Shown here: positions 1 to 64,000 of the stretch, piece by piece
How the letters are laid out: every line of letters begins with the position of its first letter
How positions within the stretch are numbered: position 1 is the first letter of the stretch
Assembly: GCA_964199315.1 (NCBI GenBank)
Contig: OZ116703.1
Span: forward strand, 26,040,001-26,104,000
DNA: 64,000 nt
Source: Orbicella franksi
Lineage: Eukaryota
Direction of reading: 5' to 3'
The notes under the pieces: model-generated
What the model saw: only the letters and a program-made list of their open reading frames with translations
Told to the model about the DNA's origin: nothing
The model's database searches: none
Program-made: the position numbers and the translations under genes

Positions 1-3000
1 GGTAGTATTCACCAACTGCCACGAGAGTAAAGCTGTAGCCGTCAAAAGTAACGTAATGACCTCCAGTCGATGATATTGCAATGGAGAGTTGCAACCAGTT
101 CAGAGACACCAGGGCAAGGGAACAGTCGGACCCAGTCCACCCTGAAGAGCACTTGCCACAGTCTAGTGTTCCATTGTAATTAGCAGTACATTCACATTCT
201 CCTGTGACGCTGTTACAGGCTCCGTTGTTGTTACATGGTGTTGCAGCTCCTCCGGGACACGGGTGTGCGCACTCTGAACCCCAGTAGCCATGGTCGCATA
301 CGCAACTCTCAGAGTCCAGCTTCTTACCAAAGACGCATTTCATGTCGCAACGCTCTCCAAACCAAATAGGAAAATCACGTCCAAGAAATTCATTACAAAG
401 TGGTTTGGCTGGCCAGACCGTTAGGTTGTTGATGGCCTGGCAGTAGTCAGCATACGCAATGATAACCTCCATGGACATGTACAAAGACCCAAAGCTTGCA
501 ATTCTTCGGAGGCAAAACCTGAAGTAAAACATAGACACACCTGGTCCCAAGGAGTGACAGTTTGAATACAGTGGTCCCATTAACAACGTTCTGTTACAGA
601 AAAGTTCAGCTTCAGTTTGTAAGGTTTTGTTCTTAAAGGGGAAATCTTGTTCTCTATCGTAGAAAGGCAGTTGCAACACTACATCGGAATACTTCCATGC
701 CGGTTTCCTCCATGGCTTAAAAGGAAGCTCGAGTTTCATACCGGTTACTTTGTCCAGAGCTTCGATTCCTTCACCTTCGTTGAACTTCCATGCGTGCGCG
801 AGATCTTGCGTTTCAACGCTCACCGATCTGTTCCAGGTCTGCAGAATGAACGCAGGATGGAAATAGCGCGTCCATATACGCACTTCATCTATGAATCCAG
901 CAAAGAAGTCAACAGGCTGAATTCCGGAGCCGTCCAGAGATGGTATCCAACTAGCTAAAGCGATGATGCCCCCTGGAGCAAAGATATCGAAACCAATGTT
1001 GATATCAAGGCGATGCAACTGGCCTCCAGACGAAAAGTAGTAGAAGTGCAATATTAAAGTGGATTTTCGGAACACAAGGCTAATCTGGTTCCATTTATTA
1101 AGCTCCGAGGCGATATTTGTATGGTACACGTTGTCTCCGTAGTAGATTGTAAACTTTCCTCCTGTGTTAGTCACAAAAAAGGTCTTACTCGTGGTATAGG
1201 ATATGATAACCCCGTACCGGACTGTTTTGAACATGAGCTTTACTGTTATGTCCGTGAAAGAGAATGCTTTGTAGATTACTCCCGAGACCACTGTAGTGTG
1301 GTCAAAGTAAAGTGCGTACCCGGCATTTGCATCGCGATATTCTACAATGTCCTTGTACTTATATTGAAACAAACTGTGGCATTCTTTGACCTTGAGCTTG
1401 GTGGTAATAAGGGTTTTTATAACATCTTGGGTCTTGGTCTTGCTATCGGACACGTTCGTTTCAAGTGACGAGTCCTCTGCTTGGTGGAAATTGTTGGGCT
1501 GGTTTCCGCTTACGTTGAACATAAAGCTTCCTTCAGAACAGTTTTTAGTTGGATGATAAGACACGAGCGATTCCAGCAATCCCTGGTTACAAGAGCCTAG
1601 TAGGCCAATTGCGGACTTGCACACCAAACCCGATGCGCTTGCACTTAGGGTCAAGTAGCGTCCTGTCACACGTATTTTCAGGTATAGCCCTGCATATTTG
1701 ACCTCCCAGAGATAAGCTGTGATCTTGTTAACCTCAAAACCGTAGCTTTGAAGAGTGATTCGATGCAAATCAATGTCGATGACTTTACCATTTAACCAGA
1801 CGATAAGGTTTCCACCAGATGTATAAGGCCCATGTAAAACAACTTTGTGCGAAGATATTTTAAGCGCGATGGAATTCACGCAAGATAGCTGTTGGAAGCA
1901 CGATACCAGACGAATTTGCACAACGACGGACAGATGGATAGAGTAAATAAGATAATACTCCCCTGTAATGTAAAGGCTGTAACTGATTCCACTGAGTGAT
2001 GTAAACTGTCCGCCAAGTGACACTGTCCCAACTCCAACCAAAACACTTCCAGATGGCCACTGCGTGACTGCTGTCGAACAATCTGTTCCAGCCCAACCAC
2101 GAGCACAAGCTGTGCAGTTTTCATTTCCTTGCCAATTAAGCTCACATGAACATTTTCCAGTTACGACATCGCAGATTCCATGATTGTTACATGCTCGTCC
2201 ACTCCCTCCTGGGCAAATTCCAGAGCAGTTTATGCCATAAAACCCTGGATCGCATATGCAGACTTCACTTTCATTTGAAGCTTGACCGAAAATGCAAGGG
2301 GTCGAGCAGTTCCTGCCTATCCAGTTCGGGAAACGCTTGCCAGGAAATTCGTTGCATAGAGATTGCGCTGGCCAGTAAGGCAAACCAAGCGTTTTCTGGC
2401 AGTAATCTGCAATTGTCACCACGGCATCGATAGATTGAACTGTTGATCCGGTGCCCACTACGGCTTCTACACAGGCGCGGAAATAAAACTCTAGTGTGAC
2501 ATTGCCCAGCCTCAAGCAAGCAGAATAAATTGGTCCCTTATAAATAAATCCGAAGCACACGTTAGTGGCGATACCTTGCAAAGTCACGTTGTTCTCATTC
2601 GGATTCAGTACAAGAACGGACGCGATGGGTGCATCAGAGAAGACCCACTTTGGCTCTTCCAAGGGATATTTTGGAAAGAATAAAGTTACACCGGAAACAA
2701 GGTCTTTAACGAGAGTATTTTCACCCTCGTTGAACTTCCACAAATTTGTAAGTGATGGAGCATTAGGCTGAATATTTGCTCGCCAACTTTGTTCAACTAA
2801 TGCATAATCAAAGGGTCTTTCCCAAACGCATATCTCATCTATTTGTCCAAAGAAGACATTTGTTGGCTGAACGCTTATGGATCCAGAAGCAGGTTGCCAC
2901 ATGCCAATAGCAAATGTTCCTCCAGTTACAAAAGGATCGACGGTAAAATTGAACTTTCGTACTTGCACAAGCCCAGATGAAAATGTCACAAACACAAAGA

Positions 3001-6000
3001 GTTCCAGCTTTGCACGAACAAATACAACGGAGATCTGATTCCACACATCTGTTTCAGTGGCAATGCCAGTGTCAAAGACATCCAGCCCGATAACAACTTT
3101 CACCGTCACGTGGTTGCTGATGAAAAAAGTCACATTGGATGTGTAAGAGATCAGAGTACCTCCACATAGACGAGGATCGCATGATTTTACTAAAAGCTGG
3201 AAGGTTAACGTTGGACTCACGAAGAGATCGACAACTTTCTCTGTGACAACAGCGGTGAAACGGTAGTAGAGACTGTACACACCACCGTACACAATTCGAG
3301 TTTCTTTGTGGATTTCTTCATCGATAACAATATCAGATCGTCCTCGGGCTTCAAGTGACAACTTTTCTAATACAAATTCATCAACGTCACCATCAGAGGT
3401 ATTTGATCCTCCTACCCCTTCTAGAACAGTCGTTAGTTCAGGTCCTTGAGTATCATTTTGCCCCGGTTGTAGTTTGGCACAAGAGCCGCACAAGCCATCG
3501 ACAATCTGACAGAAGGTAGTAGATACAGTTGACTCCACGCTTAGGTATCGATCTGTAAAGACCGCTCGTATGGACAAATACTGCGAAATGACAATCCTGT
3601 AGGCGGTATTGGATATAGGCTGAATGGTCACATTGTTTCTCAGCATATCTTTGGTGAGCTCTCCGCCAGCATTAATTGGTTCTCCGTTAACGTGCACGAC
3701 TGGCAATGAATCACTTTCGTAGGCCGCATGGACACTAATGGACAGTCCATTGAATCTCACAGCAACAGCATTAAGACACACAGAGCTCTTCTCGCAAGGT
3801 ACTTGTCGGACTTGCGCTTGAAGGATGGAGGAATTTATCATGATGAATTCGCCTAGTGTTGCAAAAGTAAATAGCGAGCCATCGAAGCCGGTGACATAAC
3901 CTCTCTCAGATATGGTACAAACTTTTGAAGTCTGATTTGCAACGCTGGGATCTGTTGTCGATATCGCGATAGAGCACGACCTGCCTATCCACCCTGGGGT
4001 GCATTTTGAGCAGTATTCATTTCCTTGCCAATTTGGATGACACTTGCATTCACCAGTTTCTACATCACATTGTCCATGTCCAAAACACGGGTTCCCAGCT
4101 CCTCCTGGGCACTCATTGGAGCAGTTCACCCCCCAGTACCCACTGTCACATTTGCACGTTCCATCAGAGTATTGTCCAACGATACACTTAGTTGTGCAGT
4201 TTGTTCCAACCCAATCATTATAGCGTCCTCCTGGAAGAATATTGCAAAGGCCTGCTCCAGGCAAAGTTGAAAGGTTCAGGGCGGCTTGGCACTCCTTTCC
4301 GAAGGCAGCTGCTGTTGTAAGAGCTGAGTCGAGCTTTCTTGAGGTAGACACTTCGGAAATGCAAGCTTCGTAGTAAAATTCGGATCCTCCAGTCACGTTT
4401 GAGCACTCATTGTATAGAGGACCTTTAAGGAAAATATCTGAACACAGCTCTTGGGTTACGTTGTCAGCTTCTTCTTCAGAGGGATCTGGTGTGATGAAAA
4501 CGTTGGTTTCTTTAATGGCATCGGAAGGATACCAAATTGGGCTTCTCCAAGGCGGGGTAGGAAGACTAAAATCTAACGATCCTACTGTCGCGCGACACAC
4601 AAAGCCACTTCCTTCATCGAACTTCCATAAGAGCGCAATCCCTGGTGTTTCTGCTACGAGATTGGTATTCCAGGTTTGCTGTATCATAACAGAATCGAAT
4701 CGTTTGTTCCAGAAGCTCAACTCGTCCACCCAGCCCACAAAGCCAGGCAGGGAGAGGGACACTTTGGTCACCTGCCAAAGAGCAATGGCTAAGGTACCAC
4801 CTTCGGCAAATATTCCTACACCAACGAAGAAGACTCTTGTTTGAATGACGCCTATTGAGTTAATGAGGTAGAACTGAACAAGACCCGAGCTCCGCCTGTA
4901 GACAAATGATATGTGGTTCCAAAGCTCTGTTTCAAGCACAAGTCCAGTGTCAATGACTGTAGTACCAAAGTGAATCATGACAGTCATATTCACAGCTATT
5001 GCAAAAGTTTCACTGAGGGCGTATGAAATAATAGTACCACCGAACACACGCGGATCCTTTGCCTTCACAAAGAACTGGATAGTGATGTAATTACCAACAA
5101 AAACATTCACCAGAGGTGCAGTGATGACAGACGTGCCATTAAAGTAGAGACAGCTTCCTCCTTCGCTAGTCGATAGTGATTCGCCAGAGATGTTTAGTAT
5201 GGGACCAAAAGAGCTCTCGTTTCGAGGGACAGACCACGAGGTCACGTAGGAGATCAAGATGTCTTGAGTTACAGTTGATATATCATGCGTATCTAAAATT
5301 CCTCCAGCTGTGCAGTTTGAGGGCAGCACGCTTGATTCAGGGTCGCGGCACCTCCCGAGGAGACCACAGACTTCTTGACACAACCATCTGTTCATTGTTA
5401 TGGAGACATCGAAGTGTACTGTGAGGGAATTGATAACAAAGTTGAAACCTCCTGGACCAGTCACCACGTACCTGTTGAGGGACGTCCGTTTAAACACAAA
5501 TCCTGAAATTCCAAGTGAAATCACGCTCTTGTAGCTGACAGGGGAGCCGTTGAGTGTAACCAAGACCTGGCCCCCGATTCCAATACTGCTGTGGATTGCC
5601 ATCACATTATCCCCTACACGCACAATTACACATCTTACACGTACGTAACTTCCGATTCGAACTTGCCGAAACTGGATGCTGAGTCCATAACGAACCAAGG
5701 CCAACACCTTGAATTCACCAGCTACATTTACGTTGATCTTGACGCCATCTAAAGTCACGTAGTAACCGGTCCCAAAGACCGACGTTATTGGGAGCTCTTC
5801 CGTAGGTGCTGTAACAGAAGCTGAACAGTCTTTACCAAGGAAACCAGGAGTGCACTGGCTGCAGTCAAGTGCTCCGCGCCACCTTCTCCTACAGCGACAT
5901 CTTCCACTACCACCTAAACAACGTCCATGCCCACTACATACGTTCACAGGTCCACCAAGGCATACTCCACCACACAGCTGTCCCCAGAAACCCCGGTCAC

Positions 6001-8601
6001 ACTTGCAACTTCCAACCAATCCCGTAGGTTGATATCCGTAGAGACAAGAAATGTCACAATTCACTCCTATCCAGTTCATGAGTCTTGAATTTCGGAACAC
6101 TTCATACTTGCACATCTGTTGCGCTGGCCACACAGTTAGGTTAGCTTGTACTTGGCACGTGTCTGCAAAAGCCACCACGACATTTAATCCAAAGGATACC
6201 TGACCAGTTGAAGCAATGACTCGTAAACAAGCTCTTACATAGAAAGCTACTGTCCCACCACCAAGCCCGCCGCAGGCGATACCAACAGGTGATTCCTGGA
6301 TGTTTTCATGGCACCACGTTTCTGCTTTGATTCTCATGTCGCTCGTTTTGAACTTTATTTCAGTGGTTACAGGAAGAATCTTAACATTCGCGTAACTGAA
6401 GATCCATTTAGGTGCCCTACGTACGGACGGAATGTACAAGTGGACTCCGCTCACCAGGTCGTGTATGACGTCACCCTGTCCTTCGTTGAACTTCCACAAA
6501 ATTGCAATATGAAGAGCGCTAGAAATCACGTTTACTCTCCAGCTTGTCTTGACATCTTGCAGGCTAAATTCACGGTTCCAGAAGCGTACCTCATCGATCA
6601 ATCCAACAAAACCTGGCAGTTTATCGTTCTCCGCTGTGTTCCCTTCAAGAGCTGGTATCCACTGCCCAATGGAGATCATGTTTCCTGTGTATAACGCACC
6701 GGCACTCATGGTTCCTGTGGCTTGACGAACAATACCAATGGAATTGATGTAATAAAAATGTATTGCCCCAGTGCTGTTGTAGTAAACAAGGGTGACTCGG
6801 TTCCAGGCCTCAACTTCTGGAGAAAAACCTGTGTCCCAGATCTCCACCCCAATGCGTACTTTTAGGGTTACCTGAATAAACACTGTCAGCGTTATTGTTT
6901 TGCTGTAGGTTAAGAGTACACCTCCAGGATTTCGTCCAGTAAACATCTTAAACAGGAGTTCTGCGGTAATGACAGAAGCATTTAAGACTTCAGGCATGAG
7001 ATCACTACAAACACCAACCCCTTTGAACTTTAAGGCGTATTCAGCACCTGTTGTAACTCTTTCTTCGTTGTAAGTTCCATAGTGGTAGAAGAAGAGGCTT
7101 TCGTCGATAGAAACTCGCCACGTTTCTTCCAGAGAACCACCACCTGTCACATTGAAGTCGTTGTCTCTGTTTCCGTCGCAGTTTCCGCACAGTGCATTTG
7201 TACCGTTACACAGCGATTGCTCAACATGGCCTGCAATGATAAGTCCTCTTCCTGAAACTCGAAGTTGAAACTTGAGATCTTCTAGTACATTGCTAAGAAC
7301 GTATGTAGTTGAAGATGTCTGCTCTAAGAAGACTTCACTGGCAATTTGAAGCGTTGTTGAACTGTACTCTGTCACACTTCCATTTATCCAAATAACCGGC
7401 CGCTCGGTCTCCTCATATGGTGCGTGAAATACTATTTTCCATCCGTACTTGAAAGAAAATGCTACTGCATTAATGCAACGAGATTCTCCATTGTGACATG
7501 GAACTTGTCTTAGCTGGCCATTGAAGTGGGCGCTTCTGACGAACCAAAATTCCCCGAGTCCAAAAAAGTTAAAGTGAGCGCTGTCGAAGTTGGTAAAGTG
7601 TCCTCCAAGGAAAGCAGAACATGTCGGCAACTGCGATACTGCCACAGCCACGGCGCAATCAGATCCTGTCCAGCCAGGTGTACAATTACTACAGTCGTTA
7701 TTTCCTCGCCAGTTCAAATCACATTCACAGGCTCCTGTCTTGACGTCACACTTGCCATGCTGGTTACAAGGATTGTTTCCGCCTGCTGGGCACTCACTGG
7801 CACAGTCTTCACCCCAGTATCCTGGACTGCATACACACAAGCTAGCATTGTTTCTGTCTACATTTCCGAAAACACACTTATAGGAACAGTCGGGACCAAT
7901 CCATCCCTGAGGAAAGCTCTTGGGAAACTGATGACACAGGAGTTGAGCTGGCCATGAAGGAAGATGGAGAATAGACTGGCAGTAGTCTGCATAGGCAGAT
8001 AATGCAATATAGGCGGTGTCCAAAGAACTAGAGGAATGAATATCGTAAACACATGCCTTGAAGTAAAACTGAGGAACGGCCGCGTTCAGTAGCTGACCAC
8101 ACTGTGTTTGTAATTGGGTGTCGTAAATAAGCTCAAAACACAGCTTATCGGCTAGAATTCCAAACGTGATGTTCGTAAACTGCACAGTTGAACTAACAAC
8201 TATCGATGGAAACACGTCCCGGACATACGAGAACTGCCACAACGGTTGACGGCTGATTACCTTAGGAAGGAACATGGCTGAGGAGCCGGATATACGATTG
8301 CTAACCACTCTGCCTAAGCCCTCGTCAAAAAGCCACAGGGCACTTAGCGTCGGTAATTCTTCTGGTATAACAACAAGGAAACTCTGGCGAACAAGAATAG
8401 TGTCCAGTGCAAAGGTCCAGATGCGAACTTCATCTATGCTTCCAAAGAATGGATGCAGTGGTACACCAGCGATATGTTCTTGTGTTATGTGCCACTGGCC
8501 AAGCCATAAAGTGCCACCGGAAGTAAACAAGTCAGGTCCTAGGTAGATCTGTTTGGTAAAAAGTTCACCTTGAGCATCTAACTGGTAGTAGTCTAGAACA
8601 C
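1..8601 (-). CDS. exon 35 (>=8601 nt, starts phase 1, open past window edge), LamG2 end through VWD7 start
   Basis: ctttcag|GTGTTC. Manual translation gives GSIDEVRIW, LWLFDEGLG, GGHFTNFDS, GTGYYVTLDG, GYVTGFDG, GGQFTSLSG and GGHYVTFDGYSF at the edge. The ORF track shows no stop-terminated ORF in this frame, consistent with no stop before position 1. Confidence 0.92.
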
Positions 8602-11600
8602 CTGAAAGAAAATAGTAAAGAACGTGTGAGCAAACAGATAAGGCATTTCTCCAGGGATAGAAGTAGCACGGTTAGCAATTGAAAGTATATAAGACACAAT
8701 AATCTTCAATGAAACCTTTTCTCGGAGAAGTACAATTACACGAACGACATATCTAGCTACATTAAAATGACAGCAAATTCATACAAAGAACCACACATAT
8801 AAGGTATTCTTACCTGTAGAGGAACTGTATGCGATAGAAACTTGAATCCAGGATCCCAGAGGCAGTGTGATTCCCATGTCGTACGAAACTCCACCGACAT
8901 AAATTTTAACGCTGACATCGTTCACGATGGCAAAAGTGAATCCTTTTGCATAAGATATGATTGTACCTCCAAGAGCATCAACTTTAACAAATAGCTGCAG
9001 AGTAAAGTCTTGGCCTTTTACGAAAGCGGTATTTAGAGGACCGGTGGAAGCAATTGTACCATTAAACTTCAGTGCGTATCCATTCACAGTAATTTCTCGT
9101 TGTTCGTTATAGCTCGTGTAGCCAAATACAAACAGTGAGTCAATTGCGGACACTGTCCATTGGGAGGTAAAGATGTCAATTATCGTACGCTGTGAGATGG
9201 TATGACCCCAATACACCGTACCTGTACTGTTTGTAAAGTCGTTTGCGATGCTTGAGTCGCATGAGGAACAAAGTCCAGAAGCAACAGTACACAAAGAACC
9301 GGCAGAAGTTATCTCGAAGGAAAGATACTTCTTCCAAGCTTTCACTCTTAGTAATATGTTGTCAGGTCTATCTTTTCTGATTTCATACGTCTGTGGAGAA
9401 ACTCTACGAAATATAAAGTCATTTTCCAGGTTTAGAGATGTTGTGTCTGTCAGTCTACGGTTGAACCAGACTAGTGGCATTCCACTGCCGTTGTAAGAAG
9501 CTCTAACTGTTATCTGTGTTGAACCCGTTTTCATTGCCAATGATGAAATGCAAAACGAACCACTCATACAGGGGATTTGTCGGACCTGAGCTGTAAACTC
9601 ATTGGTTTTCATCAAGTAAAATTCTCCATAGGTGCCAAAAGTGTAGCCAGCGCCGTCAAAGGTTGTGTAGTGCGCTGCTCCAAATCCCTGGCATGTGACG
9701 TTGTCTACATTGCTGACATTTCCTCCGAGTGCCACAGAACAGTCAGCTCCAACCCATCCTGGAGAACAGACGCTACAGTCACGAGTGGAGTTTGCTTGAA
9801 CTGGGCAGGAGCATTTTCCGGTGAAATTATTGCATGGTGATTGGGCGCTACATGGAACGTTGTAACCACCGGGACATTCTCTTGAACAGTTTACACCGTA
9901 GAATCCTTTCATACAGACACAGCTGCTGTCACGGCTGTTGTTTCCTGGAAGGCCAAATTTGCACTGTTGGGCACAGTTTACACCATACCACTCTGGGAAG
10001 TTAACAACAGATACATGGCGACACAAGCTCTGAGCATACCACGAAGAGTGCTCTGCAAACAGTTGATAGAAATCTGATAGAGCCATTAATGGCCAGTAAG
10101 CATCACTATAATGGCTACTTCTGGTAACGGATGTTACGCATGACATGTGATAAAACCATCGCGTTGCAGTATTCAGCACGGTGTACTGTGATCTCAGCGA
10201 CGAAGCAAAGATTAGGTTGTAACATGTCTGCTCTACATTCATCCAGGTGCTACCAAATCTGAAGCTGTATGCGGTCTCAATGTCAACTGAAAAGTTCGGG
10301 ATGTCAACTGTAGAGTACACCCATGTTGGCCCTTGCCAGATACCTGATCGAAATCTTATATGGGCGCTGGACACACAGTCGTGCGCTACTGTGCCATCGC
10401 CTTCGTTGAGCTTCCAAAGACTTGCAAGGTTTTGAATCGGTAGACGACAGCCCAGATTTTTTCTCCAGTTAGCCGAAATAGTAAACGGGTCCAGCTTTTG
10501 ATTCCAAATTCGCACTTCATCAATTTGTCCGATGAAACCCTCCTTCAGTGGTATTTTTAGTCCTCCTGGTGCTGGCTGGCAGTACCCTAAGGCAAGAGTT
10601 CCTCCCGGTTGAAACACATTGACGTTACTCGGAATGGGAAAGTTTCGGCTGTGTACTCGTTGTCCGCCGTCATCGTTGTAGTATAATTGGTAGAATTGGA
10701 GAATTCGAGTCGATACAGACCAGACCAGAGCAATATGGTTCCATTTGTGTGTGTGAATGACTGCCAGCGTGTCTAAAGTGGTGTCTTCATAGCGTAGTTT
10801 GATCTTACCAGAGTCAAGTACCACAGCAAACATCTTTGTGCTGGTGTACGAGAGAAGCGTACCGTTTTGACTCTCAGCACGAACCATAAATTCGATGGTG
10901 ATGTCTGAAGACGTGAAACTGTAGATTTCTCCAGTGTGCGCACCGGAGTTATTGAAATGCAATGCATAGCCTCCACCGTAAAGTTCTCTTTTTTCGTGGT
11001 AGTTGTTGATGTCATAGGCAAACAAACTGTTCTTCTCTGCTACTTGCCAAGACGTTCCATAGAGCTCGTGAATGTATGATTGCGAGACATTTGTTGCTGT
11101 AATTAGTCTATCGTCTCTGCTAGATAAATCGTCATACCAGTTGGAGTTACAGTTGCCCCAAAGTCCCTGGCTGGCCTGACAATAAGTCTGATTGTCAACG
11201 CGTAAGTGGACATCAAGATATCGGTCGTACAAGCGGATTATGAGCTGAACACCGTAAATCGAGGAGAGTACAAACTGTAACCGGGATATTCGTTTAAACG
11301 TGAACTTTTGATTTGCTGGGCCAAAGTCGAACTCAAGAGAATACGTTCTCCTCCCATTGGCAAACACGATAGGCTCTTCTTGATTAGCAAACCTTGAATG
11401 GACCAACAACGTGTTCTGTTCGATCTTTATTGCTACAGCGTTGAAACACGAACTCGATGAAAAACACGGGACCATCCGAACCTGGATCTCTAACGACTGA
11501 GACAGTATCAGGTGATATTCTCCATTTCCCAGGAACTTGTACCCAGTTCCGTCAAGTGTAATGAAGTAACCATGTCCAAATGCCGCCGCGGTCTGGTTGT

Positions 11601-14600
11601 TTGGACTTTGCACGACGACTGAACAATCCAAGCCATGCCAACCGTCCGAGCAGGTGGTGCAGTTGACGTCTCCGCGCCAGTTAGGGTCACACGAACACAA
11701 TCCCGTGGTCTTATTGCAGAGACCATTGTTAAAACATGGCGTAAGTGGCCCACCAGGACAATCATACTGACATGCTAGACCCCAGTGTCCATCGTTGCAT
11801 GAACATGTGTAGGTTTCACTAGATATCTAGAGAAAAAAAATACCGTTTAAAATGTTAGATGCGTGCGATATTTGTGTCATTTTCAGGGTAAATTTGAAGA
11901 GACGTATGGCGTAAAGGAGTAGGGTACATTAGAACGGTTTTCATTTGAGTATCGAAAGTAATTCGCGTTTACTTTAGCCTTGCATCACTACGCCAACCGA
12001 TTGGTTTGAAAAACTCGCGCCTCTTTGTTATCCAATCAGGAGTAAGACAAAAGCCAATCGTGACCCACTCCCTCACGTTTTCCCGAGCTACAAGTCAGCC
12101 AGACATATTTGCTTTGGGTTTTGATTGGTACACAGGATGGTCCGAGTAATTTGTGACTGGTCACTTTGGTTTTGATTTTACAACCCTCGCCTGAGACTAA
12201 GGTGAAAACGCTTTATCCTTATCACATGATTTATTTTGTCAATGCCAATTTATTTTCCTCACCGTAATAGTTTGATAATACGGGAATAATTGATTTCCTT
12301 TGTCAAATAACATCTGTACCCCTTCAGTTTACCAGGGGAAGTGCTATGTAGTGGCTAGTCGTGTTTTCCTTGAAAACTGGTGTAGTAGTTTTTAAGTAGA
12401 TAAGGGAGTCAAGAAATAAAAAATTTGGATTCACAACACTGACAGACTCGAACTTACATTGTTCATCTGAGCCTCACTGTCTGTACATCTCATGGAGTGG
12501 ACCATAGACGAATCTACTACCGCTGCATTTCTCTCGTTGGATACTGGAAATGCTACAATCCAGGCTATTGGATACGAGTCTTGCAATCTGTGTGAAGGAA
12601 AAGAAGGAACTCTGATACACGTAGAGCATTATTAAAATACTGTAAAAAGGAAAATCGAGGGAAAGAAAAATTCAGCTCATTATTAGCTGAAAACAAATTA
12701 TTTGCAATCGCTAATAGTAAATTGTTCTACTCAGCAGAACAGACCTTTTGACATATTTCAAGAACCATCAGCGTTAAACACTACATTGTTACAAATTGCG
12801 TCCTACATTTTTTTTTCTAACTGGGCAATACCAAAATTTTTAATGATATATTTTTATCTTGAGAAAAACAACTCAAGGTATTCTGGCAAAACAAAAGGTA
12901 TGAGGCTTAAACCATTAATTCAACATTTTTCTTGCAACCTATCAACGAGTATCTCTTTTGACGGTTGAAATCTGAGTTGTATACGGCACATGGCTGATGC
13001 AGTTCAAACAAATAATGATCAGCAGCTAGTGAAAGTGAACGTAATTTAAGTTCAATCGTACCTTACTATAAAAGCTTTGTCATGTCTACCCGGTGCAAAC
13101 TTTTGAGGTTGACCATAATCTTCAGTTGATAATGGGATCAGGCTACTGGTAGTATTGTCAGAGCCACTGAGTTTGCGAACAAATCCGCTCAATCCACCTG
13201 GAACAATATTTAGATAAGGCCTCGAGAAGAAGTTGCTCGGTCCTGTGTTCAAGTACACGTTGTGAGGATTTCTGTTCCGGTAACCAAACCAAGCAAACAC
13301 GTCGCCTTGAGCGGTGTTGTACAGGCAATTCAGAAAGGGTTCCACTGGGTGTTTACCCCAACCTCCGTCCAGTTTGTCACGATACTGAGCATGCGTAGAG
13401 ACGCAATCGACATTACACCTCTCTCCTACGTGTGCCTCATCGCAGACTGTACAGGTCGGTAAACCCCAGCCAAAGACACATTGGTCACAGCTTGTTCCAT
13501 TCCAGTAGCCCAACTGTGAGTCATTATGACACGTGCATATGTCTTTGTTTTGCCCTGTTCCATTGCCATGGACACAGTTAACGTCGCAGCCAACCGCCCA
13601 TCCAATATAGTTTGCTACGCATTTTTCGCATTCAGATCCAGTAAACTGAGGTAGGCAACGCTCGCACGAGCTCCCATCAAAGCCATGGTTACATGCACAG
13701 GTTGGAATGTCACCCATCAGCGTACAGTTCCCTCTGTCACTACACATAGGTTGACCAGGGCAGACAAGTTTGCTGCAATCATCACCATCAAATCCTTGAT
13801 TACAGAGGCACACTGCCGTGGCAGGAGAGCCTTGTTGCACGCAAGCTCCTCGTCCACTGCAGTCTGGTTCTCCAGGGCAGTTTAACGTTTCACAGGTTTG
13901 GCCCTTCCATCCTGGGTCACAGTCACAAACACCTTGTCTGCAAGTTCCTTGTCCAGAGCATTCGATGTCACAAGCCAGTCCGGTGTAACATGGATCACAT
14001 TGGCAAATAACGCTGTTTGGTGGATATTCGTTGCCGTGTACACACGGGAATTCACACGAAGGACCCATCGTGTTGTTTGTACAATTCACACAGATAGGGG
14101 GATCGACGCCTCCGTAGCAAGTTCCAAGTGCGTTGCAATCTGGCACACCAAGGCAGTCGGGGACATCACAGCCCTGTCCTTTCCATCCATTAAAGCAATC
14201 GCACTGCTGTGTAACTAGCAAACAGACACCATGATTACTGCAGTCTACCCCTTGGCCTGGACAACCCACTGTTTCACATTTAGCCCCTCTCCAACCGCTG
14301 TCACAAACGCAAACGCCCTGTTCACACTTGCCGTGACCATTGCATTCCGTGCCACAGTCAACTCCAGTATGACAGGCTCCACATTCACACGTATCTCCGC
14401 TTGAAGACTTAATTACTGTGCCATTAATGCAACGTTGGTTACAACCTTCTCCCATGTAACCCGTGTCACACGAGACACAAACTGGAGGATCGTGAGCCAG
14501 TCCATCACAGATTCCATGCCCACTACAATTTCCACCGCCTGCACACTGGGGTATATGGCAACCTACACCAGACCAGCCGGGTCTACAGTAACATAGACCT

Positions 14601-17600
14601 AAAGCAGTAATACAGGAGCCATGGCCAGAGCAGTCAGATCCCCAGCCAGGACAACCTTTCGTGGCACACGTGGAACCTCGCCAGCCTTCAAATCCACAGT
14701 CGCATGTATTATTTGTACAATTGCCATGTCCAGAGCACTCCTGGTCGCACGATACACCACTGTAGCAATCATGACACTGACAGACAAATAAACCATCGCT
14801 TGTTTCTTGGGGAGTACCATGTTCACATTCAGTCTCACAGGCTCGACCCATCCACCCTTTATCACAAGAACAGAAAGATGTGAATCCAAACGTCTCACAA
14901 GTACCATGGCCTCCGCACATTGGGGTACCGGGGCAAGCAGGCTCCTCACATCCCCGTCCAGCCCATCCTGGATTGCAGTCACACGTCTGAGTGGCGCTGT
15001 TACAAGTACCGCGTCCAGAACAATCGAGGTTGAACAAACCGGGGCACCCTTTCTTTTCACAAAATTGTCCACGCCAACCTTCAAAACCACAGTAGCATGT
15101 CTCATTAACGCATGTGGCATTAGGTCTCGAAGAACAGAACTCATCGCACTCTATTCCACTGAAGCAAGGCTCACAGTCACAAATGGTTGGATCATCTTTG
15201 TTTTGAGTGCCGTTTACGCAAGGCGTTTCACAGGCTATTCCTGCCCAGCCTGGCTCGCAGTCACCACAGTAAGGAGTCTCAGCTGGTATACATTGACCTC
15301 GATTGTTGCAATCAGGTTCACCAGGACAGTCAGTTTGCTCACAGCCAATCCCTGTGCAACGGAAAAGTTCCAATCAGATGTTATTACCTCAAATTTTGCC
15401 TTACTTTTCTATTGAGCATATAAATGAAACTTATTACATGATATAGAAGTAACCAATCACAGTAGAGTCCTTCAGGAGAAAAATGCATGTTACGTTGTAT
15501 TTTAGTGGGATTCTAAATAATTGCATTATGACAATACCCAAGAGCGTACAATCGAAAAGGCTAAAAAGGTGACTCTGAATACGACACATTTGATCAAAGT
15601 TGGTTCCTTAAACTAAAAGAAGCAAATCGCAAATAACTTCAACGCTATGTTAATAAAAAAATACGCCCTATAAATCTAAACACAATCAAGAGCGTATAAA
15701 AACAGCCTTTTTTAAATTTTTAATTTTTAATTTTCGTGTAACGCAAACAGACAATGTAATTATTCGATGGTTTAAAGGGCTGTTGCGTTCCTTACGCTGA
15801 AGCACTACAGCGCAGTATCAACACTGGGCACAATGCACGAAAACTGCAACAACATTATTACCAAGAACCAGATGGAAAATCACACGACATAATTTTTCCA
15901 TATGTGTCAGTTCCCAGTAATTGTAGGGCTCGTTAGGATGTAGTCGCTCGGACGGAGTGCTATTGAAAATTAAAAACGGTTTCCTTATTGTTTAGTGCTT
16001 GGTGGGATTGACCAGTTCTTTCTTCACCTAATAATCTCTCCCATGTAGGCAACAAGTTGTGGTCAGGTATAATGGCAAAATATCAAACATAAATAAACAG
16101 GCTTACCACTCCACCCAGCATCGCAGATACACGTTTGTAAAGACGTCAGACATTGTCCATGCCCTGAGCAGTCTTTCTTGTAACCAGGACATCCTTTCTT
16201 TTCACAATATTGTCCTCGCCAGCCTATAAACCCACAGTCGCATTGTCCATCTACACACTGAGAACTATGGTTGGAGCACAGCATGTCACAGGCGGCTCCA
16301 TTGTAGCACTTGTCACAGACGCAAATATGATCACTAGTTGGAGTCCCAAATTTGCAGGGTTTTTCACAAGCTACGCCCATCCATCCTTTTGAGCAATTGC
16401 ACTTTGGTGTTTCATCGTCTGTTGTGGGTGCAATACACGTGCCATGCGCATTGCAGTCAGGGGTACCAGGGCAGTCCGGAATATCGCATGCCCGACCTGA
16501 CCAGGCAGGATCGCATTGGCACTGCTTGAGCGCTCCGTTACAGCTTCCATGATTGCTACAGTCAAATGGGAATCCGGGACAACTTTTGATCTCACACACG
16601 TCACCTTTGAATCCCATGTCTTTATCGCATATACACTTGTCATTTACACAGCTACCATGTAACGAGCATTCAAGATCACAACCAGATCCAGAGAAACACG
16701 GGTCGCAAATACAGCCTGAAGAGTTTCCGTAGTTTGTTCCATTTATGCAAGGCAGTTCGCACATCTCACCAGCCCACTGCGGCTCACAATTGCACCTTCT
16801 TGGATTTGAGTTGCTACAACTTCCATGGCCAGAACAGAGCGGTTTTCCTGGACAGTCTGGGGTGCTACAATCGTCTCCGGCCCATCCTTGCGCGCATATA
16901 CATTTCTTAGAATTTGTGTCACAAAAACCATGATCAGGGCTCGTACATTGCCCTGGACATCCCGGCAGCTCACAGTATTCCCCCATAGCAGCAGCTCCTG
17001 GCTCTTGGCCACAATTACATTTGTTGTTGATGCATTCGCCAAACCCGGAACACTCACTTTGGCATCCACTTCCAGTGAAGCAGGGATCACAGACGCATAT
17101 ACCATCTTTAGGGTGACCGTGCACGCAGGGATCGTTGCAAGCTGGACCCATCCAGCCTTGAATACAGTCTGTGCACTCTGGTGTCACGCGATTAGTTGTG
17201 TTACAGTGACCACGACCAAAACAGTTTGGAATACCGGGACAATCCGGGATGTGACACCCAACACCAGTCCAACCTAAAAAGTAGACATTAAACGATATAA
17301 AGTAGTAAGATTTGCATTCCTCACAGGCTGATTAAAATATATCCATAAAGTAACCACAAGATTCGTGCCAGTGTCAGGCATGATCAACAAAAACGGTACA
17401 TTTGCAAATTAACTGTAACTTATAAGAGGACACTAGGTGCAGTTGTATTCAGTCAAGAATAGTAACCGAAGAACAAATTAACCTCCTACTGTCATGGCTT
17501 AATCATATGAATATAAAATACTGTCGTGGTTTAATTATATGAATATAATCAACTGAAAACTCTCCAAGCTTTGTAAGAAGATAATGAAATCTTCCCCGCC

Positions 17601-20600
17601 AAATCAGATGCAGACATAGAACCAATTGGAAGTTGACTGTCTGTCAAATATTGAACTGCTTTACATCGAGGACTGTTTCTATGCCTGCAAGAAAGGCTCC
17701 CATGGTTTCGGTTAATGCTTTATCCTGCCAAACAAGACCTTCCGCAATAACACAACCAAATGTTCTCCTTTGCCTACCTGGTAGACAGATGCATTGATGG
17801 TTTGCACTGTCACATTTTCCATTTCCACTGCAGTCTCTTCCATTAGAACCTGGACATCCAGGCACTTCACATAGGGAGCCTCGCCAACCAGTGAGTTGAT
17901 CACACTGACACTTATTTCCGACACAAATTCCGTGTCCTGTGCACTCCACATTGCATCCGCGACCTGTGAAGCAGTGATCACAGACACAATTTCCACTGTC
18001 CATTGGCACCTGTGTTCCGTTTGTGCAAGGATCTTCACAAGCAGGACCCATCCAGCCAGCTATACAGTTGGTACACGTCGGAGGATTAGAGCTTTCGTTG
18101 CAGAAACCTTGAAAAAATAAACAGACAAAATGAACGAGAATGCAAAAGGATGAAGTCACTATTGTTAGACCTGCTGTGTGAATCCACACCCTATCTGTGT
18201 GTGTCTCTCTGTCGGTCTGCCTTCCTGTCTGTCTTTCAGAAGAAAAAAAGATTCTGACTGTAAAAGGCTATGCTATCTCGCAAGGCTCACTTTTACATGA
18301 GACTACTAACAACAAAATAACAATAATTGTCTCCGACATAATTGAAACGTTCAAAGTTTCCCTATGGTAACGGCCTTTTTGTATCTAATGGTTACAATCT
18401 AACCCTCTTATTGAATTAAAGTAATTTCACCCAATTGACTGCAAAGTACAAAGCAAGCAGCTGTTTCTCAAATACAATACTGGACAAAAAACTCTATGAA
18501 ACTAAATTTCAACTATTTGAATACTTTTACCTCTGTTTGCACAGTCTGGATTTCCAGGACAGTCTGCGATGTGACATCCATCACCTGTCCAGCCATTCTG
18601 GCAGATACATGTATGAAGGGCACTGTTACATTCGCCATGACCCGAACAATCCTCACCATCTCCTGGACATCCGGGATTTTCGCAGAACGTTCCGCGCCAT
18701 CCAACATCACACTGGCACTTGTCATTCACAATCGTTCCATGTTCTGAGCATTCACTGTCGCACCCTACACCCACCCAGCCTGGCTCACAAACGCAGTTAC
18801 CGCTGTCCATTGGAGTCTGTTGACCGTGTACACAAGGATCATTGCATGCTGGTCCCATCCAGCCCTTAGAGCAGTTTTGACACTTAGGGGGATCTACAGA
18901 AGCGTTGCATAGTCCTCGTTCAAAGCAGTTAGGGGATCCTGGACAGTTGGGGATTTCACACCCCTGGCCAGCCCAGCCTTCGTTACATGTGCAAATGTGG
19001 GTGACTGAATTGCAGATTCCGTGGCCTGTGCAGTCGGATCCAATACCAGGACAGCCTGGGTTATCACAGAGGTCTCCTCGCCATCCCACATCACAAATAC
19101 AGCTGTTGTTGACTATTTTACCGTGCTCGGAACATTCACTATCACAACCAACACCTTAAAGAAACCAAAATAGCAATTATTTATTTTGGTAGGTCAGTCC
19201 ATAGAAAATCTATATATCAACCAAATCACACCTATAATCCGCGAAACATCACACCTCAAGTAAAAAGTATCGTAATTACGGTAGTTTTAAAGTTACATAG
19301 TGATAGTACCTGATAGCTTTTCTCTTACCTGAGTATCCTGGCCAACAGACGCACTGTCCACTGTCCATCGGAACTTGTTCTCCATACTTGCATGGGTCAG
19401 CACATGCAGGTCCCATCCAGCCAGGAGTGCAGTTTTGACATTGAGGAGGACTCATAGTAGCATTACAGTACCCGCGGTCATTGCAGTTGGGTGCGCCAGG
19501 GCAGTCTGGAATGTGACAACCGATACCTGCCCACCCGGGGTAGCACGTGCACTCGTGACTGGCGCTATTGCAGTCACCATTACCAGTACAATCTTCACCG
19601 AGGCCAGGACATCCAGGCACTTCGCAAACGTCACCTCGCCAGCCTTTGAGAGGATCACAGTCGCAAATGCCGCTTTCCGAACACGTACCACGACCCATGC
19701 AAAGAGAGTCACAGCCTTTCCCAGCCCAGCAAGGTTCGCATTTGCAAAATCCACTGTCCATTGGTTCTTGAACACCATGAACACAAGGATCATCGCAGGC
19801 TGGGCCCATCCACCCGATGGAGCAGTTAATGCACGTCACGATGGTGCCGTTTATGGTTGCACATGTCCCCCGATTATAACAATCCGGCTCGCCTGGACAG
19901 TCAGGTTGGCTGCAGTCGTCGCCACGCCACCCCGGGTTACAGAAACACGTGAGAAGGGCACTGTTGCATATGCCATTTCCAGAGCAGTCGTTTGGACACT
20001 TGGGAACTTCGCAGTAATCGCCCTTCCATTTACTGTCGCAGATACAGGTATCATTATTGCACGAGCCGTGTCCTGAGCATAAAGAATGGCAATGCGTTCC
20101 AATGAAGCAGGGATTGCATTTGCACTTGCCGCCAATGCAACTACCATTATCCGAACATTCGTACCTACAGTCCTCGCCGGTATAACATGGATCACACACA
20201 CACTTTCCAGTCACGCTGCATCGTCCATTTCCATGACAGTCACGTGTTGCGTTACAGTGATGTTCGCATCGATAACCAACATAGCCGGGATCACAGTCGC
20301 AGCCGCCAAACGCAGCGCACCGTCCGTGTCCAAGACACGTGATTGAGGGATCGCAGTGGTACCCACAGTTCACGCCATAATATCCTGCATCGCACGTGCA
20401 ATTTCTTTGTTGAGCTGAAAATGTTCCGTGTCCACTGCAGTGGTGACCGTCTGAACAAATTTGTCCATTGTATCCGTTGCCAGCACTCCCGTTACCCTTG
20501 GCGCCGCCGGATACATCCCTGTTTCGAATAACGTCCCGCCTTATGTGATCGGGTGAGAAGTGACGAAGGTGTCCCCCTCCACCCCCACCACCATCGTAAT

Positions 20601-23600
20601 ACTTCCAAGTACGGCAAGGATTGCCACTGCAACATTCAGAATGAGAGCTCCCTATACCTCCTTTGACAGTAAGGTGGCCGTGTCCTTCAAAGTGTCTCCC
20701 AGCAACCCAAAGAGTTCCACCGCTCGCCCCGCCTCTCCCAGTGTCTCCATCACTTCCATCTGCCTTGATTGAACCATCGAGCTCCAAGAGGTTCTCAACA
20801 CTTACGTACGCGATTCCTCCACCGGAAGCTGAGCTCCACCCTCCGCCACTTCCGGCCTGTTCAGCGGTACATACATTTTCGTAAGGGCTACCACCTGCAA
20901 AATAAAGAGGGTCTCACAATACATGCAGATGAAACAAGAAAATAGAACACAACATCTCTAATGGCACTGCTTATTCTTCGGCGTAAACACACCACTTAGT
21001 CTACACGTTCGTTGTCATGACGTGAAGGAGCTAACAGTAATAAGATATATTTGACCAGAACAATGTTCCTGTGAAATAGATATACTTCCTATATTATTTC
21101 CAGCCCCTGGCTACAAAAACCACCTTGAAATGACTAACTTCGGGGCTATGAAGAACGTTAATCAGCATAGTTATTTTCAATGTATTAATGTTGCTTTTAG
21201 TAATACATGATCAGTTGCTAGAACATTGTAACCTAACAGTCGAATTACAAAGATAAAAGCAATAACTAAATCCTTAAAAAATGCGAATTATTCGTTTGAA
21301 GGACTTAGACCCGACGAAATGTCTGCCCTCTGCTAACCCTCTGCGTTTAGACGATGCCCCAGTCACGTTAGGCCACCAAAACGAACAAATGTTCGTACCT
21401 GCAGTTGAACTACTTGGACAATGCCCACATCCAGTCCAATATCCGGAACCTCCTGCGCCACCATGACCAGCCCCAAATACTCCTGAGCAGGTTCCAAGGC
21501 TTCCAGGCCCCTGCTGGGAAGGCCAACCAGAATACGACGCGTCGGTGGTTGCGTCAAACTCAATGCTGAAATAATCCGTCAGTACGTTGACAGTATCGGC
21601 TTTGAGTGATCCAGTGTAGTCTAGTGCAGTTTCACGAACATGGAGATGCACCGATTGGGTAGCGATGTTCCGGGACGAACTCTGCACTTCAAAGATCGCC
21701 CCAAGGGAGATTTTAAGCTTCCTGAACCAGTAATGGCCGATGGTAGGTGTTGTGTAAGTGGTGTTACATTCCAGGCAAGCTGACTGGCCTTTTTCTGTTA
21801 CAAGGGTGGCAACATTGGAAGACAATCTTAGTTCCTCTATGCCGTGGATTTCACCGTTGACTGTCAGAGCTGACGTCCTGGTACCTCGTAGGGTGGTACG
21901 AACGGGAAGTACAATCTGACCTCCTGTATTCGCTTGGTAGTTGACGGGCGCTTCGGTGCGAATGCTGTGCGTCTCAGCGTATATCCGGGTATTTTGTAAC
22001 GCAAGTAACAAGCCCGTTTTGTCACCTGTGGCTTTTCTGGCGTACAGTTCTGAAACCATTCCAGAAACCTTAAAGAAAGTAAACAACGATCCTTAACAAC
22101 GAACCTAGGATTTCCCCGAGGATTACAGGGCACTAATAAACTGCACAGAAACGTCCTCCTTCATTTTTCAGTCATTTTAGTAATCATAAAAAAAGTGTCC
22201 TAAAGAAAATGACTTGACCTAAAAGTTTGGTGGAAAAAGAATCCAGCCAGAAGTATCATGTGAGATACATCTCTTGAGAGTTCTAAAGAATACACCAAGA
22301 TAAACTCTTGTTCTTAGGCCATCGTAGCTTGAATAAGAATATAATACAAACCACGGTGATAAACGTTGTATTCCGACGCATTTGAATTGAGAACTTGACG
22401 TTTCGTACGCTATAGTCAACAAGAATTTTCAAAAGTGACCATTACAAGTTTTGAAAACTATGTATCGTAAATGTTAGAGGTGTGGAACCTAGACTGAGAA
22501 AAAAATGATCTGCAGCAGTACGTTAATCTGTCTAGACATCATGAGGAGAAACAGCAAGTAAAGCAACAACTTCTCACTACTGACATTGACATATAGGGAA
22601 GGTTTTAGCACTTGAATGAACAGAGTCTCCCTAATTTTGCAATGAAAGTCCGTTTACCGGACTTTAAAATGTCAAAATGATCCCATTTTACGTTGTAACC
22701 AGTGCGGTTTTCACATGAGCAGCAATGGCTGAAGAATGGTCCCTATATGATAAATTTTGGACCTTTTAGCTCACCTCTTTGATCGCGAGTGCTCCTCGCC
22801 TGACTAGGTGAATTCTCTCAAACCGATAAAATGCAGTGTTCGTTTCGGCCAGTGTCACTAGCAACAGATCGTCCCTGTTGTTGTTATCAATCTGTATCAC
22901 GCGATAAGGCTCTTCTCCTACATTTACATCAATGTAAACTGTTCCTGGACTTCCATGTCTGTTGGTGCCACTGCTGCCACCTAAGGCAGTCAAGGCACCT
23001 CCGAAGATGAAGCTCTCTGTGAGGTTCACCGCAATACGCCCCCCTGAACCAGCTCCTTCATAACTGGGACCTGAAATAGTCACATGTGAGTTTAAAATTT
23101 CGTTTGCAAATGCTTAAAGTACAAACAATTTTTTTTTTTTCAGGTTTAGTTACAATTGTATATATTTGCAAATACAAAAGTGAGGATCATTTCTTCGCTT
23201 GACATTAACATGTTCATAACAAATGTAAGACAAGGCTGAGAGTTCAGTTACGCTTTTGGTTCAAACATTGAATTATTGCCTACTAAAGTTATTTCAATTG
23301 GTTTAAAGCACGTTTGGCACAAAATGTGACCCCAAAGTAATCTACGATAACAATGATTTAAGCGAGAGAATCTAGAACCAGCAAAATTTTAAAGTCTAAC
23401 TGGATACCATTTCTAACTGGTGGCAACTCTAAAGAATTTCTAACTGTAATTATAAATTATATTATATTTTAAATTGCCGTGTTTTTCTTCTCGCGAAATT
23501 CAAATAAATTGCCGATGTTGGTGTGAGGAATGGAGGCGGAACGAATTCTTCGATCACTTACTTGGTGGACGTTTACAAATATGCTAAAATCATCCTAATA

Positions 23601-26600
23601 CAGACCTCCGTGACACTCAATGGTTCCATATCCTTTGAGGAATAAGCTCTTCACAATGATGGCTCCACCGCTTCCCCCACCGGACGAGCTTGACGACTCC
23701 CCAACACCATTGGCTCTGATTGTTCCTTCCACAATCACATGACCTCCGGTCTGAATATAAAGCCATCCACCACCAGCACCGTAGCCACCACCACTTCCGG
23801 GTTCTTGGGGCCAGTAAACAGAGCCATACTGACTCCCGGAGGCTGCTCTACCACCTGGTGAGGCATGACTTCCACCCGTATGTCCAGATCCACTTCCAGG
23901 GCCACTTCCGGCTGGGTAACCAGCACCTAACGAGTCTATCAGGCCCCCACGTTCGACAATGACGTAGTCGGCGTTGATAGTCACATGGTTTGTAGCAAGG
24001 ACAAGTTGACCGCCTGATAAAAGGTGAAATTTAAGAATCAAAATATTTAGTAAGGGGATCTTTCTTTTACGTTAACCAGGTTTAAAACAGCGTTGTCGTT
24101 GTCAAGGTTCCATAGGCTGGGTTCTCGCAATCTCAAATTTTCTTGGAACGGTACATATTGCACGTCATACAAAACCCCCATCTTCGCCAACAAGTCTTGA
24201 ATTTGACAATGACTGCTTGGAATGTAAATATGCAGTTAAGGATGCCGGCATTTTAGGGTAGAATCTACAGTTTAAAGGCAGTGGCTGTTGTGTTGCTATT
24301 ACCACATTCCACGCTTTGCCTTCAGTAAGCCTACGGGCTATTACTGCAATGAATGAGAACAAGGTCCGGTCGTTCAAAACACGATTAGGCCAATGTATGT
24401 TTGGTGCGACTTTCAACATCAGATTTTTTCCCAGTTTTTTAGTACGCGTTTTGTTTATATCTTACCGTATGCCATTCAGTTTTGACTTTGATAAATGTAA
24501 CACTCCACATAAACAACGAAAATAATAAAAGACACTCTTCACTTAACTTGTAATATTGGATTCGCGCTAATCTGCCCTCAAACAACTGAGCTCAAAACTG
24601 GCAGTATAAGATGGAATGCACCCACCTTTTTTCACATTCGTGTCTGCAATATCAAGAACAACTCTGACAGGTGTCATGGTAACTTTAACCACGCCCACAT
24701 TGTTAATGATAAGCTGAGGAATGATGATGAGACCGGGAGTGAATGGATCAAATGGATTATCAGCCAGCCACTGCGACTCTTCAGGTAACATAGCAGTGTG
24801 TGCTGTACCTCCAAACTCCACCATGCCATTTCTCTCAAGAACAAGCTTTTCTACTCCAGTTAATCGTCCTCTTATGGTCGAACTTTCGCCACGTAGAATC
24901 ACCTCTGTGGGAAAGACAACCTCGGCATACTCCTCTACGAAAAATCCACACGGGGCGTCCATATAAGTGTGTGTAGACTCTACCACAAATACAAACAAGC
25001 GCTGTCTGGCCACCAGTTTGATGATTCCAGTCTTATCTCCTGTAACTTCGTGAGCGATGACTGTCACATTCTTTGCTTTCTCCGGGTGGTAGAAGGTCAC
25101 TGTGGAATGACCCTCGACCTGCATCTCGTCAAACTCGTAAAAAACCGTCTGATTTTCCATGATGACAGTCGGCGTAGCTACGTTGTTGTCTTCGTTGTTT
25201 ACCTTCACTTTGGCGTGCTCGGGTTTGAAGGAGGTTAAGTTCGCATCAGGGTTGTACTTGAGTTCACGGTATTGCGGACCGCGACGACTTTCGTACTTGT
25301 AAACCGTACCAGCTGCTCCAGCGTTATTGGGATAGCTAGAGACGCGGCCGCCAACGGAGCGGAATTTACCTAAAAAGTATAAACCTATCGATCACTAGAT
25401 TGTTCACTAAACTGCGAAGAGTATTCCAATTCAATCCCGGATACTAAAATAACAGAGTACGTCTACCGCAAAAAACATTTTAAGAGTGTTGTGCGATACG
25501 TGGTCACGTTTGAAAACTTGGTATACTTTAATGTGCAATGCATTTCTGAAGAGCTGTCTTCTAGATGACTGCTCGTAACGGTGATGCATGGTGAGCATAC
25601 GTCAGTCTAAAACACCAAATTGAAGGACCTTCAGCGATTCGTTAGGGACATAAAGGGATATAGTAACCAGACTTAATTAAACAAAACCTTCGTGACCGGT
25701 GGATTTGTACTAAAAGCGTAAGATCACCAACTTTGTAGCCACGTGTTTTTAAATTGGCGTGTATTCACGTACCACCAAAGTTATTTTGGAAATCGACATG
25801 AATTCCAATTCTTCCGCCTGATCCTCCTCCTCCATCACTTGGCGCGTCTCCCCCATTGACGTTGATTTCGCCATGTCCAGTGATGTTGGTTGTCTCCACA
25901 AGGACACTTCCTCCGCTACCTCCCCCACTGGTACTGGTTGCACTCTGCCCTTTCGATGATATGAGGCCGTCAAGGTGAATACGTTTACCAACTTGCCACC
26001 ACAGCGATCCTCCGCCTGAAAAAAAGTTTGGACAAAAAAGAAACAAAGTCATTGTCCAAGTGATCTACAAGTTAAGAACTAATTAATTTTTTTCGCGATG
26101 TCTCCTTCAGGTGATTCATCGGTTGTTTCTCTCATGTGGCTAGCTGAGAATTGCATCAGTCCTACATTCAATCAATAACGTTTAAATGAGAAACCTGTTT
26201 AGAAAAATGATAATCCAAATGGAACTCACCTGCGCCTCCACCATTCAGTTGCCCATGTCCTCCCCCACTACCAAGAGACAATGGTCTATAAACAGATCCG
26301 TAAGCACCACCTCCGTGATGATTATTGTACGACTGTCCTCCGCGTCCACCAAATCCACCTCCAGATCCTGCGCTATTTACAGAGGTCGAGCCTGCACCAG
26401 GACCGGTAGCTGCCTGGTGCCCAGCACCATCCAGCAGAACTTCACCTTTAGTTTCCACTTCAGCGAAGGTGGAATAAAATATGCCGTGGTTCACTTTCAC
26501 GGTTCCTTTGTGGAGCACTTCGAAAACAGATGACGTAACGGAAACAAGAACCTCCTGCACACGCACCAGGTCCAAGAGACCGCCTTGTTTGATTATGACA

Positions 26601-29600
26601 TGGGCAAAGGAGCAGTTGCCAGGTCGTGTGATGTCGACGTAGGTTCGGTTCTCCGTTATTGCTGTTTGTGCTGATGATGCTATCTTCAGGGTTGCTCCGT
26701 CCTCGAGGAAAAGAAAGTGTACTCCGGTCATCAGGCCATAAAGCTCAGACCGAACCCCATGGACATGGAATTCGGCAGGAAGAACGATCTCAGCTCCCTT
26801 GTCGATGCGATAACTGCATGGCGCTTCAGTTTTGTTTGTTTCAGATTCGACAACCTCCACATAGATAGTTTGGTTAATTCTCAGGTGGAATTGTCCGGTT
26901 TTGTCTCCAATGAACCTATGCGCTATCACTGTAACTTGGGTCTCATTTGGATGGTAAACGATGAGTCGTGAATGTCCAGTTAGCTCAACCTCATCAAACT
27001 CATAATGAGTTGTTCCTTCCTCCATCAGGACAGTGGCTTCAGGTACGTCATGTCCCTCGTTATCTACGTGTAAATATGTGTGATCCACAGCTAGGTAAGT
27101 CGTGTTCGTCTCTTTACTATACTTCAGTATGCGGTACTCAAGTGGACGCACATTTTCTTCCTTGTAAACTGTTCCTGCGGGTGCACCATGGTCGTTCTGC
27201 GTTCCAAATCCACCACGGTCAGTGAATTTGCCACCGTAAGTATACCTCCATCGGCAATGTATTCCTACTCGTCCCCCAGAACCCCCTCCTCCAGCTCCAT
27301 GGTTATAAGAAGACCCGCCGGTGACAGCAATCTCCCCATGTCCGGTCATATTTGTTGTCTTGATAAGAATGCTGCCACCACTGCCACCACCCGCATTTCC
27401 TCCATCTCCTTTGCCACCTTTGGCTGAAATAAGGCCGTTCAACTCAAGACGCTTACCAACTTCCCAGAGAAGCTGTCCTCCTCCACTCCCACCCGTTCCC
27501 CCGCCATTACCACCTCCACTACCAAGAACCAAGGGGCGATAAACTGAACCGTAAGCTTGTCCTCCTTCACGAGCCCCTTTTCCTCCATGACCAGCACCAG
27601 TGCCGATCGCAGTACTTCTTCCGGCACCAGGTCCCTTTTCGGCAGGATTGCCTCCTTCGTCCAAGTTGAAATGACCTTGGCTGTCCAACCAAGCAAATGT
27701 TGAAAATACTTTACCGTGGTTCATGTTCAGTTTCCCTTGATATTTTATTTTTAATTCATCAACATTAATTCTCAAGAATCCTGTGTTTTTACGGAACTCG
27801 ATATCCCCACCTTTCTTAACAATAACGACAGCAAACGAAATATTTCCTGGCTCTGATATTGCAATGTAGTTGTTGTTTTCTATGAGGGCTGTCTGTACCG
27901 TTGAATAGAAATCAGCAGTAGCACCGAACGAAACCAACAAATCCCGAACGCCAACGATCATTCCTTCAAAGATTGACCGAGTGCCATGCATGGAAAATTC
28001 CGATGGTAAAATGATCTCCCCTCCGACGTCGATCCTGTAACTGCAAGGCGCTTCGGTTTTGTTTGTCTCTGACTCTATATACTCTACAAAGATCTTTTGA
28101 TCTCGACGGATGTGAAATTGTCCACTCTTATCACCGATAAATTTATGTACCACAGCAATGACGGTAACATTTCCAGGATGGTAGACCAGAAGACGTGAGT
28201 GACCCGTTAACTCCATTTCGTCAAATTCGTAGTATGTCGTGTTTTCCTCCATCAAAACAGTTGCTCCGGGTACATCGTGGCCATCGTTGTCGATGTGTAC
28301 GTACGTGTGATCGACAGCTAACATGGTAGTGTTCGTTTCTTTCATGTATTTAAGATGACGGTACTCAAGAGGTCTAAAGTTCTCTTCCTTATAAATTGTA
28401 CCGGCAGGACCCCCATATCGGCCCTGCTGACCTCCATGGTCTGTAAACTTACCCCCGTATTTGTATCTCCACCGGCAATGAATTCCGACTCGTCCACCAG
28501 ATCCTCCACTTCCCGAACCGGTTCCAGAACCTCCTGGGACAGAGATTTCACCGTGTCCAGTCATGTTCGTAGTCGTTATTAAGATGCTGCCACCACTACC
28601 TCCCCCGGCATTCGTTCCTGTTCCATCAGTTCCCTTTGAAGACAGCAGCCCGTTGATCTGAAGTCTTTGACCAACGATCCAGAACATCGATCCTCCGCCA
28701 GAACCACCCACTCCTTGGCCATTTCCTCCACCACTGCCATACATCCGAGGAGTGTAAACAGAATCATAAGGGATTCCACCTTCTCCATGATCTGTTTTTC
28801 CACCTTCCCCACCGTGACCAGCCCCAGATCCTACATTGTTTTGGGTTGTACCATGTCCAACACCCTCTTCCGGGCCAAATCCCGTTCCATCCAGGGACAA
28901 GATACCTTCGCTTTCTATCCACGCAAATGCCGAGTAAATGTATCCGTGATTCATTGTCATCAATCCTTCATATTTGATTCTGAACTCGGAGCATCGTAAG
29001 CTCAATGTGTAGTTAAGAATACGGCTGAAAGTCAATTTTGAATTCCTTTCAACAGTTACCGTAGCAAATGAAAAGTTACCTTTCTCGTCTATCTCTACGT
29101 ATCGGCGATTCTCAACTCTGGCAGTTTGAGCAGTAGAAGAGAACTCCACGAACCCTTGACTTGCGATGATCAGATGTTCTACTCCCGTTATTCGTCCTTC
29201 TATAATGCTCCTAGTTCCATAAATGTTGACAACAGCAGGGAAGACAACTTCAGCTCCTTGATCAATCTTGTAACTACACGGTGCGGTGGTCTCATTGGTC
29301 TCCGATTCAACGACTTCCACGTATATTGTTTGGTTCACCCTTGCATGAAATCTTCCTAAGCCATCTCCGAGGAAGCGGTGAATGATGACAGTGACATTAG
29401 GACTTCCTGGAGGATGTTGGACCTGCAGGTTAGCGTGTCTAGTGAGGAACAACTCATCTAATTCATAAAACAAATGTTCACTCTCTAGCATCATTGAAGA
29501 CATCTCAGTTTTGCGATCTTCATTGTCAACTTCCATGTACCTGTGGGTTGCAGTGACGTAAGTCGTATTCGTACTCTTGTCGTACTTCAAGTCCGCATAT

Positions 29601-32600
29601 TGTGGTCCTCGCGCAGTTTCTTCAACGTACACTGTGCCTGCTGCAGCATTAGTTTTCCCTTCTCCTCCGTAGGCCTTGTAAACACCGGCGTACTTGTGCC
29701 TAAAACGAACATGGGCAGAAATTCGACCACCTGAGCCACCGGATCCACTGGGACTTGAGCCGTCTCCTCCCATAACATTAATTTCTCCATAACCGGTAAA
29801 ATTTGTTGTCTCGATGAGAATGCTTCCACCACTACCGCCACCAGCGTTTACACCAGAACCGTTGCCACCTCGCAAGGTGACAAGTCCATCTAGCTCAATC
29901 TCCTGACCAATTCTCCAATGAAGCATACCCCCACCAGATCCACCTCGTCCTTGTCCGTTACCCCCGCCACTGCCAAGATGAACTGCTCGGTATATGGAGC
30001 CATAGGGCTCTCCTCCAAGCTGCCCTGCCTGGTGAACACCACCTTCACCGCCATGACCCGCTCCCGATCCAATCAAGTTTTTCGTAGTTCCGGATCCAGG
30101 ACCCATCTCGGCTGGATGCCCAGTGTGGTCCAAGACAAGCCTGCCTTCGCTTTCCACCCAAGCCCACGATGAATCAATTTCACCGTGATTGATGTTGACT
30201 AATGCATGATACTTCAATCGGAAAATGATCGCTGTAAAGACCAGCGTGTTGTTGATGCGAGAAAACTCAAGCCGCGAGCCTTTCTGAACGTACACTTCTG
30301 CAAACGTAATGTTACCAGGTGTGGTAAGGAATCTGAATTTCTCGTTTTCTTTGATACCAGTCTGGGTGGTTGAAGCAAAAACAACATCGGCACCCTCGGC
30401 AACAATGAGCCGATGAACACCCACAACCAGACCCTCAAAGAAACATCTAGTCCCCAGAAGCGTCAAACTCGACGGGAACACTATTTCCGCACCTTGATCT
30501 ATCTTATAGCTAACAGGAGCAACACTGTAACCCGTTTTGGACTCTACAACTTGAACAAACATCTTCTGGCCTGGTCTAAGTTGGACAAGTCCTGTTCGGT
30601 CCCCAGTGAAGTTGTGGACAACAAAACTTGAATTGTTACCGTGTATGTGGAGCAAACCGTGATTCTTCATTTCTAATTCATCAACCTCGTAGTAGGAGCT
30701 GTTTTCGTTGATGATTATTGTCGCTATATCGGGATTACGATCGACGTTGTCCACTGTAAGTTTTGTAAATCCCTCGCCGAACACGGTGTGGTTTGCTTCG
30801 TTGATAAGCACTGGCCTGTGAGTAAGTCCTTGGTTGGTGTCTGTATAATACACAGTGCCACCCGCTCCTGCTTTAAAACCTGTCACGAAGGGAAAATGCC
30901 ATAAGCAATTTACTAACTTTATGCTTCCTTTATTCTCTTCCCGAATTACCTCACTTGTCATTTATAGTTATCTGTAGGAATTTACAGGTAGACAATGGGG
31001 TGTTTCCTGGTTGATCTTTTCCTTTACTCTTGTTACCCGTACGCTTGGCAACGCATTATTTCCAATAGGAGAAATAAAAACGTGAACATGATTTAACATT
31101 TTAAGAGGGTTTATCGGAACAAGGTCAAATAGAGTTTTATAACAGCGTTAAATTGCCAATGAAAACGGTAGCTTTTTATCTTAAACCATGGTTGTTTACC
31201 ATTTACCCAAAACTCCGGAAATTTTGATCAAAATGTAAATGGCAAAACAATTTTGGCTTGGCCGAACGAGAAATTTTCAAAATAAATGGAACACGTTGAA
31301 AGGTTGTCCAAAATTTCCAACCAAAATTTCCGAGTAAATGTGCTTACCATTTGCAATTCTTCACCGCCATCTTGGAATTAGGATCAGGTTGAACTCGTCC
31401 TAGTCTCTTTCGGTAAACTGGGTTTTTTTGAGTAAAAGGTAAATGGCCAATCCGAACGGAACTTACCATCAGGCATTATTGCTTACCATTTACACAAACC
31501 GTTGACGAACCGGTTTCTCTGTGTAAATGGTAAACAACCCATATGTCACTTCTGGATAAAATGAGCAGACAAAGAAAAAATGGCGGCCATAAAAAAGTGT
31601 AGATGGGAGCAACAACAGTTATCTTAATACTATCTCTAAAACAATATCTCCGAATTATTTTCTATGGCATAAAACCATTAAGACCAACCTGCCATCGGTT
31701 GAAAGCTTTTCAACCAATCATAGCGTGCGTCGGAAATGGCTATTACGTAGTACCAACACTTAGACAATTCTACTCACCTGTGCCACCATAAGCCGTATAT
31801 TGGCCAGAGTATTCCCTTAACCAGGCAACGTGCACTGCGATACGCCCACCGGCACCGCCACCACCATTACCATCCCCACTTCCGCCATCAGCGACCACCA
31901 TTCCGTGTCCAGAGAAAAGGATGGTTTTGATCAGAACACTACCTCCACTGCCACCTCCACTGTTAGAGGCGCCATTTGCACCTTCACTCTCGATGATGCC
32001 ATCCAAATGAAGAGAATATCCGACTGTAATCTACGACACGAAAAGCAATGTAAGTTTAGGTTCCATTGTTCCTTGTGGTTCCATTGTGCGATCATCAATC
32101 ATCATCACGACATGGCTTTCTTCAAATCCACATACATTTATGACTTTGCCTTGAAAGCCCATCTTTTGCGATCAGCTTACAAATTAGTTCGCGGCTACGA
32201 ATGTATATCATGTTATACTGTGCTTGTCACGTTAGTAAGAGCCTTTTACAACATCAAATCACAACAGAGCAACGGTACAACAGGCACTAAGTTCATAAAA
32301 GAAGGAATCCCCACGACCACTATAGCGTAATACTCGATGGCTAGCGTTTCCACTAGTCAGATTCCGCAAAAAAGAGTATTTTTGTTTTGCACACCGCTCA
32401 CAACATCTGAAACTCACTCTCTCGGTACAGGTGAGGTTAAATTAACGAATAATTTTAGTTAGTCACTCTTGCTGCGTTCAGCTTTCGCATTTGTAATAAC
32501 AAGTGACAACTCTGCCAAAATATGTTTTCAGCAAACACTTCACAAGAATAGTTTCTTCTCTAGTCAAAGAGACTGGAAGAAATACAAAACCTCACCTAAA

Positions 32601-35600
32601 TCTGCATGTTTTCTAGTTCGTGACTGACTGGCTACGAGCCTTGAAACCTATAACCCTAGTGCAGATACCGTGGAAACACCGCGTACAGAGGCAGTTGTTT
32701 TTTTAAATAGATAAGCACAAGAAGCCAGGCCCCAAACCAACGTCATTCGAACATTGTTCATAAACCCATCTGGTAAGCTATGGAAACGATATTTACCTTA
32801 GTTGTGCTTCCTCCTGCTCCACCATTACTTCCCCCTCCTCCACTACCTGGATGGACTGGGTAAACATATGAGCCATACCCAGATCCTCCAGAGACGGTGC
32901 TACCTGGGCCACCTTGTCCGCCATGACCGCCCCCGGATCCTACACTGTTGAAACTAGACCCGGGTCCAGGACCCTGCTCTGTCTTAGGGCCCTTCCCAGA
33001 TGTCGTGATCCTGGAGCTGCCCTCCAGGTGTGCTTCATTTAACGCCATATCAATTGTATCTGCGGAGATGACAGCTTTCTGACGCATATAGAGCGTGCTG
33101 ACATCAAGTTTCATGCGCTTGTCGAATCGCAGTTGCGACGTGGCTTCCATTTTAAACACTCCAAACGTTAATTTCCCCTCTATCGGTGTTTCTATGTACA
33201 CTTTGTCTTTCAGCAAAGCGCTGCTGAAATTTTCGCCGGCAAGCAGGACCCGACCTTCTGTAAGACTCAGGTTGGAGACTCCCGTTATCCGCCCTTCAAG
33301 CTCAAATGCCGGATTCTTCTTGCCAGAGACATGGAAATCTGACACCAGCATTAGTTCGCCACCGTATTCAACCTTAAAATTCACTGGTGGGAAGGACCTT
33401 CTTCTGGTAAATTCCTGGTACTCGATAAAGAAAGTTTGATTTTTCATGATGTCGAGATAGGATGAACCATCGCCAAGGACAGTTGTAACAGAAATGGATG
33501 GTCGTTTGTTTAATCCTAAGTCTGCAATCCGGAGCACAGCCTGCAAATGAAATTCAAACAGAAGGTTCTCTAGGACTGAGCAACGTATCACAGGGCATAT
33601 GTAAGTGTGACCATGTTACTAAGCTACCTTATGTACTGAGAAGTGAAACAAAATCATTAAGACGTAACCAGCTAGTCGTGTTTACACCAATTTCACGAGT
33701 TTTACTCCAGCTTGTTAGGGCATGATAAGCGTCAAGTTAAGATCTTCTAAAATATCACATCTTAAAATCATAGCAAATTACTTACGTCTCCTTGGAGCAT
33801 CAGTTCATCGAAGCCAAACTCAGCACCATTTTCTTCTGTAGCATTCGCCTTTAAGGTCTTGGGGTTCATCTCGTCCAAGAGAAACACCTTTGGTGGGTTT
33901 GCATTCTGGTTATCAATGTACAATCTTCTGAATAAATGATCTCCTTGTACTTCCTCTATGTACACAGTTCCAGAACCGCCGTGTTGAGACCCAGGTGACA
34001 CGCCACCCAGAGCGTAGAAGCCACCTCTGTACTCATCTTTGATGGTAACGTGAACGGCAATTCGCCCTCCTGAGCCACTGCCACCGGTAGCAGGGCTGGC
34101 AGTGTTTCCCACACCTCCACGGGCAGATATAGATCCGTGGCCACGAAGATAGCCAGTTGTTATCCATACACTCCCACCGCTTCCAGCACCGCTACCTGTA
34201 GATTTCAACATAACCAATGAATGGGGCTGAGACTCTTCGGATATATACAAATTAACCTACATTTTCACCCAATTCATTTTACAGTTTGCAATCAGGGAAG
34301 GGAGGATTGGAATGTATCAAGTAGAGTGACATCCTTACCATAGGTTTGCGACTATCATCGATTTCGTTTTCTTAAATGCTCTCACATATCATTCCATTTT
34401 GTATCCCTCACCTGAATTCTCCACGGCATTGTCTCCATCCACGGTAATACTGCCATCCAGTCTGAAGGCAAATCCAACTACCACACGCACACGACCTCCT
34501 CCTCTGCTGCCAGCTGCACTCCCAATTCTAGCACCGCCTCTCGCACCAGGAAGCACAGGCTCATACACAGACCCAACTTCGTCACCTCCGTTAACATCTT
34601 GTCCGTCTCCCCCGGGAGTTCCATGTCCAGCTCCGGACCCTCCTGATGAGGAGTCCAGTCCAGATCCTACGGTCTTGTTCACGAATCCTCTCCCAGCGCA
34701 GTCCAGTATAGCATTTGGTTCAAGGTAGAAGTCCGTGGCTTCAATCGTAAAAAATTCAGCTTTGAAGTAAGAACTGAACTTGATATCCTGCGTATAAGAA
34801 ATAAACATTTTAAAGTCATACCAAAATGCCAAAGAAAAAAACTGTAAAGGGCGCACAATTAATATCACATGCTGACTCCACAACAGATTTCGAAAGAGAA
34901 ATTCAGCACACTAGTCGTGTTGATGCATAATTGCTGAAGCATTTGTCACAGCCGGTTGTAACAATTCCATATCGTAATAATTCCACAAGTTTCTGACTGA
35001 TATCAGGTTAAACATTTTCAGCAAAATCGATCAGTCACGGACACAAGAAAACAAAACATTAATAAACCTAAAGGGACGTGCATGACAGCCCTGAAAATTA
35101 CCAACTACTTTTTAGTTATTGTTTTCAGGCTGTCCGTGAAAAATAAGAGTACCAAGTGGTGGAGGAGGGGATGGTTTGTTTTCTCGTATTTTGGTATTTT
35201 TGCTTTGAACTCCTAGTCCACAGATTTCTTCTCACTGTAGCCCGAATAGAGATGTCGGTTATCCTTTGGATACCATTCTCCGTACCTTGCAACCATGGAC
35301 CACTGTTATTCTAAGGATTTCCATGCCCTGTTGGGTGGAATTCCTTTTCTGAGTGTTTTTTGCTTAAGTGCTTCAGCTTGTAAGTGCTCCTGATTAGTAA
35401 AGAATTTGCATGTGTTGCAAGCTACCGTTAAGTGCCGTCACTGGCGCAACAGTTTACACTAGGCATGTATCGACTAAACCTTCACTCAAGATTGTAACTC
35501 CAATATACCAAAACCAACAATACCATTCATTCACTTATTTACTTATCATGCATGTCTACATACCAAAAGACTGACTATGAAATGAACTCCCATGGGTGGT

Positions 35601-38600
35601 GGATAGGGTATAACGGTACCACTGCCAAACTCAAGTGTGGAGAAACGGAACGTGCCAAAGTCATCAATAAACCGATATTTTCCTGCCGCGATGCCAGCAG
35701 TGTGAGCGTAAAATCCAATTTTGATCGTTCTGTCGTAGGCAATGTAAAAGTGCTGAACGTTGATTAGACGTCCGTTCCATTCGAACGCCACGTCCCCTCG
35801 TCCGACCACGTGAACTGAGGTTGCCATTATGGCGTTGGAATCTCTGTCAAGCTTGAAGTTTGCGGCCGTCCTGGTGATCGTGTACACAGCGTCTAAGAAT
35901 TCAGCTTTCAGTGTTTGGTTCGCATGGACATGGATCAATCCTGTTCTATCGCCTTCCACTTTGTGCACAGTCAAGTTCAAGCGCTTGCCGTCGGGAACCA
36001 AGTGAATAGCAGCCTTGCGCACGAGATGGAGCTCATCAAAGCTATAAGCCTTTAAGCTTTCATTGAGCGTGACGTAATGATCCCATGTTCTACCTTTGTT
36101 GTCTAGGCGAAGCTGAGTGTGGGCGTATTGATTTCGTGTATCTTTAAGAAACACCGTGCCGGGACCACCAGCGTACAGAGTTGTGTCTTTTGATGGGTCA
36201 CCAGATCTCCCACCAATGGAAGTGTACTCACCTAGATATTTGTTTTCCGTTGGTGTATCAATTGCAATCCGTCCACCAGATCCACCACCAGAATCAAGAC
36301 CGGCACCAGCACCACCATTTGAAGAAATCAGGCCGTGACCACTGAATCTTCCGCATTTGATCCAAATACTACCCCCGCTGCCACCACCGGCACTTGATCC
36401 ATCACTAGCATCTTGTCCTTCATTTGCTATGGTGCCATCTACGTACAGTTCATCTCCTATAGCCATGAATATAAGTCCACCACCCTTCCCACCATCACTG
36501 TTTCCGGGACAACCTGGGGTGCCGTAGTGGTCAGGTGTAAAGAGACTGCCATGTGAAGCAAGCTCGTTGATGTCACTGTGGCCTGGAAAAAGTACAAAAT
36601 GGCCAAAAAAAATAACAATTTTGAAAAGTAGAACTACATTTGCATACTTAATTTTAAAATCCTTATCTTTATCTCGAATGCATAAGGGAAAATAAGATAC
36701 TGTATATGAAATGGTCAAATCACTTTACGTAGCAAATGCTCAGGACGATTCATGATTCATTAAACTGCTTTTTGTTCTCGTAACAGAGATGTTGAAATAT
36801 GCAGTTGAACCCGGCTATTTCGAACTCTTTGGGGAAACGAAAAATAGCTCGAATTAGCGGGAGGTCGAAATAGCCGATAGTTAATGACTGAAGGGCAAAT
36901 CCCAGGGAAGTTGTTTTAAGTTCAAAATAGCGAGGAATTCGAAATAATCGAGTTCGAATATTTTAGGGGGCTCCAACTGTATTTATGACACTAAAAAGAG
37001 TGGTTGAGACAGGTTATAGAACCGATAAGATTCCTTATTTTTGAAACTACACATTTTGTTATTGAGGCTAACAATACCTTACCTTTTCCTCCTTTACTTC
37101 CATAACTGCCGCCAGAACCTCTACAAGAACTTGGAAGAACGGCGGTTTCGTAAGGACCTGGACGATCTTTTCCAGATGCAGTGATTGTACTTCCGGTTTC
37201 AAGGAGGAGCGACGTAAGGGCAATGCGATAAGTGTCTGCGACAATAACGGATCCGTATTTCATGTGAACTAGTCCAACTGTGCACTGCATTCCATGAACG
37301 TCAGGAAAGAATACTTCAGAGCCATCTTGAATCTCAAACGTGGCCAAAACAAAGCTGCCTATAGCACTTACAGCTAGGGTGCCATTATGCAAATCGGCTG
37401 AATGAGCGTGGGACAAGAACCTGGACTTCAAACGCTTGGTGATAAATAAGTGAGTAACATCTATCATTCTGCCATCGATTGTGAAAGATGAGTCCCCAGT
37501 TATTTGCCCAGTTGCCTTTGCTCCATCTCCGATCACGTACAGCGACGCACCAAAGACCATTTCGGCGTCCTTGTCTATCCTCAGGTTAACAGCTGGTTTG
37601 GATACGCTGTGCTCTGTGGCAGACGCTTCCAGGTAGAATGCTTGGTTGGCACGGGCATGAAGTAGGCCTGTTCGATCTCCGAACAGTCGCGTCATTTTCA
37701 GAACTGTTCTTTCCTTTCTCACAGCCATGTTAAGAGCCGCTCTTCTGAACAAGTGAACTTGCGAGAAATCGTGATCAGTGATATTTGTTTCATCAATTGT
37801 CACTGGATCTTGAACGGAACGCATTAGGTTGTCAATTCGCAGCTGAGTAAAAGGCCTCTTTGAACGAATATCGTGTAAAAACACCGTACCGGGTCCACCA
37901 TACGTGCCTGGAAGAGAACTTCCACCAAACGCTGAGTAGGTTCCCCTGTAAAGATTCTGGATAGAGTAGATAGCAATCCTACCTCCGGAGCCACCACCTG
38001 CATTGGCTCCTCCTCCATCACCGCCAGTTGTGCTCAGTGCTCCATAACCTTTAAGGAGAAAAACATATATATTATCCGAACGAATTTTTAATCGGATCCT
38101 CTAAAGTTTTTAATAGCAATTGTTTATTATGTTTGGGATTTGTTATTCCTTGGTGTCCTGAATTAATGAAAATTTTGCATCGTCTTAGGTAAAAATGTAT
38201 CAATTAGGGGCATTGCTACATTATGTACTGATAGCGTTTTTTCTCCGATTTTTGCAATCGGTCTGGTAACATTTTGTGGGAAAATATTATCTGCTGTTTT
38301 GGCTAATTTAATGTCTAAGCTTCTAGAACAAAACTTACCAATGAAACTGTCTGTCTGAAATAGAAGGCTTCCTCCGCTTCCGCCTCCAGCCTCTCTTCCA
38401 GCTTTAGCACTTCCACCTTCTGCCGTAATGGTACCATCATTGATAAGCAAAGTGCCGGCTTCTATCTTCACATAGCCCCCTCCACTTCCCCCGACATCAC
38501 TACTACCTGCTCCGTTTCCGCCCCTGCGACCGGATTCCTTTGGGTGGTAAAGAGAGCCATAGTAGGAGCCTCCAGCAGCTCCTCCATAACCACTTCCGCC

Positions 38601-41600
38601 ACTGCTAGCATGCCCTGCTCCTGCTCCCCGTGGAAGCGATGATATTTCCCTAGAAGGAACAGCTTCCCGTGCTTTGTTGTCACCAGCTGCGCTGAGCAGT
38701 CCCCCAGTTTCCACATCCAAACTAGAAGTTAGAATGTCTAAATGATGGGCTTCCAGAGCCGCGTGGAACTTTACATTCAAGAACCCAACAATTATTTTCA
38801 TCTCGATTTCGTCCTCCATAGTCACTGAACTACCACTAAATAATTTTACATTGGAAAACTTAAAGGTTCCTGGTGACTCATTGTCTCTTAAGGTTCTCGA
38901 GCCTTTGTTCAGTTTGACGACTCGCTTTTGAGTGACATACAGGTTACGGATACCATTCAAAGTTCCGTTACATTGCAAAGCTACTGCACCATCGCCAACG
39001 ATGTATACAATCGTTGACATAACAGCTTCAGCTCCGTTGTCAATTCTGAAGTTTATAGGACTCTTAGTGGTGGTTAGCTGTGCCTCCACCACCTCTATAA
39101 TCGCTTTGTGACCTTCATAGAGATGCAGAAGACCAGATCGATCACCAAAGAGTTTCCTGATGCGCAGTGTGGAATTTGAATCCTGAATCATACGTAAAGA
39201 TGCCTTACGGAACACATAAAGCTCATTGAAGTCATAAGATACCTTACTCTCATTCAGTGTAACATAGTTTTGCCAGCTTTGATCTTGATTATCGATGTGC
39301 AGCTGATGAAAGAATAACTTGTATCGGACGTCTCTGATATAGACCGTCCCTGGTCCACCTGACACTCCACTGCTACTTGAGATTCCGCCCAGAGCTTGTA
39401 ATGTTCCACGATATGAATATTTAGACTTGAGATGTATTGCCACTCGGCCACCGGCCCCGCACCCACCAGCACCATCTGTACGTCCACCATTAGCAGAAAC
39501 TGTTCCAGTACCCGAAAAGATGCTGCCTATCGATATAAATACGCTTCCACCACTTCCTCCACCAGCCTGGCTTCCTTGGACTGCATGTCCACCGTTTGCT
39601 GTAATGAATCCGTCATTTTCCAGAATATCAGTGTCAATTCGGATCACTCCACCGCCTTTGCCAGCTGTGTTACCTGCGCTATCATTACCTCCCGGTTGAC
39701 CTGGCTGATCTGGCTCATACAGAGTACCGTACGGACTCCCACCGGCCAATCCATTATACCCCACTCCACCAGCACTTCCATGTCCACCACCAGAACCACC
39801 GTTAGCTGAAGAACGCCCACTGCCACCAAAACTTCCCACTGCTTCGATGCTGTTGTTCGTCGTTAGGGTTGCACCGCGTCCAATAAGCAGTGACTTGGAT
39901 TTGATGTCAACAAATTTCCCTCGCAGTGTTACTCCACTTTTCATATCCAATGTTCCGACACTGATCCTAAGATTCAGTGGAGCTCCAAAGTCGGACCCGC
40001 TTTTAAGGGTAACGCTTGCAAACTGCTGAATTCCAGGGTCACTCTGGAAGACAAAATTATTGTTTTCCATCAAGGTCGTCTGTGACGTAATTCCAAATTT
40101 TACAGCGCTTCCTGATTCCACAACGAGGTGTCTAACATTTGATAGTTTACCATCAAGGGTAAGGGTTGCTCCATCAACAGTGAGATTCGAAGCTACGACA
40201 AGATTTGCACCTTCCTCAACGTAGATATTCGTTGTTAAGGTCAAGTGGCTCTCTTTTGCCTCAAGAACCTCTGCCAGAAGGGTCTGGTTTTTCCTGATGG
40301 CAATTTCCCCTACGCCATCAGAAACAAATCGGGTGACTTGGATGGTCTGAAACTTCCTTTGCAGATTATATATCTCAAATCGAGACATTCCTGTCAGCCG
40401 AAGTTCGTCAAATAGGTAGTTAACAACATCTGCTTCATATAGCACGGTTTGAGCCTTGTTGATAGCAGTTGCTAGGCTGTCAATCCAGAGACGCTTTCGA
40501 GGAAAAAGTTTGTTGTTATCTTGAATGTATAGCGTCCCAGCAGCTCCAGCTTCTTTTCCGCTTCCACCTTGTGCTTGTAAGAGGCCTTCAAAACTCATCG
40601 GTTTCTGCAAGTAGATGCCAACACGCCCACCACTGCCGCCACCTCCCGTGCCCTTACAATCACCGCCTTTCGCAGTGATTATCCCATTTCCTAGGATATC
40701 ATCTGCTGAGATCCACACACTTCCACCACTGCCTCCGCCACTGTTCGAAGCTTCTCCACTTGCTCCAGTTACTGAGATTGTTCCCTCGAGTTTTACTACC
40801 CTAACCACTGTTAAACGAAGGTAACCACCACCGGTTCCTCCGGCACCATAACTAGAACTACCGCCACCACTGCCTGTATCGTTTGGATTGAACGCTGAAT
40901 CGTACCATGTTCCGTGATTTCCGTGGCGCAACCCACCGTAACCACCGTGGCCGGCACCAGTTCCATCGGACTGATACCGACCCCCTGCACCAGGTCCTTT
41001 GTCGCTTTCGTGTCCTTGCGCAGATAGATCAAGGGTAGCACCTGGGTGTATAATGACGTCAGAAGCCTTGATGTCGAGCCAGCTGCCTTGAACTATTGCA
41101 CCAAAGTTTACTTCAAGTCTTCCCACAGTCAGCGGGACTTTCTTCAACCTTGCCTCCTCAAACGAAAAGAAGGCACCGTTCTTTACTCTCAGAGAAGAAA
41201 ATCGGTATTCGCCACGGTCTGTGATAAAGGTATATTGTCCATCGATGTAACGAGCCGTGCGCGCCGAGGAAGAAAAAGTTACTTTCCTATTCTCTCCGAT
41301 TATCATGTCTAGGATTCCAGTCAGGGTTCCCTTGAATACATTGCTACTTCCAAGAAACATCACTTCATCAGGTATACGTATTTCTCCATCAGACTCGACA
41401 ATGAAGCTGCAGTACGGTTGTAAATACCGAGAAGTTGGTTCAGCTGTAAACGTGACGTTATCTTTGATATAAATAACACTGTTTGAGTCCGCAACCAGCT
41501 TGTCAACTTGCATGTTCTTTTCTACGTGTAGCATCACTTTTCCTTTTAAGCGGAGTTCTTGAAGATTATAAGAAATGACAGATGACTGTTTGAGAAACAC

Positions 41601-44600
41601 TGGAAGTGGTGAAGTTGAGTGGATATCACTATTATCCAGAAAGAGTGTTTTGACACGAAGTACTGTTTTGCCAACTTCAATATAGACAGTTCCTGGCGAG
41701 CCACTTTTAGCTGAAGAATTACCACCTCGTGCACTAAAAGTGCCACTAAACTTATCGTCACCTGTTATAAGTAAAGAGATCCGTCCACCGCCACCGGCAC
41801 CTGTTATCTCTCCAACACAACCTCCTCCTTCCGCTTTAATTTGTCCACGGCCACTTAGCTGTTCTGTGACGGAGATATCCACACTGCCGCCACTGCCTCC
41901 ACCTGTTGTGGTGCTGTCTCCGCTTTGACCATTTGACGATATGACACCATCAACAACTAAGTGCGAAGCCATCACATTAATGATACCACCTGCAGTACCA
42001 TGATTACCATCGGGTATTTGCGATGTTCCACCTCCACTTCCGAACTCTGTTGCTTTATATAGGGATCCATACACCACACAACTATCGTTGGTATTGCCAC
42101 CACCACAGCCTCCGTATCCACCTCCGGTTAACAAGGAAGAACTTCCAACGCCAAAACCAGCACCTGGAGGATTACCTAATCCATCGGCTCGCACAACACC
42201 GTTAAAAGCAACGTTCAACAGTGGTGTTATTACTCTTAGGTATCTTCCTTCTAAAACTCCACCAAATGCTACATCAATGGAGATCGCTCTGACCTCTACA
42301 GGAGCATTTGCAAATTTATCTGCCTCGATCGTTATGCGTCCTCCACTGGAAACTTTAAGCGAGCGGAAAGAGTATATCCCGGGCGTGTTAGTGAAGGTTC
42401 CAATAATGCCAGTTTTTGCAATAACCACAGAAGCATCTTGACCAACATTAACCTCTTGTCCACCGTTCAGTTTTCCAGCTAAGTAAAGGGATGGTAAAAC
42501 TGCTGTTCGCGTAATGAAAAGCACTGGTGCCAGATTAAGCGTTGCTCCTTCATCTACGATCATCGCCCAGGGGAACATGAATGGTCTTGAAGTCACAGCT
42601 TTGCCAGCTCCAAGCGTAAGTGTTTGATTGCGATGCACATGAAGGCGTCCGCTTCCATCACCGTCCAGTTGCTGAATTGCTATCTTCATCTCCACATTTG
42701 GTATTGTTGCCACTTCAAGCCTAGCACCATTTATGAGTTTAAGAAGCCGCATTGTGTAAGAGATTTTCTGTTCATGCATGATAATTGTGTTAGCTTCCGT
42801 TTTACTGTTTCCATTGTCCACTATTGTCGAGTTGAGAGGTAGCCCAACTAGGTACTCACGGATGAATATCGTCCCAGCTGCCCCACAAGTAGCCCCGCAT
42901 CCGCCATAACTAGTGACTGTACCTGTGAAAGGAGTCTTATCCGTGATATAGAGAGCGATGCGGCCACCAGAGCCACCAGACGCAGAACCAAGTCCTTTAC
43001 CTCCATTTGACACAATCTCTCCGTGACCAGACAAGGTTCCTGCCCGTAACAATATGCTGCCTCCACTGGCACCTCCAGCTGAACCATTTGCACCATTAGC
43101 ACTGATACCTCCATACAAAGTCAATTTTTCTTTTATATCTAAGAAAATGATTCCACCACCACGGACATTGTTGCCACTGCCATAATGTCGCGGTTCAAAT
43201 ACAGATCCGTAAGATGATCCACCCTGGATTCCACCACCTTCTCCTCCATGACCACAACCACTACCGGAGCTTTTAGCTTCACCTGGACCGCCAAGGAAGC
43301 CCCCGCTATCGGTGGTAATTCTTGCCAGGTTGTCTACGATCATATTATTAGCTGTGATATTGAGACGTTTCATACTGGAACTTGACGAAACAGTTACTCC
43401 TTGGCTAAGATGCAATGAGTCAACCTTCAGAGTAACATTTTCTTGAGCAAAGATAAGTTGTGCATTTGTGTCAAGTCGCAGCGAAGAAAGATGGAACTGC
43501 AAATACGAAAAACTCTTCTTAATTATGCCATCACCGTCTACTTGAACTATAGAACCTTTAAGAAGCCTCAAGTTGGTGGACCGAACTTCTCCACTCGATG
43601 CCACTTTTAGAACTCTCCCTTCCCCGAGTATAGGTTCTCTTGTGTCCAAAGTCCCTGCAATTACTACCGTGGGTGAACCTGGACCTACAAAAGTTGGTTG
43701 GCTGTAAATATACAAGGAACCGCCAGGTAGGATCTCAAGATCACATGCAAATCTTCCCGATGACTGAGGAAAATTCGTAACATCTACTCTACTGCCATTC
43801 GAGACTGTTAGTTTACCAGTTCCATCGGTGACGAAGCTTTTGATGATTAGCAACTGCGCTGTTGCTAAGAATGTGCCATGATTTTCTAAACGCAACTCAT
43901 CGTACTTGTAAGAAGATGACGAACTTGGCAATCGGGCTGGAGGGTAACCAACGACCTTATTCCAGAAAAGGAGTGTTTCATAAGAGGTTCCTAGTCTTTG
44001 GTCTCGAATGTACACCGTTCCTGAAGATCCTTTGTGTCCATCACCACCTGTAGCATCGTAAAGACCATGGAATTCACTTTGCCCTTGAAGAACTGTTATT
44101 CCGATTCTTCCTCCACCTCCTCCTCCAGCTGGGGAGGTCGCATTTCCACCGCGGGCCCTGAAAGTACCGGATCCCTTGAGAAAATTTGTTGTTACTTGGA
44201 TGCTTCCTCCGCTTCCAGCACCAGCCCCTGAAGATCCATCTCCTCCACTGGCATCGACAAGTCCATCATTAACGAGCTCCTTTGTCTTAAGGATTACAAC
44301 ACCTCCTCCTCTCCCACGATTTTGAGTGCTTCCTCCACCAACAGATCCATAATCATCAGGGAATGAAACATTGCCGTAAAGAGATTTGTTGTCGGTATCA
44401 CCACCACCTAGCCCACCATAGCTACCACCATTATCTGAAACTGATAGGATGGCATTAACAAAGTCCGATGTCTTAGCAACAATAGAGCCACTTGAGTAAA
44501 TGGTCAGCTTAGAGACAGTTAGTGTACTCATGTTATTTCTTTGTATTCCTGGCTCAATGTACATTGTGGCGCTTCCTTGTATCTCCAGAGAGTTGTATGT

Positions 44601-47600
44601 ATAATTCCCTGGTGCTAAGCTACATGACTGGCCTGCGAGAAGTTTGAAATTGTCGTAATCACAAGCAATGTAATACGTGACATTGTAGCGTGTCTCATTC
44701 ATGATAACGTAAATCGTTTCGTTTGGAGATATAGCCACTGACACGTTCTTGAAGACTAAGTAAGACTCGTTTCGTTTGTTGAAAATGTGCTTGCCCACAC
44801 CACAAGGGTTATATAAGGTCTTTGACGCTACTTCAACAACTTCGTATCCATGAGGGCAGTCTGGCCTGTTAAGAGAAGGTCCGTTAGTATGTTGTATTCG
44901 TTCTTCCGTAGTCACAGGAATGCCAGATGCAAGATTAGCTCCGTAGTCAAGCTGCAAAAGATCACTCTTCAGTTTTACTTTGTTTGGTGAAGATGTAGTC
45001 ATGCTTCCACCATCTTTGATACGTACTGAGGTAAATTGTACAGTAGACATGCCTTGTTGAGGTGTTATCCTAAAACCAGTATGTCCAGGATATTTAAGAA
45101 CAAGTCTTCCGTTATTTGTGATCGTCAAATCTGAGACACCAACAAGGCTGCCACTAAGGTTTATCTCTGTATCACTGGCAATGAAGAAATTTGACGGCAC
45201 GGAGAGCGTTCCACCATCTTTAATTTCCACATTAAAATCAAGTTCCATAGTAGATTGAGCTACACCTGTAACGCCAATGTAAACATCGTGACCTGGCTTT
45301 ACGACAAGCCACGCTGTTCTGTCCCCTACGATTGTCTTAGTAATCAGCGTCATAGGACTTCCCTGCGGGCATGAAATCATTGAAAGTGTACTGGATTTAA
45401 GTAGCCTTATCTCATCAAAAGTAAAGTCAATAAGCTTTGGATCACAAATAAGTGAGCTTTCCGTATTGAGAGCCAAAACACTTCTTCCTTCTAAGATAAG
45501 TTCCGAATGTTCCATTTGCGACTCTGTTTTCTTCAAATACAGGAAACCAGAAGCACCGATGTTCTTGCCACCGCCACCATGGACCTTGTATGAGAACTGA
45601 AGCGATGATGTCTTGTAGTAAATTGCTACTATACCACCACTTCCTCCTCCTCCTGAACTGGACCCTCCGTCTCCGCCATGAACGTCAAAGGAACCGGTTC
45701 CTTCCACAGTACTGGCATTGATAAACAGACTGCCACCTGCACCGCCACCACCTTCACTATGCTTCGAATTCTCGCCCCTAGTCAAAGAGAACAAATAGTA
45801 AAGTGAACCATGTTGCTAGCAAGTCATACTACCACTTCTAAAATAAATGATGTTCATCCCTTACGGAAGTAGGAAAACAACAGACATGAATAAAGAGACG
45901 GCAGAGAACAACTTGGTTCCGTCATAAACACAATTCCTAATATAAAAGTAACATATAAAAGTTCTTACCTTGAAGTGATGTGTCCTTCAAGTTGGAGCGT
46001 CCCGATGATCGTCAGATTTAGAATCCCACCTCCAAACCCACTAGTACAACTTGAGGAAGATCGACCGGCATATCCAGCTTTCCCAAATGCCACAGGACGA
46101 AATACTGAACCAAATGGGTCCTCCCGCTTGCCCCCTGAGGACTCTCCAAGAAATCCAAATCCTCCATAGCCAGCATGACTGCCTCCTGAGCCAGCATAGT
46201 AAACGTCTGTAGCTGGACAACTCTCTCCTCTAGCATCCAAGTTAATCAGTGCCGATTCATCCACCGTCACAGTCTGTGCAACGATTGCGACATCGCGTCC
46301 GGTGAGGATCCCTCCTGAGTTTATGACAAGAGAATCCATCTCCAGCGAATACTTGGTGTTGGTCGCAACCATGTCTAAGAAGCCTTGACTCATAATCGTC
46401 ACGGTTTCAAACTTGAAGTGCGTTGCTTGCAGAGAGCCGGTGATAAATGCTCCAGAACCGGCTCCAAACGTAACGCTGCACTGAGAAATTGTCAGGTCCT
46501 TAACGCCGATGAGATATCCAGCATTTAGAGACAACGAGTTCTTGTGAAGCATGACCCTATCAGGAAGCTGAATGTAGCCTGATTGATAAACCTTTAAGTT
46601 AACTGGAATGTAGTAGTCTGTGTTCGGTATTGTTACAAGCTGTCGCGGTCCAACGTGGAGGAAGCCAAAACTGTCTCCTTCAAAAGTACCATAAAAGCGT
46701 CTGAACGTGTGCAGACGAGTCAAACTTGAGTCAGGCTCAATGGCAAGGTGTGCTGATCCACCCAACTTCACTTCGTCAATTGTAAGGCCTTCGTATATGA
46801 TGGGTCCCACATCTATGTCCTGAACAGCAGCTGGTACCGGCGAGCCAACAATATGACTTAAAGTCAACCACGTCCTCGCGCTGTCACTCGCCAAGTGGGA
46901 ATAGTCCTCAATTGTCTCTTTGGACGGCTTACTGCCTTGATTGTAAACTTCAAGGACACTATAACCTTTGCTTTCGTCCATCTTGTAAATCGTTCCAGCC
47001 GCTCCTGTCTCAATGGTTGAGGCCCCTCCGTAAGCAGAGATGATTCCGGAGAAGAATGTTGAGTTGTAATGAATAGCAATTCTTCCGCCACTACCTCCAC
47101 CACCAGCATCGCCTCCACCTGTACCTCCATTCGCTTGGATTACACCTGATCCGTCGAAACTTCCTGCCTCGATGAAAACGCTGCCTCCGCTTCCTCCACC
47201 GTAATCTGAGTTAGTTAAAGCATCTTTGCCATTAACTGTTATTTGTCCATCGTGAAGCATCTGTTGAGCAGTGATATGGATGACACCTCCACCGGTTGCT
47301 ATACTATTACCGCTTCCTCCACCACCAGAGCTACCAAACGCCTGGGGCCTTGAGAAGTCTCCATAGAAAGCGCCGGTACGAGTTTGAGATTTGCCTCTAC
47401 CTCCACGACCACCATGACCGGCCCCTGACGATCCACTATAATGCGAAGATCCAGCTCCAGGACCTGACCCTGCTACTGTAGCCTGAAAAGAAAAGTATTC
47501 ATGCATAACAATCGCGAACTTTAACAACGTCAAGTGGCCTCGAGTATCTTAGGTCAATTCCCGAAAATCCATGACATATTAAACTATTATGTTTTAAGTG

Positions 47601-50600
47601 TTAACACGAGTGGAAAAATAAGTGGAAAAGCCTGGAAAACAATGTAAGGACTAGATGCTTAACAAATATTACTAACAGCTAAAAAAGTGTCAATTAAAAA
47701 TTACGTTAATACCGAACGTGTATTACGCGTCAGAAGTTTGACAGTTGTTTGCTCAATTTATAATTTGTAGCTCACGCTGCCCTTCACAAAACTCCAGTTT
47801 AACGTGATTGCCCACTGGTTTGGTATAAATAGCCTACTCGCGAATCTGACAACTCAAGACCCAAAACCAGAGATGTACACTTCTAGCAGTATTATACGTC
47901 TGATCTTACCTTATAGTCCAGGTCAATAACTCCCGATTGCTCGATTGTTACCGTGTCGGCTACAACCGAAAGTCGGTCAGCGATAAGAACTCCACCACTG
48001 CGTATCCACAAGGTTGAGCATGTTATTGAGAGGCCTTCTTTATCACTTTGTATTTCGATACTGCCGCCACCCTGGATCTCGATCACGTCGAATGATAAGT
48101 CTCTGGACGATTGGTTATTTGAAGCAATAAGCTGCCTAAAAAATGAAATTGCATGATATATTGAGGCTATTTAGCACATTTAAAAAAGCTGGATAGAAAC
48201 AGGTGTTTTTGAGGTGTGAAATGACGGCATTACCAGCATACCCTATCCAAGACGGAACAGAAGCGTAAAGGTAATTATTGATGGAAAACATTTTCAAAGT
48301 TTTATCGATGCAGGGGCTTAGCTCAAGGTATGCTGTGCTGCTTAGCTCAACGACGAGTACCCCAAAATAACTTCGTTTAGAAGTTTATGTATGTTGCCAC
48401 TGAAATGACGTTGATTGAGTGTTCGGGTTTGTAATCACACAATACTACCTTAAAAGGGCAAAAGCAGTTTCTTTACTGCTTACCTGAGAATTAGTTTTCC
48501 TTTATTTCCCACTGTCACACTTTGAGCGCCGCTCAAACTTCCTGCCACGATCATCTTTATCCCGTCCACAACCAGCTTATGAGGTAACTTGAGATCACCT
48601 CTTGGATACACGTTGACACCCCACAGCAGCTCGGGCTGTTGTCCCTGGTTGTCCGATAGCGTCATCTGCAACTCTTGATTGGATCTGACGTGCACAATTC
48701 CCGACCGGTCACCACGAATACCTCTGATGTCCCACCGAACAGGTGAGCCAGGTGGAGTTGTAAGCACGGCTAGCTGCGATTGGCCTCGAATATCAACCTC
48801 ATCAAATGACATCGCTGTTGTGTTGGGTTCTGGTGTCAGCCATGTCCGACCTCCATCATGATCGACGTCTACGATGTCATCTGTCAAAGGAGAACCTATG
48901 TTGTTGTTGTCCACTATAAGTTGCTCGTAGTTTCGGAACTTGTTATGGAGATATATTGTTCCGGCACCTCCTGCTTCTTTGTTACCTGCTCCGCCAAAGG
49001 CCTCTATGTTGCCACTGAAAGTACGGTTGTCAAAATAAACTGATATTCGTCCACCACCCCCTCCGCCACTGCTTGAGAACAGTCCGCTTCCACCAGAGAC
49101 TCTGATAACTCCATTTCCTTTGAAGCTCTTAGACGATATCCAAATACTACCTCCGCTAGCGCCTCCGGTAGTTTCGTTGTGCCCATCCTCAGCATTTGCA
49201 CCAACTAAGCCATCTATAGTAACAGATCCCCTTGCCGCTAGTCTGATTACCCCGCCCCCAGCTGCCAACGTACTTCCACTTCCATGGGAGAGAGGTTCAT
49301 AAAGGGAGCCATAGGAGTAGCCTGGGGATGAACCCAAGCCACCCAACCCTCCGCGGCCTCCGTGACCAGCGCCAGCAGAGCCTAACGGGTATCAAAGAAG
49401 TGTATGTAAGAGAAAAATTAACGATGAATTGGTCTGCTCTCAGCCAATCATAATATACGAAATATTAGTCTCGGCCAAATAATAAATGAATTAATAAGCG
49501 CGAGTGAGTGAAGGAGTAACTGAATGACTTCAAGAACCACCGGGCTAGCAACGAAAATAAATTAAATATGAATGAAAGAAACCAGAAATGCACCTTATTA
49601 GCGCAACGTCCGAAGGACAAAGCACTATTGGGTTTAGAATATTGGGAAAGGTTCTTCAAGTGAACGAAATGCTAGTTCCTGATCGAAAACATGGCCTTCA
49701 GATGTCAATATTTTTCCCACTTGGACACAATATGACGACATACCATAACAGAAACCTTCGTGTAGGGGTGGATGACGGAGCATGTGAACTCCCTCATAGG
49801 GTAGTTGAGGCAAGTGGCCTTTTGAAAATACTAAGAAATTGCCTTTTTTCCACTCCCTAGAGAAGTTTTTGGTACTTATTCTGTTCGACATTTGCACATT
49901 CTAGGAGGTAGTAGAGCGTTAGGTTTTGATCGCAGCATCCAAAACAAACATGGCGTCGGTATCGTGGTTTTCTACTAGACGGTAAAATTCCGTCCTTACA
50001 ATCAAAACACACCTTTAAAGAGTTCGAAACGGTAAGGAATAAGCATCAAGAAGACTCGACCGATGGTAAAGAGGATAATAATGGCTTAGGAACAATGATA
50101 TCGGGTTGCAAGAAGGTCTGAATCAAAGGTCTTCCTGAAAACCGCGCTACGGAACACTGCGGACAGGAATTGACTTTCTCGTCCACGGTATGGAAATATC
50201 TGTCGCTAGTTCAACCAGATGTATCGCTTATTAAATTAACATTCTCCTCTTCTAGATAAGAGGATAACCTAGATAAACATATTCGTTCCCAACAGACCGT
50301 CCAGATGGGCAACAAGGTACATGGATAACTTACTGAATATATCCAAATCACTATTTTTCATGAACACGATGTTTTTGTCGTTCACCTATTTATTATTACG
50401 CAGCCTCATAGATATTAGCCGTATTGCTGCCATTAAGTGAAGCTTGATAACTTCGCACTTTCCGTTCTGAACCGCTCGTTTTCTGACAGAGATGAATTCT
50501 GATGGAAAAGTAGACGAAACGAAAGGCAAATTATCCTGTAGATACAGAAAGGCAGCAGTGAGAAGCACCATAGTATTTTCACGCTACATGCAAATGGCGA

Positions 50601-53600
50601 ACATATAATAAACATAAACAACAGCAGTTGATCTACCTGATGATAATCCGGGTCCGCTTCTCGCCGCATAGCCTCGTTTCTCTGCATTAATATTACCAGA
50701 GGCCTCCACCTCAATATCACCAGCACTGATGTTAATCCATTTCCCTTGTATCAGGCCCCCTGCCATCACTCTCAAGCTCTCATTCAGCAACAGGTTGACT
50801 GTAGGTGAGTCTATGACAGTGTCAGCGGCTGTGAGCTTCGCGCCATTCATGACGGTCATGGAGTTTAAGTGGATGGTCTTCTTACTGAAGCCCTCTGTAT
50901 GACCCTAAAAATGGTGGGTAGATCATGGCATTAACTATCAAAGTGTAGCAAGAAAAACAAAATNNNNNNNNNNNNNNNNNNNNNNNNNNNNNNNNNNNNN
51001 NNNNNNNNNNNNNNNNNNNNNNNNNNNNNNNNNNNNNNNNNNNNNNNNNNNNNNNNNNNNNNNNNNNNNNNNNNNNNNNNNNNNNNNNNNNNNNNNNNNN
51101 NNNNNNAATTAATTTTGAGATTTAACGTCCACGTTTTTAACACTTTTTAAGTCGTTGAGTGTTCAAGTACCTGAGCAGTTACTACAAATTCTGCACCTCC
51201 ACCGATGGTCAAGTTATCCATGCCGCTAATCATTCCTTCCAGTGAAATCCTGGGATAAAACAAGTCTTTAAGTAGAACGTCACGAGGCAGATGAATGAAT
51301 CCTCCCTTGTACACGTGGAAACCTGACGGGAAAAGCCTGGGAGCGTAGTTGATGTACACCCTGTCTCTCCCTGACACGTGGATCATACCGCCAAGGTCAC
51401 CTTCAAGTCGCTCTACATTAAGTGTAAACGCAAAGTTATTGAGATGATAGATAGCAAAATGACTTCCACCGCGCAACTGTAACAGATTGATAGTAAACTC
51501 GCCCATGAAACCCGCAAGGAGCCAGGCTCTTCCACCATCGTTGGATATATCTCTGTAATCCGATATATACGGCTTGGTTGCTCGATAGCCATTGTTGTCG
51601 ATAATCATGGTCTTGTGTGTCGAGTTTTTAGCCAGGAAAACCGTTCCAGGACCCCCAGCTTCACTCCGGCTCGCTCCACCGTGAGCTGAGAACGCGCCAC
51701 CGAATCTTGTACTCTCGTAATGCACAGCAATGCGGCCACCAGCTCCTCCACCAGCATCTCCAAACAACGCAGGGGCAACCTCACCACCATCTGCCATTAT
51801 CTTGCCTTTACCAAGAAACAGTGTTGACTGGATAAGGACGCTGCCACCACTTCCTCCACCGGTGCCTGGATTGACAGCTCTCTCTGCTGACACGTCAAGG
51901 AGCCCATCAACTTGAGCAATGTGTGAGGCACTGAGTTTGATGGCTCCACCTCCTGAACTGCCGGGCTAATGACACAAAAACAATGAAACAACGAATCTCG
52001 AAAATCAAGGAGATTTCCAGACTAACTATAGGGTATGCACGTGTACTATAGTGGAGATGTATCACAAATAGTGGTGAGCTAAGTTTCCACGCGTTAGCCC
52101 TGATTTTGTTACAGAAGCACGTTTTAGAACATGTTAACGCTCAAAACATCCGGTGTTATCTAGTAACGTTTTACCAAGTCATGATGAGTAGGTTTGGATC
52201 TGCTCCTAAATGTCTTAACCAATCAGAGTTTTATTTAATCAATTTATTCTTCAGATTGGAAGTCAGTAAATAAGCCATTTCCGAGTTACCCTGTGCCTCT
52301 CTTTCAAAACGAGTCTTCGTGCAAAACCTTTCATATGATAATGAGTTTGATTTACATGGAAATGAACCTGTAGACGGAACACATTTTCTTATGAATGGTT
52401 TCGCACAGACTCGTTTTGACACATAGGAAATGGCCTGTTCAAGATGGATGTCATGATGCAACAACAAACGTCGAAAGAACAGTGGTTATAATAAGCCCGT
52501 GGTTTTCTTTCTATTTCAACTAGAATTGAAGAAGACTCAGTCTTACCAAATCCTGATGCCCTCGTCCTCCACCACTTCCAAAATTGAGTGGCAGGTCAAA
52601 CGAGCCGTACGCCTTGCCAACCAGCGGCTGATTAGAGCTTCTTCCGCCAGCCCCTCCGTGGCCAGCTCCAGAAGCAATAGCAGATTGACGACCTGCACCA
52701 AGACCACTCATCGAGGCAAATCCTCGGCCTCGAGCCGTGAGAACACCACCAATGTCAATGAAGATGTTATGGGACTGCAGATGAACTTGGCTGACATCCA
52801 TTGATGCGCCTGCGTTGATGATAATCTCCCCTGTGAGGTTTACAGTTAATTTTGCAGGCTCAGTGGTCCGCTGGTAAAATTTTCCTCCGTTTAGGATGGT
52901 GATACGATCCAATAGCACGGTTGCTTTCGAGAGAGAGTTGACCTGCGCGTCTTGCGTGACATCAAAGCGACTGTCGTGTGAGATTATGAGGTTTGCAAGT
53001 CCAACCAGCTCCGACTCGGCGTAAATAGACGATTTTTGGAGATACACTTCACGTGGGAGGAAAACTTTTGACCCCTAAAATGATTATAAAAACGATTGGT
53101 TACAACCAACCGTACAGAAAAGAGAGCCGCTCCCAGTTTGCAAATTATAGATATATTTAGAAGGTATTCCATTCACAACAACGCAAATAACGCATAAGAA
53201 CTCAGGGCAGGAAAAAACCCGGGTCCGATTGCCCGGGTCAAGTTAATTTTGCTCGTGCCCAAGTGAAAATAGAAGCTCAGTGGCCCAGTGAGCTCCAGTG
53301 GGGAAAGTGAAATTCGCCTCAGTAGTCTTGTGAGTCTGAATAAAAATGTCAAATCAGAAGCTGTTTCAAAACTTAAGACTGCTAGATTAGTAAACCATTA
53401 GGTTGAAAGCATGGATTACTTAGGAATCCACCACATCGCCAAATAACATTTAAGTGGGGGCAAGTGGTCGGGCAAGTGAAAAATGAAATTTACTGGTCCA
53501 CTGGTCAAGTAGATTTCTATTTTTCTTTCTGCCCTGAGAACTTGATGTCCCTTTTCTTATACTTGAAAATGACACCTTTTTTGTCAAGGCGCCTGTCAAC

Positions 53601-56600
53601 TCCAGAAGAGGAAGGGAACTTAGGGGACCTAAAGGGGACATGCTGTTTTATAAGGGATGAACACACTAATTTTTATAAATGTCAAAGAAAACATGAAAAC
53701 AACGGTTTTCCACGCAGTGGAAAAGCACCAAAGAAGACGATGAAGGTGGTTAAGATTGAGGATGTTTTAGACGGATTACAAATCACGAGCTTGGGAAGTA
53801 TAGCCTGTGTTTCACGACTCGCGCCCCGGCCCAAACAGGAGATGCTCCTCGTAAGCTAGCGAACGTACTTGTTAGGCAAGACAGAAAATCTGATATAGTT
53901 CCTATAAGATGACCTGAAAGAAGCCGGCGCCAAATAAGCAATACACATATGGCTTAAAATAACCAAACAAACAGAAAATGTCATACGAGTTACGTGAAAT
54001 AAACTTTCACCTGGTACGTTCTCAGTGTGAAAGGAATCACCGAGTTGGCGCTAGCGTTCAGAAAGACACTCTGTGCTCCACCCACTTGAAGTGTAGCAGT
54101 AAAATCTCCCTTGTACTCATTCACCAAGAGCTCTACACTACCAGCTTTGTTCTGAACGCCGAGGTGAGCGTGTCCGCGGATATCTAGCTCGTCAACTTCG
54201 AATGTCGTTAGTCTGGGATCGTTGAACACCAGCCACGTCCTCGAGCTGTCTTGTTCGAGAGTGGTCGCATGAAAAGACGAGGTTTCGCGTCCGACGAAGA
54301 CCTTAACCTCGCTCAAGGCAACGTGGGATTCAAGCCGCGTCAAGGTTAATGTAAACTCCGAAATGGTGTCTTCCATGAATACATCATTGTAAACAGAAGT
54401 ATCATAACAGCCTGCAAATGATCTGGGACCTTTGGTTCCCAGGGTAGCGTGCTTTGCAGTCAGCTGGAAACTGACGCGGTAGTCTTGATGACAATACTGA
54501 AAGGAAACAAATAAAGTAAGTCGGTCTCAACGGGACTGTATATCCTTCAGTCAGATACTGAACTCTTAAATGTAGTATAACAATTATCTTTCTGAGTGGG
54601 AAGGGAGTAAGGCTGAATGTTGTTAATTTTTTGGCGAATAACTTCGTAAATGTCTCTTCTACTACGTTGGAAGTAAAATAGTGTCGTAGTAGATACTCTG
54701 AAACGATTTTAACTTTTACAAGAATGTGCACTCCCAAGGTAATCAACCTACAAACGCTGTTCATAACTTAAATTGTTTTCAGAATAAATGAGAACTAAGT
54801 TTCTACCTTGGGCATGTTTTAGCTAGTTCTTTCTTAGCCTCGGCTTTCTTATTAACAGAAAAATGCTCGTTGTAAAAAGGTAGCGCAACTTCCTTGATTG
54901 ATTGTCAAATATTTTCTCTACATATCAACAAAATATCTCCTTTACTTTCTAAACAATGGTTTGATGATGTCTGAAATTATATTGTCAATCAAACGTAGAA
55001 GTTAAGGAATAAAAGCAAATAACAGAGAGCAATATAACGCGAAAAGCCTTAAAAGGTAAACAAAATTGCTAAGGACAGAGGAGTGTTTATTTTTTTCTCC
55101 AGCTTCTCAGCGGCCCGGAATCCAAAATCCTTGAATCTGATAAGCTAATCGCCCGCGCTCCTGCGGTCTAGATTTTCCCATCCGGACCCTGGTTACGGAT
55201 CGCTCCGAGATTTCCAGCTTTGGAAACTTTTCAAGCCTTTTGTTAAAACGTAAAACAACGTAAAATATAAACAGTCAACACAGAGTCAAAAAACACGTTA
55301 TTTGCCGACCTTGGTCGGTCCACAATGGGAAAAGCTGTGCCCTCGGGTCGTACTCAAGATCTCGGGTACAGATTTTTCCATACGGACTTTCCGGCCGGTA
55401 AAATAACATGTATGTACTACATACGGGATAAATTCTTATGTGATGAATGAACATGTTCCTTGGTAGGCTGACAGTGATCACCACATTCGTGTAGGAAGAT
55501 GTCACTATGTAAGCATTCTTAAGATTTCCGTCACACAGCCGTGACAGGGAGTAGTAATGAGGGTTAGGGTTGGACCCCTCATGGTAGGACTGCGTGACGC
55601 CACTGGATGAAAGCCTCAGTCCGCTTATGCTGGTGTAGACCGTCGAGTAGCTATGTAACATAGATCCTGGATAAAGTTTTATCTCTTCAACCTGTAGTAT
55701 AAGAAAAAAATCTATCAGGTTGTAGAATCATGAGTTGCAAGAGGCAATATGAAGACTCCTTAATATTTGGCCGCTTAATTAGCGTTTCTCCCTAATAGTA
55801 CAGTGAAGATAAATAAATAAATAAATAAAACAAACAAATATACATTTATATAGCGCCAATTTCCACTAATTGTCCATGGCGCTTTACAATACTCTAAAAT
55901 TAAAATCCTAAGTTTAAAATCCTAAAATTAAAATCCTAATCCAAATCAAATGCACGCTTAAAAAGATAAGTCTTAAGATTAGCCTTAAAAACTGCCTCTG
56001 ATGATGAAAGTCTGATCTGGAGGGATAGTGGGTTCCAGAGCCTTGGTGCCGCCACGAAAAAAGCACTTTCACCATACGTTTTAAGATTTGCTCTAGGCTC
56101 ATCAAGCAACCTGTTGTTTGAAGATCTTGTAGGACCGACCAGATGTGACCCCGCTCCTACCCTCCCCTTGCTCTTTTGACGGGAAGAACGGAAAAGGAAG
56201 CCTACCCTTAAGGCAATCATTGCGTTAGCCTTTTACACTGAAGAAAGGACAACGTGTTTTAGCTCATTATTTTCTGCTTGCTCCGTAAGACGAACGTGTG
56301 AAACGTCGATGAGTAAGTTATTCGCTGGTTATCCAAAAACGGCGGTTAATTCACCAAGGGTAGGGGCCAAAACCCGTAGGAATTTAAGCACACCTTTACA
56401 CGCCAATCCTATCATCGACATGATCAACAACACAAAACCAAAATTACTCTCTTAGAAGTCAACACGAACATGGCGAGTTAAACCATTGCGTCAACGCAAC
56501 GATATCTTTTTCAGAATACCTGCCAAGTTCTCAAGCTGATGTGTGGAAAAAGTAATAACGCACTTAAAGAAGCATACGTCACGGTTTGCACATCTTAAAA

Positions 56601-59600
56601 AATTTAGCCTGAATTTTTCAAGATACTCGTTTGTAATTCGTGTTACTCTTCTCCATCCTTAACCCTCCTTGTTTCTTTATGGTTTATTATTATCTCTTTG
56701 GTATTTTTCTATCCTTAGTGAACTACTCTTTTCAGGTTTCATTTAATTTAAAGGTAATTTTATACGTGGCCAAAATAACTTAACAAAAACGTGAGTGAGC
56801 TCTTCTAAAATAATACTAAAAATCGTTGTGTACCTGATTGATTCGTTCAGTGAGCGGTGAGCGACCCTTGTTATCCACCTTCAGTGTTCGATATGGACGA
56901 TCAGAATTATTCCTTGCTTTTTCCACGTACACAGTTCCAGCTGCACCATTCTCTACGTCACCAATCCCGCCAGCAGCTTCTAAGAAGCCATCAAAGAATC
57001 CTCCCTGGTAGTACAAGGCGACTCTGCCACCAGCGCCACCTCCCCCTCCTCTAGATGGGTCTCTATATCCACTGCCACCATTTGCCTGCAGTAGAAAAAC
57101 AAACAGCACTTTAGTGTATACAAAAACACACCGCTACCATGGACACATCTAATGTGAAAATAAGACGTGCACACAATAACATACAATAGAGCGGTTTTCA
57201 ATTGAGTGTCGAAAGTAATCGGACAATTACTTTGGTTTTGGTATTTGTTTTAAATACGGTCTGAGACTGGCTGAGTAGGTTAGTAATTAGTTTGGTTTTG
57301 GTTTTACGACACCCAGTTGAGAACCATTCTACCAGACATGAATAAAACAAAGCTCACTTTTCCCACAATACTTTTCAGACAAATTTTCTATGGTCATATG
57401 ATTTAATCTTATCTTGCATAGAGAGCCGTTACACTCCGCTCGTTCTTATCACTTTTTAATATGTAGTCGTAAGGCACCAACGCTATATTACAATTAGATA
57501 CTTGAGATCACCGTTCACCGCAAACGACAAACTGCTAGGGGTCAGGTGACCAGAGCCAGACGTCAGGTATTTCGAGTCCAAGACACTGACAACAGATTTA
57601 ATCGTTATAAGGTTTAGATGATTCAACGTAACAGAAACAACCAAAACAATTTTTCATGTTACAAAAGCCTTCTCAGTTTCCGTATTGTAAACACGCCCGG
57701 CCACATAAATATTTCAGTTACACAGCCTGTGATAACTTAGAACAAAAACCGGTTAAGTTTGCAGTCGAGGATATAATTAAGTGGCGCCACTAATTATGCA
57801 CAACATTGCTTCCAATTGCAAGTGACTTGCTCAGGCTTGCTCAGGTTTGAATAGCTAATTGAACTAACCTGCACAGTCCCACTTCCTTCCAATGTAACAG
57901 TTCTAATAAGAATACTTCCACCACTACCTCCCCCAGCGTATGAACCAACATAGTTGTCGCCATCAGCACTCAGCGTTCCCTCTATGTCCAATGTGTCGCT
58001 GATGTTGAGGAATAAAATACCACCACCTCGGCCTCCGTGCCCACCACCGCTTCCCTTGCCACCACTGCTGCCTGTTGATCAAACATCACCATTAATCAGT
58101 TTACTCGATTAATTAACGATTTTCATGATACCCACACGAAGGTTATCACAATCATAACGACACTAATGGTGCCATAAGCCAATCAGAGCTTGACGTAACA
58201 ACATATACCCGCCGATAAGCGCAGGAAAATGGATGACAGGCGGCAAGCACGGGAAATCTGGTAACCAGCGGCAAGCACGGGAAAATATGGAACCGGCGGC
58301 ACGGGCAAGAAAATAAGTAAACCAGTGGCAAGCGCAAGAAAATATAAAACTATCGGAAAACAAACGCGGTAAGTAAGGAAATGAACGTAGCCGGCGGTTA
58401 GTGCGAGAAGACGTGTAATGGCGACAAAGGCGGGAAACCTCGTGTAATTTAAATTATGATCTTCGAATGTTGTTTGAAAATGACTCGAAGAGAATAACAT
58501 CAATCGTTTGGACGTAAAAGGGACATTGATTGCAGTCACTTGGCCAAGAATAAGAAAGATCTACTTTCTTCTTACAAAAGTGATATATTTCAAGCGGAGG
58601 AACCAAGAATAAAGAAAATCATCGACACGTCGCTAACACGCTAAACAGAAATCTGAACAACCCCAAAGTTAAGCTACTAAGCTCATGTGAAACATCACTC
58701 AAACTCACCAAAGTCATTGGGTTGTTTTAGTGACCCATATGAAGCTCCCGTGGTCACTTGACTCGCAGCACGTCCGCCCAGTCCCCCGTGACCTCCACCT
58801 GATCCTCCGGCAAAGCCTGGGGACGGAGAGTTTGCACCAGGACCCTTACCTGTAAAGTTAATCGCGACAATCAAAATAATTAGAAAGATACCTAAGTTGC
58901 CAAAGATGAGCCGCCAGCCCGTAAGTAACACTTAGCTCTGTTTTTTTGCCGTGGCTTGAGGCAACTAGTTCATCACAAGTAACCCTACCACCCCTCCCTG
59001 GTCGCTGAGAATTATGACTTTTATGACACGTTCATCAGAAATTATCTCTGTTCACTTGCTACCTACAGCGATTTTGGCGAAGTCGTCAACTATATGTTAG
59101 AACGTTTTCTCAAAAGAGCATTTCCTACAATAATAGCCAAGCGCGCGAATGACGTTATAATTCAGACAAACTCAGACAAACAAAACGGAATGGTGGAAGA
59201 TTTGAAGCTCTTCCAAGCGCGTAAACAAGTGTTCCTAAAACAATTTTTAAAATGAAAATTTGGCGTTCATTTTCCTCCTATTTCTCTCAGAACACTCTTA
59301 TGATGTCTGACTCTCACGAGGTTCCAATAATTTACATTTTATTTTTAGACTTCGCGCGCTTCGTCATTAAGTCACGACAGGAAAACAGGACACGAAAAGA
59401 GTACGAGCTTGGTTAGGGTCAAGAGATGAAAGATTACCCGCTAAAGAGAGCTTTTCATATAAAGGCAACATAATACATTTCGATACAATACCAGATTACT
59501 AGACCGAAGTAAACATACCATCGTAAACAAAGCTCTGTCCCTTTAAAGTTGCATGGACGGTAGCTAAAGCATCGATGGTAAAATTCAGGACGTGCACATG

Positions 59601-62600
59601 AAGATTAACTGCTGTAAACGTTCCTCCGCCGAACACATGCATAGATGTCCCACGGAATTCACGAACTCTTTCCTGATTGGTCACCGTCATGGTGCCCTTG
59701 TTTCGAACGCTGATTGACTCGAAATAAAAGGTCTAGAAATGAACGATAAATCACATGTTAGTAACAGTGTATATTGCTATTGGTCTGTAACCGAAGTAGA
59801 TAACTAAATACGCTTCACTGTGCAGTACAACATTTCCTTAACACCCCAAATAAGCTCGGTGAGTTCGGTTCTTATTTAGGAACCCCTTTATAGCGACCAC
59901 CCAATTAACACGAGCAGACTTTGGCGATTTTAATACATACTTCCTACTCAAGATTCATAGTTGCTGGACTCATGAACTAACCAATCAGAGAAAACTGTTT
60001 TTTTATGTAAAATCAACTTCTAATTCAATTACTAATAAGGGGCATTGGTATACTGATGTCGGCCTGTTGGTGTAATTGAATCACTTTCTCAAACCTTTGT
60101 AACCTTTTAACGCGTTTACAATCAGTTCGCAAGCATTTTTGTTGCCAAAAGCCAAAAAAACATCTTAAAAGCCTGATAAATCTTAAGAAGTTGTTATGTG
60201 AAGGATCATTGTAACGGCATCAAGGGCTACACATTTCACTTACCTTGGTCGGCTTTCCCTCTGTATCATACATCTCCTTCATTCGAATAAGACCATCATC
60301 AACTACTGTAATGTTCTGGCATCTTCTCAAAACACCATCAACCTCGACAGTAACCCCGGCAACAAGCAGTTCTCCCTGCATTGCTGTTAACCCCCCCTGG
60401 TAAATGATCATGTCCATGGGGAGGTACGACTGGAGGGAGAGGAAAGTCTGGTTGTAGCCCAAATGGATTCTCCCGGTTCTATCTCCTTCCATTTGACCAA
60501 TCACGATTGAGATATGCGCTTTGGTGCTTGTCGGATTTATGATGGCTAGCTGCGCTCCACCGTAAAGTTGCAACTCGTCCAGTTCAACATCAGTTCCGTT
60601 TGTTTCCAGATCCTCATCATCCAATGTGAGCCACGCCCTGCTTGATCCACCGTGACTGAAGTCACTGTAGCTTGCGCCAAGATTGGCGTCGGGAATTAAA
60701 GGTTTTCGACCCAGCCCGTTTAGGTACAAAGTTCTGTTTCGAGTCCACCGTGTCCCGTTGATAACGTCTTCATCCAGAATTATTCTTTCCGCGTGTGCTG
60801 CTTCGTCGATACGGTCGTGCCCATAGGTAGCGTTCATTCCGGGCACATTCTCTAGAAACACTGTACCTGGACCACCGGGTTCGTACGGACTGGTGCCCCC
60901 TGCACCGAGAAACCGACCCAGGAAGTGGTTCTCGCGATAGTACAAGCAAACACGACCACCCCCACCTCCACCTCCGTAATACCCGGTTGAGCTGTCCCCG
61001 TCGCCACCGGAGACGTCAAATTCTCCGTCGCCATGTAATCTTGATGTGTACGCTAGAATACTCCCTCCACTTCCACCGCCGCTGCGAGAAGCCCGTGCAG
61101 CTCCCCCTTTAGAGGATAATACTCCATCAACTACTAACGTATCGTGAGCAATGATTTTAAACCGGCCTCCACCTAATCCGCCTGTGAACGGAAAAGCCTC
61201 GGCTCCGCCCGTGCTTCCAAATGTCGTGGGTCTTCTGTACTTCCCGTATGAGACACCGACCTTTGACTGGCCTTTACCCAGCCCTCCGTGACCGCCATGC
61301 CCTGCACCAGAGGAGCCGGAGACACCACCCCACCCGTCTCCATAGTAACGTAATCCGGGAATTTCATCAACAAGGCTATCACCTGAGAGGTAAGCGAAGG
61401 GTTCCACAGTGATGTTCACGTAGTCTAAAGTGAGACTATTTGCCTCCATCTGAGAAAAATCAAAATAGAATAGATTAATACGCACAACTCTTCAGTCTTG
61501 GTAAAACGTCTAATAACGACTTGGAGTTTTCGTCCCAAGCCCGTGTGCACCTTTTCTTCCGGAAACCTAAGACCTTCGACCACCTCTTCAAAACGACCAG
61601 TTAATCGTTCTTAGGTTCTCCACAGCAGATACGTTTAACTGCGCATGCTAGGATCACTACGAGTCAACAATAAAATGGAAAGTACAATTATGTTTGGAGC
61701 AAAGCATACTTGTTACCCATGGCGTGGAGTACACGCACGACTTTGAAAATAAACTAGACGAAAAGGAGGATTGTTATCATTGTTAAACCAAGTTCTTGCA
61801 ATGAGGAAAGTTTCAATATCTCGACTCTATTTCATAGTAATAGCTTATGTATCAAGGCTAATGATGCGTATAAAAATGTAATGGCATATAAACGATAGTC
61901 CCCATGCCATTTAGCGCGAAAATATAATATGCTCGGATATTTGTCCCTGGACATTACAATTATCTGCTCTGAGAAGCGAGCAGTTTTCCGAGAGAATATC
62001 TTGAGGAAAAATATAAGCTTTGAGAAACAGATGATGTCCAAGGACAAATATTTATCCGAGCATATTTTTGCGCTGAATGGAGGCTATTGTGTCAATTATC
62101 CTTCAAAACGTTTTCGCAACACGGTCAGTTTTGAAAGTGGGGAATATCACTCGGAGATTCCCCAGTTTTAGCTGGGGCATATTCAGTTACGTGAAGCGTT
62201 TGAACCATGAGGCTACCGCGCCTCCACACGAAGTGAGTGTGAGGAGCATTAAAAATGTGTTCTTTGAGATTGAAAATTATAGACGGTAAACCAATGTGGA
62301 AATCAGGTAATTTGTACAAGCTAACTACTTCATTAAAGCTATAGCAATGTCTAAGGTGTTTTATACATTAGATGTTCTGATCTGTTCATACACTCATTGT
62401 TCTGGTCTGTTTATACATTAGCTGCTTCAATCCTAGGTGTCGCCTTGTTTATTTTCTATTCCAAATTGTCAGATGGCTCTGAATTATCGGCAGGGAAATT
62501 GAAAAATGACTCGAAATCCATTACGTGGTCTTTTGCATCTGTTTCAGAAGGGATCCTCGTGCAAACAAAAACGAGTGTGATTTGAATGAAGACAGACGTT

Positions 62601-63613
62601 CAAATGAAACATGTTCTCATATGAATGGTTTCGGACGAAGACCTTTAAATACAGAGGCAATAGGCATCTTTCGACAGTATGCTCATCAGAAACAGTAAGA
62701 TCTACAGAGATGAATTCGTCAAACAAGACAATAGGCCATTTTACAGAGGCAAGCGAGGCTGGAGGTGACCTTGCTTTAATACAGACCTCTCTGCTTTTCC
62801 ATTTAAATGCCAACTTATTAGCATTAGAACAACTTGATTTACACAACAAAAGCAGTGAGGTCTTTATCAAAACAAGGTTACCTGCAGCCTCGCTGCCATT
62901 CAAAGGCCAGGGGCCCGTTTCTCGAAAGTGGCGGAAACTTTTCGGGTCCGCAAAGCCCATTTTGGATAATCTCTATCTAAAAACCGAGAGGTATACACGC
63001 CCGAAACTCCTCGTATGAAGAGAACCTCTGTTCATATTAATAATACGTGAATAAAACAGCTCTGTAATCATAGGGTTTGAGGTTTTGCTACAGCTTTCCG
63101 GGTGCGAAAACTTTTCGGGACCTTCGAGAAACGGGCCTCAGGTCACTGAACAGACAACTGTTAAATGTTCTATTCAATGTACAATCTACTGACCTTAGCT
63201 CCCCCTCTAATGTCAAACGTTTTTCCAATCATCCGCACATCTTGTCTGTCTTCTCTGGTAGCCGCCATGTAACCGTCCGTCTGCACAACCACGTGATCTA
63301 AGGCGAATTCCGTTTCAGTGGAGTTCTCAAGAATAAACCGACACTGCGGTCCAACAGTAAGATTCGTCATTTCTCCCATCACACCTCGCATCGCTACCTC
63401 GACTCCACGACAGTTCATACTGCTGGGAAAGGTCACATTGGAACCTTTTTGTGACAGGAGCGAGAATGGAAGGTGTCCCTCCGAGCCCCTCATATGGACG
63501 GTCTGGGTGGGGCGCACGGTTAGGATACCACTGCTGTCGCCAACAATTTTGTCCACGCTCATTTTCACGTTATTCCCAGATATCGACAGGCTTCCTTGGC
63601 CCATAATTTGCAG
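1..63613 (-). CDS. Giant multi-exon extracellular protein, partial at both ends (35 exons, 43,357 nt, >=14,452 aa): Gly-rich/beta-solenoid repeats + tenascin-type EGF array + repeated VWD-LamG-C8-EGF modules
   Basis: All long minus-strand ORFs end at GT donors and resume after pyrimidine-tract AG acceptors. Every junction is phase-compatible and repeat motifs continue across junctions (e.g. GGAK|MEANS, YS G|VGC, FIV R|LQDS). The summed exon length is 14,452 codons + 1 nt, matching the phase at the window edge. Confidence 0.93.
8814..11826 (-). CDS. exon 34 (3013 nt, 0/1), EGF-VWD1-LamG1-C8-EGF-VWD2-LamG2(start)
   Basis: ttctctag|ATATCT ... TCTACAG|gtaaga; VWD motifs (ITLDG, GLWGNCN), LamG/pentraxin motifs (WNHIALVW, FIGQIDEVRIW, LWKLNEGDG). 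Confidence 0.95.
11930..12215. mobile_element. degenerate MITE-like element (TAGAGCGGTTTTCAATTGAG terminus family), intron 33
   Basis: left end tagaacggttttcatttgagtatcgaaagtaat is nearly the same as 57187; degenerate inverted right end ttttacaaccctc...aaaacgcttta. Confidence 0.6.
12458..12587 (-). CDS. exon 33 (130 nt, 2/0), not in ORF track
   Basis: cttcacacag|ATTGCA ... AACAAT|gtaagt; reads RLQDSYPIAWIVAFPVSNERNAAVVDSSMVHSMRCTDSEAQMNN and is the phase bridge needed between exons 32 and 34. Confidence 0.85.
13062..15351 (-). CDS. exon 32 (2290 nt, 1/2), EGF repeats plus start of a non-EGF domain
   Basis: ttgcacag|GGATTG ... GTAAG|gtacga. Confidence 0.92.
16107..17273 (-). CDS. exon 31 (1167 nt, 1/1), EGF repeats
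   Basis: tttttag|GTTGGA ... TGGAGTG|gtaagc. Confidence 0.93.
17778..18107 (-). CDS. exon 30 (330 nt, 1/1), EGF repeats
   Basis: tttcaag|GTTTCT ... CTACCAG|gtaggc. Confidence 0.92.
18531..19154 (-). CDS. exon 29 (624 nt, 1/1), EGF repeats
   Basis: ctttaag|GTGTTG ... AACAGAG|gtaaaa. Confidence 0.93.
19329..20894 (-). CDS. exon 28 (1566 nt, 1/1), last Gly-rich unit U then start of EGF array
   Basis: ttttgcag|GTGGTA ... TACTCAG|gtaaga; switch from Gly runs to C-x-C..GW.G..C repeats near 20470. Confidence 0.93.
21399..22068 (-). CDS. exon 27 (670 nt, 0/1)
   Basis: ctttaag|GTTTCT ... ACTGCAG|gtacga. Confidence 0.87.
22775..23070 (-). CDS. exon 26 (296 nt, 1/0), unit T
   Basis: atttcag|GTCCCA ... 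AAAGAG|gtgagc. Confidence 0.9.
23606..24013 (-). CDS. exon 25 (408 nt, 1/1)
   Basis: ttatcag|GCGGTC ... CACGGAG|gtctgt. Confidence 0.88.
24626..25369 (-). CDS. exon 24 (744 nt, 1/1), unit S
   Basis: tttttag|GTAAAT (GKFRSVGG..AAGTVYK) ... AAAAAAG|gtgggt. Confidence 0.88.
25773..26015 (-). CDS. exon 23 (243 nt, 1/1)
   Basis: ttttcag|GCGGAG ... TTTGGTG|gtacgt. Confidence 0.9.
26230..30879 (-). CDS. exon 22 (4650 nt, 1/1), units O-R and start of S
   Basis: gtgacag|GTTTTA ... GGCGCAG|gtgagt; lies within the 1597-aa ORF. Confidence 0.95.
31190..31539. mobile_element. MITE (350 bp) with perfect 17-bp TIR and 3-bp flanking duplication CAT, intron 21
   Basis: GGTTGTTTACCATTTAC at 31190 and GTAAATGGTAAACAACC ending at 31539; cat at 31187-31189 and 31540-31542. 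Confidence 0.88.
31778..32030 (-). CDS. exon 21 (253 nt, 0/1), unit O
   Basis: gtcgtag|ATTACA ... GGCACAG|gtgagt. Confidence 0.9.
32797..33540 (-). CDS. exon 20 (744 nt, 0/0)
   Basis: tttgcag|GCTGTG ... ACTAAG|gtaaat. Confidence 0.9.
33786..34195 (-). CDS. exon 19 (410 nt, 1/0), unit N
   Basis: tctacag|GTAGCG ... GGAGAC|gtaagt. Confidence 0.88.
34412..34787 (-). CDS. exon 18 (376 nt, 0/1)
   Basis: atacgcag|GATATC ... AATTCAG|gtgagg. Confidence 0.88.
35564..36582 (-). CDS. exon 17 (1019 nt, 1/0), unit M
   Basis: ttttccag|GCCACA ... CTTTTG|gtatgt. Confidence 0.92.
36802..36979. mobile_element. Tc1/mariner-pogo-like MITE (CAGT...ACTG termini), intron 16
   Basis: cagttgaacccggctatttcgaactc ... 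gagttcgaatattttagggggctccaactg followed by TA; left TA appears mutated to TG. Confidence 0.65.
37083..38048 (-). CDS. exon 16 (966 nt, 1/1), unit L
   Basis: ccttaaag|GTTATG ... GGAAAAG|gtaagg. Confidence 0.92.
38339..45777 (-). CDS. exon 15 (7439 nt, 2/1), units F-K and start of L
   Basis: ttgactag|GGGCGAG ... TTCATTG|gtaagt; lies within the 2543-aa ORF. Confidence 0.95.
45969..47482 (-). CDS. exon 14 (1514 nt, 0/2), unit E and start of F
   Basis: ttttcag|GCTACA ... CTTCAAG|gtaaga. Confidence 0.93.
47910..48135 (-). CDS. exon 13 (226 nt, 2/0)
   Basis: ttttttag|GCAGCT ... TATAAG|gtaaga. Confidence 0.9.
48484..49381 (-). CDS. exon 12 (898 nt, 1/2), unit D
   Basis: cccgttag|GCTCTG (GSAGAGHGG) ... 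ATTCTCAG|gtaagc. Confidence 0.9.
50637..50904 (-). CDS. exon 11 (268 nt, 0/1)
   Basis: tttttag|GGTCAT ... TCATCAG|gtagat. Confidence 0.88.
50964..51106. other. assembly gap (143 N) inside intron 10
   Basis: run of n characters; flanking exons join in phase 0, so no exon is required in the gap. Confidence 0.99.
51171..51965 (-). CDS. exon 10 (795 nt, 0/0), unit C
   Basis: gtcattag|CCCGGC ... GCTCAG|gtactt. Confidence 0.9.
52269..52439. mobile_element. palindromic MITE (AATAGGCCATTT terminus family), intron 9
   Basis: aataagccatttcc / ggaaatggcctgtt (12/14 inverted match); internal inverted arms caaaacgagtcttcgtgcaaaacc vs ggtttcgcacagactcgttttg; a degenerate relative of the core lies near 62545-62660. 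Confidence 0.75.
52547..53074 (-). CDS. exon 9 (528 nt, 0/0)
   Basis: ttttag|GGGTCA ... GATTTG|gtaaga; GAGHGG, YGSFDLPLNFGSGGG. Confidence 0.9.
53203..53536. mobile_element. MITE with CAGGGCAG...CTGCCCTG termini (hAT-like ends), intron 8
   Basis: 8-bp perfect inverted termini; direct repeat AGAACT abuts both ends (53197-53202, 53537-53542). Confidence 0.75.
54011..54496 (-). CDS. exon 8 (486 nt, 0/0), end of inserted domain and resumption of unit B
   Basis: tttcag|TATTGT (YCHQ) ... TACCAG|gtgaaa; ALSEVKVF then DSSRTWL, VDELDIRGHA. Confidence 0.88.
55296..55409. mobile_element. short palindromic MITE-like element, intron 7
   Basis: gttatttgccgacc ... ggccggtaaaataac imperfect inverted ends; internal arms aaaagctgtgccctcg / ctcgggtacagattttt. 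Confidence 0.6.
55425..55691 (-). CDS. exon 7 (267 nt, 0/0), N-terminal part of an inserted discoidin/F5-8C-like domain
   Basis: tactacag|GTTGAA (VEEIKLYPG) ... TATCCC|gtatgt; LCDGN and IHHIRIYP motifs. Confidence 0.8.
55810..56130 (-). mobile_element. 5'-truncated non-LTR retrotransposon 3' end (L2/CR1-group LINE), intron 6
   Basis: translation PRANLKTYGESAFFVAAPRLWNPL...FKANLKTYLF* matches the typical C-terminus of L2/CR1-type ORF2; followed by a 3' stem AGCGCCA/TGGCGCT (55852-55883) and a (TTTA)n tail. Confidence 0.88.
56834..57085 (-). CDS. exon 6 (252 nt, 0/0)
   Basis: actgcag|GCAAAT ... AATCAG|gtacac; GGRVALYY, AAGTVYVE, LKVDN. Confidence 0.9.
57187..57331. mobile_element. MITE (TAGAGCGGTTTTCAATTGAGTGTCG TIR), intron 5
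   Basis: 25-bp imperfect TIR (20/25 by eye) with cgacacccagttgagaaccattcta; same family as 11930-12215. Confidence 0.75.
57869..58071 (-). CDS. exon 5 (203 nt, 1/0)
   Basis: tcaacag|GCAGCA ... GTGCAG|gttagt; GGGSGGSILI motif. Confidence 0.9.
58214..58345. repeat. degenerate minisatellite-like array (about 5 copies of [G/C]GGCAAGCACGGGAAAA-like motif, 25-30 bp spacing), intron 4
   Basis: ataagcgcaggaaaa, ggcaagcacgggaaa (x2), ggcacgggcaagaaaa, ggcaagcgcaagaaaa. Confidence 0.7.
58709..58849 (-). CDS. exon 4 (141 nt, 1/1)
   Basis: tttacag|GTAAGG (GKGPG..GGGHGG..YGS) ... GACTTTG|gtgagt. Confidence 0.9.
59139..59361. repeat. 11-bp perfect inverted repeat pair bounding 223 bp, possible MITE remnant, intron 3
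   Basis: aagcgcgcgaa (59139) and ttcgcgcgctt (59351); no clear target duplication. Confidence 0.4.
59519..59732 (-). CDS. exon 3 (214 nt, 0/1)
   Basis: atttctag|ACCTTT (TFYFESISV) ... TACGATG|gtatgt. Confidence 0.88.
60244..61449 (-). CDS. exon 2 (1206 nt, 0/0), Gly-rich unit A
   Basis: ttctcag|ATGGAG ... ACCAAG|gtaagt; contains GAGHGG, GGGSGGSIL, GGRV, GPGTVF, LDELQLYGGA. Confidence 0.93.
61890..62092. mobile_element. long-hairpin (foldback) MITE-like element, intron 1
   Basis: arm catttagcgcgaaaat..atgctcggatatttgtccctggacatt pairs with atgtccaaggacaaatat..tccgagcatatttttgcgctgaatg. Confidence 0.72.
62730..63174. mobile_element. palindromic MITE (AATAGGCCATTTTACAG terminus) interrupted by a nested insertion, intron 1
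   Basis: aataggccattttacag / ctgttaaatgttctatt (14/17 inverted match); internal hairpin gaggctggaggtgaccttg..ctctgctttt vs aaaagcagtgag..caaggttacctgcagcctc. Confidence 0.78.
62911..63138. mobile_element. PIF/Harbinger-like MITE (228 bp) with CAG target duplication, nested in the 62730-63174 element
   Basis: gggcccgtttctcgaa / ttcgagaaacgggcct TIRs (15/16); cag at 62908-62910 and 63139-63141. Confidence 0.85.
63194..63613 (-). CDS. exon 1 in window (420 nt, phase 0/0), second half of a Gly-rich/solenoid unit
   Basis: acceptor tgttaag|CTGCAA (LQIMG); donor GCTAAG|gtcagt. An upstream exon is required but lies outside the window. Confidence 0.85.
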
Positions 63614-64000
63614 CTTAACAGAGACAATGGACAAAAACACATTACCAAAAAACAAACTAGTGAGAAACGAGCATAGGCATAGACTGAGGGAAATTACGGC
63701 AACAACGGATGAAATAATAATCGGTTTAATCAAACATTAGTGTCAACTGGTTCTCGAGCAATCAGGCCAGAGTGTTAAAAAGAGGTTTTGTCACGCGAGA
63801 AGATACTTCGACACATAACGGCAATGGAATGCGACATGCGACTTCAAAAACTATACAGGAGCAGTCGTAAGTACATACCTGTTTAAACTTATTACCCAGG
63901 GATTGGAACTCATTTACATTTAAGTAAAATATTTCAATGCAGTTAACTGCATGTTAACAAGAAGAACGCAAGTGTTTCTTAGGTCAGTACCATAGTCAGT

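Follow-up and report, generated by a model that had tools for sequence, protein, structure and literature searches.

A giant coral gene predicted to encode a membrane-anchored surface protein of β-helix units, EGF repeats and VWD-LamG modules

The 64,000-nucleotide stretch of the Orbicella franksi genome analysed here (the window) raises the question of whether a single gene can fill a region of this size and, if so, what manner of protein it encodes. Giant cell-surface proteins shape the hold of epithelia on coats, cuticles, skeletons and neighbouring cells, but examples from animals other than flies, worms and vertebrates are scarce. A preliminary description, made from the nucleotide sequence, proposed one gene of more than 14,452 amino acids in 35 exons with neither terminus in the window, whose extracellular product would be a secreted matrix, mucus or skeletal filament. 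The analyses below show that the window is one stony-coral gene, transcribed and spliced, whose product is a surface protein exceeding 14,000 residues. The single gene, its extent and the extracellular nature of the product are thus upheld, while the proposal of a secreted filament is not.

The gene is carried by the minus strand, a point on which the preliminary description was silent, its in-window part extending over 1-63613 with both ends open. A self-written dynamic-programming model, made independently of the preliminary one, comprised 33 GT-AG exons and 14,446 codons with no stops. Two further exons (55425-55691 and 12458-12587) came from RNA contigs, which also shifted four boundaries, while the exon 30 acceptor was repositioned by EGF periodicity. 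The exon 17 acceptor was moved from 36699 to 36582 on sequence grounds, the removed stretch reading like a translated polypyrimidine tract that ends in CAG. The final, RNA-corrected model contains 35 GT-AG exons and 14,477 stop-free codons and runs past both window edges (Table 1), with two or three junctions that lack an RNA check (3|4, 17|18) possibly a few codons off. Its minus-strand open frames include 2-8671 (2,890 codons, crossing the window edge), 38166-45815 (2,550 codons) and 26171-30961 (1,597 codons), and the reading frame is still open at base 1. At the opposite edge exon 1 begins mid-unit, either at an acceptor-like site (63613) or at an internal ATG (63604, used in the model), and contains no signal peptide. 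Exact look-ups for the N terminus with the exon 1 and exon 2 products returned only short contigs of 1.3-2.9 kb, and the 786 bases upstream of exon 1 found in one short contig hold no coding frame. An Rfam scan of the window gave zero matches. The protein contains 192 N-glycosylation sequons.

Table 1. Exons and domains of the gene, in window coordinates
Feature	Position	Strand	Basis or remark
Exon 1	63194..63613	-	gene model; begins mid-unit
Exon 2	60244..61449	-	gene model; unit profile continues across
Exon 3	59519..59732	-	gene model
Exon 4	58709..58891	-	gene model; acceptor possibly a few codons further in
Exon 5	57869..58071	-	gene model
Exon 6	56834..57085	-	RNA: donor joined to 55691
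Exon 7	55425..55691	-	RNA contigs; absent from first model
Exon 8	54011..54496	-	RNA, both junctions
Exon 9	52547..53074	-	RNA, both junctions
Exon 10	51171..51965	-	RNA, both junctions
Intron with assembly gap 50964-51106	50905..51170	-	removed in RNA
Exon 11	50637..50904	-	RNA, both junctions
Exon 12	48484..49381	-	RNA, acceptor side: loose end at 50636 matches 49351-49380
Exon 13	47910..48135	-	gene model
Exon 14	45969..47482	-	gene model
Exon 15, 7.4 kb, ~6 units	38339..45777	-	open frame, RNA words, conservation
Exon 16	37083..38048	-	gene model
Exon 17	35564..36582	-	acceptor corrected from 36699
Exon 18	34412..34787	-	gene model
Exon 19	33786..34195	-	gene model
Exon 20	32797..33540	-	gene model
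Exon 21	31778..32030	-	gene model
Exon 22, 4.65 kb, ~3.5 units	26230..30879	-	gene model
Exon 23	25773..26015	-	gene model
Exon 24	24626..25369	-	gene model
Exon 25	23606..24013	-	gene model
Exon 26	22775..23112	-	gene model
Exon 27	21399..22068	-	gene model
Exon 28, end of last Gly-rich unit and DSL/EGF start	19329..20894	-	Pfam and reading frame
Exon 29, EGFs	18531..19154	-	gene model
Exon 30, EGFs	17778..18107	-	donor by RNA; acceptor by EGF periodicity only
Exon 31, EGFs	16107..17273	-	RNA, both junctions
Exon 32, EGFs and start of ~150-aa domain	13062..15351	-	RNA, both junctions
Exon 33	12458..12587	-	RNA contigs; absent from first model
Exon 34	8814..11826	-	RNA: acceptor 11826
Exon 35, first 2,866 codons only	1..8601	-	open at window edge
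21 Gly-rich right-handed β-helix units (predicted fold), model aa 1-8,683 of 14,477	20557..63613	-	
EGF array, 1,733 aa, 292 Cys	13403..20457	-	
~150-aa domain between EGF array and modules, without Pfam match	12482..13402	-	
Module 1: EGFs, VWD, pentraxin/LamG, helical domain	10012..12475	-	
Module 2, across intron 8602-8813	7925..10011	-	
Module 3, structure-modelled, pLDDT 92.8	6101..7924	-	
Module 4	4235..6100	-	
Module 5	2345..4234	-	
Module 6	386..2344	-	
Module 7 start, cut by window edge	2..385	-	

Expression of the gene is seen in several independent coral RNA data sets, and ten of the 34 splice junctions (6|7, 7|8, 8|9, 9|10, 10|11, 11|12, 30|31, 31|32, 32|33 and 33|34) are present in RNA contigs or reads. 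The run of N in the assembly lies inside an intron; the RNA joins 50904 directly to 51171 with GT..AG borders, in contigs of two runs (X1, X3) and in four raw reads of a third (X24), and one repeat unit aligns unbroken across this junction. As the gap sits in an intron that is removed in RNA, the coding sequence is continuous across it. Between 69 and 82% of the words sampled from exon 15 are present in RNA runs. It could nevertheless be argued that the window is occupied by independent isoforms or by more than one gene, such as a β-helix gene and a VWD gene, as the RNA check covers 10 of the 34 junctions and the public annotation of relatives is split (Actinostola QZH41_003343, 003345 and 003346; Desmophyllum OS493_002940 and 002941). 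These split annotations, however, look like fragments of the same locus, on one contig. The frame is maintained through all 34 introns, the unit periodicity continues over exon borders, a 16,353-nt RNA contig connects the exons for the EGFs with those for the VWDs, and no pile-up of molecule ends was seen in the 12 kb tested. In addition, a single uninterrupted exon, exon 28, encodes both the close of the last Gly-rich unit and the beginning of the DSL/EGF part, which places the two halves in the same reading frame. A multi-gene window is therefore very improbable. The locus is a warning for annotators, as it is routinely broken up into several 'hypothetical proteins'.

The first half of the protein comprises 21 Gly-rich units, the number counted approximately in the preliminary description, of about 390-570 residues (most 380-410) with pairwise identities of ~30%. 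An AlphaFold2 model of one unit (pLDDT 96.5, pTM 0.92) is all β and adopts a right-handed parallel β-helix, in accord with the earlier guess of a solenoid, and each Gly-rich unit is predicted to share this fold. VIA-align placed the unit model against 50 solved β-helix chains with Z scores of 16.5-9, the secretion domains of EtpA (16.5) and HMW1 (15.4) ranking above other β-helix adhesins, tailspikes and lyases. Foldseek returned no match to the unit below E 1e-3 in the PDB, and the fold was recognized with VIA-align only. In the ESM Atlas the unit matched a mollusc cluster (TM 0.89) and a Lentisphaerota cluster (TM 0.79). The bacterial β-helix adhesins, which are two-partner-secretion (TPS) and autotransporter passengers such as EtpA, HMW1, FHA and Ag43, are long cell-surface rods of stacked helices, as the coral protein is predicted to be. 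In contrast to these adhesins, the coral units share no sequence family with them, lack a TPS domain and β-barrel translocator, and match no Pfam or NCBIfam model. The coral helices also lie in an intron-containing animal gene, from which spliceosomal introns are removed in RNA, are fused to EGF, VWD, LamG and a transmembrane helix, and have a Gly-rich half with its own motif set.

Two other identities were rejected for parts of this region. The ALK/LTK glycine-rich domain (Pfam Gly_rich, PF12810) gave no match at E≤0.01 in any unit-bearing frame, and ALK is absent from the Foldseek PDB matches. A discoidin/F5-8C identity was considered for 54284-55691; neither exon piece has a Pfam match, and phmmer gave no match to the true F5/8C domain of a Saccoglossus relative. 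The segment is left as a jelly-roll-like insert.

The units are followed by an array of ~49 six-Cys EGFs of the teneurin type, consistent with the long EGF array described earlier, which contains a four-EGF, 131-residue super-repeat and is opened by a marginal DSL match (26.1 bits against a cut-off of 24.2). An assembly collapse of this array was rejected, as its DNA copies are merely 63-84% identical. The Pfam models EGF_Teneurin and EGF_TEN, matched at up to 4e-47, identify the same type of EGF repeat as occurs in teneurins and tenascins. Resemblance to either family ends there, as had been claimed. Pfam scans of all large minus-strand frames matched EGF_Teneurin, EGF_TEN and EGF_2 only, with no teneurin NHL, YD/RHS shell or toxin-like C terminus, and teneurins are type II proteins whereas the coral protein, in whose orthologues the membrane helix lies ~100 residues from the C terminus, is predicted to be type I. 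FN3 and fibrinogen domains had no Pfam match in the window, and none appears in the precomputed lists of orthologues that cover the C-terminal part.

The third region is built of modules, each with three EGFs followed by a VWD domain, a jelly roll of the pentraxin/LamG type and a C8-like helical domain. Six are complete in the window and a seventh is begun. Pfam matched VWD (1.4e-30 and 6.3e-20) and Laminin_G_3, and a profile search of solved structures retrieved the VWD of FCGBP (1.5e-22) and neuronal pentraxin (2e-11). A model of module 3, based on an alignment reduced from 77 to 66 sequences by leaving out the rows of two proteins and ten other divergent rows, gave Foldseek matches to the D assemblies of MUC2, VWF and MUC5AC, laminin LG domains and pentraxins, the alignments to MUC2 and VWF spanning query residues 101-607. 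The module ends in a Cys-bearing domain of four to five helices (model residues 528-604), with the LamG domain lying between it and the VWD. The serial VWD-LamG-C8 modules of the preliminary description are thus borne out except in one respect: what it called 'C8' is a helical domain, superposable on the D assemblies of mucins and VWF, that has no Pfam C8 match and no TIL after it.

Serial VWDs are shared with zonadhesin, FCGBP, gel-forming mucins, VWF and otogelin, in which a C8 domain follows the VWD, a domain to which the helical domain of the coral modules may correspond. Zonadhesin likewise closes with an EGF that precedes a transmembrane helix and a short tail. Unlike these D-assembly proteins, the coral modules have a pentraxin/LamG domain inserted between VWD and helical domain and lack Pfam C8 and TIL. 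They also contain no mucin PTS stretch (the region is 9.2% Ser and 7.1% Thr), in line with the earlier exclusion of a mucin, and the GDPH autocleavage motif is absent from all seven VWD starts read in the window translation. VWDE resembles the coral protein in combining VWD and teneurin-type EGFs in one chain, and Pfam Vwde (PF26129) is among the precomputed orthologue matches, although faint in the one relative for which its strength is displayed. Compared by description rather than by alignment, VWDE has one VWD and no LamG, β-helix units or membrane anchor and is described as a secreted class (PMC9117669), while the coral protein is predicted to have nine LamG-bearing modules and, as in its orthologues, a transmembrane helix. 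VWDE is also absent from the top 30 Swiss-Prot fold matches of the module.

As the in-window part stops within the last exon, the C-terminal end was taken from other anthozoans and from the 90%-identity cluster flagged as that of the window itself. In seven other anthozoan clusters the collinear last-exon frames close with one transmembrane helix, after which comes a conserved cytoplasmic tail. In other corals such frames are 4,777-4,892 residues long, and five that were aligned are 48-93% identical and reach 1,920-2,070 residues beyond the window edge (about 1,930). This extension, which the preliminary description did not include, would add three modules, giving nine in total, and then probably the membrane helix and a tail of ~100 residues. 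In twelve related frames the hydrophobic helix is 80-270 residues from the end, with a Kyte-Doolittle 19-residue mean of 2.9-3.7. Seven of the eight closest frames terminate in S/T-x-V/L and one close orthologue ends in SAM; the likeness to a PDZ ligand is a three-residue pattern only. On the evidence of the orthologues the full protein probably exceeds 16,000 residues, being at least ~16,400 residues long with the extension, and is probably a type I membrane giant, not simply a secreted protein, with an N-terminal signal peptide assumed. The position of helix and tail would make the VWD-LamG modules membrane-proximal and the β-helix units distal.

In Drosophila Dumpy, PKHD1L1, usherin and Crumbs, too, a very large modular ectodomain is joined through one transmembrane helix to a short tail, which in several of them has a PDZ-binding ending, and PKHD1L1 contains parallel β-helix repeats. 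Their domain sets (ZP/DPY, IPT/G8, FN3/LamNT) differ from that of the coral protein, and the likeness is an analogy, not membership. The G8 domain of fibrocystin, PKHD1L1 and CEMIP has no match in the window; it is sub-threshold in a relative from the sea urchin Diadema (E 0.0028) and present in some bacterial fold neighbours.

We propose, with a probability of roughly 0.6, that the gene encodes a giant type I membrane protein that most likely serves structure or adhesion as a very long surface filament tethered to the cytoskeleton, a role that is predicted. From its distal end to the membrane the ectodomain would consist of at least 21 β-helix units, the rod of ~49 EGFs, the small ~150-residue domain and nine modules. 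The rigid β-helix units may offer large flat distal surfaces to polysaccharide, matrix, mineral or another cell surface, the EGF rod would be a spacer, and the VWD and LamG modules may make lateral or ligand contacts near the membrane. The tail, with its mostly class I PDZ-ligand-like end, would tie the filament to a submembrane scaffold. Such a filament could reach a few hundred nanometres, by rough arithmetic from textbook rises per rung and per EGF rather than from a model of consecutive units. The protein is a candidate for coral surface adhesion, mucus-layer anchoring or tissue-to-skeleton attachment.

The many disulfide modules and the N-glycosylation sequons would also suit a filament of matrix, mucus or skeletal matrix that is secreted without an anchor, and a variant of this reading, in which a membrane precursor sheds an ectodomain that acts in the matrix, is in keeping with the ectodomain peptides of many transmembrane proteins present in coral skeletal proteomes (PMC4890752). 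The retention of helix and tail in the orthologues and the lack of GDPH at the seven VWD starts read argue against this explanation, and no counterpart of the architecture was met with in reading the skeletal-proteome paper (PMC4890752), making it unlikely. The anchor itself, the short conserved tail and its S/T-x-V/L ending could instead belong to a signalling or polarity receptor similar to Crumbs or a Notch ligand, with the huge ectodomain as a contact sensor and the tail as a recruitment site for PDZ proteins. The DSL match ahead of the EGFs and Foldseek matches of EGF-LamG parts to Crumbs, agrin and pikachurin point the same way. That match is, however, marginal, TM-scores to Crumbs are ~0.2, and more than 8,000 residues of β-helix in which only glycines are conserved have a structural look, which renders a receptor distinctly improbable. 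An enzymatic role, with the units as polysaccharide lyases or hydrolases in a surface-bound glycan-processing array, is hinted at by fold matches to alginate epimerases, pectate lyases and phage depolymerases (Z 9-12.5). These enzymes are outscored by the adhesin secretion domains, and there is no Pfam lyase or hydrolase match. In an alignment of 126 unit sequences the invariant or near-invariant columns are glycines plus D64, S317, R352 and T382 only, and no group of acidic or basic residues that could form a catalytic cluster is conserved. This pattern suggests that selection has acted on the fold and not on an active site, and catalysis is scarcely credible. The membrane-anchored structural filament remains the preferred reading.

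Orthologues occur across Anthozoa, and pieces of the protein in echinoderms, a hemichordate and a choanoflagellate, while PVC bacteria share the Gly-rich part. Exon 15 has matching frames of ~2,500 residues in more than 45 protein clusters at 40-96% identity. A word-indexed protein search with exon 34 retrieved anthozoan orthologues only, and no protein named VWDE. The literature on cnidarian and choanoflagellate Gly-rich β-helices, giant cnidarian transmembrane proteins and skeletal proteomes, and on DUF8003, PTSG_11389 and PF26129, yielded no description of this protein. The earlier statement that no characterized protein has this domain order therefore holds among the papers and named proteins found, and the gene would add a new architecture, conserved in corals and sea anemones, to the short list of giant surface proteins. 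Tentatively, it may found a hitherto undescribed family of giant type I membrane proteins that predates the divergence of cnidarians from ambulacrarian deuterostomes, the distal half of the ectodomain being an adhesin-like chain of Gly-rich β-helices from a domain family without a Pfam model and common to choanoflagellates and PVC bacteria. If so, its more than 16,000 residues would place it among the largest animal proteins, and it could be the long-sought tether of the cnidarian epithelium to its surface coat, substrate or skeleton.

A profile search with the unit returned 11,606 cluster representatives at E≤1e-3, of which 3,263 reach E≤1e-30, a very large unnamed repeat family that the gene would place in an animal context for the first time. 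Genuine relatives of the unit by sequence include Saccoglossus XP_077861759.1, hypothetical proteins of Diadema antillarum and Actinostola, and Salpingoeca rosetta PTSG_11389; the animal and choanoflagellate relatives inspected contain whole units and are uncharacterized and unnamed. Verrucomicrobiota and Lentisphaerota 'beta strand repeat' proteins are also related, most bacterial ones matching the Gly-rich half only. In the Saccoglossus model units occur together with a signal peptide and an F5/8C domain, without the EGF or VWD part, and a brittle-star relative begins with the ~150-residue domain that follows the EGF array in the coral.

The very long open frames on the minus strand of the window (listed in the table), none of which is explicable by chance, belong to a single gene model. 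Our own dynamic-programming gene finder, which used a codon-usage score, admitted only GT-AG introns, kept the frame and took no account of earlier exon lists, predicted 33 exons, together 14,446 codons with zero stops. RNA data added two missed exons (55425-55691 and 12458-12587) and shifted four boundaries; two further boundaries were moved, the exon 30 acceptor on the basis of EGF periodicity and the exon 17 acceptor on sequence alone, because the dropped stretch reads as a translated polypyrimidine tract ending in CAG. The final model, 35 exons and 14,477 codons, agrees with the preliminary description of one giant gene of 35 exons (14,452 aa) open in frame without a stop, and the three-part architecture proposed there, comprising Gly-rich units, an EGF array and VWD-LamG modules, is borne out. 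Introns contain short tandem repeats at 58240-58345 (28 nt x 3.8 copies) and 17487-17548 (32 nt x 1.9 copies).

Open frames of the giant gene and exon joints seen in RNA (window positions)
Feature	Position	Strand	Evidence or extent
Open frame	2-8671	-	2,890 codons, runs off window
Open frame	38166-45815	-	2,550 codons
Open frame	26171-30961	-	1,597 codons
Open frame	8782-11826	-	very long
Open frame	13055-15373	-	very long
Spliced joint, GT..AG ends	50904/51171		RNA contigs/reads
Spliced joint, GT..AG ends	51965/52547		RNA contigs/reads
Spliced joint, GT..AG ends	53074/54011		RNA contigs/reads
Spliced joint, GT..AG ends	54496/55425		RNA contigs/reads
Spliced joint, GT..AG ends	11826/12458		RNA contigs/reads
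Spliced joint, GT..AG ends	12587/13062		RNA contigs/reads
Spliced joint, GT..AG ends	15351/16107		RNA contigs/reads
Contig loose end matching next exon	55691/56834		RNA contigs
Contig loose end matching next exon	50637/49381		RNA contigs
Contig loose end matching next exon	17273/17778		RNA contigs

The gene comes from a stony coral, and its 7.6-kb exon was found in many coral RNA runs, each containing 69-82% of the words sampled from it. Two stretches, 50500-56499 and 11700-17699, were compared with contigs and raw reads from RNA, and the spliced joints and next-exon loose ends seen there support the splicing put forward earlier at ten of the 34 junctions. In these stretches contig depth was ~19-123 over exons against ~0-10 over most introns, with no accumulation of molecule ends reported. 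A single 16,353-nt RNA contig spans exons 34, 33, 32 and 31 in order and extends beyond both sides. Another, of 4,133 nt, reaches 3,323 nt upstream of 55694, where the modelled exons total ~2,470 nt; this excess suggests that more exons lie upstream of the window. At 17062-17275 contigs of two RNA runs 'go back' by 151-214 bases, most simply through an assembler misjoin among similar EGF repeats, and contig evidence within the EGF array is therefore to be treated with care. Intronic islands at 55700-56300, 52300-52500, 53100-53500 and 11930-11963 display RNA depth up to ~10-fold that of exons (up to 585 in run X1), and many of the reads there continue into dissimilar sequence; the islands probably represent repeats or mobile elements transcribed within introns rather than parts of this gene.

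The run of N at 50964-51106 falls within the intron 50905-51170, and the flanking exons are joined directly in contigs of two RNA runs and in four raw reads of a third. As one repeat unit also aligns unbroken across this junction, the coding sequence runs past the gap unbroken and in frame, and the gap hides no exon in the transcripts examined. Collapse of the EGF array in the assembly is unlikely because its DNA copies are only 63-84% identical and form a 393-nt super-repeat.

The 21 Gly-rich units occupy model residues 1 to ~8,680, as defined by an iterated profile. They are mostly 380-410 aa long, with inserts accounting for the longer examples, and each is closed by G-x-G-T-V-Y-I. Mutual identity is only ~30% among seven units lying within single exons, and the array is therefore old rather than a recent expansion. 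The units matched no Pfam or NCBIfam model. An alignment of 126 sequences, from the window and its relatives, yielded an all-beta AlphaFold2 model (pLDDT 96.5, pTM 0.92), for which Foldseek returned zero solved structures below E 1e-3. VIA-align placed the model firmly within the right-handed parallel beta-helices, giving substance to the earlier term 'solenoid-like'; the best matches were two secretion domains, those of EtpA (Z 16.5) and HMW1 (Z 15.4), followed by tapirin, VacA p55, tailspikes, autotransporters and lyases. In the same alignment the conserved columns are glycines together with D64, S317, R352 and T382, a pattern that we read as selection on the fold and not on an active site. 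Unit 3 opens with an insert of ~160 aa (54284-55691, exons 7-8) that ends ..ALSEVKVFVGRE. RNA confirms its exon; Pfam matched neither of the exon pieces, nor did the insert match the true F5/8C domain inside the first unit of the Saccoglossus relative, and a similar insert (..ALSEVEIYVGE) is present in a Diadema relative. Unit 7 is split at about 44604-44883, in exon 15, by a ~95-aa Cys-bearing insert rich in N-glycosylation sequons, at which the unit profile falls into two rows.

A single open frame in exon 28 (19329-20894) runs from the close of the last unit through a weak DSL match into the first EGFs, so that one exon fuses both halves of the protein. The Pfam DSL (Delta/Serrate ligand) match, at 20259-20391 where the EGF array begins, is marginal (E 1e-5; 26.1 bits, cut-off 24.2). 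The array itself comprises 1,733 aa with 292 Cys and ~49 six-Cys EGFs, which Pfam classes with teneurin EGFs (E down to 4e-47). Between it and the first VWD module lies an unassigned domain of ~150 aa (12482-13402, exons 32-34); RNA confirms the small exon in its middle (12458-12587). Each module (~610-650 aa) consists of three EGFs, a VWD, a Laminin_G_3 and a helical Cys-bearing domain. Against solved structures the module profile matched the FCGBP VWD (1.5e-22), neuronal pentraxins (2e-11) and also MUC5AC. The AlphaFold2 model of module 3 (pLDDT 92.8) gave only partial Foldseek matches, every TM-score normalised to the whole module being ≤0.28: D assemblies of MUC2, VWF, MUC5AC and zonadhesin, the VWD of SUSD2 and MUC4, EGF-LamG of Crumbs, agrin and pikachurin, and pentraxins. 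The pentraxin/LamG domain between VWD and a C8-like partner accords with the preliminary description; however, neither the C8 nor the TIL model of Pfam matched the modules. No reviewed protein displayed the VWD-LamG-helical order.

When proteins were searched with the last exon, seven other clusters proved to have collinear frames of 4,777-4,892 aa, with 48-93% identity for the five aligned; one last-exon relative is the 90% cluster marked as the window's own. The 2,866 last-exon codons of the window align to the first ~2,845-2,885 residues of the relatives, in which 1,920-2,070 residues follow. The relatives' last exon encodes seven modules, giving nine in the whole protein. Their frames finish with a strongly hydrophobic 19-residue segment, a basic cluster and a ~100-aa tail. 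Among the eight closest relatives, the tail of seven ends in SAL, SAV, SHV, TNV or SFL and that of the other in SAM. By orthology the gene product is probably a type I membrane protein, ~16,400 aa or more in length (14,477 + 1,934) plus any upstream part, and the earlier view of a secreted filament is wrong, or at least incomplete, with respect to anchoring. The N-terminus was not found at the model start or by look-ups with the products of exons 1 and 2.

In several assemblies the giant exon with the units and the exon with the modules occur on equal-sized contigs, and presumably share one contig. For a 1,600,744-bp contig the two look-ups gave an identical contig id; the other equal lengths are 343,376, 906,323, 136,382 and 60,865 bp, and 432,851 bp in Actinostola, with neighbouring gene numbers. 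Public annotation presents the orthologous locus as separate hypothetical proteins on one contig (Actinostola QZH41_003343/45/46; Desmophyllum OS493_002940/41), likely through fragmentation of one giant gene. A protein of the brittle star Amphiura filiformis opens with the unassigned domain followed by five modules; this and the Diadema match show that parts of the protein, not necessarily the full fusion, are common to corals and ambulacrarians.

Searched against 1.84 billion cluster representatives, the unit profile gave 11,606 matches at E≤1e-3 and 3,263 at E≤1e-30, the named relatives all being labelled 'uncharacterized' or 'hypothetical'. They include Saccoglossus kowalevskii XP_077861759.1 (13 matched stretches, with a signal peptide and a true F5/8C domain), proteins of Diadema antillarum and of the sea anemone Actinostola (QZH41_003345, 003346), PTSG_11389 of the choanoflagellate Salpingoeca rosetta and, in Verrucomicrobiota, proteins labelled 'beta strand repeat' or 'right-handed parallel beta-helix repeat'. 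Fold matches in AlphaFold DB clusters and the ESM Atlas were uncharacterised sea cucumber, mollusc, plant and many bacterial proteins. In the bacterial proteins inspected the match is mostly limited to the Gly-rich second half of the unit, with 37-49% local identity in giant surface proteins of Verrucomicrobiota and Lentisphaerota (the relatives P0215, P0221, P0222 and others); in one Lentisphaerota cluster the whole unit fold is matched (TM 0.79). PVC bacteria and holozoans may share the unit by common ancestry or by old gene transfer.

The fold classes in the protein are all already known, and the unit family is without a name. Literature searches found no description of the domain combination, in line with its earlier characterization as unrecognised. 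By their defining tests the protein is not a teneurin, tenascin, mucin or member of the bacterial adhesin families, and it is probably not a VWDE. Its membrane-proximal plan resembles that of zonadhesin, and Dumpy, PKHD1L1, usherin and Crumbs are of similar general design. The protein would most likely act as a tethered surface filament, structural or adhesive. From textbook values rather than a computed model, the unit array would reach ~160-170 nm (~16 rungs x 0.48 nm per unit x 21) and the EGF rod ~100-120 nm (~49 EGFs x 2-2.5 nm), to which the nine modules would add some tens of nanometres.

Follow-up and report, generated by a model that had tools for sequence, protein, structure and literature searches.

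Gene structure and extent of the module array

A stretch of 64,000 nucleotides of Orbicella franksi (contig OZ116703.1, positions 26,040,001 to 26,104,000; hereafter the window) raises the question of what protein is built from modules in which a pentraxin-like domain stands between a VWD and the helical Cys domain that follows it. The coding strand is the minus strand, on which window positions 1-11826 encode six complete modules of 610-645 aa and the start of a seventh. Every module runs in the order VWD, a 230-aa pentraxin-like LamG, an 85-aa helical domain with five Cys, and EGF-like units with 13 Cys. Two stop-free frames were found here, 8782-11826 (1015 aa) and 2-8671 (2890 aa). Between them, within the LamG of module 2, lies a GT-AG intron of phase 1 and 212 nt (8602-8813, minus strand), whose splicing connects the two; precisely this intron is missing from the contigs of RNA runs X1 and X14 and from raw poly-A reads of X23.

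The exon at 8814-11826, defined by its stop-free frame and by RNA joints (acceptor 11826, donor 8814/8813), contains the EGF-like units ahead of module 1, the whole of module 1 and module 2 up to the middle of its LamG. The remainder of module 2, modules 3 to 6 and the start of module 7 are carried in an open frame by the window portion (1-8601) of a giant exon, whose open frame in the genome comprises 4824 aa and ends at window coordinate -5801, the gene extending 5.8 kb beyond the window start. Upstream on the same strand, an exon of 130 nt (12458-12587) connects the module array to a further exon of the same transcript (13062-15373), which holds in an open frame a teneurin-type EGF array (Pfam EGF_Teneurin, 4.3e-47) and a non-EGF stretch of ~126 aa that forms, with 43 aa of the next exon, a domain of ~170 aa. 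The reading frame stays open through both RNA joints (11826->12458 and 12587->13062). Gene structure and expression are established by this analysis, and the parts described here make up the last two thirds, on the C-terminal side, of a single coral gene that is expressed and very likely encodes a giant type-I membrane protein.

Module boundaries were obtained with phmmer, module 3 being used as query against the spliced C-terminal protein, which returned serial full-length copies. Module 1 lies at 9730-11613 (residues 72-699 of the spliced protein), module 2, split by the intron, at 7646-9717 (residues 704-1323), module 3 at residues 1324-1933, module 4 at 3965-5809 (residues 1936-2550), module 5 at 2069-3943 (residues 2558-3182), module 6 at 113-2044 (residues 3191-3834) and the start of module 7 at 1-100 (from residue 3839), all on the minus strand. 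Modules 7, 8 and 9 were located outside the window, at 5527-7398, 3631-5511 and 1813-3609 of L001 (minus strand), followed by a transmembrane helix and a tail of 93 aa. An earlier note, made from the letters of the window, had counted six modules and a seventh at the edge; phmmer recovered all of these (M1-M6 in full, M7 from window position 100), and the Cys motif quoted there (C..L...C...FY..AC...ADYC...WPA..LC) was found in each copy, though the gene as a whole has nine modules and the second is interrupted by an intron.

The module as a D-assembly variant

The Pfam scan of the window protein returned VWD (6.3e-20 and 1.4e-30), Laminin_G_3, EGF_Teneurin, EGF_2 and EGF_TEN. In module 3, the VWD occupies 7061-7645 (module residues 1-195), the LamG insert 6362-7060 (residues 196-428), the helical domain 6092-6352 (residues 432-518) and the teneurin-type EGF-like units 5816-6091, all on the minus strand. 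The last of these matched EGF_Teneurin and EGF_2, and hold the position of TIL and E; no TIL match was obtained in the scan of the window protein, and the region after the helical domain shows 13 conserved Cys in an EGF-type pattern. Each of the nine modules, like the 60 homologous ones that were aligned, has ~230 aa of LamG and two linkers between VWD and helical domain.

For one module, AF2 predicted a single confident body (pLDDT 93.5, pTM 0.89). Superposition of this model on a VWD-C8-TIL model of zonadhesin covered 255 residues (2.8 Å) between residues 4 and 517, and that on MUC5AC D2 covered 286 residues (3.4 Å); D-assembly alignments extend to model residues 582-609. The closest solved structures are the D assemblies of VWF, MUC2, MUC5AC and MUC5B, and in Foldseek and VIA-align the module VWD matches its counterparts in VWF and mucins. 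As read from the predicted model and the alignment summaries, the helical domain sits on the VWD as C8 does, and since the two keep their canonical mutual packing, the LamG would project from the D-assembly core and add a further face to it. The model supports the earlier note's view of the module as a variant D assembly, here one that carries a LamG/pentraxin insert, its VWD and helical domain being placed as VWD and C8.

A comparison with the D assemblies of VWF, MUC2, MUC5AC, MUC5B, FCGBP, zonadhesin and BMPER reveals a common VWD fold, a helical Cys domain after it with a predicted packing in the equivalent relative position, and a small disulfide-rich unit at the end. However, C8 follows VWD directly in those proteins, whereas the pentraxin-like LamG intervenes in the coral module; the coral C8-like domain retains five Cys without the central C-x-C cluster; EGF-like units take the place of TIL and E; and the coral protein, unlike D-assembly proteins of the VWF and mucin type, is membrane anchored, and it lacks VWC and CTCK as well as a mucin region.

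The insert itself matches pentraxins in profile searches (neuronal pentraxin-1, 2.6e-10; a Limulus SAP-like pentraxin, 4.2e-9; PTX3, 3e-5) and, separately, the LG domain of PAPP-A. A strand of the form '..G.IDE.R.W' is common to the coral insert, the pentraxins NP1, NP2, PTX3, SAP and CRP, and the PAPP-A LG, and the pentraxin/LamG jelly-roll kinship is supported in both sequence and fold. The pentraxin is a free oligomerising domain, whereas the coral LamG is embedded in a D assembly. The residues that serve as Ca2+ ligands are known from SAP and CRP, and in the HMMER alignment the ligand stretch GQEQD reads GQWQP in the coral insert; of 50 copies, 44 have the W and 30 the P, and no conserved D or N was found at the DNE ligand stretch of the first loop. 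The pentraxin signature H-x-C-x-[ST]-W-x-[ST] is likewise replaced by the Cys-free consensus W-N-Q-I-S-L-V, in which a second Trp is also missing. Because the ligands and the signature are replaced, the pentraxin Ca2+ site appears to be absent and pentraxin-type Ca2+-dependent binding, which the earlier note had envisaged, is not indicated by the sequence. The LamG is the segment best conserved between orthologs, suggesting that it is under constraint.

The membrane end and the question of a secreted polymer

The ninth module lacks EGF units and leads into the transmembrane helix. Its VWD is the only one of the nine with a GDPH motif, and FGDPHFT is kept in all cnidarian orthologs examined. 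Self-cleavage of the VWDs of MUC2, MUC4, SUSD2 and RGM takes place at GDPH. In MUC4, SUSD2 and the RGM family, a VWD close to the membrane has FGDPH at its first strand, as coral module 9 does; the VWD part of the model finds some of its best structural matches in SUSD2 and MUC4, and one homolog has a precomputed RGM_C match. The coral protein differs from these in having the motif in one of nine VWDs, in cnidarians only, and in having neither NIDO nor AMOP, and its self-cleavage is putative. GDPH is absent from Ptychodera, Ridgeia and Nucella, so self-cleavage would not be a family-wide trait; the last VWD of Ptychodera has FGNIHFT, not FGDPHFT. The coral tail ends in S/T-x-hydrophobic and looks like a PDZ ligand, whereas the tail of Ptychodera is longer, unrelated and without an S/T-x-V end. 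The confinement of GDPH to the last VWD and the candidate PDZ-ligand C-terminus are both new points.

The protein could also be mainly a secreted or shed matrix protein that forms polymers by multimerising through its D assemblies, like VWF and the gel-forming mucins, and not a receptor. D assemblies drive multimer assembly in VWF, MUC2, MUC5AC and MUC5B, the same proteins that supply the closest solved structures. A GDPH cleavage next to the membrane could free the ectodomain, and the VWDE of vertebrates is considered a secreted glycoprotein of the ECM (PMC7390686). However, corals and their anemone-grade relatives all retain a transmembrane helix and a conserved cytoplasmic tail whose end is PDZ-like, with a transmembrane helix in Ptychodera and Ridgeia too, and the protein has no CTCK or CK dimerisation domain. 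The coral C8-like domain would also lack the Cys cluster in which VWF D3 has its intermolecular disulfide Cys. We therefore regard a dedicated polymer as unlikely; it is compatible with a membrane receptor, since shedding can come after surface display.

The helical domain as a probable divergent C8

Whether the helical Cys domain is a C8 was examined by profile comparison. In hhalign, its alignment with ten canonical C8 domains of the same genome gave a probability of 80.6% (E 1.3e-5), and the register was kept at four landmarks, namely the second Cys, FY..C, A..A.YC and W(P/R)....C. Pfam C8 was matched by 12 of 60 isolated copies (best 7.4e-6) and was by far the commonest family matched; helices span residues 435-518 of the model. 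Canonical VWD-C8 proteins also surfaced, at the weak end, in the search with the helical-domain profile (P0265, pattern V-H-V-H).

The domain might instead be an unrelated small helical bundle, the module then consisting of VWD, LamG, a novel domain and EGF. Whole modules gave no Pfam C8 match at E<0.1, a genome-wide C8 scan found the ten canonical domains elsewhere and none in this gene, Pfam curators made the separate family PF26129, the hhalign probability is just 80.6%, and structural scores are inflated for small helical bundles. Only five conserved Cys are present, not the full set of eight or more (usually 8-10), the central C-x-C....C-x-C cluster of C8 aligning to Cys-free sequence; in module 1, Cys 2 and Cys 4 are jointly lost as well. 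Such a bundle is nevertheless improbable in view of the landmarks, the Pfam C8 matches and the profile search, and of superpositions of 255-308 residues, which require VWD and helical domain jointly in the D-assembly arrangement. The helical domain appears to be a divergent, Cys-depleted C8, for which there is moderate support from sequence homology; the C8 assignment of the earlier note holds in this form, though not in its Cys complement.

Age of the nine-bead array

The hemichordate Ptychodera flava has a protein of 6778 aa (XP_070533132.1, 'uncharacterized protein') in which an EGF array is followed by nine V-L-H-E modules, with EGF missing from the last, and then by a transmembrane helix, and unnamed homologs were found in Nucella, Ridgeia, Owenia, Dreissena, Montipora, Porites, Desmophyllum and Actinostola. 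The overall plan of these proteins is that of the coral, with modules orthologous rank by rank. In the module tree, a quick LG+G4 search with long branches in which M2, M5 and M6 are not resolved, M1, M3, M4, M7 and M9 pair with the equally ranked modules of Ptychodera (SH-aLRT 99, 90, 88, 94 and 100, respectively), and the modules also pair by rank with those of a gastropod. Identity is 65-72% between a module and its orthologous copy in another coral, and 27-43% per domain (far beyond chance) between the modules themselves.

That the array is a recent lineage-specific tandem amplification, a mucin-like spacer of interchangeable and redundant copies, might be suggested by the single architecture of all modules and by the giant intron-poor exon, as in many recently expanded repeat proteins, but this is highly improbable given these identities, the rank-wise pairing with hemichordate and gastropod modules in the current tree, and module-specific traits held in orthologs (M9 GDPH, M9 without EGF, and the loss of the C50/C57 pair from the VWD of M4, seen in all orthologous copies). 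Since each bead has a counterpart of the same rank in the hemichordate protein, the array is read from the sequences as an ancient series of nine dissimilar beads in fixed order that predates the coral/bilaterian split, and the conservation of module order between coral and hemichordate is a new point.

Probable VWDE family membership and proposed role

Going by its homologs, the helical domain would be Pfam PF26129 'Vwde', which would make the protein a multi-module, membrane-anchored VWDE-like protein. Precomputed PF26129 matches were present in all close homologs, namely a 93%-identical one (P0001) and 35 others; in these relatives PF26129 lies between Laminin_G_3 and EGF, together with VWD and teneurin-type EGF, and the window gene has both VWD and teneurin-type EGF repeats by Pfam. 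Among 1.84 billion clusters only 158 match the helical-domain profile, nearly all in V-L-H-E order, and the domain occurs almost always within this same module. The architecture is rare rather than common, and our literature search found no paper describing a LamG insert in a VWD-C8 module; however, databases already cover it, in that the helical domain has a Pfam family and relatives bear the name 'VWDE-like', including a mollusc cluster that aligns over model residues 3-607.

In Swiss-Prot, Foldseek gave the highest TM by query to the AlphaFold models of human VWDE (Q8N2E2, 420-919, against model residues 6-561 with ~420 aligned pairs; 0.37) and mouse VWDE (Q6DFV8, 428-920, against residues 6-610; 0.36). 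Our sequence searches recovered no vertebrate sequence, and the vertebrate link is drawn from the Pfam family name and these TM values of 0.36-0.37. Vertebrate VWDE is a regeneration factor. Judged from its single named VWD and single matched stretch (420-919), it would have one module and then a long EGF array, whereas in the coral protein the EGF array comes first, then nine modules, the transmembrane helix and a cytoplasmic tail. Papers on VWDE name just VWD and EGF domains (PMC7390686, PMC9117669), and our literature search found no experiment on the coral protein or any invertebrate homolog.

Taken together, the gene very likely encodes a giant VWDE-family protein with a type-I membrane topology, a possible adhesion or matrix receptor. 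Its ectodomain would consist of the EGF array followed by nine rigid beads, each a VWD with an inserted pentraxin-like LamG, a Cys-depleted C8 ('Vwde') and 13-Cys EGF-like units replacing TIL/E. As a long receptor for adhesion or matrix organisation, it would offer nine distinct surfaces of LamG and D assembly to partners outside the cell; the cnidarian protein would probably cut itself near the membrane into two associated chains, and the intracellular tail may be tethered to PDZ scaffolds.

The VWDE family is little studied, and the bead appears to be its hallmark. More tentatively, and with somewhat less than even confidence, we propose that the VWDE-family unit is an undescribed class of D assembly, with a pentraxin devoid of its Ca2+ site between VWD and a Cys-depleted C8; that the ancestor was a nine-bead membrane receptor, fixed bead by bead before the cnidarian/bilaterian split; that vertebrate VWDE would be its reduced, secreted derivative; and that each bead may have its own extracellular partner.

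Structure and Expression of the Gene

The module array is encoded on the minus strand by two long stop-free frames, window 8782-11826 (1015 aa) and 2-8671 (2890 aa), which are joined across a phase-1 intron of 212 nt (8602-8813) with GT...AG ends and a polypyrimidine tract. Exactly these 212 nt are skipped in contigs of the RNA sets X1 and X14 (metatranscriptome/single-cell RNA) and in raw poly-A reads of the set X23. Further RNA joints, from 11826 to 12458 and from 12587 to 13062, were detected in X1 contigs, and the reading frame stays open through both of them; therefore the module array, the 130-nt minus-strand exon lying between these joints (12458-12587), a non-EGF domain of ~170 aa and a minus-strand EGF array of the teneurin type (13062-20913) share one transcript. 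The giant exon runs on beyond the window start, its open frame reaching 4824 aa, and the spliced C-terminal protein as assembled has 5805 aa, with a hydrophobic helix at residues 5690-5712 followed by an RRRKRRR run and a 93-aa tail. The gene, which lies in a stony coral genome, is clearly expressed, and a prokaryotic origin was ruled out in view of its GT-AG introns, its splicing in RNA and its homologs in corals.

Other features of the surrounding sequence were also recorded. A Pfam scan gave no match for the ~170-aa non-EGF domain (minus strand, 12458-12587 and 13062-13450), which separates the first module from the EGF array of the teneurin type. More very long minus-strand stop-free frames, up to 2550 aa, are found upstream at window 26171-30961, 38166-45815, 45968-47548 and 60223-61491, for which Pfam returned essentially nothing, with a single sub-threshold match to DUF7382. 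A 34-nt stretch (11930-11963) in the intron 5′ of the module exon draws many RNA reads. These show an A>G difference at position 11951, and to either side of the stretch their sequence is unrelated (loose ends in both X23 and X1); the stretch is probably a piece of another transcript or else a short repeat. A run of 143 N at 50964-51106 marks an assembly gap or masked stretch.

The Nine-Module Array and Its Cysteine Pattern

A phmmer search with a single module as query recovered nine serial copies (M1 to M9). M1 to M6 lie whole within the window, at whose position 100 M7 begins, and M7 to M9 fall outside it, so the earlier count of six modules with a seventh beginning at the edge was exact. 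All nine copies can be aligned over their full length, and so can 53 modules of 14 homologous proteins (alignment A1). In each module, a VWD of ~195 aa is joined by a variable linker to a Laminin_G_3 domain of ~230 aa; after a short linker come a helical domain of 85 aa with five conserved Cys and an EGF-like part of ~90 aa with 13 conserved Cys. This order, as first read from the DNA, was seen in every aligned copy, with M9 as the EGF-less exception, which continues straight into the membrane helix.

Cysteines were found to be lost in pairs. C50 and C57 (module numbering) are lost jointly in ten modules, only one of which is not of the M4 type; C146 and C156 are lost jointly in two modules, and C458 and C497 in M1. 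From these paired losses we infer three disulfides, namely C50-C57, C146-C156 and C458-C497. The three leftover helical Cys and the 13 EGF Cys would in addition suggest one disulfide linking the helical domain to the first EGF-like unit. The M4 VWD (module at window 3965-5809) is without the C50/C57 pair in every orthologous coral copy, a module-specific trait held over long evolutionary time.

The Module as a Predicted D-Assembly Variant

VWF and gel-forming mucins rely on D assemblies to fold, to multimerise and to bind their partners, and the module had been proposed to be a variant of such an assembly with a LamG insert. An AlphaFold2 model of M3, built on alignment A1, gave one confident body (mean pLDDT 93.5, pTM 0.89), in which helices are confined to residues 435-518. 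When the top Foldseek matches of this model were superposed with VIA-align, complete D assemblies ranked first, with 270-308 residues superposed and spanning model residues 1 to ~600, vs. ~190 residues for VWD alone. A shape search of the ESM Atlas likewise aligned the VWD-C8-TIL model of zonadhesin over 255 residues at 2.8 Å (model residues 4-517) and BMPER over 262 residues at 3.1 Å. In the model, superpositions of this kind would need the VWD and the helical domain to be placed mutually as VWD and C8 are. The single-module AlphaFold check of C8-on-VWD packing, which the earlier note had suggested, thus yielded a predicted single body superposing on D assemblies.

Sequence comparison points in the same direction. 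A profile of 60 helical domains aligned with ten canonical C8 domains of the same genome at an hhalign probability of 80.6% (E 1.3e-5), with the second Cys, FY..C, A..A.YC and the W....C end all in register, while the C-x-C cluster of C8 stands opposite Cys-free sequence. Pfam C8 was matched by 12 of the 60 isolated helical domains (best E 7.4e-6), with no other family near, though neither the whole-module scan nor the genome-wide scan gave any Pfam C8 match to the helical domain. The C8-like partner claimed initially therefore holds in the alignment at moderate strength, and judged by its sequence the helical domain is a divergent C8. Together, the M3 model, the D-assembly superpositions and the C8 match support the reading of the module as a D-assembly variant with a LamG insert, in which the packing of VWD on the helical domain is a predicted one.

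A PDB sequence search with a module returned just a chance EGF match to reelin, and feature searches of the ESM Atlas only generic Laminin_G_3 or EGF clusters with scores <0.9. The Acropora mucin-like protein B3EWY9 was rejected, the VWD being the sole matching part, and the candidate relatives examined through PMC4890752 were ruled out as having the same architecture, since they are neurexin-like and have no VWD (PMC4890752). The AFDB-cluster matches to the M3 model include several entries named 'VWD domain-containing' that look bacterial by name, covering model residues 4 to ~350; by these model matches, the succession of VWD and LamG-like domain may extend beyond animals.

The LamG Insert

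A sequence search of the PDB with the LamG profile retrieved pentraxins, with NP1 at 2.6e-10, the Limulus SAP-like pentraxin at 4.2e-9, NP2 at 4.8e-9 and PTX3 at 3e-5. The GQEQD loop is the source of Ca2+ ligands in SAP and CRP. However, the same position in the coral and homologous inserts reads GQWQP (among 50 copies, 44 have the W and 30 the P), no conserved D/N was found at the first ligand loop in these 50 copies, and the pentraxin signature is not retained. A pentraxin-type Ca2+ site is not indicated, because the ligand loops are replaced and the signature is lost; the earlier suggestion of Ca2+-dependent, lectin-type binding is therefore unsupported in its pentraxin form.

Even so, the insert is more strongly conserved between orthologs than any other part of the module. 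Its identity to two other hexacorallian orthologs is 72% and 54%; the VWD has 66% and 47%, the helical domain 65% and 52%, and conservation is lowest in the linkers. The insert is thus constrained and no passive spacer.

Probable Membership of the VWDE Family

All close homologs carry a precomputed Pfam match to PF26129, named 'Vwde' in the Atlas and in contig annotation. It is the only match in a 186-aa fragment made of the helical domain and EGF, and in an 851-aa fragment it stands between Laminin_G_3 and EGF_Teneurin; from these positions, PF26129 is the helical domain. In Swiss-Prot, the highest TM by query was obtained with the AlphaFold models of human (0.37) and mouse (0.36) VWDE, pairing model residues 6-561 with residues 420-919 of the human protein and 6-610 with 428-920 of the mouse protein. 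In these models, stretches of such length would require a LamG-sized segment. The top AFDB cluster for the M3 model is an amphioxus protein (E 3.8e-29, model residues 4-519). A homolog search with the module alignment gave, among the matches listed, seven coral fragments only, and nothing scored when LamG and the helical domain alone were used. The coral protein is probably a VWDE-family member, the link to vertebrates running through the Vwde Pfam family and the structural-model matches.

VWDE is needed for vertebrate limb and fin regeneration (PMC7390686) and has been described with VWD and EGF domains alone (PMC7390686, PMC9117669). Among the papers searched, none joining VWDE with laminin G was found, nor any published account of a LamG-bearing D assembly. 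The architecture is rare, but it is not new to the databases, which already annotate it piecemeal (Pfam Vwde, 'VWDE-like').

Phyletic Distribution and Age of the Array

In an exhaustive HMMER search, the helical-domain profile matched only 158 clusters among 1.84 billion representatives. Segment HMMs found the order VWD, LamG, helical domain and EGF almost everywhere in these clusters, with a few canonical proteins having the VWD directly before the helical domain at the weak end. The module architecture is rare. The nearest named relative is OS493_002941 of Desmophyllum pertusum (82% identity), with further relatives in Montipora, Porites and the anemone Actinostola. Named homologs, all labelled uncharacterised or hypothetical, come from corals, the anemone, the hemichordate Ptychodera flava, the gastropod Nucella, the bivalve Dreissena and the annelids Ridgeia and Owenia. 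With its 6778 aa, the protein of Ptychodera follows the plan of the coral gene, namely an EGF array, nine modules, the last without EGF, and a TM helix.

A maximum-likelihood tree of 35 modules was obtained by a quick search and shows long branches. In it, coral M1, M3, M4, M7 and M9 each pair with the equally ranked module of Ptychodera (SH-aLRT 99, 90, 88, 94 and 100, respectively), and Ptychodera modules 1, 2, 5 and 6 each pair with their equally ranked counterpart in Nucella. M2, M5 and M6 are placed without resolution, and M8 falls with Ptychodera module 8 in a weakly supported group. A recent amplification of the array is clearly countered by this rank-wise pairing, within the limits of the quick search and long branches. 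The same pairing supports a nine-module array older than the cnidarian-bilaterian split.

The Membrane-Proximal End

FGDPHFT occurs solely in the ninth, membrane-proximal VWD, at residue 5112 of the spliced C-terminal protein (minus strand, positions 3570-3585 of L001, the genomic extension past the window start), and is invariant among the cnidarian orthologs examined; the corresponding Ptychodera sequence is FGNIHFT. The VWDs of MUC2, MUC5AC, FCGBP, MUC4, SUSD2 and RGM cleave themselves at a GDPH motif, and M9 would probably do so too. The cytoplasmic tail ends in ESAV (L001 ~1498-1510, minus strand, outside the window), and the tails of orthologs in ESAL, ESAM, ESHV, ETNV, ESSI or ETAM, so that by sequence the end resembles a class I PDZ ligand.

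Implications

Overall, the original observation was confirmed and its main structural interpretation supported, and the additions of most interest are the conservation of the nine-bead array and the GDPH motif close to the membrane. A variant that tolerates a 230-aa domain between VWD and C8, with most of the C8 Cys gone, reveals which parts of the D assembly are dispensable, making the LamG-bearing form a contrast case for structure-function work. If the core of VWDE is seen as a D assembly bearing a LamG domain, defined surfaces become available for mutation, and the fact that corals and hemichordates have kept the array module by module speaks for an ancient system of extracellular interactions in marine animals.

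Follow-up and report, generated by a model that had tools for sequence, protein, structure and literature searches.

Few building blocks are as common in the extracellular proteins of animals as EGF arrays, whose disulfides, to our knowledge, almost always stay inside single modules. An array encoded by the coral Orbicella franksi (contig OZ116703.1) raises the question of whether this holds throughout: within the window, the whole 64,000-nucleotide stretch of DNA that was analysed and to which all positions refer, one type of EGF module lacked its first Cys but kept its third, and the module preceding it carried an extra Cys in its last loop. A first-pass annotation of the sequence had proposed that the third Cys and the extra one pair across the module boundary and rigidify the array, and that the few copies lacking both act as hinges.

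The coding strand was the minus strand, on which exons within 20913-13055 encoded an array of EGFs that repeats every four modules, or ~128 aa (C-D-A-B). Five spliced exons gave a product of 2001 aa, and the introns between them were all GT..AG and all phase 1. Evidence for splicing came from coral metatranscriptome contigs, in which all four exon joints were matched exactly, with a depth of ~73-100 over exons vs ~5-10 over introns; the array is transcribed and correctly spliced. Raw reads of polyA RNA-seq (X23, X24) contained none for the array in the ~12% that were sampled. A search for paralogues of the array in the same genome returned none, the family being a single locus.

For the cysteines of interest we use d for the extra Cys at C5+3 of module D and g for Cys3 of the following module A. 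Modules B and C had six Cys each, module D had a, b, c and e plus d, and module A had f, g, h, i and j without a Cys1. The downstream Cys1 is missing because the D-to-A linker was compressed to C6-x3-C2, and d occupied the position of the conserved Gly in the C5-x2-G-aromatic-x-G motif. All four exons tested matched Pfam EGF_TEN (PF25024; 99-180 bits, cut-off 65) and EGF_Teneurin (PF23106; 98-158 bits, cut-off 24.3). By these Pfam matches the array modules classify as teneurin/tenascin-type EGF, but as a variant, since the array departs from the canonical six-Cys form with its own C1-C3, C2-C4 and C5-C6 bonds. Pfam searches of the neighbouring large exons on the same strand found VWD, Laminin_G, more EGF or no match, and none of the teneurin superfold domains (TTR, FN-plug, NHL, YD shell, Tox-GHH). 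We rejected an identity as a teneurin protein, given the Gly-rich repeats and the VWD and LamG domains in the gene's other exons.

Thirteen D-to-A junctions (J1-J13) were present in the spliced product, all on the minus strand. The first exon (19329..20913), with a donor joint in RNA contigs and matches to EGF_TEN/EGF_Teneurin, ran from the end of a Gly-rich region through N-terminal non-periodic EGFs to J1 (d 20187-20185, g 20139-20137), J2 (d 20109-20107, g 20061-20059), J3 (d 19731-19729, g 19683-19681) and the first half of J4. The array's first EGF (20364..20457; array residues 153-183) lies outside the staples in this exon, and retained Cys1 with Cys3 replaced by Phe, as in teneurin EGF2 and EGF5. 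J4 had neither Cys (d = Gly 19338-19336, g = Ile 19116-19114) and read WPGYSG and VGCDSECSEHGKI on either side of the intron at 19328-19155. Its second half, and the whole of the likewise Cys-free J5 (EPGWVG...SEHGTI; d = Gly 18780-18778, g = Ile 18732-18730), were in exon 18531..19154, both splice joints of which were in RNA contigs. The next two exons were defined by a splice scan and RNA contigs: 17778..18107 contained J6 (DHCF; d 17973-17971, g 17925-17923), and 16107..17273 contained J7 (d 17082-17080, g 17034-17032), J8 (d 16698-16696, g 16650-16648) and J9 (d 16308-16306, g 16257-16255). The final exon (13055..15351) encoded J10 (d 15166-15164, g 15112-15110), J11 (d 14767-14765, g 14719-14717), J12 (d 14374-14372, g 14326-14324) and J13 (d 13990-13988, g 13942-13940), then terminal EGFs and a non-EGF tail.

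Both Cys were thus present at 11 of the 13 junctions (d-site motifs DPCY, NPCF, EPCW, DHCF, DPCF twice, DKCY, EPCF, HDCY, GACH and DPCY), neither at two, and one alone at none (Fisher's exact test, p = 0.013), confirming that the all-or-none pattern in the array is real. The scan agreed with the first-pass annotation in counts and coordinates. Its statement that exactly two copies have neither holds for the D-to-A class, but not across compressed junctions as a whole, as each repeat also had a compressed C-to-D junction with neither Cys (11 in all). As the two Cys-free D-to-A copies are sister repeats, the change inside the gene is effectively one event.

We evaluated whether the same rule extends to homologues from hemichordates, tunicates and a mollusc. 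A single Cys, which by the first-pass annotation would count against the pairing, was found in none of 189 family-specific D-A units: 174 had both and 15 neither, made up of a first set of 74 and 7 (including the 9 and 2 of the gene studied here) and a second protein set of 100 and 8. A strict-spacing scan of 150 representative proteins likewise gave 75 with both, 86 with neither and none with one. A lone 'd only' match (P0022:185-222) resembles a truncated gene model, and odd Cys counts near the junction in a few homologues (P0004/P0022, P0151:133) may be gene-model or sequence errors. We preferred these two scans to an HMM-based count, whose apparent staples in distant protist-like proteins we rejected because canonical junctions had been aligned out of register. 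In unstapled units the replacement pair was Gly with Ile or Val, as expected of contacting residues. The same succession of junctions ('c c S S n S n n n n'), unstapled pair included, recurred in homologues covering that part of the array, among them proteins of Dreissena polymorpha and Ptychodera flava, though one-to-one repeat orthology with Ptychodera was blurred by repeat shifts and by split or duplicated gene models. The covariation suggested in the first-pass annotation extends to homologues as an all-or-none rule, but as a statistic it is weak, one or two independent joint changes of d and g being enough for the tree; a single clade was not rejected by the AU test (p 0.83), and a sign test has no power at 1-2 events.

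Joint loss reflects conserved Cys parity and does not by itself give the identity of the partner. In HMMER alignments the teneurin C5-x8-C6 fell on c...e, and teneurin Cys1 lay between e and f, in an insert of 6 residues that is missing from the array. An AlphaFold2 model of a stapled unit (14555-14947; pLDDT 95.6, pTM 0.78) paired C5+4,+5 with C6+2,+3 as a minor sheet in all four modules. In module D, where c is residue 58 and e residue 67, strand 62-63 paired with 69-70, and a helical turn began at or just before C2 (f, residue 71). With a canonical minor sheet and a turn at C2, e behaves as Cys6 in the model, leaving d to pair with g. The model of an unstapled unit (18571-18954; pLDDT 95.4, pTM 0.74) had the same minor-sheet pattern, with c-e as the sole possible bond. 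In rods of tandem EGFs, among them fibrillin and Notch, an aromatic residue after C5+3 packs on the main hairpin of the next module, the site of Cys3. Homology and predicted secondary structure favour a register with e as Cys6, no Cys1 in the next module and a d-g pair. Arguing by elimination from these two lines, we put the probability of a direct d-g disulfide across the module boundary at roughly 0.7. The modelling of a repeat that the first-pass annotation had envisaged yielded a canonical C5-C6 sheet in module D, from which, together with homology, we infer the d-g bond itself.

Alternatively, module A might be a complete six-Cys EGF with e as its Cys1 (e-g, f-h, i-j), in which case module D would be truncated, ending in a c-d C-x-x-C, and no staple would join the modules; c and e, left without partners in the two Cys-free copies, would re-pair as an ordinary C5-C6. 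The spacing e-x3-f-x5-g-x4-h-x-i-x8-j is that of a reelin EGF, to which it aligned at E = 2e-5, and as e-x3-f-x5-g matches the C1-x3-C2-x5-C3 of a complete reelin EGF, module A is readable as canonical with e-g bonded. The same spacing occurs in 'C-PND-C-SGNGI-C' modules of this array, and the c-d plus e-g arrangement predicts the same joint loss. Such a register would need differing bonds in otherwise near-identical copies, and the d...e stretch retains the canonical aromatic-x-G-x-x-C6 motif and C5-x8-C6 spacing. A two-residue disulfide loop opening that hairpin would be unusual for EGF. With teneurin Cys1 placed by HMMER in the insert that the array lacks, and the C5-C6 sheet of module D predicted in both stapled and unstapled models, we consider this register unlikely.

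It is similarly doubtful that the two D-A junctions without a staple act as functional hinges of an otherwise rigid rod, as the first-pass annotation had suggested. Coral, Dreissena and Ptychodera proteins have these junctions at the same two places (4th and 5th in the D-A class), and the 'knee' of integrin beta lies at an I-EGF module short of one disulfide, which we count in favour. However, every repeat already has an unstapled compressed C-to-D junction and two ordinary junctions; with three of the four junction types per repeat unstapled, such junctions are the majority. AlphaFold2 gave the unstapled unit the same secondary structure at near-equal scores (pLDDT 95.4 and pTM 0.74 vs 95.6 and 0.78), and conservation of the unstapled units matched or exceeded that of their neighbours (61-63% vs 52-55% identity to the Dreissena protein). 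Positional conservation would likewise be expected from a two-mutation barrier between the states. We found the hinge proposal unsupported. We are equally hesitant about the wider proposition of an undescribed stapled di-EGF, in which a Cys in the C5-C6 loop of the preceding module offsets the loss of Cys1, that is fixed in a giant coral/bilaterian matrix protein and whose unstapled pair is kept as flexible or binding points.

Less probable than any of these is that d and g are bonded neither to each other nor to c or e, being free or forming inter-chain bonds in covalent oligomerisation of the teneurin kind, recurring along the array: free Cys of teneurin EGF2 and EGF5 do make covalent cis-dimers (PMC9058538), teneurin is the closest sequence relative of the array and the array's first EGF has a teneurin-like Cys3-to-Phe change, but a mutual bond is by far the simpler explanation for two Cys per repeat that are always gained or lost jointly and lie 15-17 residues apart at a linker of three residues, and AlphaFold2 packs D on A with pLDDT above 95.

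We postulate that the d-g staple arose in an array of teneurin/tenascin-type modules repeating in fours (C, D, A, B). Deletion of the D-A segment that normally bears the downstream Cys1 would have left C6-x3-C2 and so orphaned Cys3 of module A (g), and in module D a Cys (d) would have replaced the conserved last-loop Gly at C5+3. The d-g disulfide would cross the boundary, while module D would retain C5-C6 and module A its C2-C4 and C5-C6. The outcome would be a di-EGF stapled covalently over a linker of three residues; movement between its two modules should be restricted, and the array thereby possibly stiffened. In unstapled copies, with d = Gly as in ordinary EGF and g = Ile, the module would do without the whole C1-C3 bond. 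As any single-Cys intermediate would leave one Cys unpaired, 'both' and 'neither' would each be stable, and this alone can explain why the states are kept at the same positions in coral, mollusc and hemichordate. Cys parity may thus lock alternative states over very long times, the same junction order being found in proteins of all three. If the bond is real, a teneurin-type array contains a conserved disulfide between modules, and with it a concrete route to shorten and stiffen EGF rods. For annotation and engineering, counting six Cys per module would mis-assign modules D and A. These results concern one structural detail of a giant, uncharacterised extracellular protein and bear so far on its structure rather than its biology.

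Comparison of the stapled model with the PDB by Foldseek gave matches to generic EGF rods only (Notch, integrin beta, SCARF1; TM 0.20-0.27), and hence no template for the D-A arrangement. In PDB sequence and profile searches, no chain aligned across the D-A junction had a Cys at d, where teneurin has Ala or Gly. A literature search for inter-EGF or interdomain disulfides gave nothing relevant except teneurin dimerisation, and the d-g staple was not found in the PDB structures or literature searched. A mastigoneme chain (9ufe_BA) contained 'C-FAG-x4-C-DNN-C-SGHGT-C' near its N-terminus; a literature search on it gave Chlamydomonas mastigoneme papers only. Laminin-type EGF (LE) resembles the array as a rod of EGF-like modules with a disulfide added to the EGF core. 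LE modules have eight Cys, with an extra C7-C8 loop inside the module. We rejected an LE identity on Cys spacing and a Pfam EGF_LMN_ATRN score of 16.8 bits, below the cut-off of 27. Integrin beta I-EGF is similar in its tandem EGF-like modules, very short linkers and additional fourth disulfide, and was among the Foldseek matches at TM-scores of only 0.20-0.25. Its eight Cys include an extra C1-C5 bond within one module; the differing Cys spacing and these TM-scores led us to reject this identity too. Central reelin EGFs (PDB 2e26, 3a7q) share the C-x3-C-x5-C-x4/5-C-x-C-x8-C spacing of e...j, but their first Cys is the true Cys1 of an isolated EGF, whereas by homology and predicted fold its equivalent in the array is probably Cys6 of the preceding module.

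In Pfam and in PDB sequence searches the array matched teneurin EGF repeats best; these share its 'C-x-x-x-C-SGHG-x-C ... C-x-C-x-x-GW-x-G-x-x-C' module type and also depart from the six-Cys rule for a non-canonical disulfide. EGF2 and EGF5 of teneurin each have one free Cys, used in covalent cis-dimers (PMC9058538). The teneurin free-Cys pattern (Cys3 to aromatic, Cys1 kept) was found only in the array's first EGF and not at D-A junctions. Whereas teneurin loses Cys3, keeps Cys1 and forms inter-chain dimers (PMC9058538), the array has deleted Cys1 with its linker segment, keeps Cys3 and has a new Cys in the preceding C5-C6 loop, and its bond would be intra-chain and inter-module.

The EGF array lay within a very large minus-strand gene occupying the window, between long exons of glycine-rich repeats upstream (~21-63 kb), without a Pfam match, and exons encoding VWD and Laminin-G domains downstream (~0-11.8 kb). 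Two glycine-rich open exons, at 38166-45815 (-) (2550 aa) and 26171-30961 (-) (1597 aa), carried 'GGxGGxI'-type repeats; Pfam found no family above cut-off in either, and only a sub-threshold match to DUF7382. The family was represented by a single locus in the genome. EGF_TEN and EGF_Teneurin were matched well over their cut-offs in every array exon, and the closest solved sequences were those of teneurin-2/3, followed by the EGFs of reelin and mastigonemes. A short head without periodicity preceded a four-module repeat, C-D-A-B, of ~128 aa in total. Modules B and C were ordinary six-cysteine EGFs; module D followed three residues after C, lacked Cys1 and Cys3 and showed the pattern C-x-HG-...-DSG-x-C-x-C in every repeat (13700-20250 (-)); module A followed three residues after D and had lost Cys1 and kept Cys3. 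The first array EGF (20364-20457 (-), array residues 153-183) retained Cys1 and had Phe in place of Cys3, similar to teneurin EGF2/EGF5, and the homologous protein P0013 had Trp at the same position. A small cysteine cluster just upstream, at ~20614-20634, had three cysteines here and five in P0013. As the total count of cluster and first EGF was even in both proteins, the sequences suggest that this EGF is bonded to the end of the glycine-rich region and does not carry a free thiol.

The array was encoded by five exons (20913-19329, 19154-18531, 18107-17778, 17273-16107 and 15351-13055, all minus strand) connected by GT..AG introns, all four of phase 1 (19328-19155, 18530-18108, 17777-17274 and 16106-15352). 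Three of the four introns cut module B at one same site (G-W-x-G / x-G-C) and the other cut module C at R-G / x-C; the exon pattern tracked the repeat, yet was out of step with the module borders. Since contigs from two coral metatranscriptome runs lacked exactly these four introns, at a depth of ~73-100 over exons versus ~5-10 over introns, the array is transcribed with the predicted splice pattern, including a junction that the first-pass annotation had spanned across an intron. Runs labelled coral metagenome contained DNA identical to the intron segment 15380-16060. All SNPs hitting cysteine codons in the RNA contigs were synonymous. In two polyA RNA-seq runs labelled as the same species, the ~12% sampled from each contained no array reads (15300-20300), which may reflect stage- or tissue-specific expression or a mismatched label.

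With the cysteines of module D labelled a, b, c, (d), e and those of module A labelled f, (g), h, i, j, the D-A junction followed the motif b-x-c-x-x-[d]-aromatic-x-G-x-x-e-x3-f-x5-[g]-x4-h-x-i-x8-j, where d is an extra cysteine at C5+3 of module D and g is Cys3 of module A. In the spliced array, 11 D-A junctions had both d and g, two had neither and none had one alone, reproducing the counts first made from the sequence. At the two cysteine-free junctions d was Gly, as it is in an ordinary EGF, and g was Ile. That exactly two junctions are cysteine-free holds for the D-to-A class and not overall, as the second compressed junction of each repeat, C-to-D (11 in the gene), also had neither.

Homologues were collected with HMMER in a full scan of 1.84 billion representative proteins, the best 150 matches forming a first set, and a further 48 and 10 proteins came from word-indexed search and cluster look-up, respectively; sources included Ptychodera flava, Saccoglossus kowalevskii, Ciona intestinalis, Ciona savignyi and the bivalve Dreissena polymorpha. 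Among the best 150 matches, compressed junctions of strict spacing comprised 75 with both cysteines, 86 with neither (121 in a second set) and none with one, and d was missing from 39 of 41 canonical junctions, in which Cys1 is present. Homologues with only one of the two cysteines, named at the outset as the refuting case, were absent among family-specific D-A units: 74 both and seven neither in the first set (including nine and two from this gene), and 100 and eight in the second. The sole match with d only, P0022:185-222, fuses the beginning of an A module with the last part of a B module and resembles a truncated gene model. Along the protein, two canonical junctions and then two stapled ones were followed by n S n n n n, an order shared by this gene, one protein each from Dreissena and Ptychodera, and four further relatives; the two unstapled D-A junctions are therefore position-specific and common to a coral, a mollusc and a hemichordate. 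Odd cysteine counts arose in P0151:133 (Ptychodera flava XP_070533129) and P0004/P0022 from one more cysteine close to g (SENCVC or SD-C-SGHG-C), and an N-terminal EGF of P0004, P0021 and P0022 had a 'GCC' doublet. In P0081:411-464 the preceding loop had its extra cysteine at C5+5, and Cys1 was retained but Cys3 was not (SGHGVF); the arrangement may represent another kind of staple between modules, made via Cys1, or an error in a single case.

The covariation is weaker than these counts imply. Placed on an 81-unit tree, the seven 'neither' units fell into one group of six and a separate unit (P0074), requiring two changes; a single origin was not rejected (AU test, p 0.83), and an independent-pairs sign test had only two pairs, with significance unreachable. 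Judged from the homologues, both cysteines are maintained long-term where present and the single-cysteine state is not tolerated. Joint loss establishes conserved cysteine parity and not, as first proposed, the pairing of the two: in a rival register, with c-d and e-g bonds in stapled copies, c-e in unstapled copies and no d-g bond, the same joint loss is predicted. This register has some support, as e-x3-f-x5-g matches the Cys1-Cys2-Cys3 spacing of a reelin EGF, but three lines of evidence favour d-g over it. First, the c...e stretch retained the motif C5-x2-(G)-aromatic-x-G-x2-C6 at the same spacing as in all ordinary modules, d coinciding exactly with the conserved Gly. Second, a 66-unit profile aligned teneurin C5...C6 on c...e and placed teneurin Cys1 in an insert of six residues separating e from f; the segment deleted here is therefore the one that bore Cys1. 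Third, AlphaFold2 models of a stapled (pLDDT 95.6, pTM 0.78) and an unstapled unit (95.4, 0.74) had, in all four modules, a small sheet pairing C5+4,+5 with C6+2,+3 (C5+5,+6 in the longer loop of module A) and a helical turn beginning at Cys2 or immediately ahead of it; for module D, strand 62-63 paired with 69-70, where c = 58, e = 67 and f = 71. The unstapled unit, for which c-e is the sole possible bond, had an identical secondary-structure pattern. On these grounds e behaves as Cys6 and is expected to bond with c, leaving d and g for each other. By this elimination we put the probability of a d-g bond across the D-A junction, as first proposed, at roughly 0.7. When EGF modules form rod-like tandems, the aromatic side chain adjoining C5+3 packs on the main hairpin of the next module, the site of Cys3, and the Gly plus Ile/Val replacement pair suits two residues in contact.

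The suggestion that the two unstapled junctions are hinges found no support. Stapled junctions are one type in four per repeat, so unstapled ones are the rule; the unstapled model equalled the stapled one in confidence and secondary structure; and unstapled units were slightly better conserved, at 61-63% identity to the Dreissena protein versus 52-55% for their neighbours. The conserved positions of unstapled junctions are equally explained by a barrier between states, because any single change leaves a free cysteine.

The predicted staple was absent from PDB chains found by sequence and profile searches, and our literature search found no paper describing one. It is a clear-cut structural feature, conserved and open to experimental test, although a detail within a protein that is uncharacterised. 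A fourth disulfide is also added in integrin I-EGF and in laminin LE modules, there within one module, and their cysteine spacing differs from that of the array; Foldseek TM-scores against integrin beta chains were 0.20-0.25, and the laminin LE Pfam match was under cut-off. The closest relatives of the array are the teneurin EGF repeats. In teneurin EGF2/EGF5, loss of Cys3 frees a cysteine that forms inter-chain dimers (PMC9058538). At the D-A junctions, in contrast, the opposite cysteine has been lost, and the predicted bond would lie within one chain, between modules.

Follow-up and report, generated by a model that had tools for sequence, protein, structure and literature searches.

What does a gene of Orbicella franksi encode when it repeats a glycine-rich unit of about 400 amino acids over and over, and could such units build a fibre? 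The window analysed here is the whole stretch of 64,000 nucleotides (contig OZ116703.1, positions 26,040,001 to 26,104,000). It resembles eukaryotic DNA, with long open stretches on the minus strand and short closed ones between them. A profile HMM of the unit was seeded from one period of the 1597-codon exon and iterated on stop-to-stop translations of the minus strand. In this 64-kb window, 45 exon pieces tiled 21 consecutive units from 63616 to 20590 on the minus strand. The profile positions were ordered from 1 to 393 within the units, and the unit length was about 400 aa; the array makes up about the first 8,400 residues of the encoded protein. The initial annotation had proposed about 21 tandem 400-aa units at 20470-63613, and its coordinates and count were borne out by the profile. 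The count is a lower bound (at least 21) because unit 1 starts about 300 bases from the window end. Seven units (8-11 and 16-18) are whole within single exons and show mutual identities of 27-55%; the remaining units are interrupted by one to four introns. No DNA-level tandem repeat was found in the window by TRF. Therefore, the duplications are old and the repeat is detectable in the protein only.

Glycine occupies almost all of the columns that are invariant or nearly so, both in the seven whole units and in the 128-row alignment described below. These columns coincide with the glycine motifs GPGxG, GxGAGHGGxGG, GSGGG, GGxGGG, GGGSGGS, GxGxIxxxGG, GGSGGR and AGTxY, which follow each other in this order, and loose regular expressions for these motifs matched most of the 21 units. 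These are the motifs that the initial annotation had listed for its six to eight glycine runs in fixed order. The alternating short strands with Gly, Asp or Asn turns were found as well; they occupy about 215 aa and precede the glycine part of the unit. The positions of the units are collected in Table 1.

Table 1. Positions of the repeat units and of the rest of the gene in the window
Feature	Positions	Strand	Remarks
Unit 1	60844..63616	-	exons 63269-63616 and 60844-61455; profile 29-153 and 192-387
Unit 2	56906..60609	-	five exons
Unit 3	51615..54250	-	three exons
Unit 4	48924..51500	-	three exons; intron 50905-51170 contains N gap 50964-51106
Unit 5	46961..48863	-	three exons
Unit 6	45510..46783	-	two exons
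Unit 7	43980..45461	-	irregular; profile 13-195, Cys-containing insert of about 100 aa, profile 124-393
Units 8-11	39306..43979	-	each whole, in 2550-codon exon: 43979-42822, 42821-41640, 41639-40458, 40457-39306
Units 12-15	31779..39305	-	intron-split: 39305-37855, 37845-36125, 36115-33936, 33564-31779
Units 16-18	27077..30763	-	each whole, in 1597-codon exon
Units 19-21	20590..27076	-	27076-25269, 25211-22904, 22897-20590; last exon continues into first EGF repeats
Rest of same gene	2..20589	-	teneurin/tenascin-type EGF arrays, DSL-like, LamG and VWD modules

The N run in unit 4 (50964-51106) sits in an intron. It is flanked by a CAG/GT donor (exon end 51171) and by a pyrimidine tract with an AG/G acceptor (exon start 50904), both in phase 0, and the profile passes from position 136 to position 153 across it. 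An intron is present at the matching place in units 2 and 5 (140 to 156 and 132 to 149, respectively). The canonical splice sites in the same phase and the continuity of the profile indicate that the gap is intronic and does not interrupt the reading frame. Only units that may have collapsed into the gap in a whole number would escape notice. The insert of unit 7 (about 44600-44930) contains several cysteines (CPHGY..., NPCG..., IACDY..., QSCS...) and many NxS/T sequons, and no Pfam match was obtained for it. The stretch 54290-55691 (minus strand) falls between units 2 and 3, outside any unit. The Saccoglossus homologue P0007 carries F5_F8_type_C at 256-386; an F5/8C (discoidin) domain was detected at 54290-55691 neither by Pfam on three open segments nor by phmmer with the Saccoglossus F5/8C query.

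The window contains most of a very large gene, and the array is only a part of it. Unit 21 ends in the exon at 19279-20913 (minus strand), which continues with the first EGF repeats of the teneurin type and a DSL-like piece. Therefore, the repeat array and the EGF/LamG/VWD part belong to one protein. Farther 3', there are more EGF arrays, a DSL-like piece, LamG and VWD. A 2,890-codon frame (8671..2, minus strand) encodes VWD, LamG and EGF and is still open at the low end of the window, so that the 3' end of the gene lies outside the window and the protein exceeds about 14,000 aa. This domain vocabulary is typical of matrix or mucus proteins that are secreted and multimerise. The N-terminus lies outside the window, and we infer secretion of the protein from the domains.

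Comparison with the orthologous exon of another assembly (79% identical) gave a dN/dS of 0.117, and 385 of the 409 glycines (94%) were kept between the two. The gene thus evolves under purifying selection. The 2,550-codon exon has orthologues of about 2,500 aa in about 45 other assemblies, with identities from 94% down to 36%. Together, these values show that the gene is real and constrained. The giant exon, which runs from the end of unit 6 to unit 12, has been kept single at about 2,500 codons and is unusually stable (L001:10001-17506 and about 45 other assemblies).

For the fold, AlphaFold2 was run on unit 17 alone (28304-29539) with a 128-row alignment of units of this gene and relatives. 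Units 17 and 18 were also modelled together (27077-29539; 821 aa) with a 48-row alignment of tandem pairs. The mean pLDDT was 93.7 and the pTM 0.89 for the single unit, and the corresponding values were 91.6 and 0.83 for the pair. Both models contain, by DSSP, about 30 short strands per unit in regular succession. Residues 24-215 form about nine rungs with three short strands each. Residues 284-386 make up three and a half rungs. These measure 31-34 aa and are each composed of a long strand, a short strand and a glycine stretch of 16-17 residues. Between them, residues 216-283 correspond to two rung-lengths with only isolated bridges and almost no DSSP strand or helix, at a pLDDT of 97-98; for these modelled residues, the term beta-helix describes the topology, not the hydrogen bonding. 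The glycine half reached a pLDDT of 97-98 in both runs. The glycine runs stand at the equal place in each rung (...GSGAGHGGEGG / ...GSGGGNGQGVGGSGGGS / ...GTNAGGGSGGS / ...GGSGTGSGSGGSGGR / ...GGQQGRYGGPAGT). For one unit as for two, AlphaFold2 returned an ordered solenoid rather than disordered glycine runs or a globular fold, either of which would have spoken against the initial annotation.

Among solved structures, the matches of the unit model were led by the TPS domain of HMW1 (18.8), EtpA (16.8), Tapirin (13.6) and MpAFP (13.3). Ag43, TibA, UpaB, VacA p55, tailspikes and lyases came after them. The models have the stacked rungs of right-handed parallel beta-helices and superpose on solved members over most of the domain. 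Foldseek gave the same kind of match against solved beta-helices with low TM values (0.2-0.3), which points to an unusual rung geometry. At the sequence level, neither the units nor their relatives matched Beta_helix/PbH1 or adhesin repeat families in Pfam/NCBIfam. PDB sequence searches with the 7-row and 128-row profiles returned only Gly/Ser low-complexity linker artefacts and no solved sequence relative, and nothing significant was obtained from the Swiss-Prot AFDB with the unit model. On the basis of the models, we propose that each unit of about 400 aa would fold as one right-handed parallel beta-helix. About nine ordinary three-stranded rungs of about 21 aa each would take up the first 215 residues or so. 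The last 170 or so would be arranged in about five rungs that are wide, 31-34 aa each, and follow the consensus GG(G)SGG[S/R]-I-x-I ... G-x-G-x-I-x-A-x-GG-x-G. The conserved glycines of the wide rungs would provide tight turns and one entire glycine-only face, stacked in register between rungs.

The family is much broader than this gene. The unit profile matched 11,890 representative proteins at E <= 1e-3 and 3,430 at E <= 1e-30, from bacteria, giant viruses, plants, oomycetes and animals. Most of these matches cover the glycine half only (profile about 180-390), in 4-14 copies per protein. The Gly-rich module is a common stalk element in giant prokaryotic surface proteins. No Pfam/NCBIfam model for the family was found in scans of single units, 128 relatives and N-halves, and no published description of it was found in the literature on DUF8003, on PGII with beta-helix or on G8 with beta-helix. 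The named homologues, from hemichordates (Saccoglossus XP_077861759.1, Ptychodera XP_070533134.1) and anthozoans (Paramuricea CAB4006520/1, Actinostola QZH41_003345), are all labelled uncharacterized or hypothetical. Fold clusters of the AFDB contain bacterial proteins, plant F4JV81 and 'ephrin-receptor-like' proteins of plants, oomycetes and dinoflagellates. In the ESM Atlas, mollusc clusters superpose on the unit (TM 0.86). Another cluster, bacterial and with G8 in 39% of its members, superposes over residues 1-393 (TM 0.77, rmsd 3.5 Å), and a 245-aa bacterial protein corresponds to the glycine half alone (rmsd 1.7 Å). In BFVD, the unit model matched only giant-virus proteins annotated as 'collagen-like' or PA14; gp38 was not among them. 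The matched proteins are from Bathycoccus, Ostreococcus, Pandoravirus and Orpheovirus (Foldseek E 1e-5 to 4e-4), and some of them may owe the collagen label to their Gly-richness although they have the fold described here. Some prokaryotic relatives from metagenomes (P0204-P0206, P0242) join the Gly-rich module to a caspase-like peptidase C14 (PF00656) and PF24595. In other prokaryotic relatives, the partners of the module are DUF2341, LamG_3, Big_2/3 or Rhs/YD repeats.

The bacterial relatives also bear on the first half of the unit. In P0238, P0227 and P0248, the Pfam G8 domain ends 10-15 aa before the Gly module or overlaps it, an arrangement that suggests a unit made of a G8-like start plus the Gly module. 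Of the 128 aligned relatives, 3 match G8 weakly (best E 2.8e-4). No G8 (PF10162) was found at E <= 10 in the seven N-halves of the window or in two animal homologues, and hhalign of an animal N-half against the N-parts of the bacterial relatives gave a probability of 6%. Therefore, the window N-halves are not assigned to G8 here.

How would the units be joined? In the two-unit model, the linker between the units is structured (pLDDT 73-76) and contains strands at 396-399, 404-407 and 411-417. A pTM of 0.83 for two domains indicates a defined mutual orientation and thus suggests a fixed junction in the model, pTM being no measure of stiffness. The passenger rods of Hbp (2..792), Pet (1..805) and Ag43 (14..795) align over both units, and one depolymerase helix passes through the junction (335..798) with an rmsd of 3.8 Å. 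With such a structured linker of about 45 aa between units, the 21 units could form one nearly continuous rod. A beta-helix rises by 4.8 Å per rung. From about 13-16 modelled rungs we infer 6-8 nm per unit and about 130-160 nm for 21 units. The stiff fibre that had been suggested for this locus is thus supported at the level of prediction by the two-unit model and the passenger-rod alignments.

The rod would form the N-terminal portion of a secreted protein longer than 14,000 aa, and the C-terminal EGF, LamG and VWD modules could serve for binding and for disulfide-linked multimerisation. Its role would be mechanical, as a stiff spacer or fibre in the extracellular matrix, mucus or coat of a marine invertebrate. 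No active-site candidate was found in the conserved columns of the units and 128 relatives; besides glycine, these columns hold one Arg, one Thr and one Asp, all in structural motifs. The conservation, which is almost purely of glycine, the best matches to adhesin stalks and the binding and multimerising C-terminal modules favour a passive stiff spacer or fibre. Taken as a whole, the model-based proposal of beta-helix units forming a nearly continuous rod that acts as a stiff spacer or fibre in a secreted matrix protein has, in our estimate, a probability of about 65%.

The units might instead be working carbohydrate-binding or carbohydrate-cleaving beta-helices, such as pectate lyases, tailspike depolymerases or CEMIP/TMEM2-like proteins, and not a passive rod. 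Many of the structural neighbours are lyases, epimerases and depolymerases. Besides, the position of the Gly module right after a G8 domain in bacterial relatives is comparable with the hyaluronan-related CEMIP family. However, polar conservation is limited to the three residues named above, the best matches are adhesin stalks rather than enzymes, it would be unusual for an enzyme domain to be present 21 times in tandem, and the window units lack a G8 HMM match. We therefore consider carbohydrate-active units unlikely.

The nature of the glycine half requires a separate discussion. The initial annotation proposed for each unit a polyglycine-II (PGII) bundle followed by a beta-solenoid. The solenoid is retained here as a beta-helix. 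The discrete PGII bundle is not, since the glycine half itself aligns as beta-helix rungs and has no sequence or fold match to such a bundle. In its strict form, the model states that a discrete bundle of PGII helices, of the type of the ALK/LTK glycine-rich domain (GRD), gp38 or the snow-flea antifreeze protein (AFP), alternates with a separate beta-solenoid. The 6-8 conserved glycine runs of 5-15 residues per unit would suit it, as would residues 216-283, which are confidently ordered nearly without strand or helix. A GP38 cluster appeared in a protein-language-model search, with a score of only 0.70. Nevertheless, Pfam Gly_rich (PF12810, ALK/LTK) and GP38 (PF05268) gave no match at E <= 10 in seven units and none at E <= 0.1 in 128 relatives, and the PDB profile searches returned low-complexity linkers only. 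No PGII bundle was seen among the Foldseek PDB, VIA-wide top 50, Swiss-Prot AFDB or BFVD matches. ALK, LTK, gp38, snow-flea AFP and Obg were absent from the whole-unit structure matches, a weak negative, as aligners based on secondary structure may miss PGII lattices. The geometry is also different. In both models, successive glycine runs are 31-34 residues apart by DSSP, with two beta strands between them; the runs are therefore parallel and in register, with one set per rung. Known PGII bundles are mostly antiparallel and hairpin-linked (10.1101/2023.11.25.568672; PMC9436101), and the unit models do not show the antiparallel linkage of neighbouring PGII helices by short turns. We regard a discrete PGII bundle in the unit as quite improbable.

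The beta-helix reading leaves room for a PGII-like face. The glycine runs are in the '-' state of DSSP (among H, E and -) with a pLDDT of 97-98. In the models, the glycine stretches must be extended to close a rung with a strand of 11-12 residues, though DSSP assigns no strand to them. In the PGII conformation, phi is about -75 and psi about +150, with hydrogen bonds among the packed runs. The lattice spacing of PGII, 4.8 Å, equals the rung rise of a beta-helix, and a parallel PGII-like face is thus possible. The unit could then be a hybrid, a beta-solenoid in which one or two faces are a parallel, in-register PGII-type stack and in which residues 216-283 are built almost wholly in this way. 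We mention this hybrid tentatively and lean against it. If it were true, an unannotated but widespread family of about 12,000 representative proteins would constitute a new PGII-containing fold class and the first parallel one, repeated 21 times here. A more prosaic alternative is that the glycines make RTX-like tight turns, as judged from the motifs GGSGGS-ILI and GGSGGR-VGI, which are spaced like GGxGxDxUx with the Ca-binding Asp lost. Finally, Gly-rich sequences are frequently disordered and AF2 can over-regularise repeats. On this view, the runs would be flexible or elastomeric stretches that connect small beta modules, and repeat-driven covariation would have produced the confident model as an artefact. 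This is hardly credible, given the 94% retention of glycine between 79%-identical orthologues (dN/dS 0.12), the invariant glycine positions in 128 relatives from bacteria to animals, the pLDDT of 97-98 in the glycine half in two independent runs and the ESM Atlas models of relatives, which come from another method and share the fold (TM 0.77-0.86).

The beta-helix reading would matter for several reasons. In the models, the unit appears as a right-handed beta-helix, one face of which consists of glycine only; an animal matrix giant contains 21 such units, and they belong to a large unannotated family. Neither a curated model nor any studied animal or bacterial member exists for this family of about 12,000 representative proteins. 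The gene offers a clean definition of it, namely a two-part 400-aa unit whose Gly-rich module (about 190 aa) is also found alone. If the rod is real, more than 100 nm of 21 units fronting an animal EGF/LamG/VWD protein would be an unusual stiff-fibre design for an animal. Also, the glycine face is a test case for PGII-type packing inside a solenoid, which is relevant to protein design.

Among known systems, the only functional lead comes from plants. F4JV81 (1,432 aa) falls in the same Foldseek fold cluster (E 2e-9, TM 0.55) at about 18% identity. The DUF8003 (PF26010) cluster is among the nearest Atlas neighbours, while no Pfam DUF8003 match was found on the units. We take F4JV81 to be At4g32920 and its Arabidopsis paralogue AT5G11700 to be PELEUS. 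PELEUS is reported to be localised in the vacuole and to act in Arabidopsis male meiosis (10.1101/2024.12.03.626687). It would be linked to the family as the paralogue of F4JV81. A vacuolar, meiotic protein is unlike a giant extracellular EGF/VWD protein and says little about it. The RTX beta-roll differs from the units by its Ca-binding Asp, which is Ser or Arg here (consensus GGSGG[S/R]), and by rungs of 18 aa against 31-34 aa; RTX families had no match in 7 units or 128 relatives.

Relatives with a comparable layout are bacterial multi-repeat surface proteins in which G8 (PF10162) precedes the Gly module, from Lentisphaerota, Verrucomicrobiota and others. Their glycine half is clearly homologous (E down to 1e-30 and below, 4-14 copies). 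They share the two-part order from N-part to Gly module, and their similarity extends to the whole unit (TM 0.77, rmsd 3.5 Å), whereas the window N-halves have no G8 match. The N-terminal domain of Myxococcus AgmC (NF047640) was matched by bacterial relatives only, far below the cut-off. None of these bacterial proteins has been studied. With the PGII bundles (ALK/LTK GRD, the gp38 sandwich, snow-flea AFP, the Obg N-domain and the predicted PE_PGRS sandwich), the units share several conserved glycine runs per domain, which are predicted here to be ordered and neither helix nor strand. They differ in that there is no sequence or fold match and in that the modelled runs lie parallel to each other, with one set in each rung and strands between them.

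Beta-helix rods are the classic stalks of bacterial adhesins, both in TPS proteins (HMW1, EtpA, FHA) and in autotransporters (Ag43, pertactin, Hbp). The units have no sequence relation to these stalks. The rungs of adhesin stalks measure about 19-25 aa, in contrast to 31-34 aa in the glycine half here with its predicted glycine-only face. Besides, an adhesin stalk is one uninterrupted helix, whereas the present gene would place 21 separately capped units in a secreted matrix protein of an animal.
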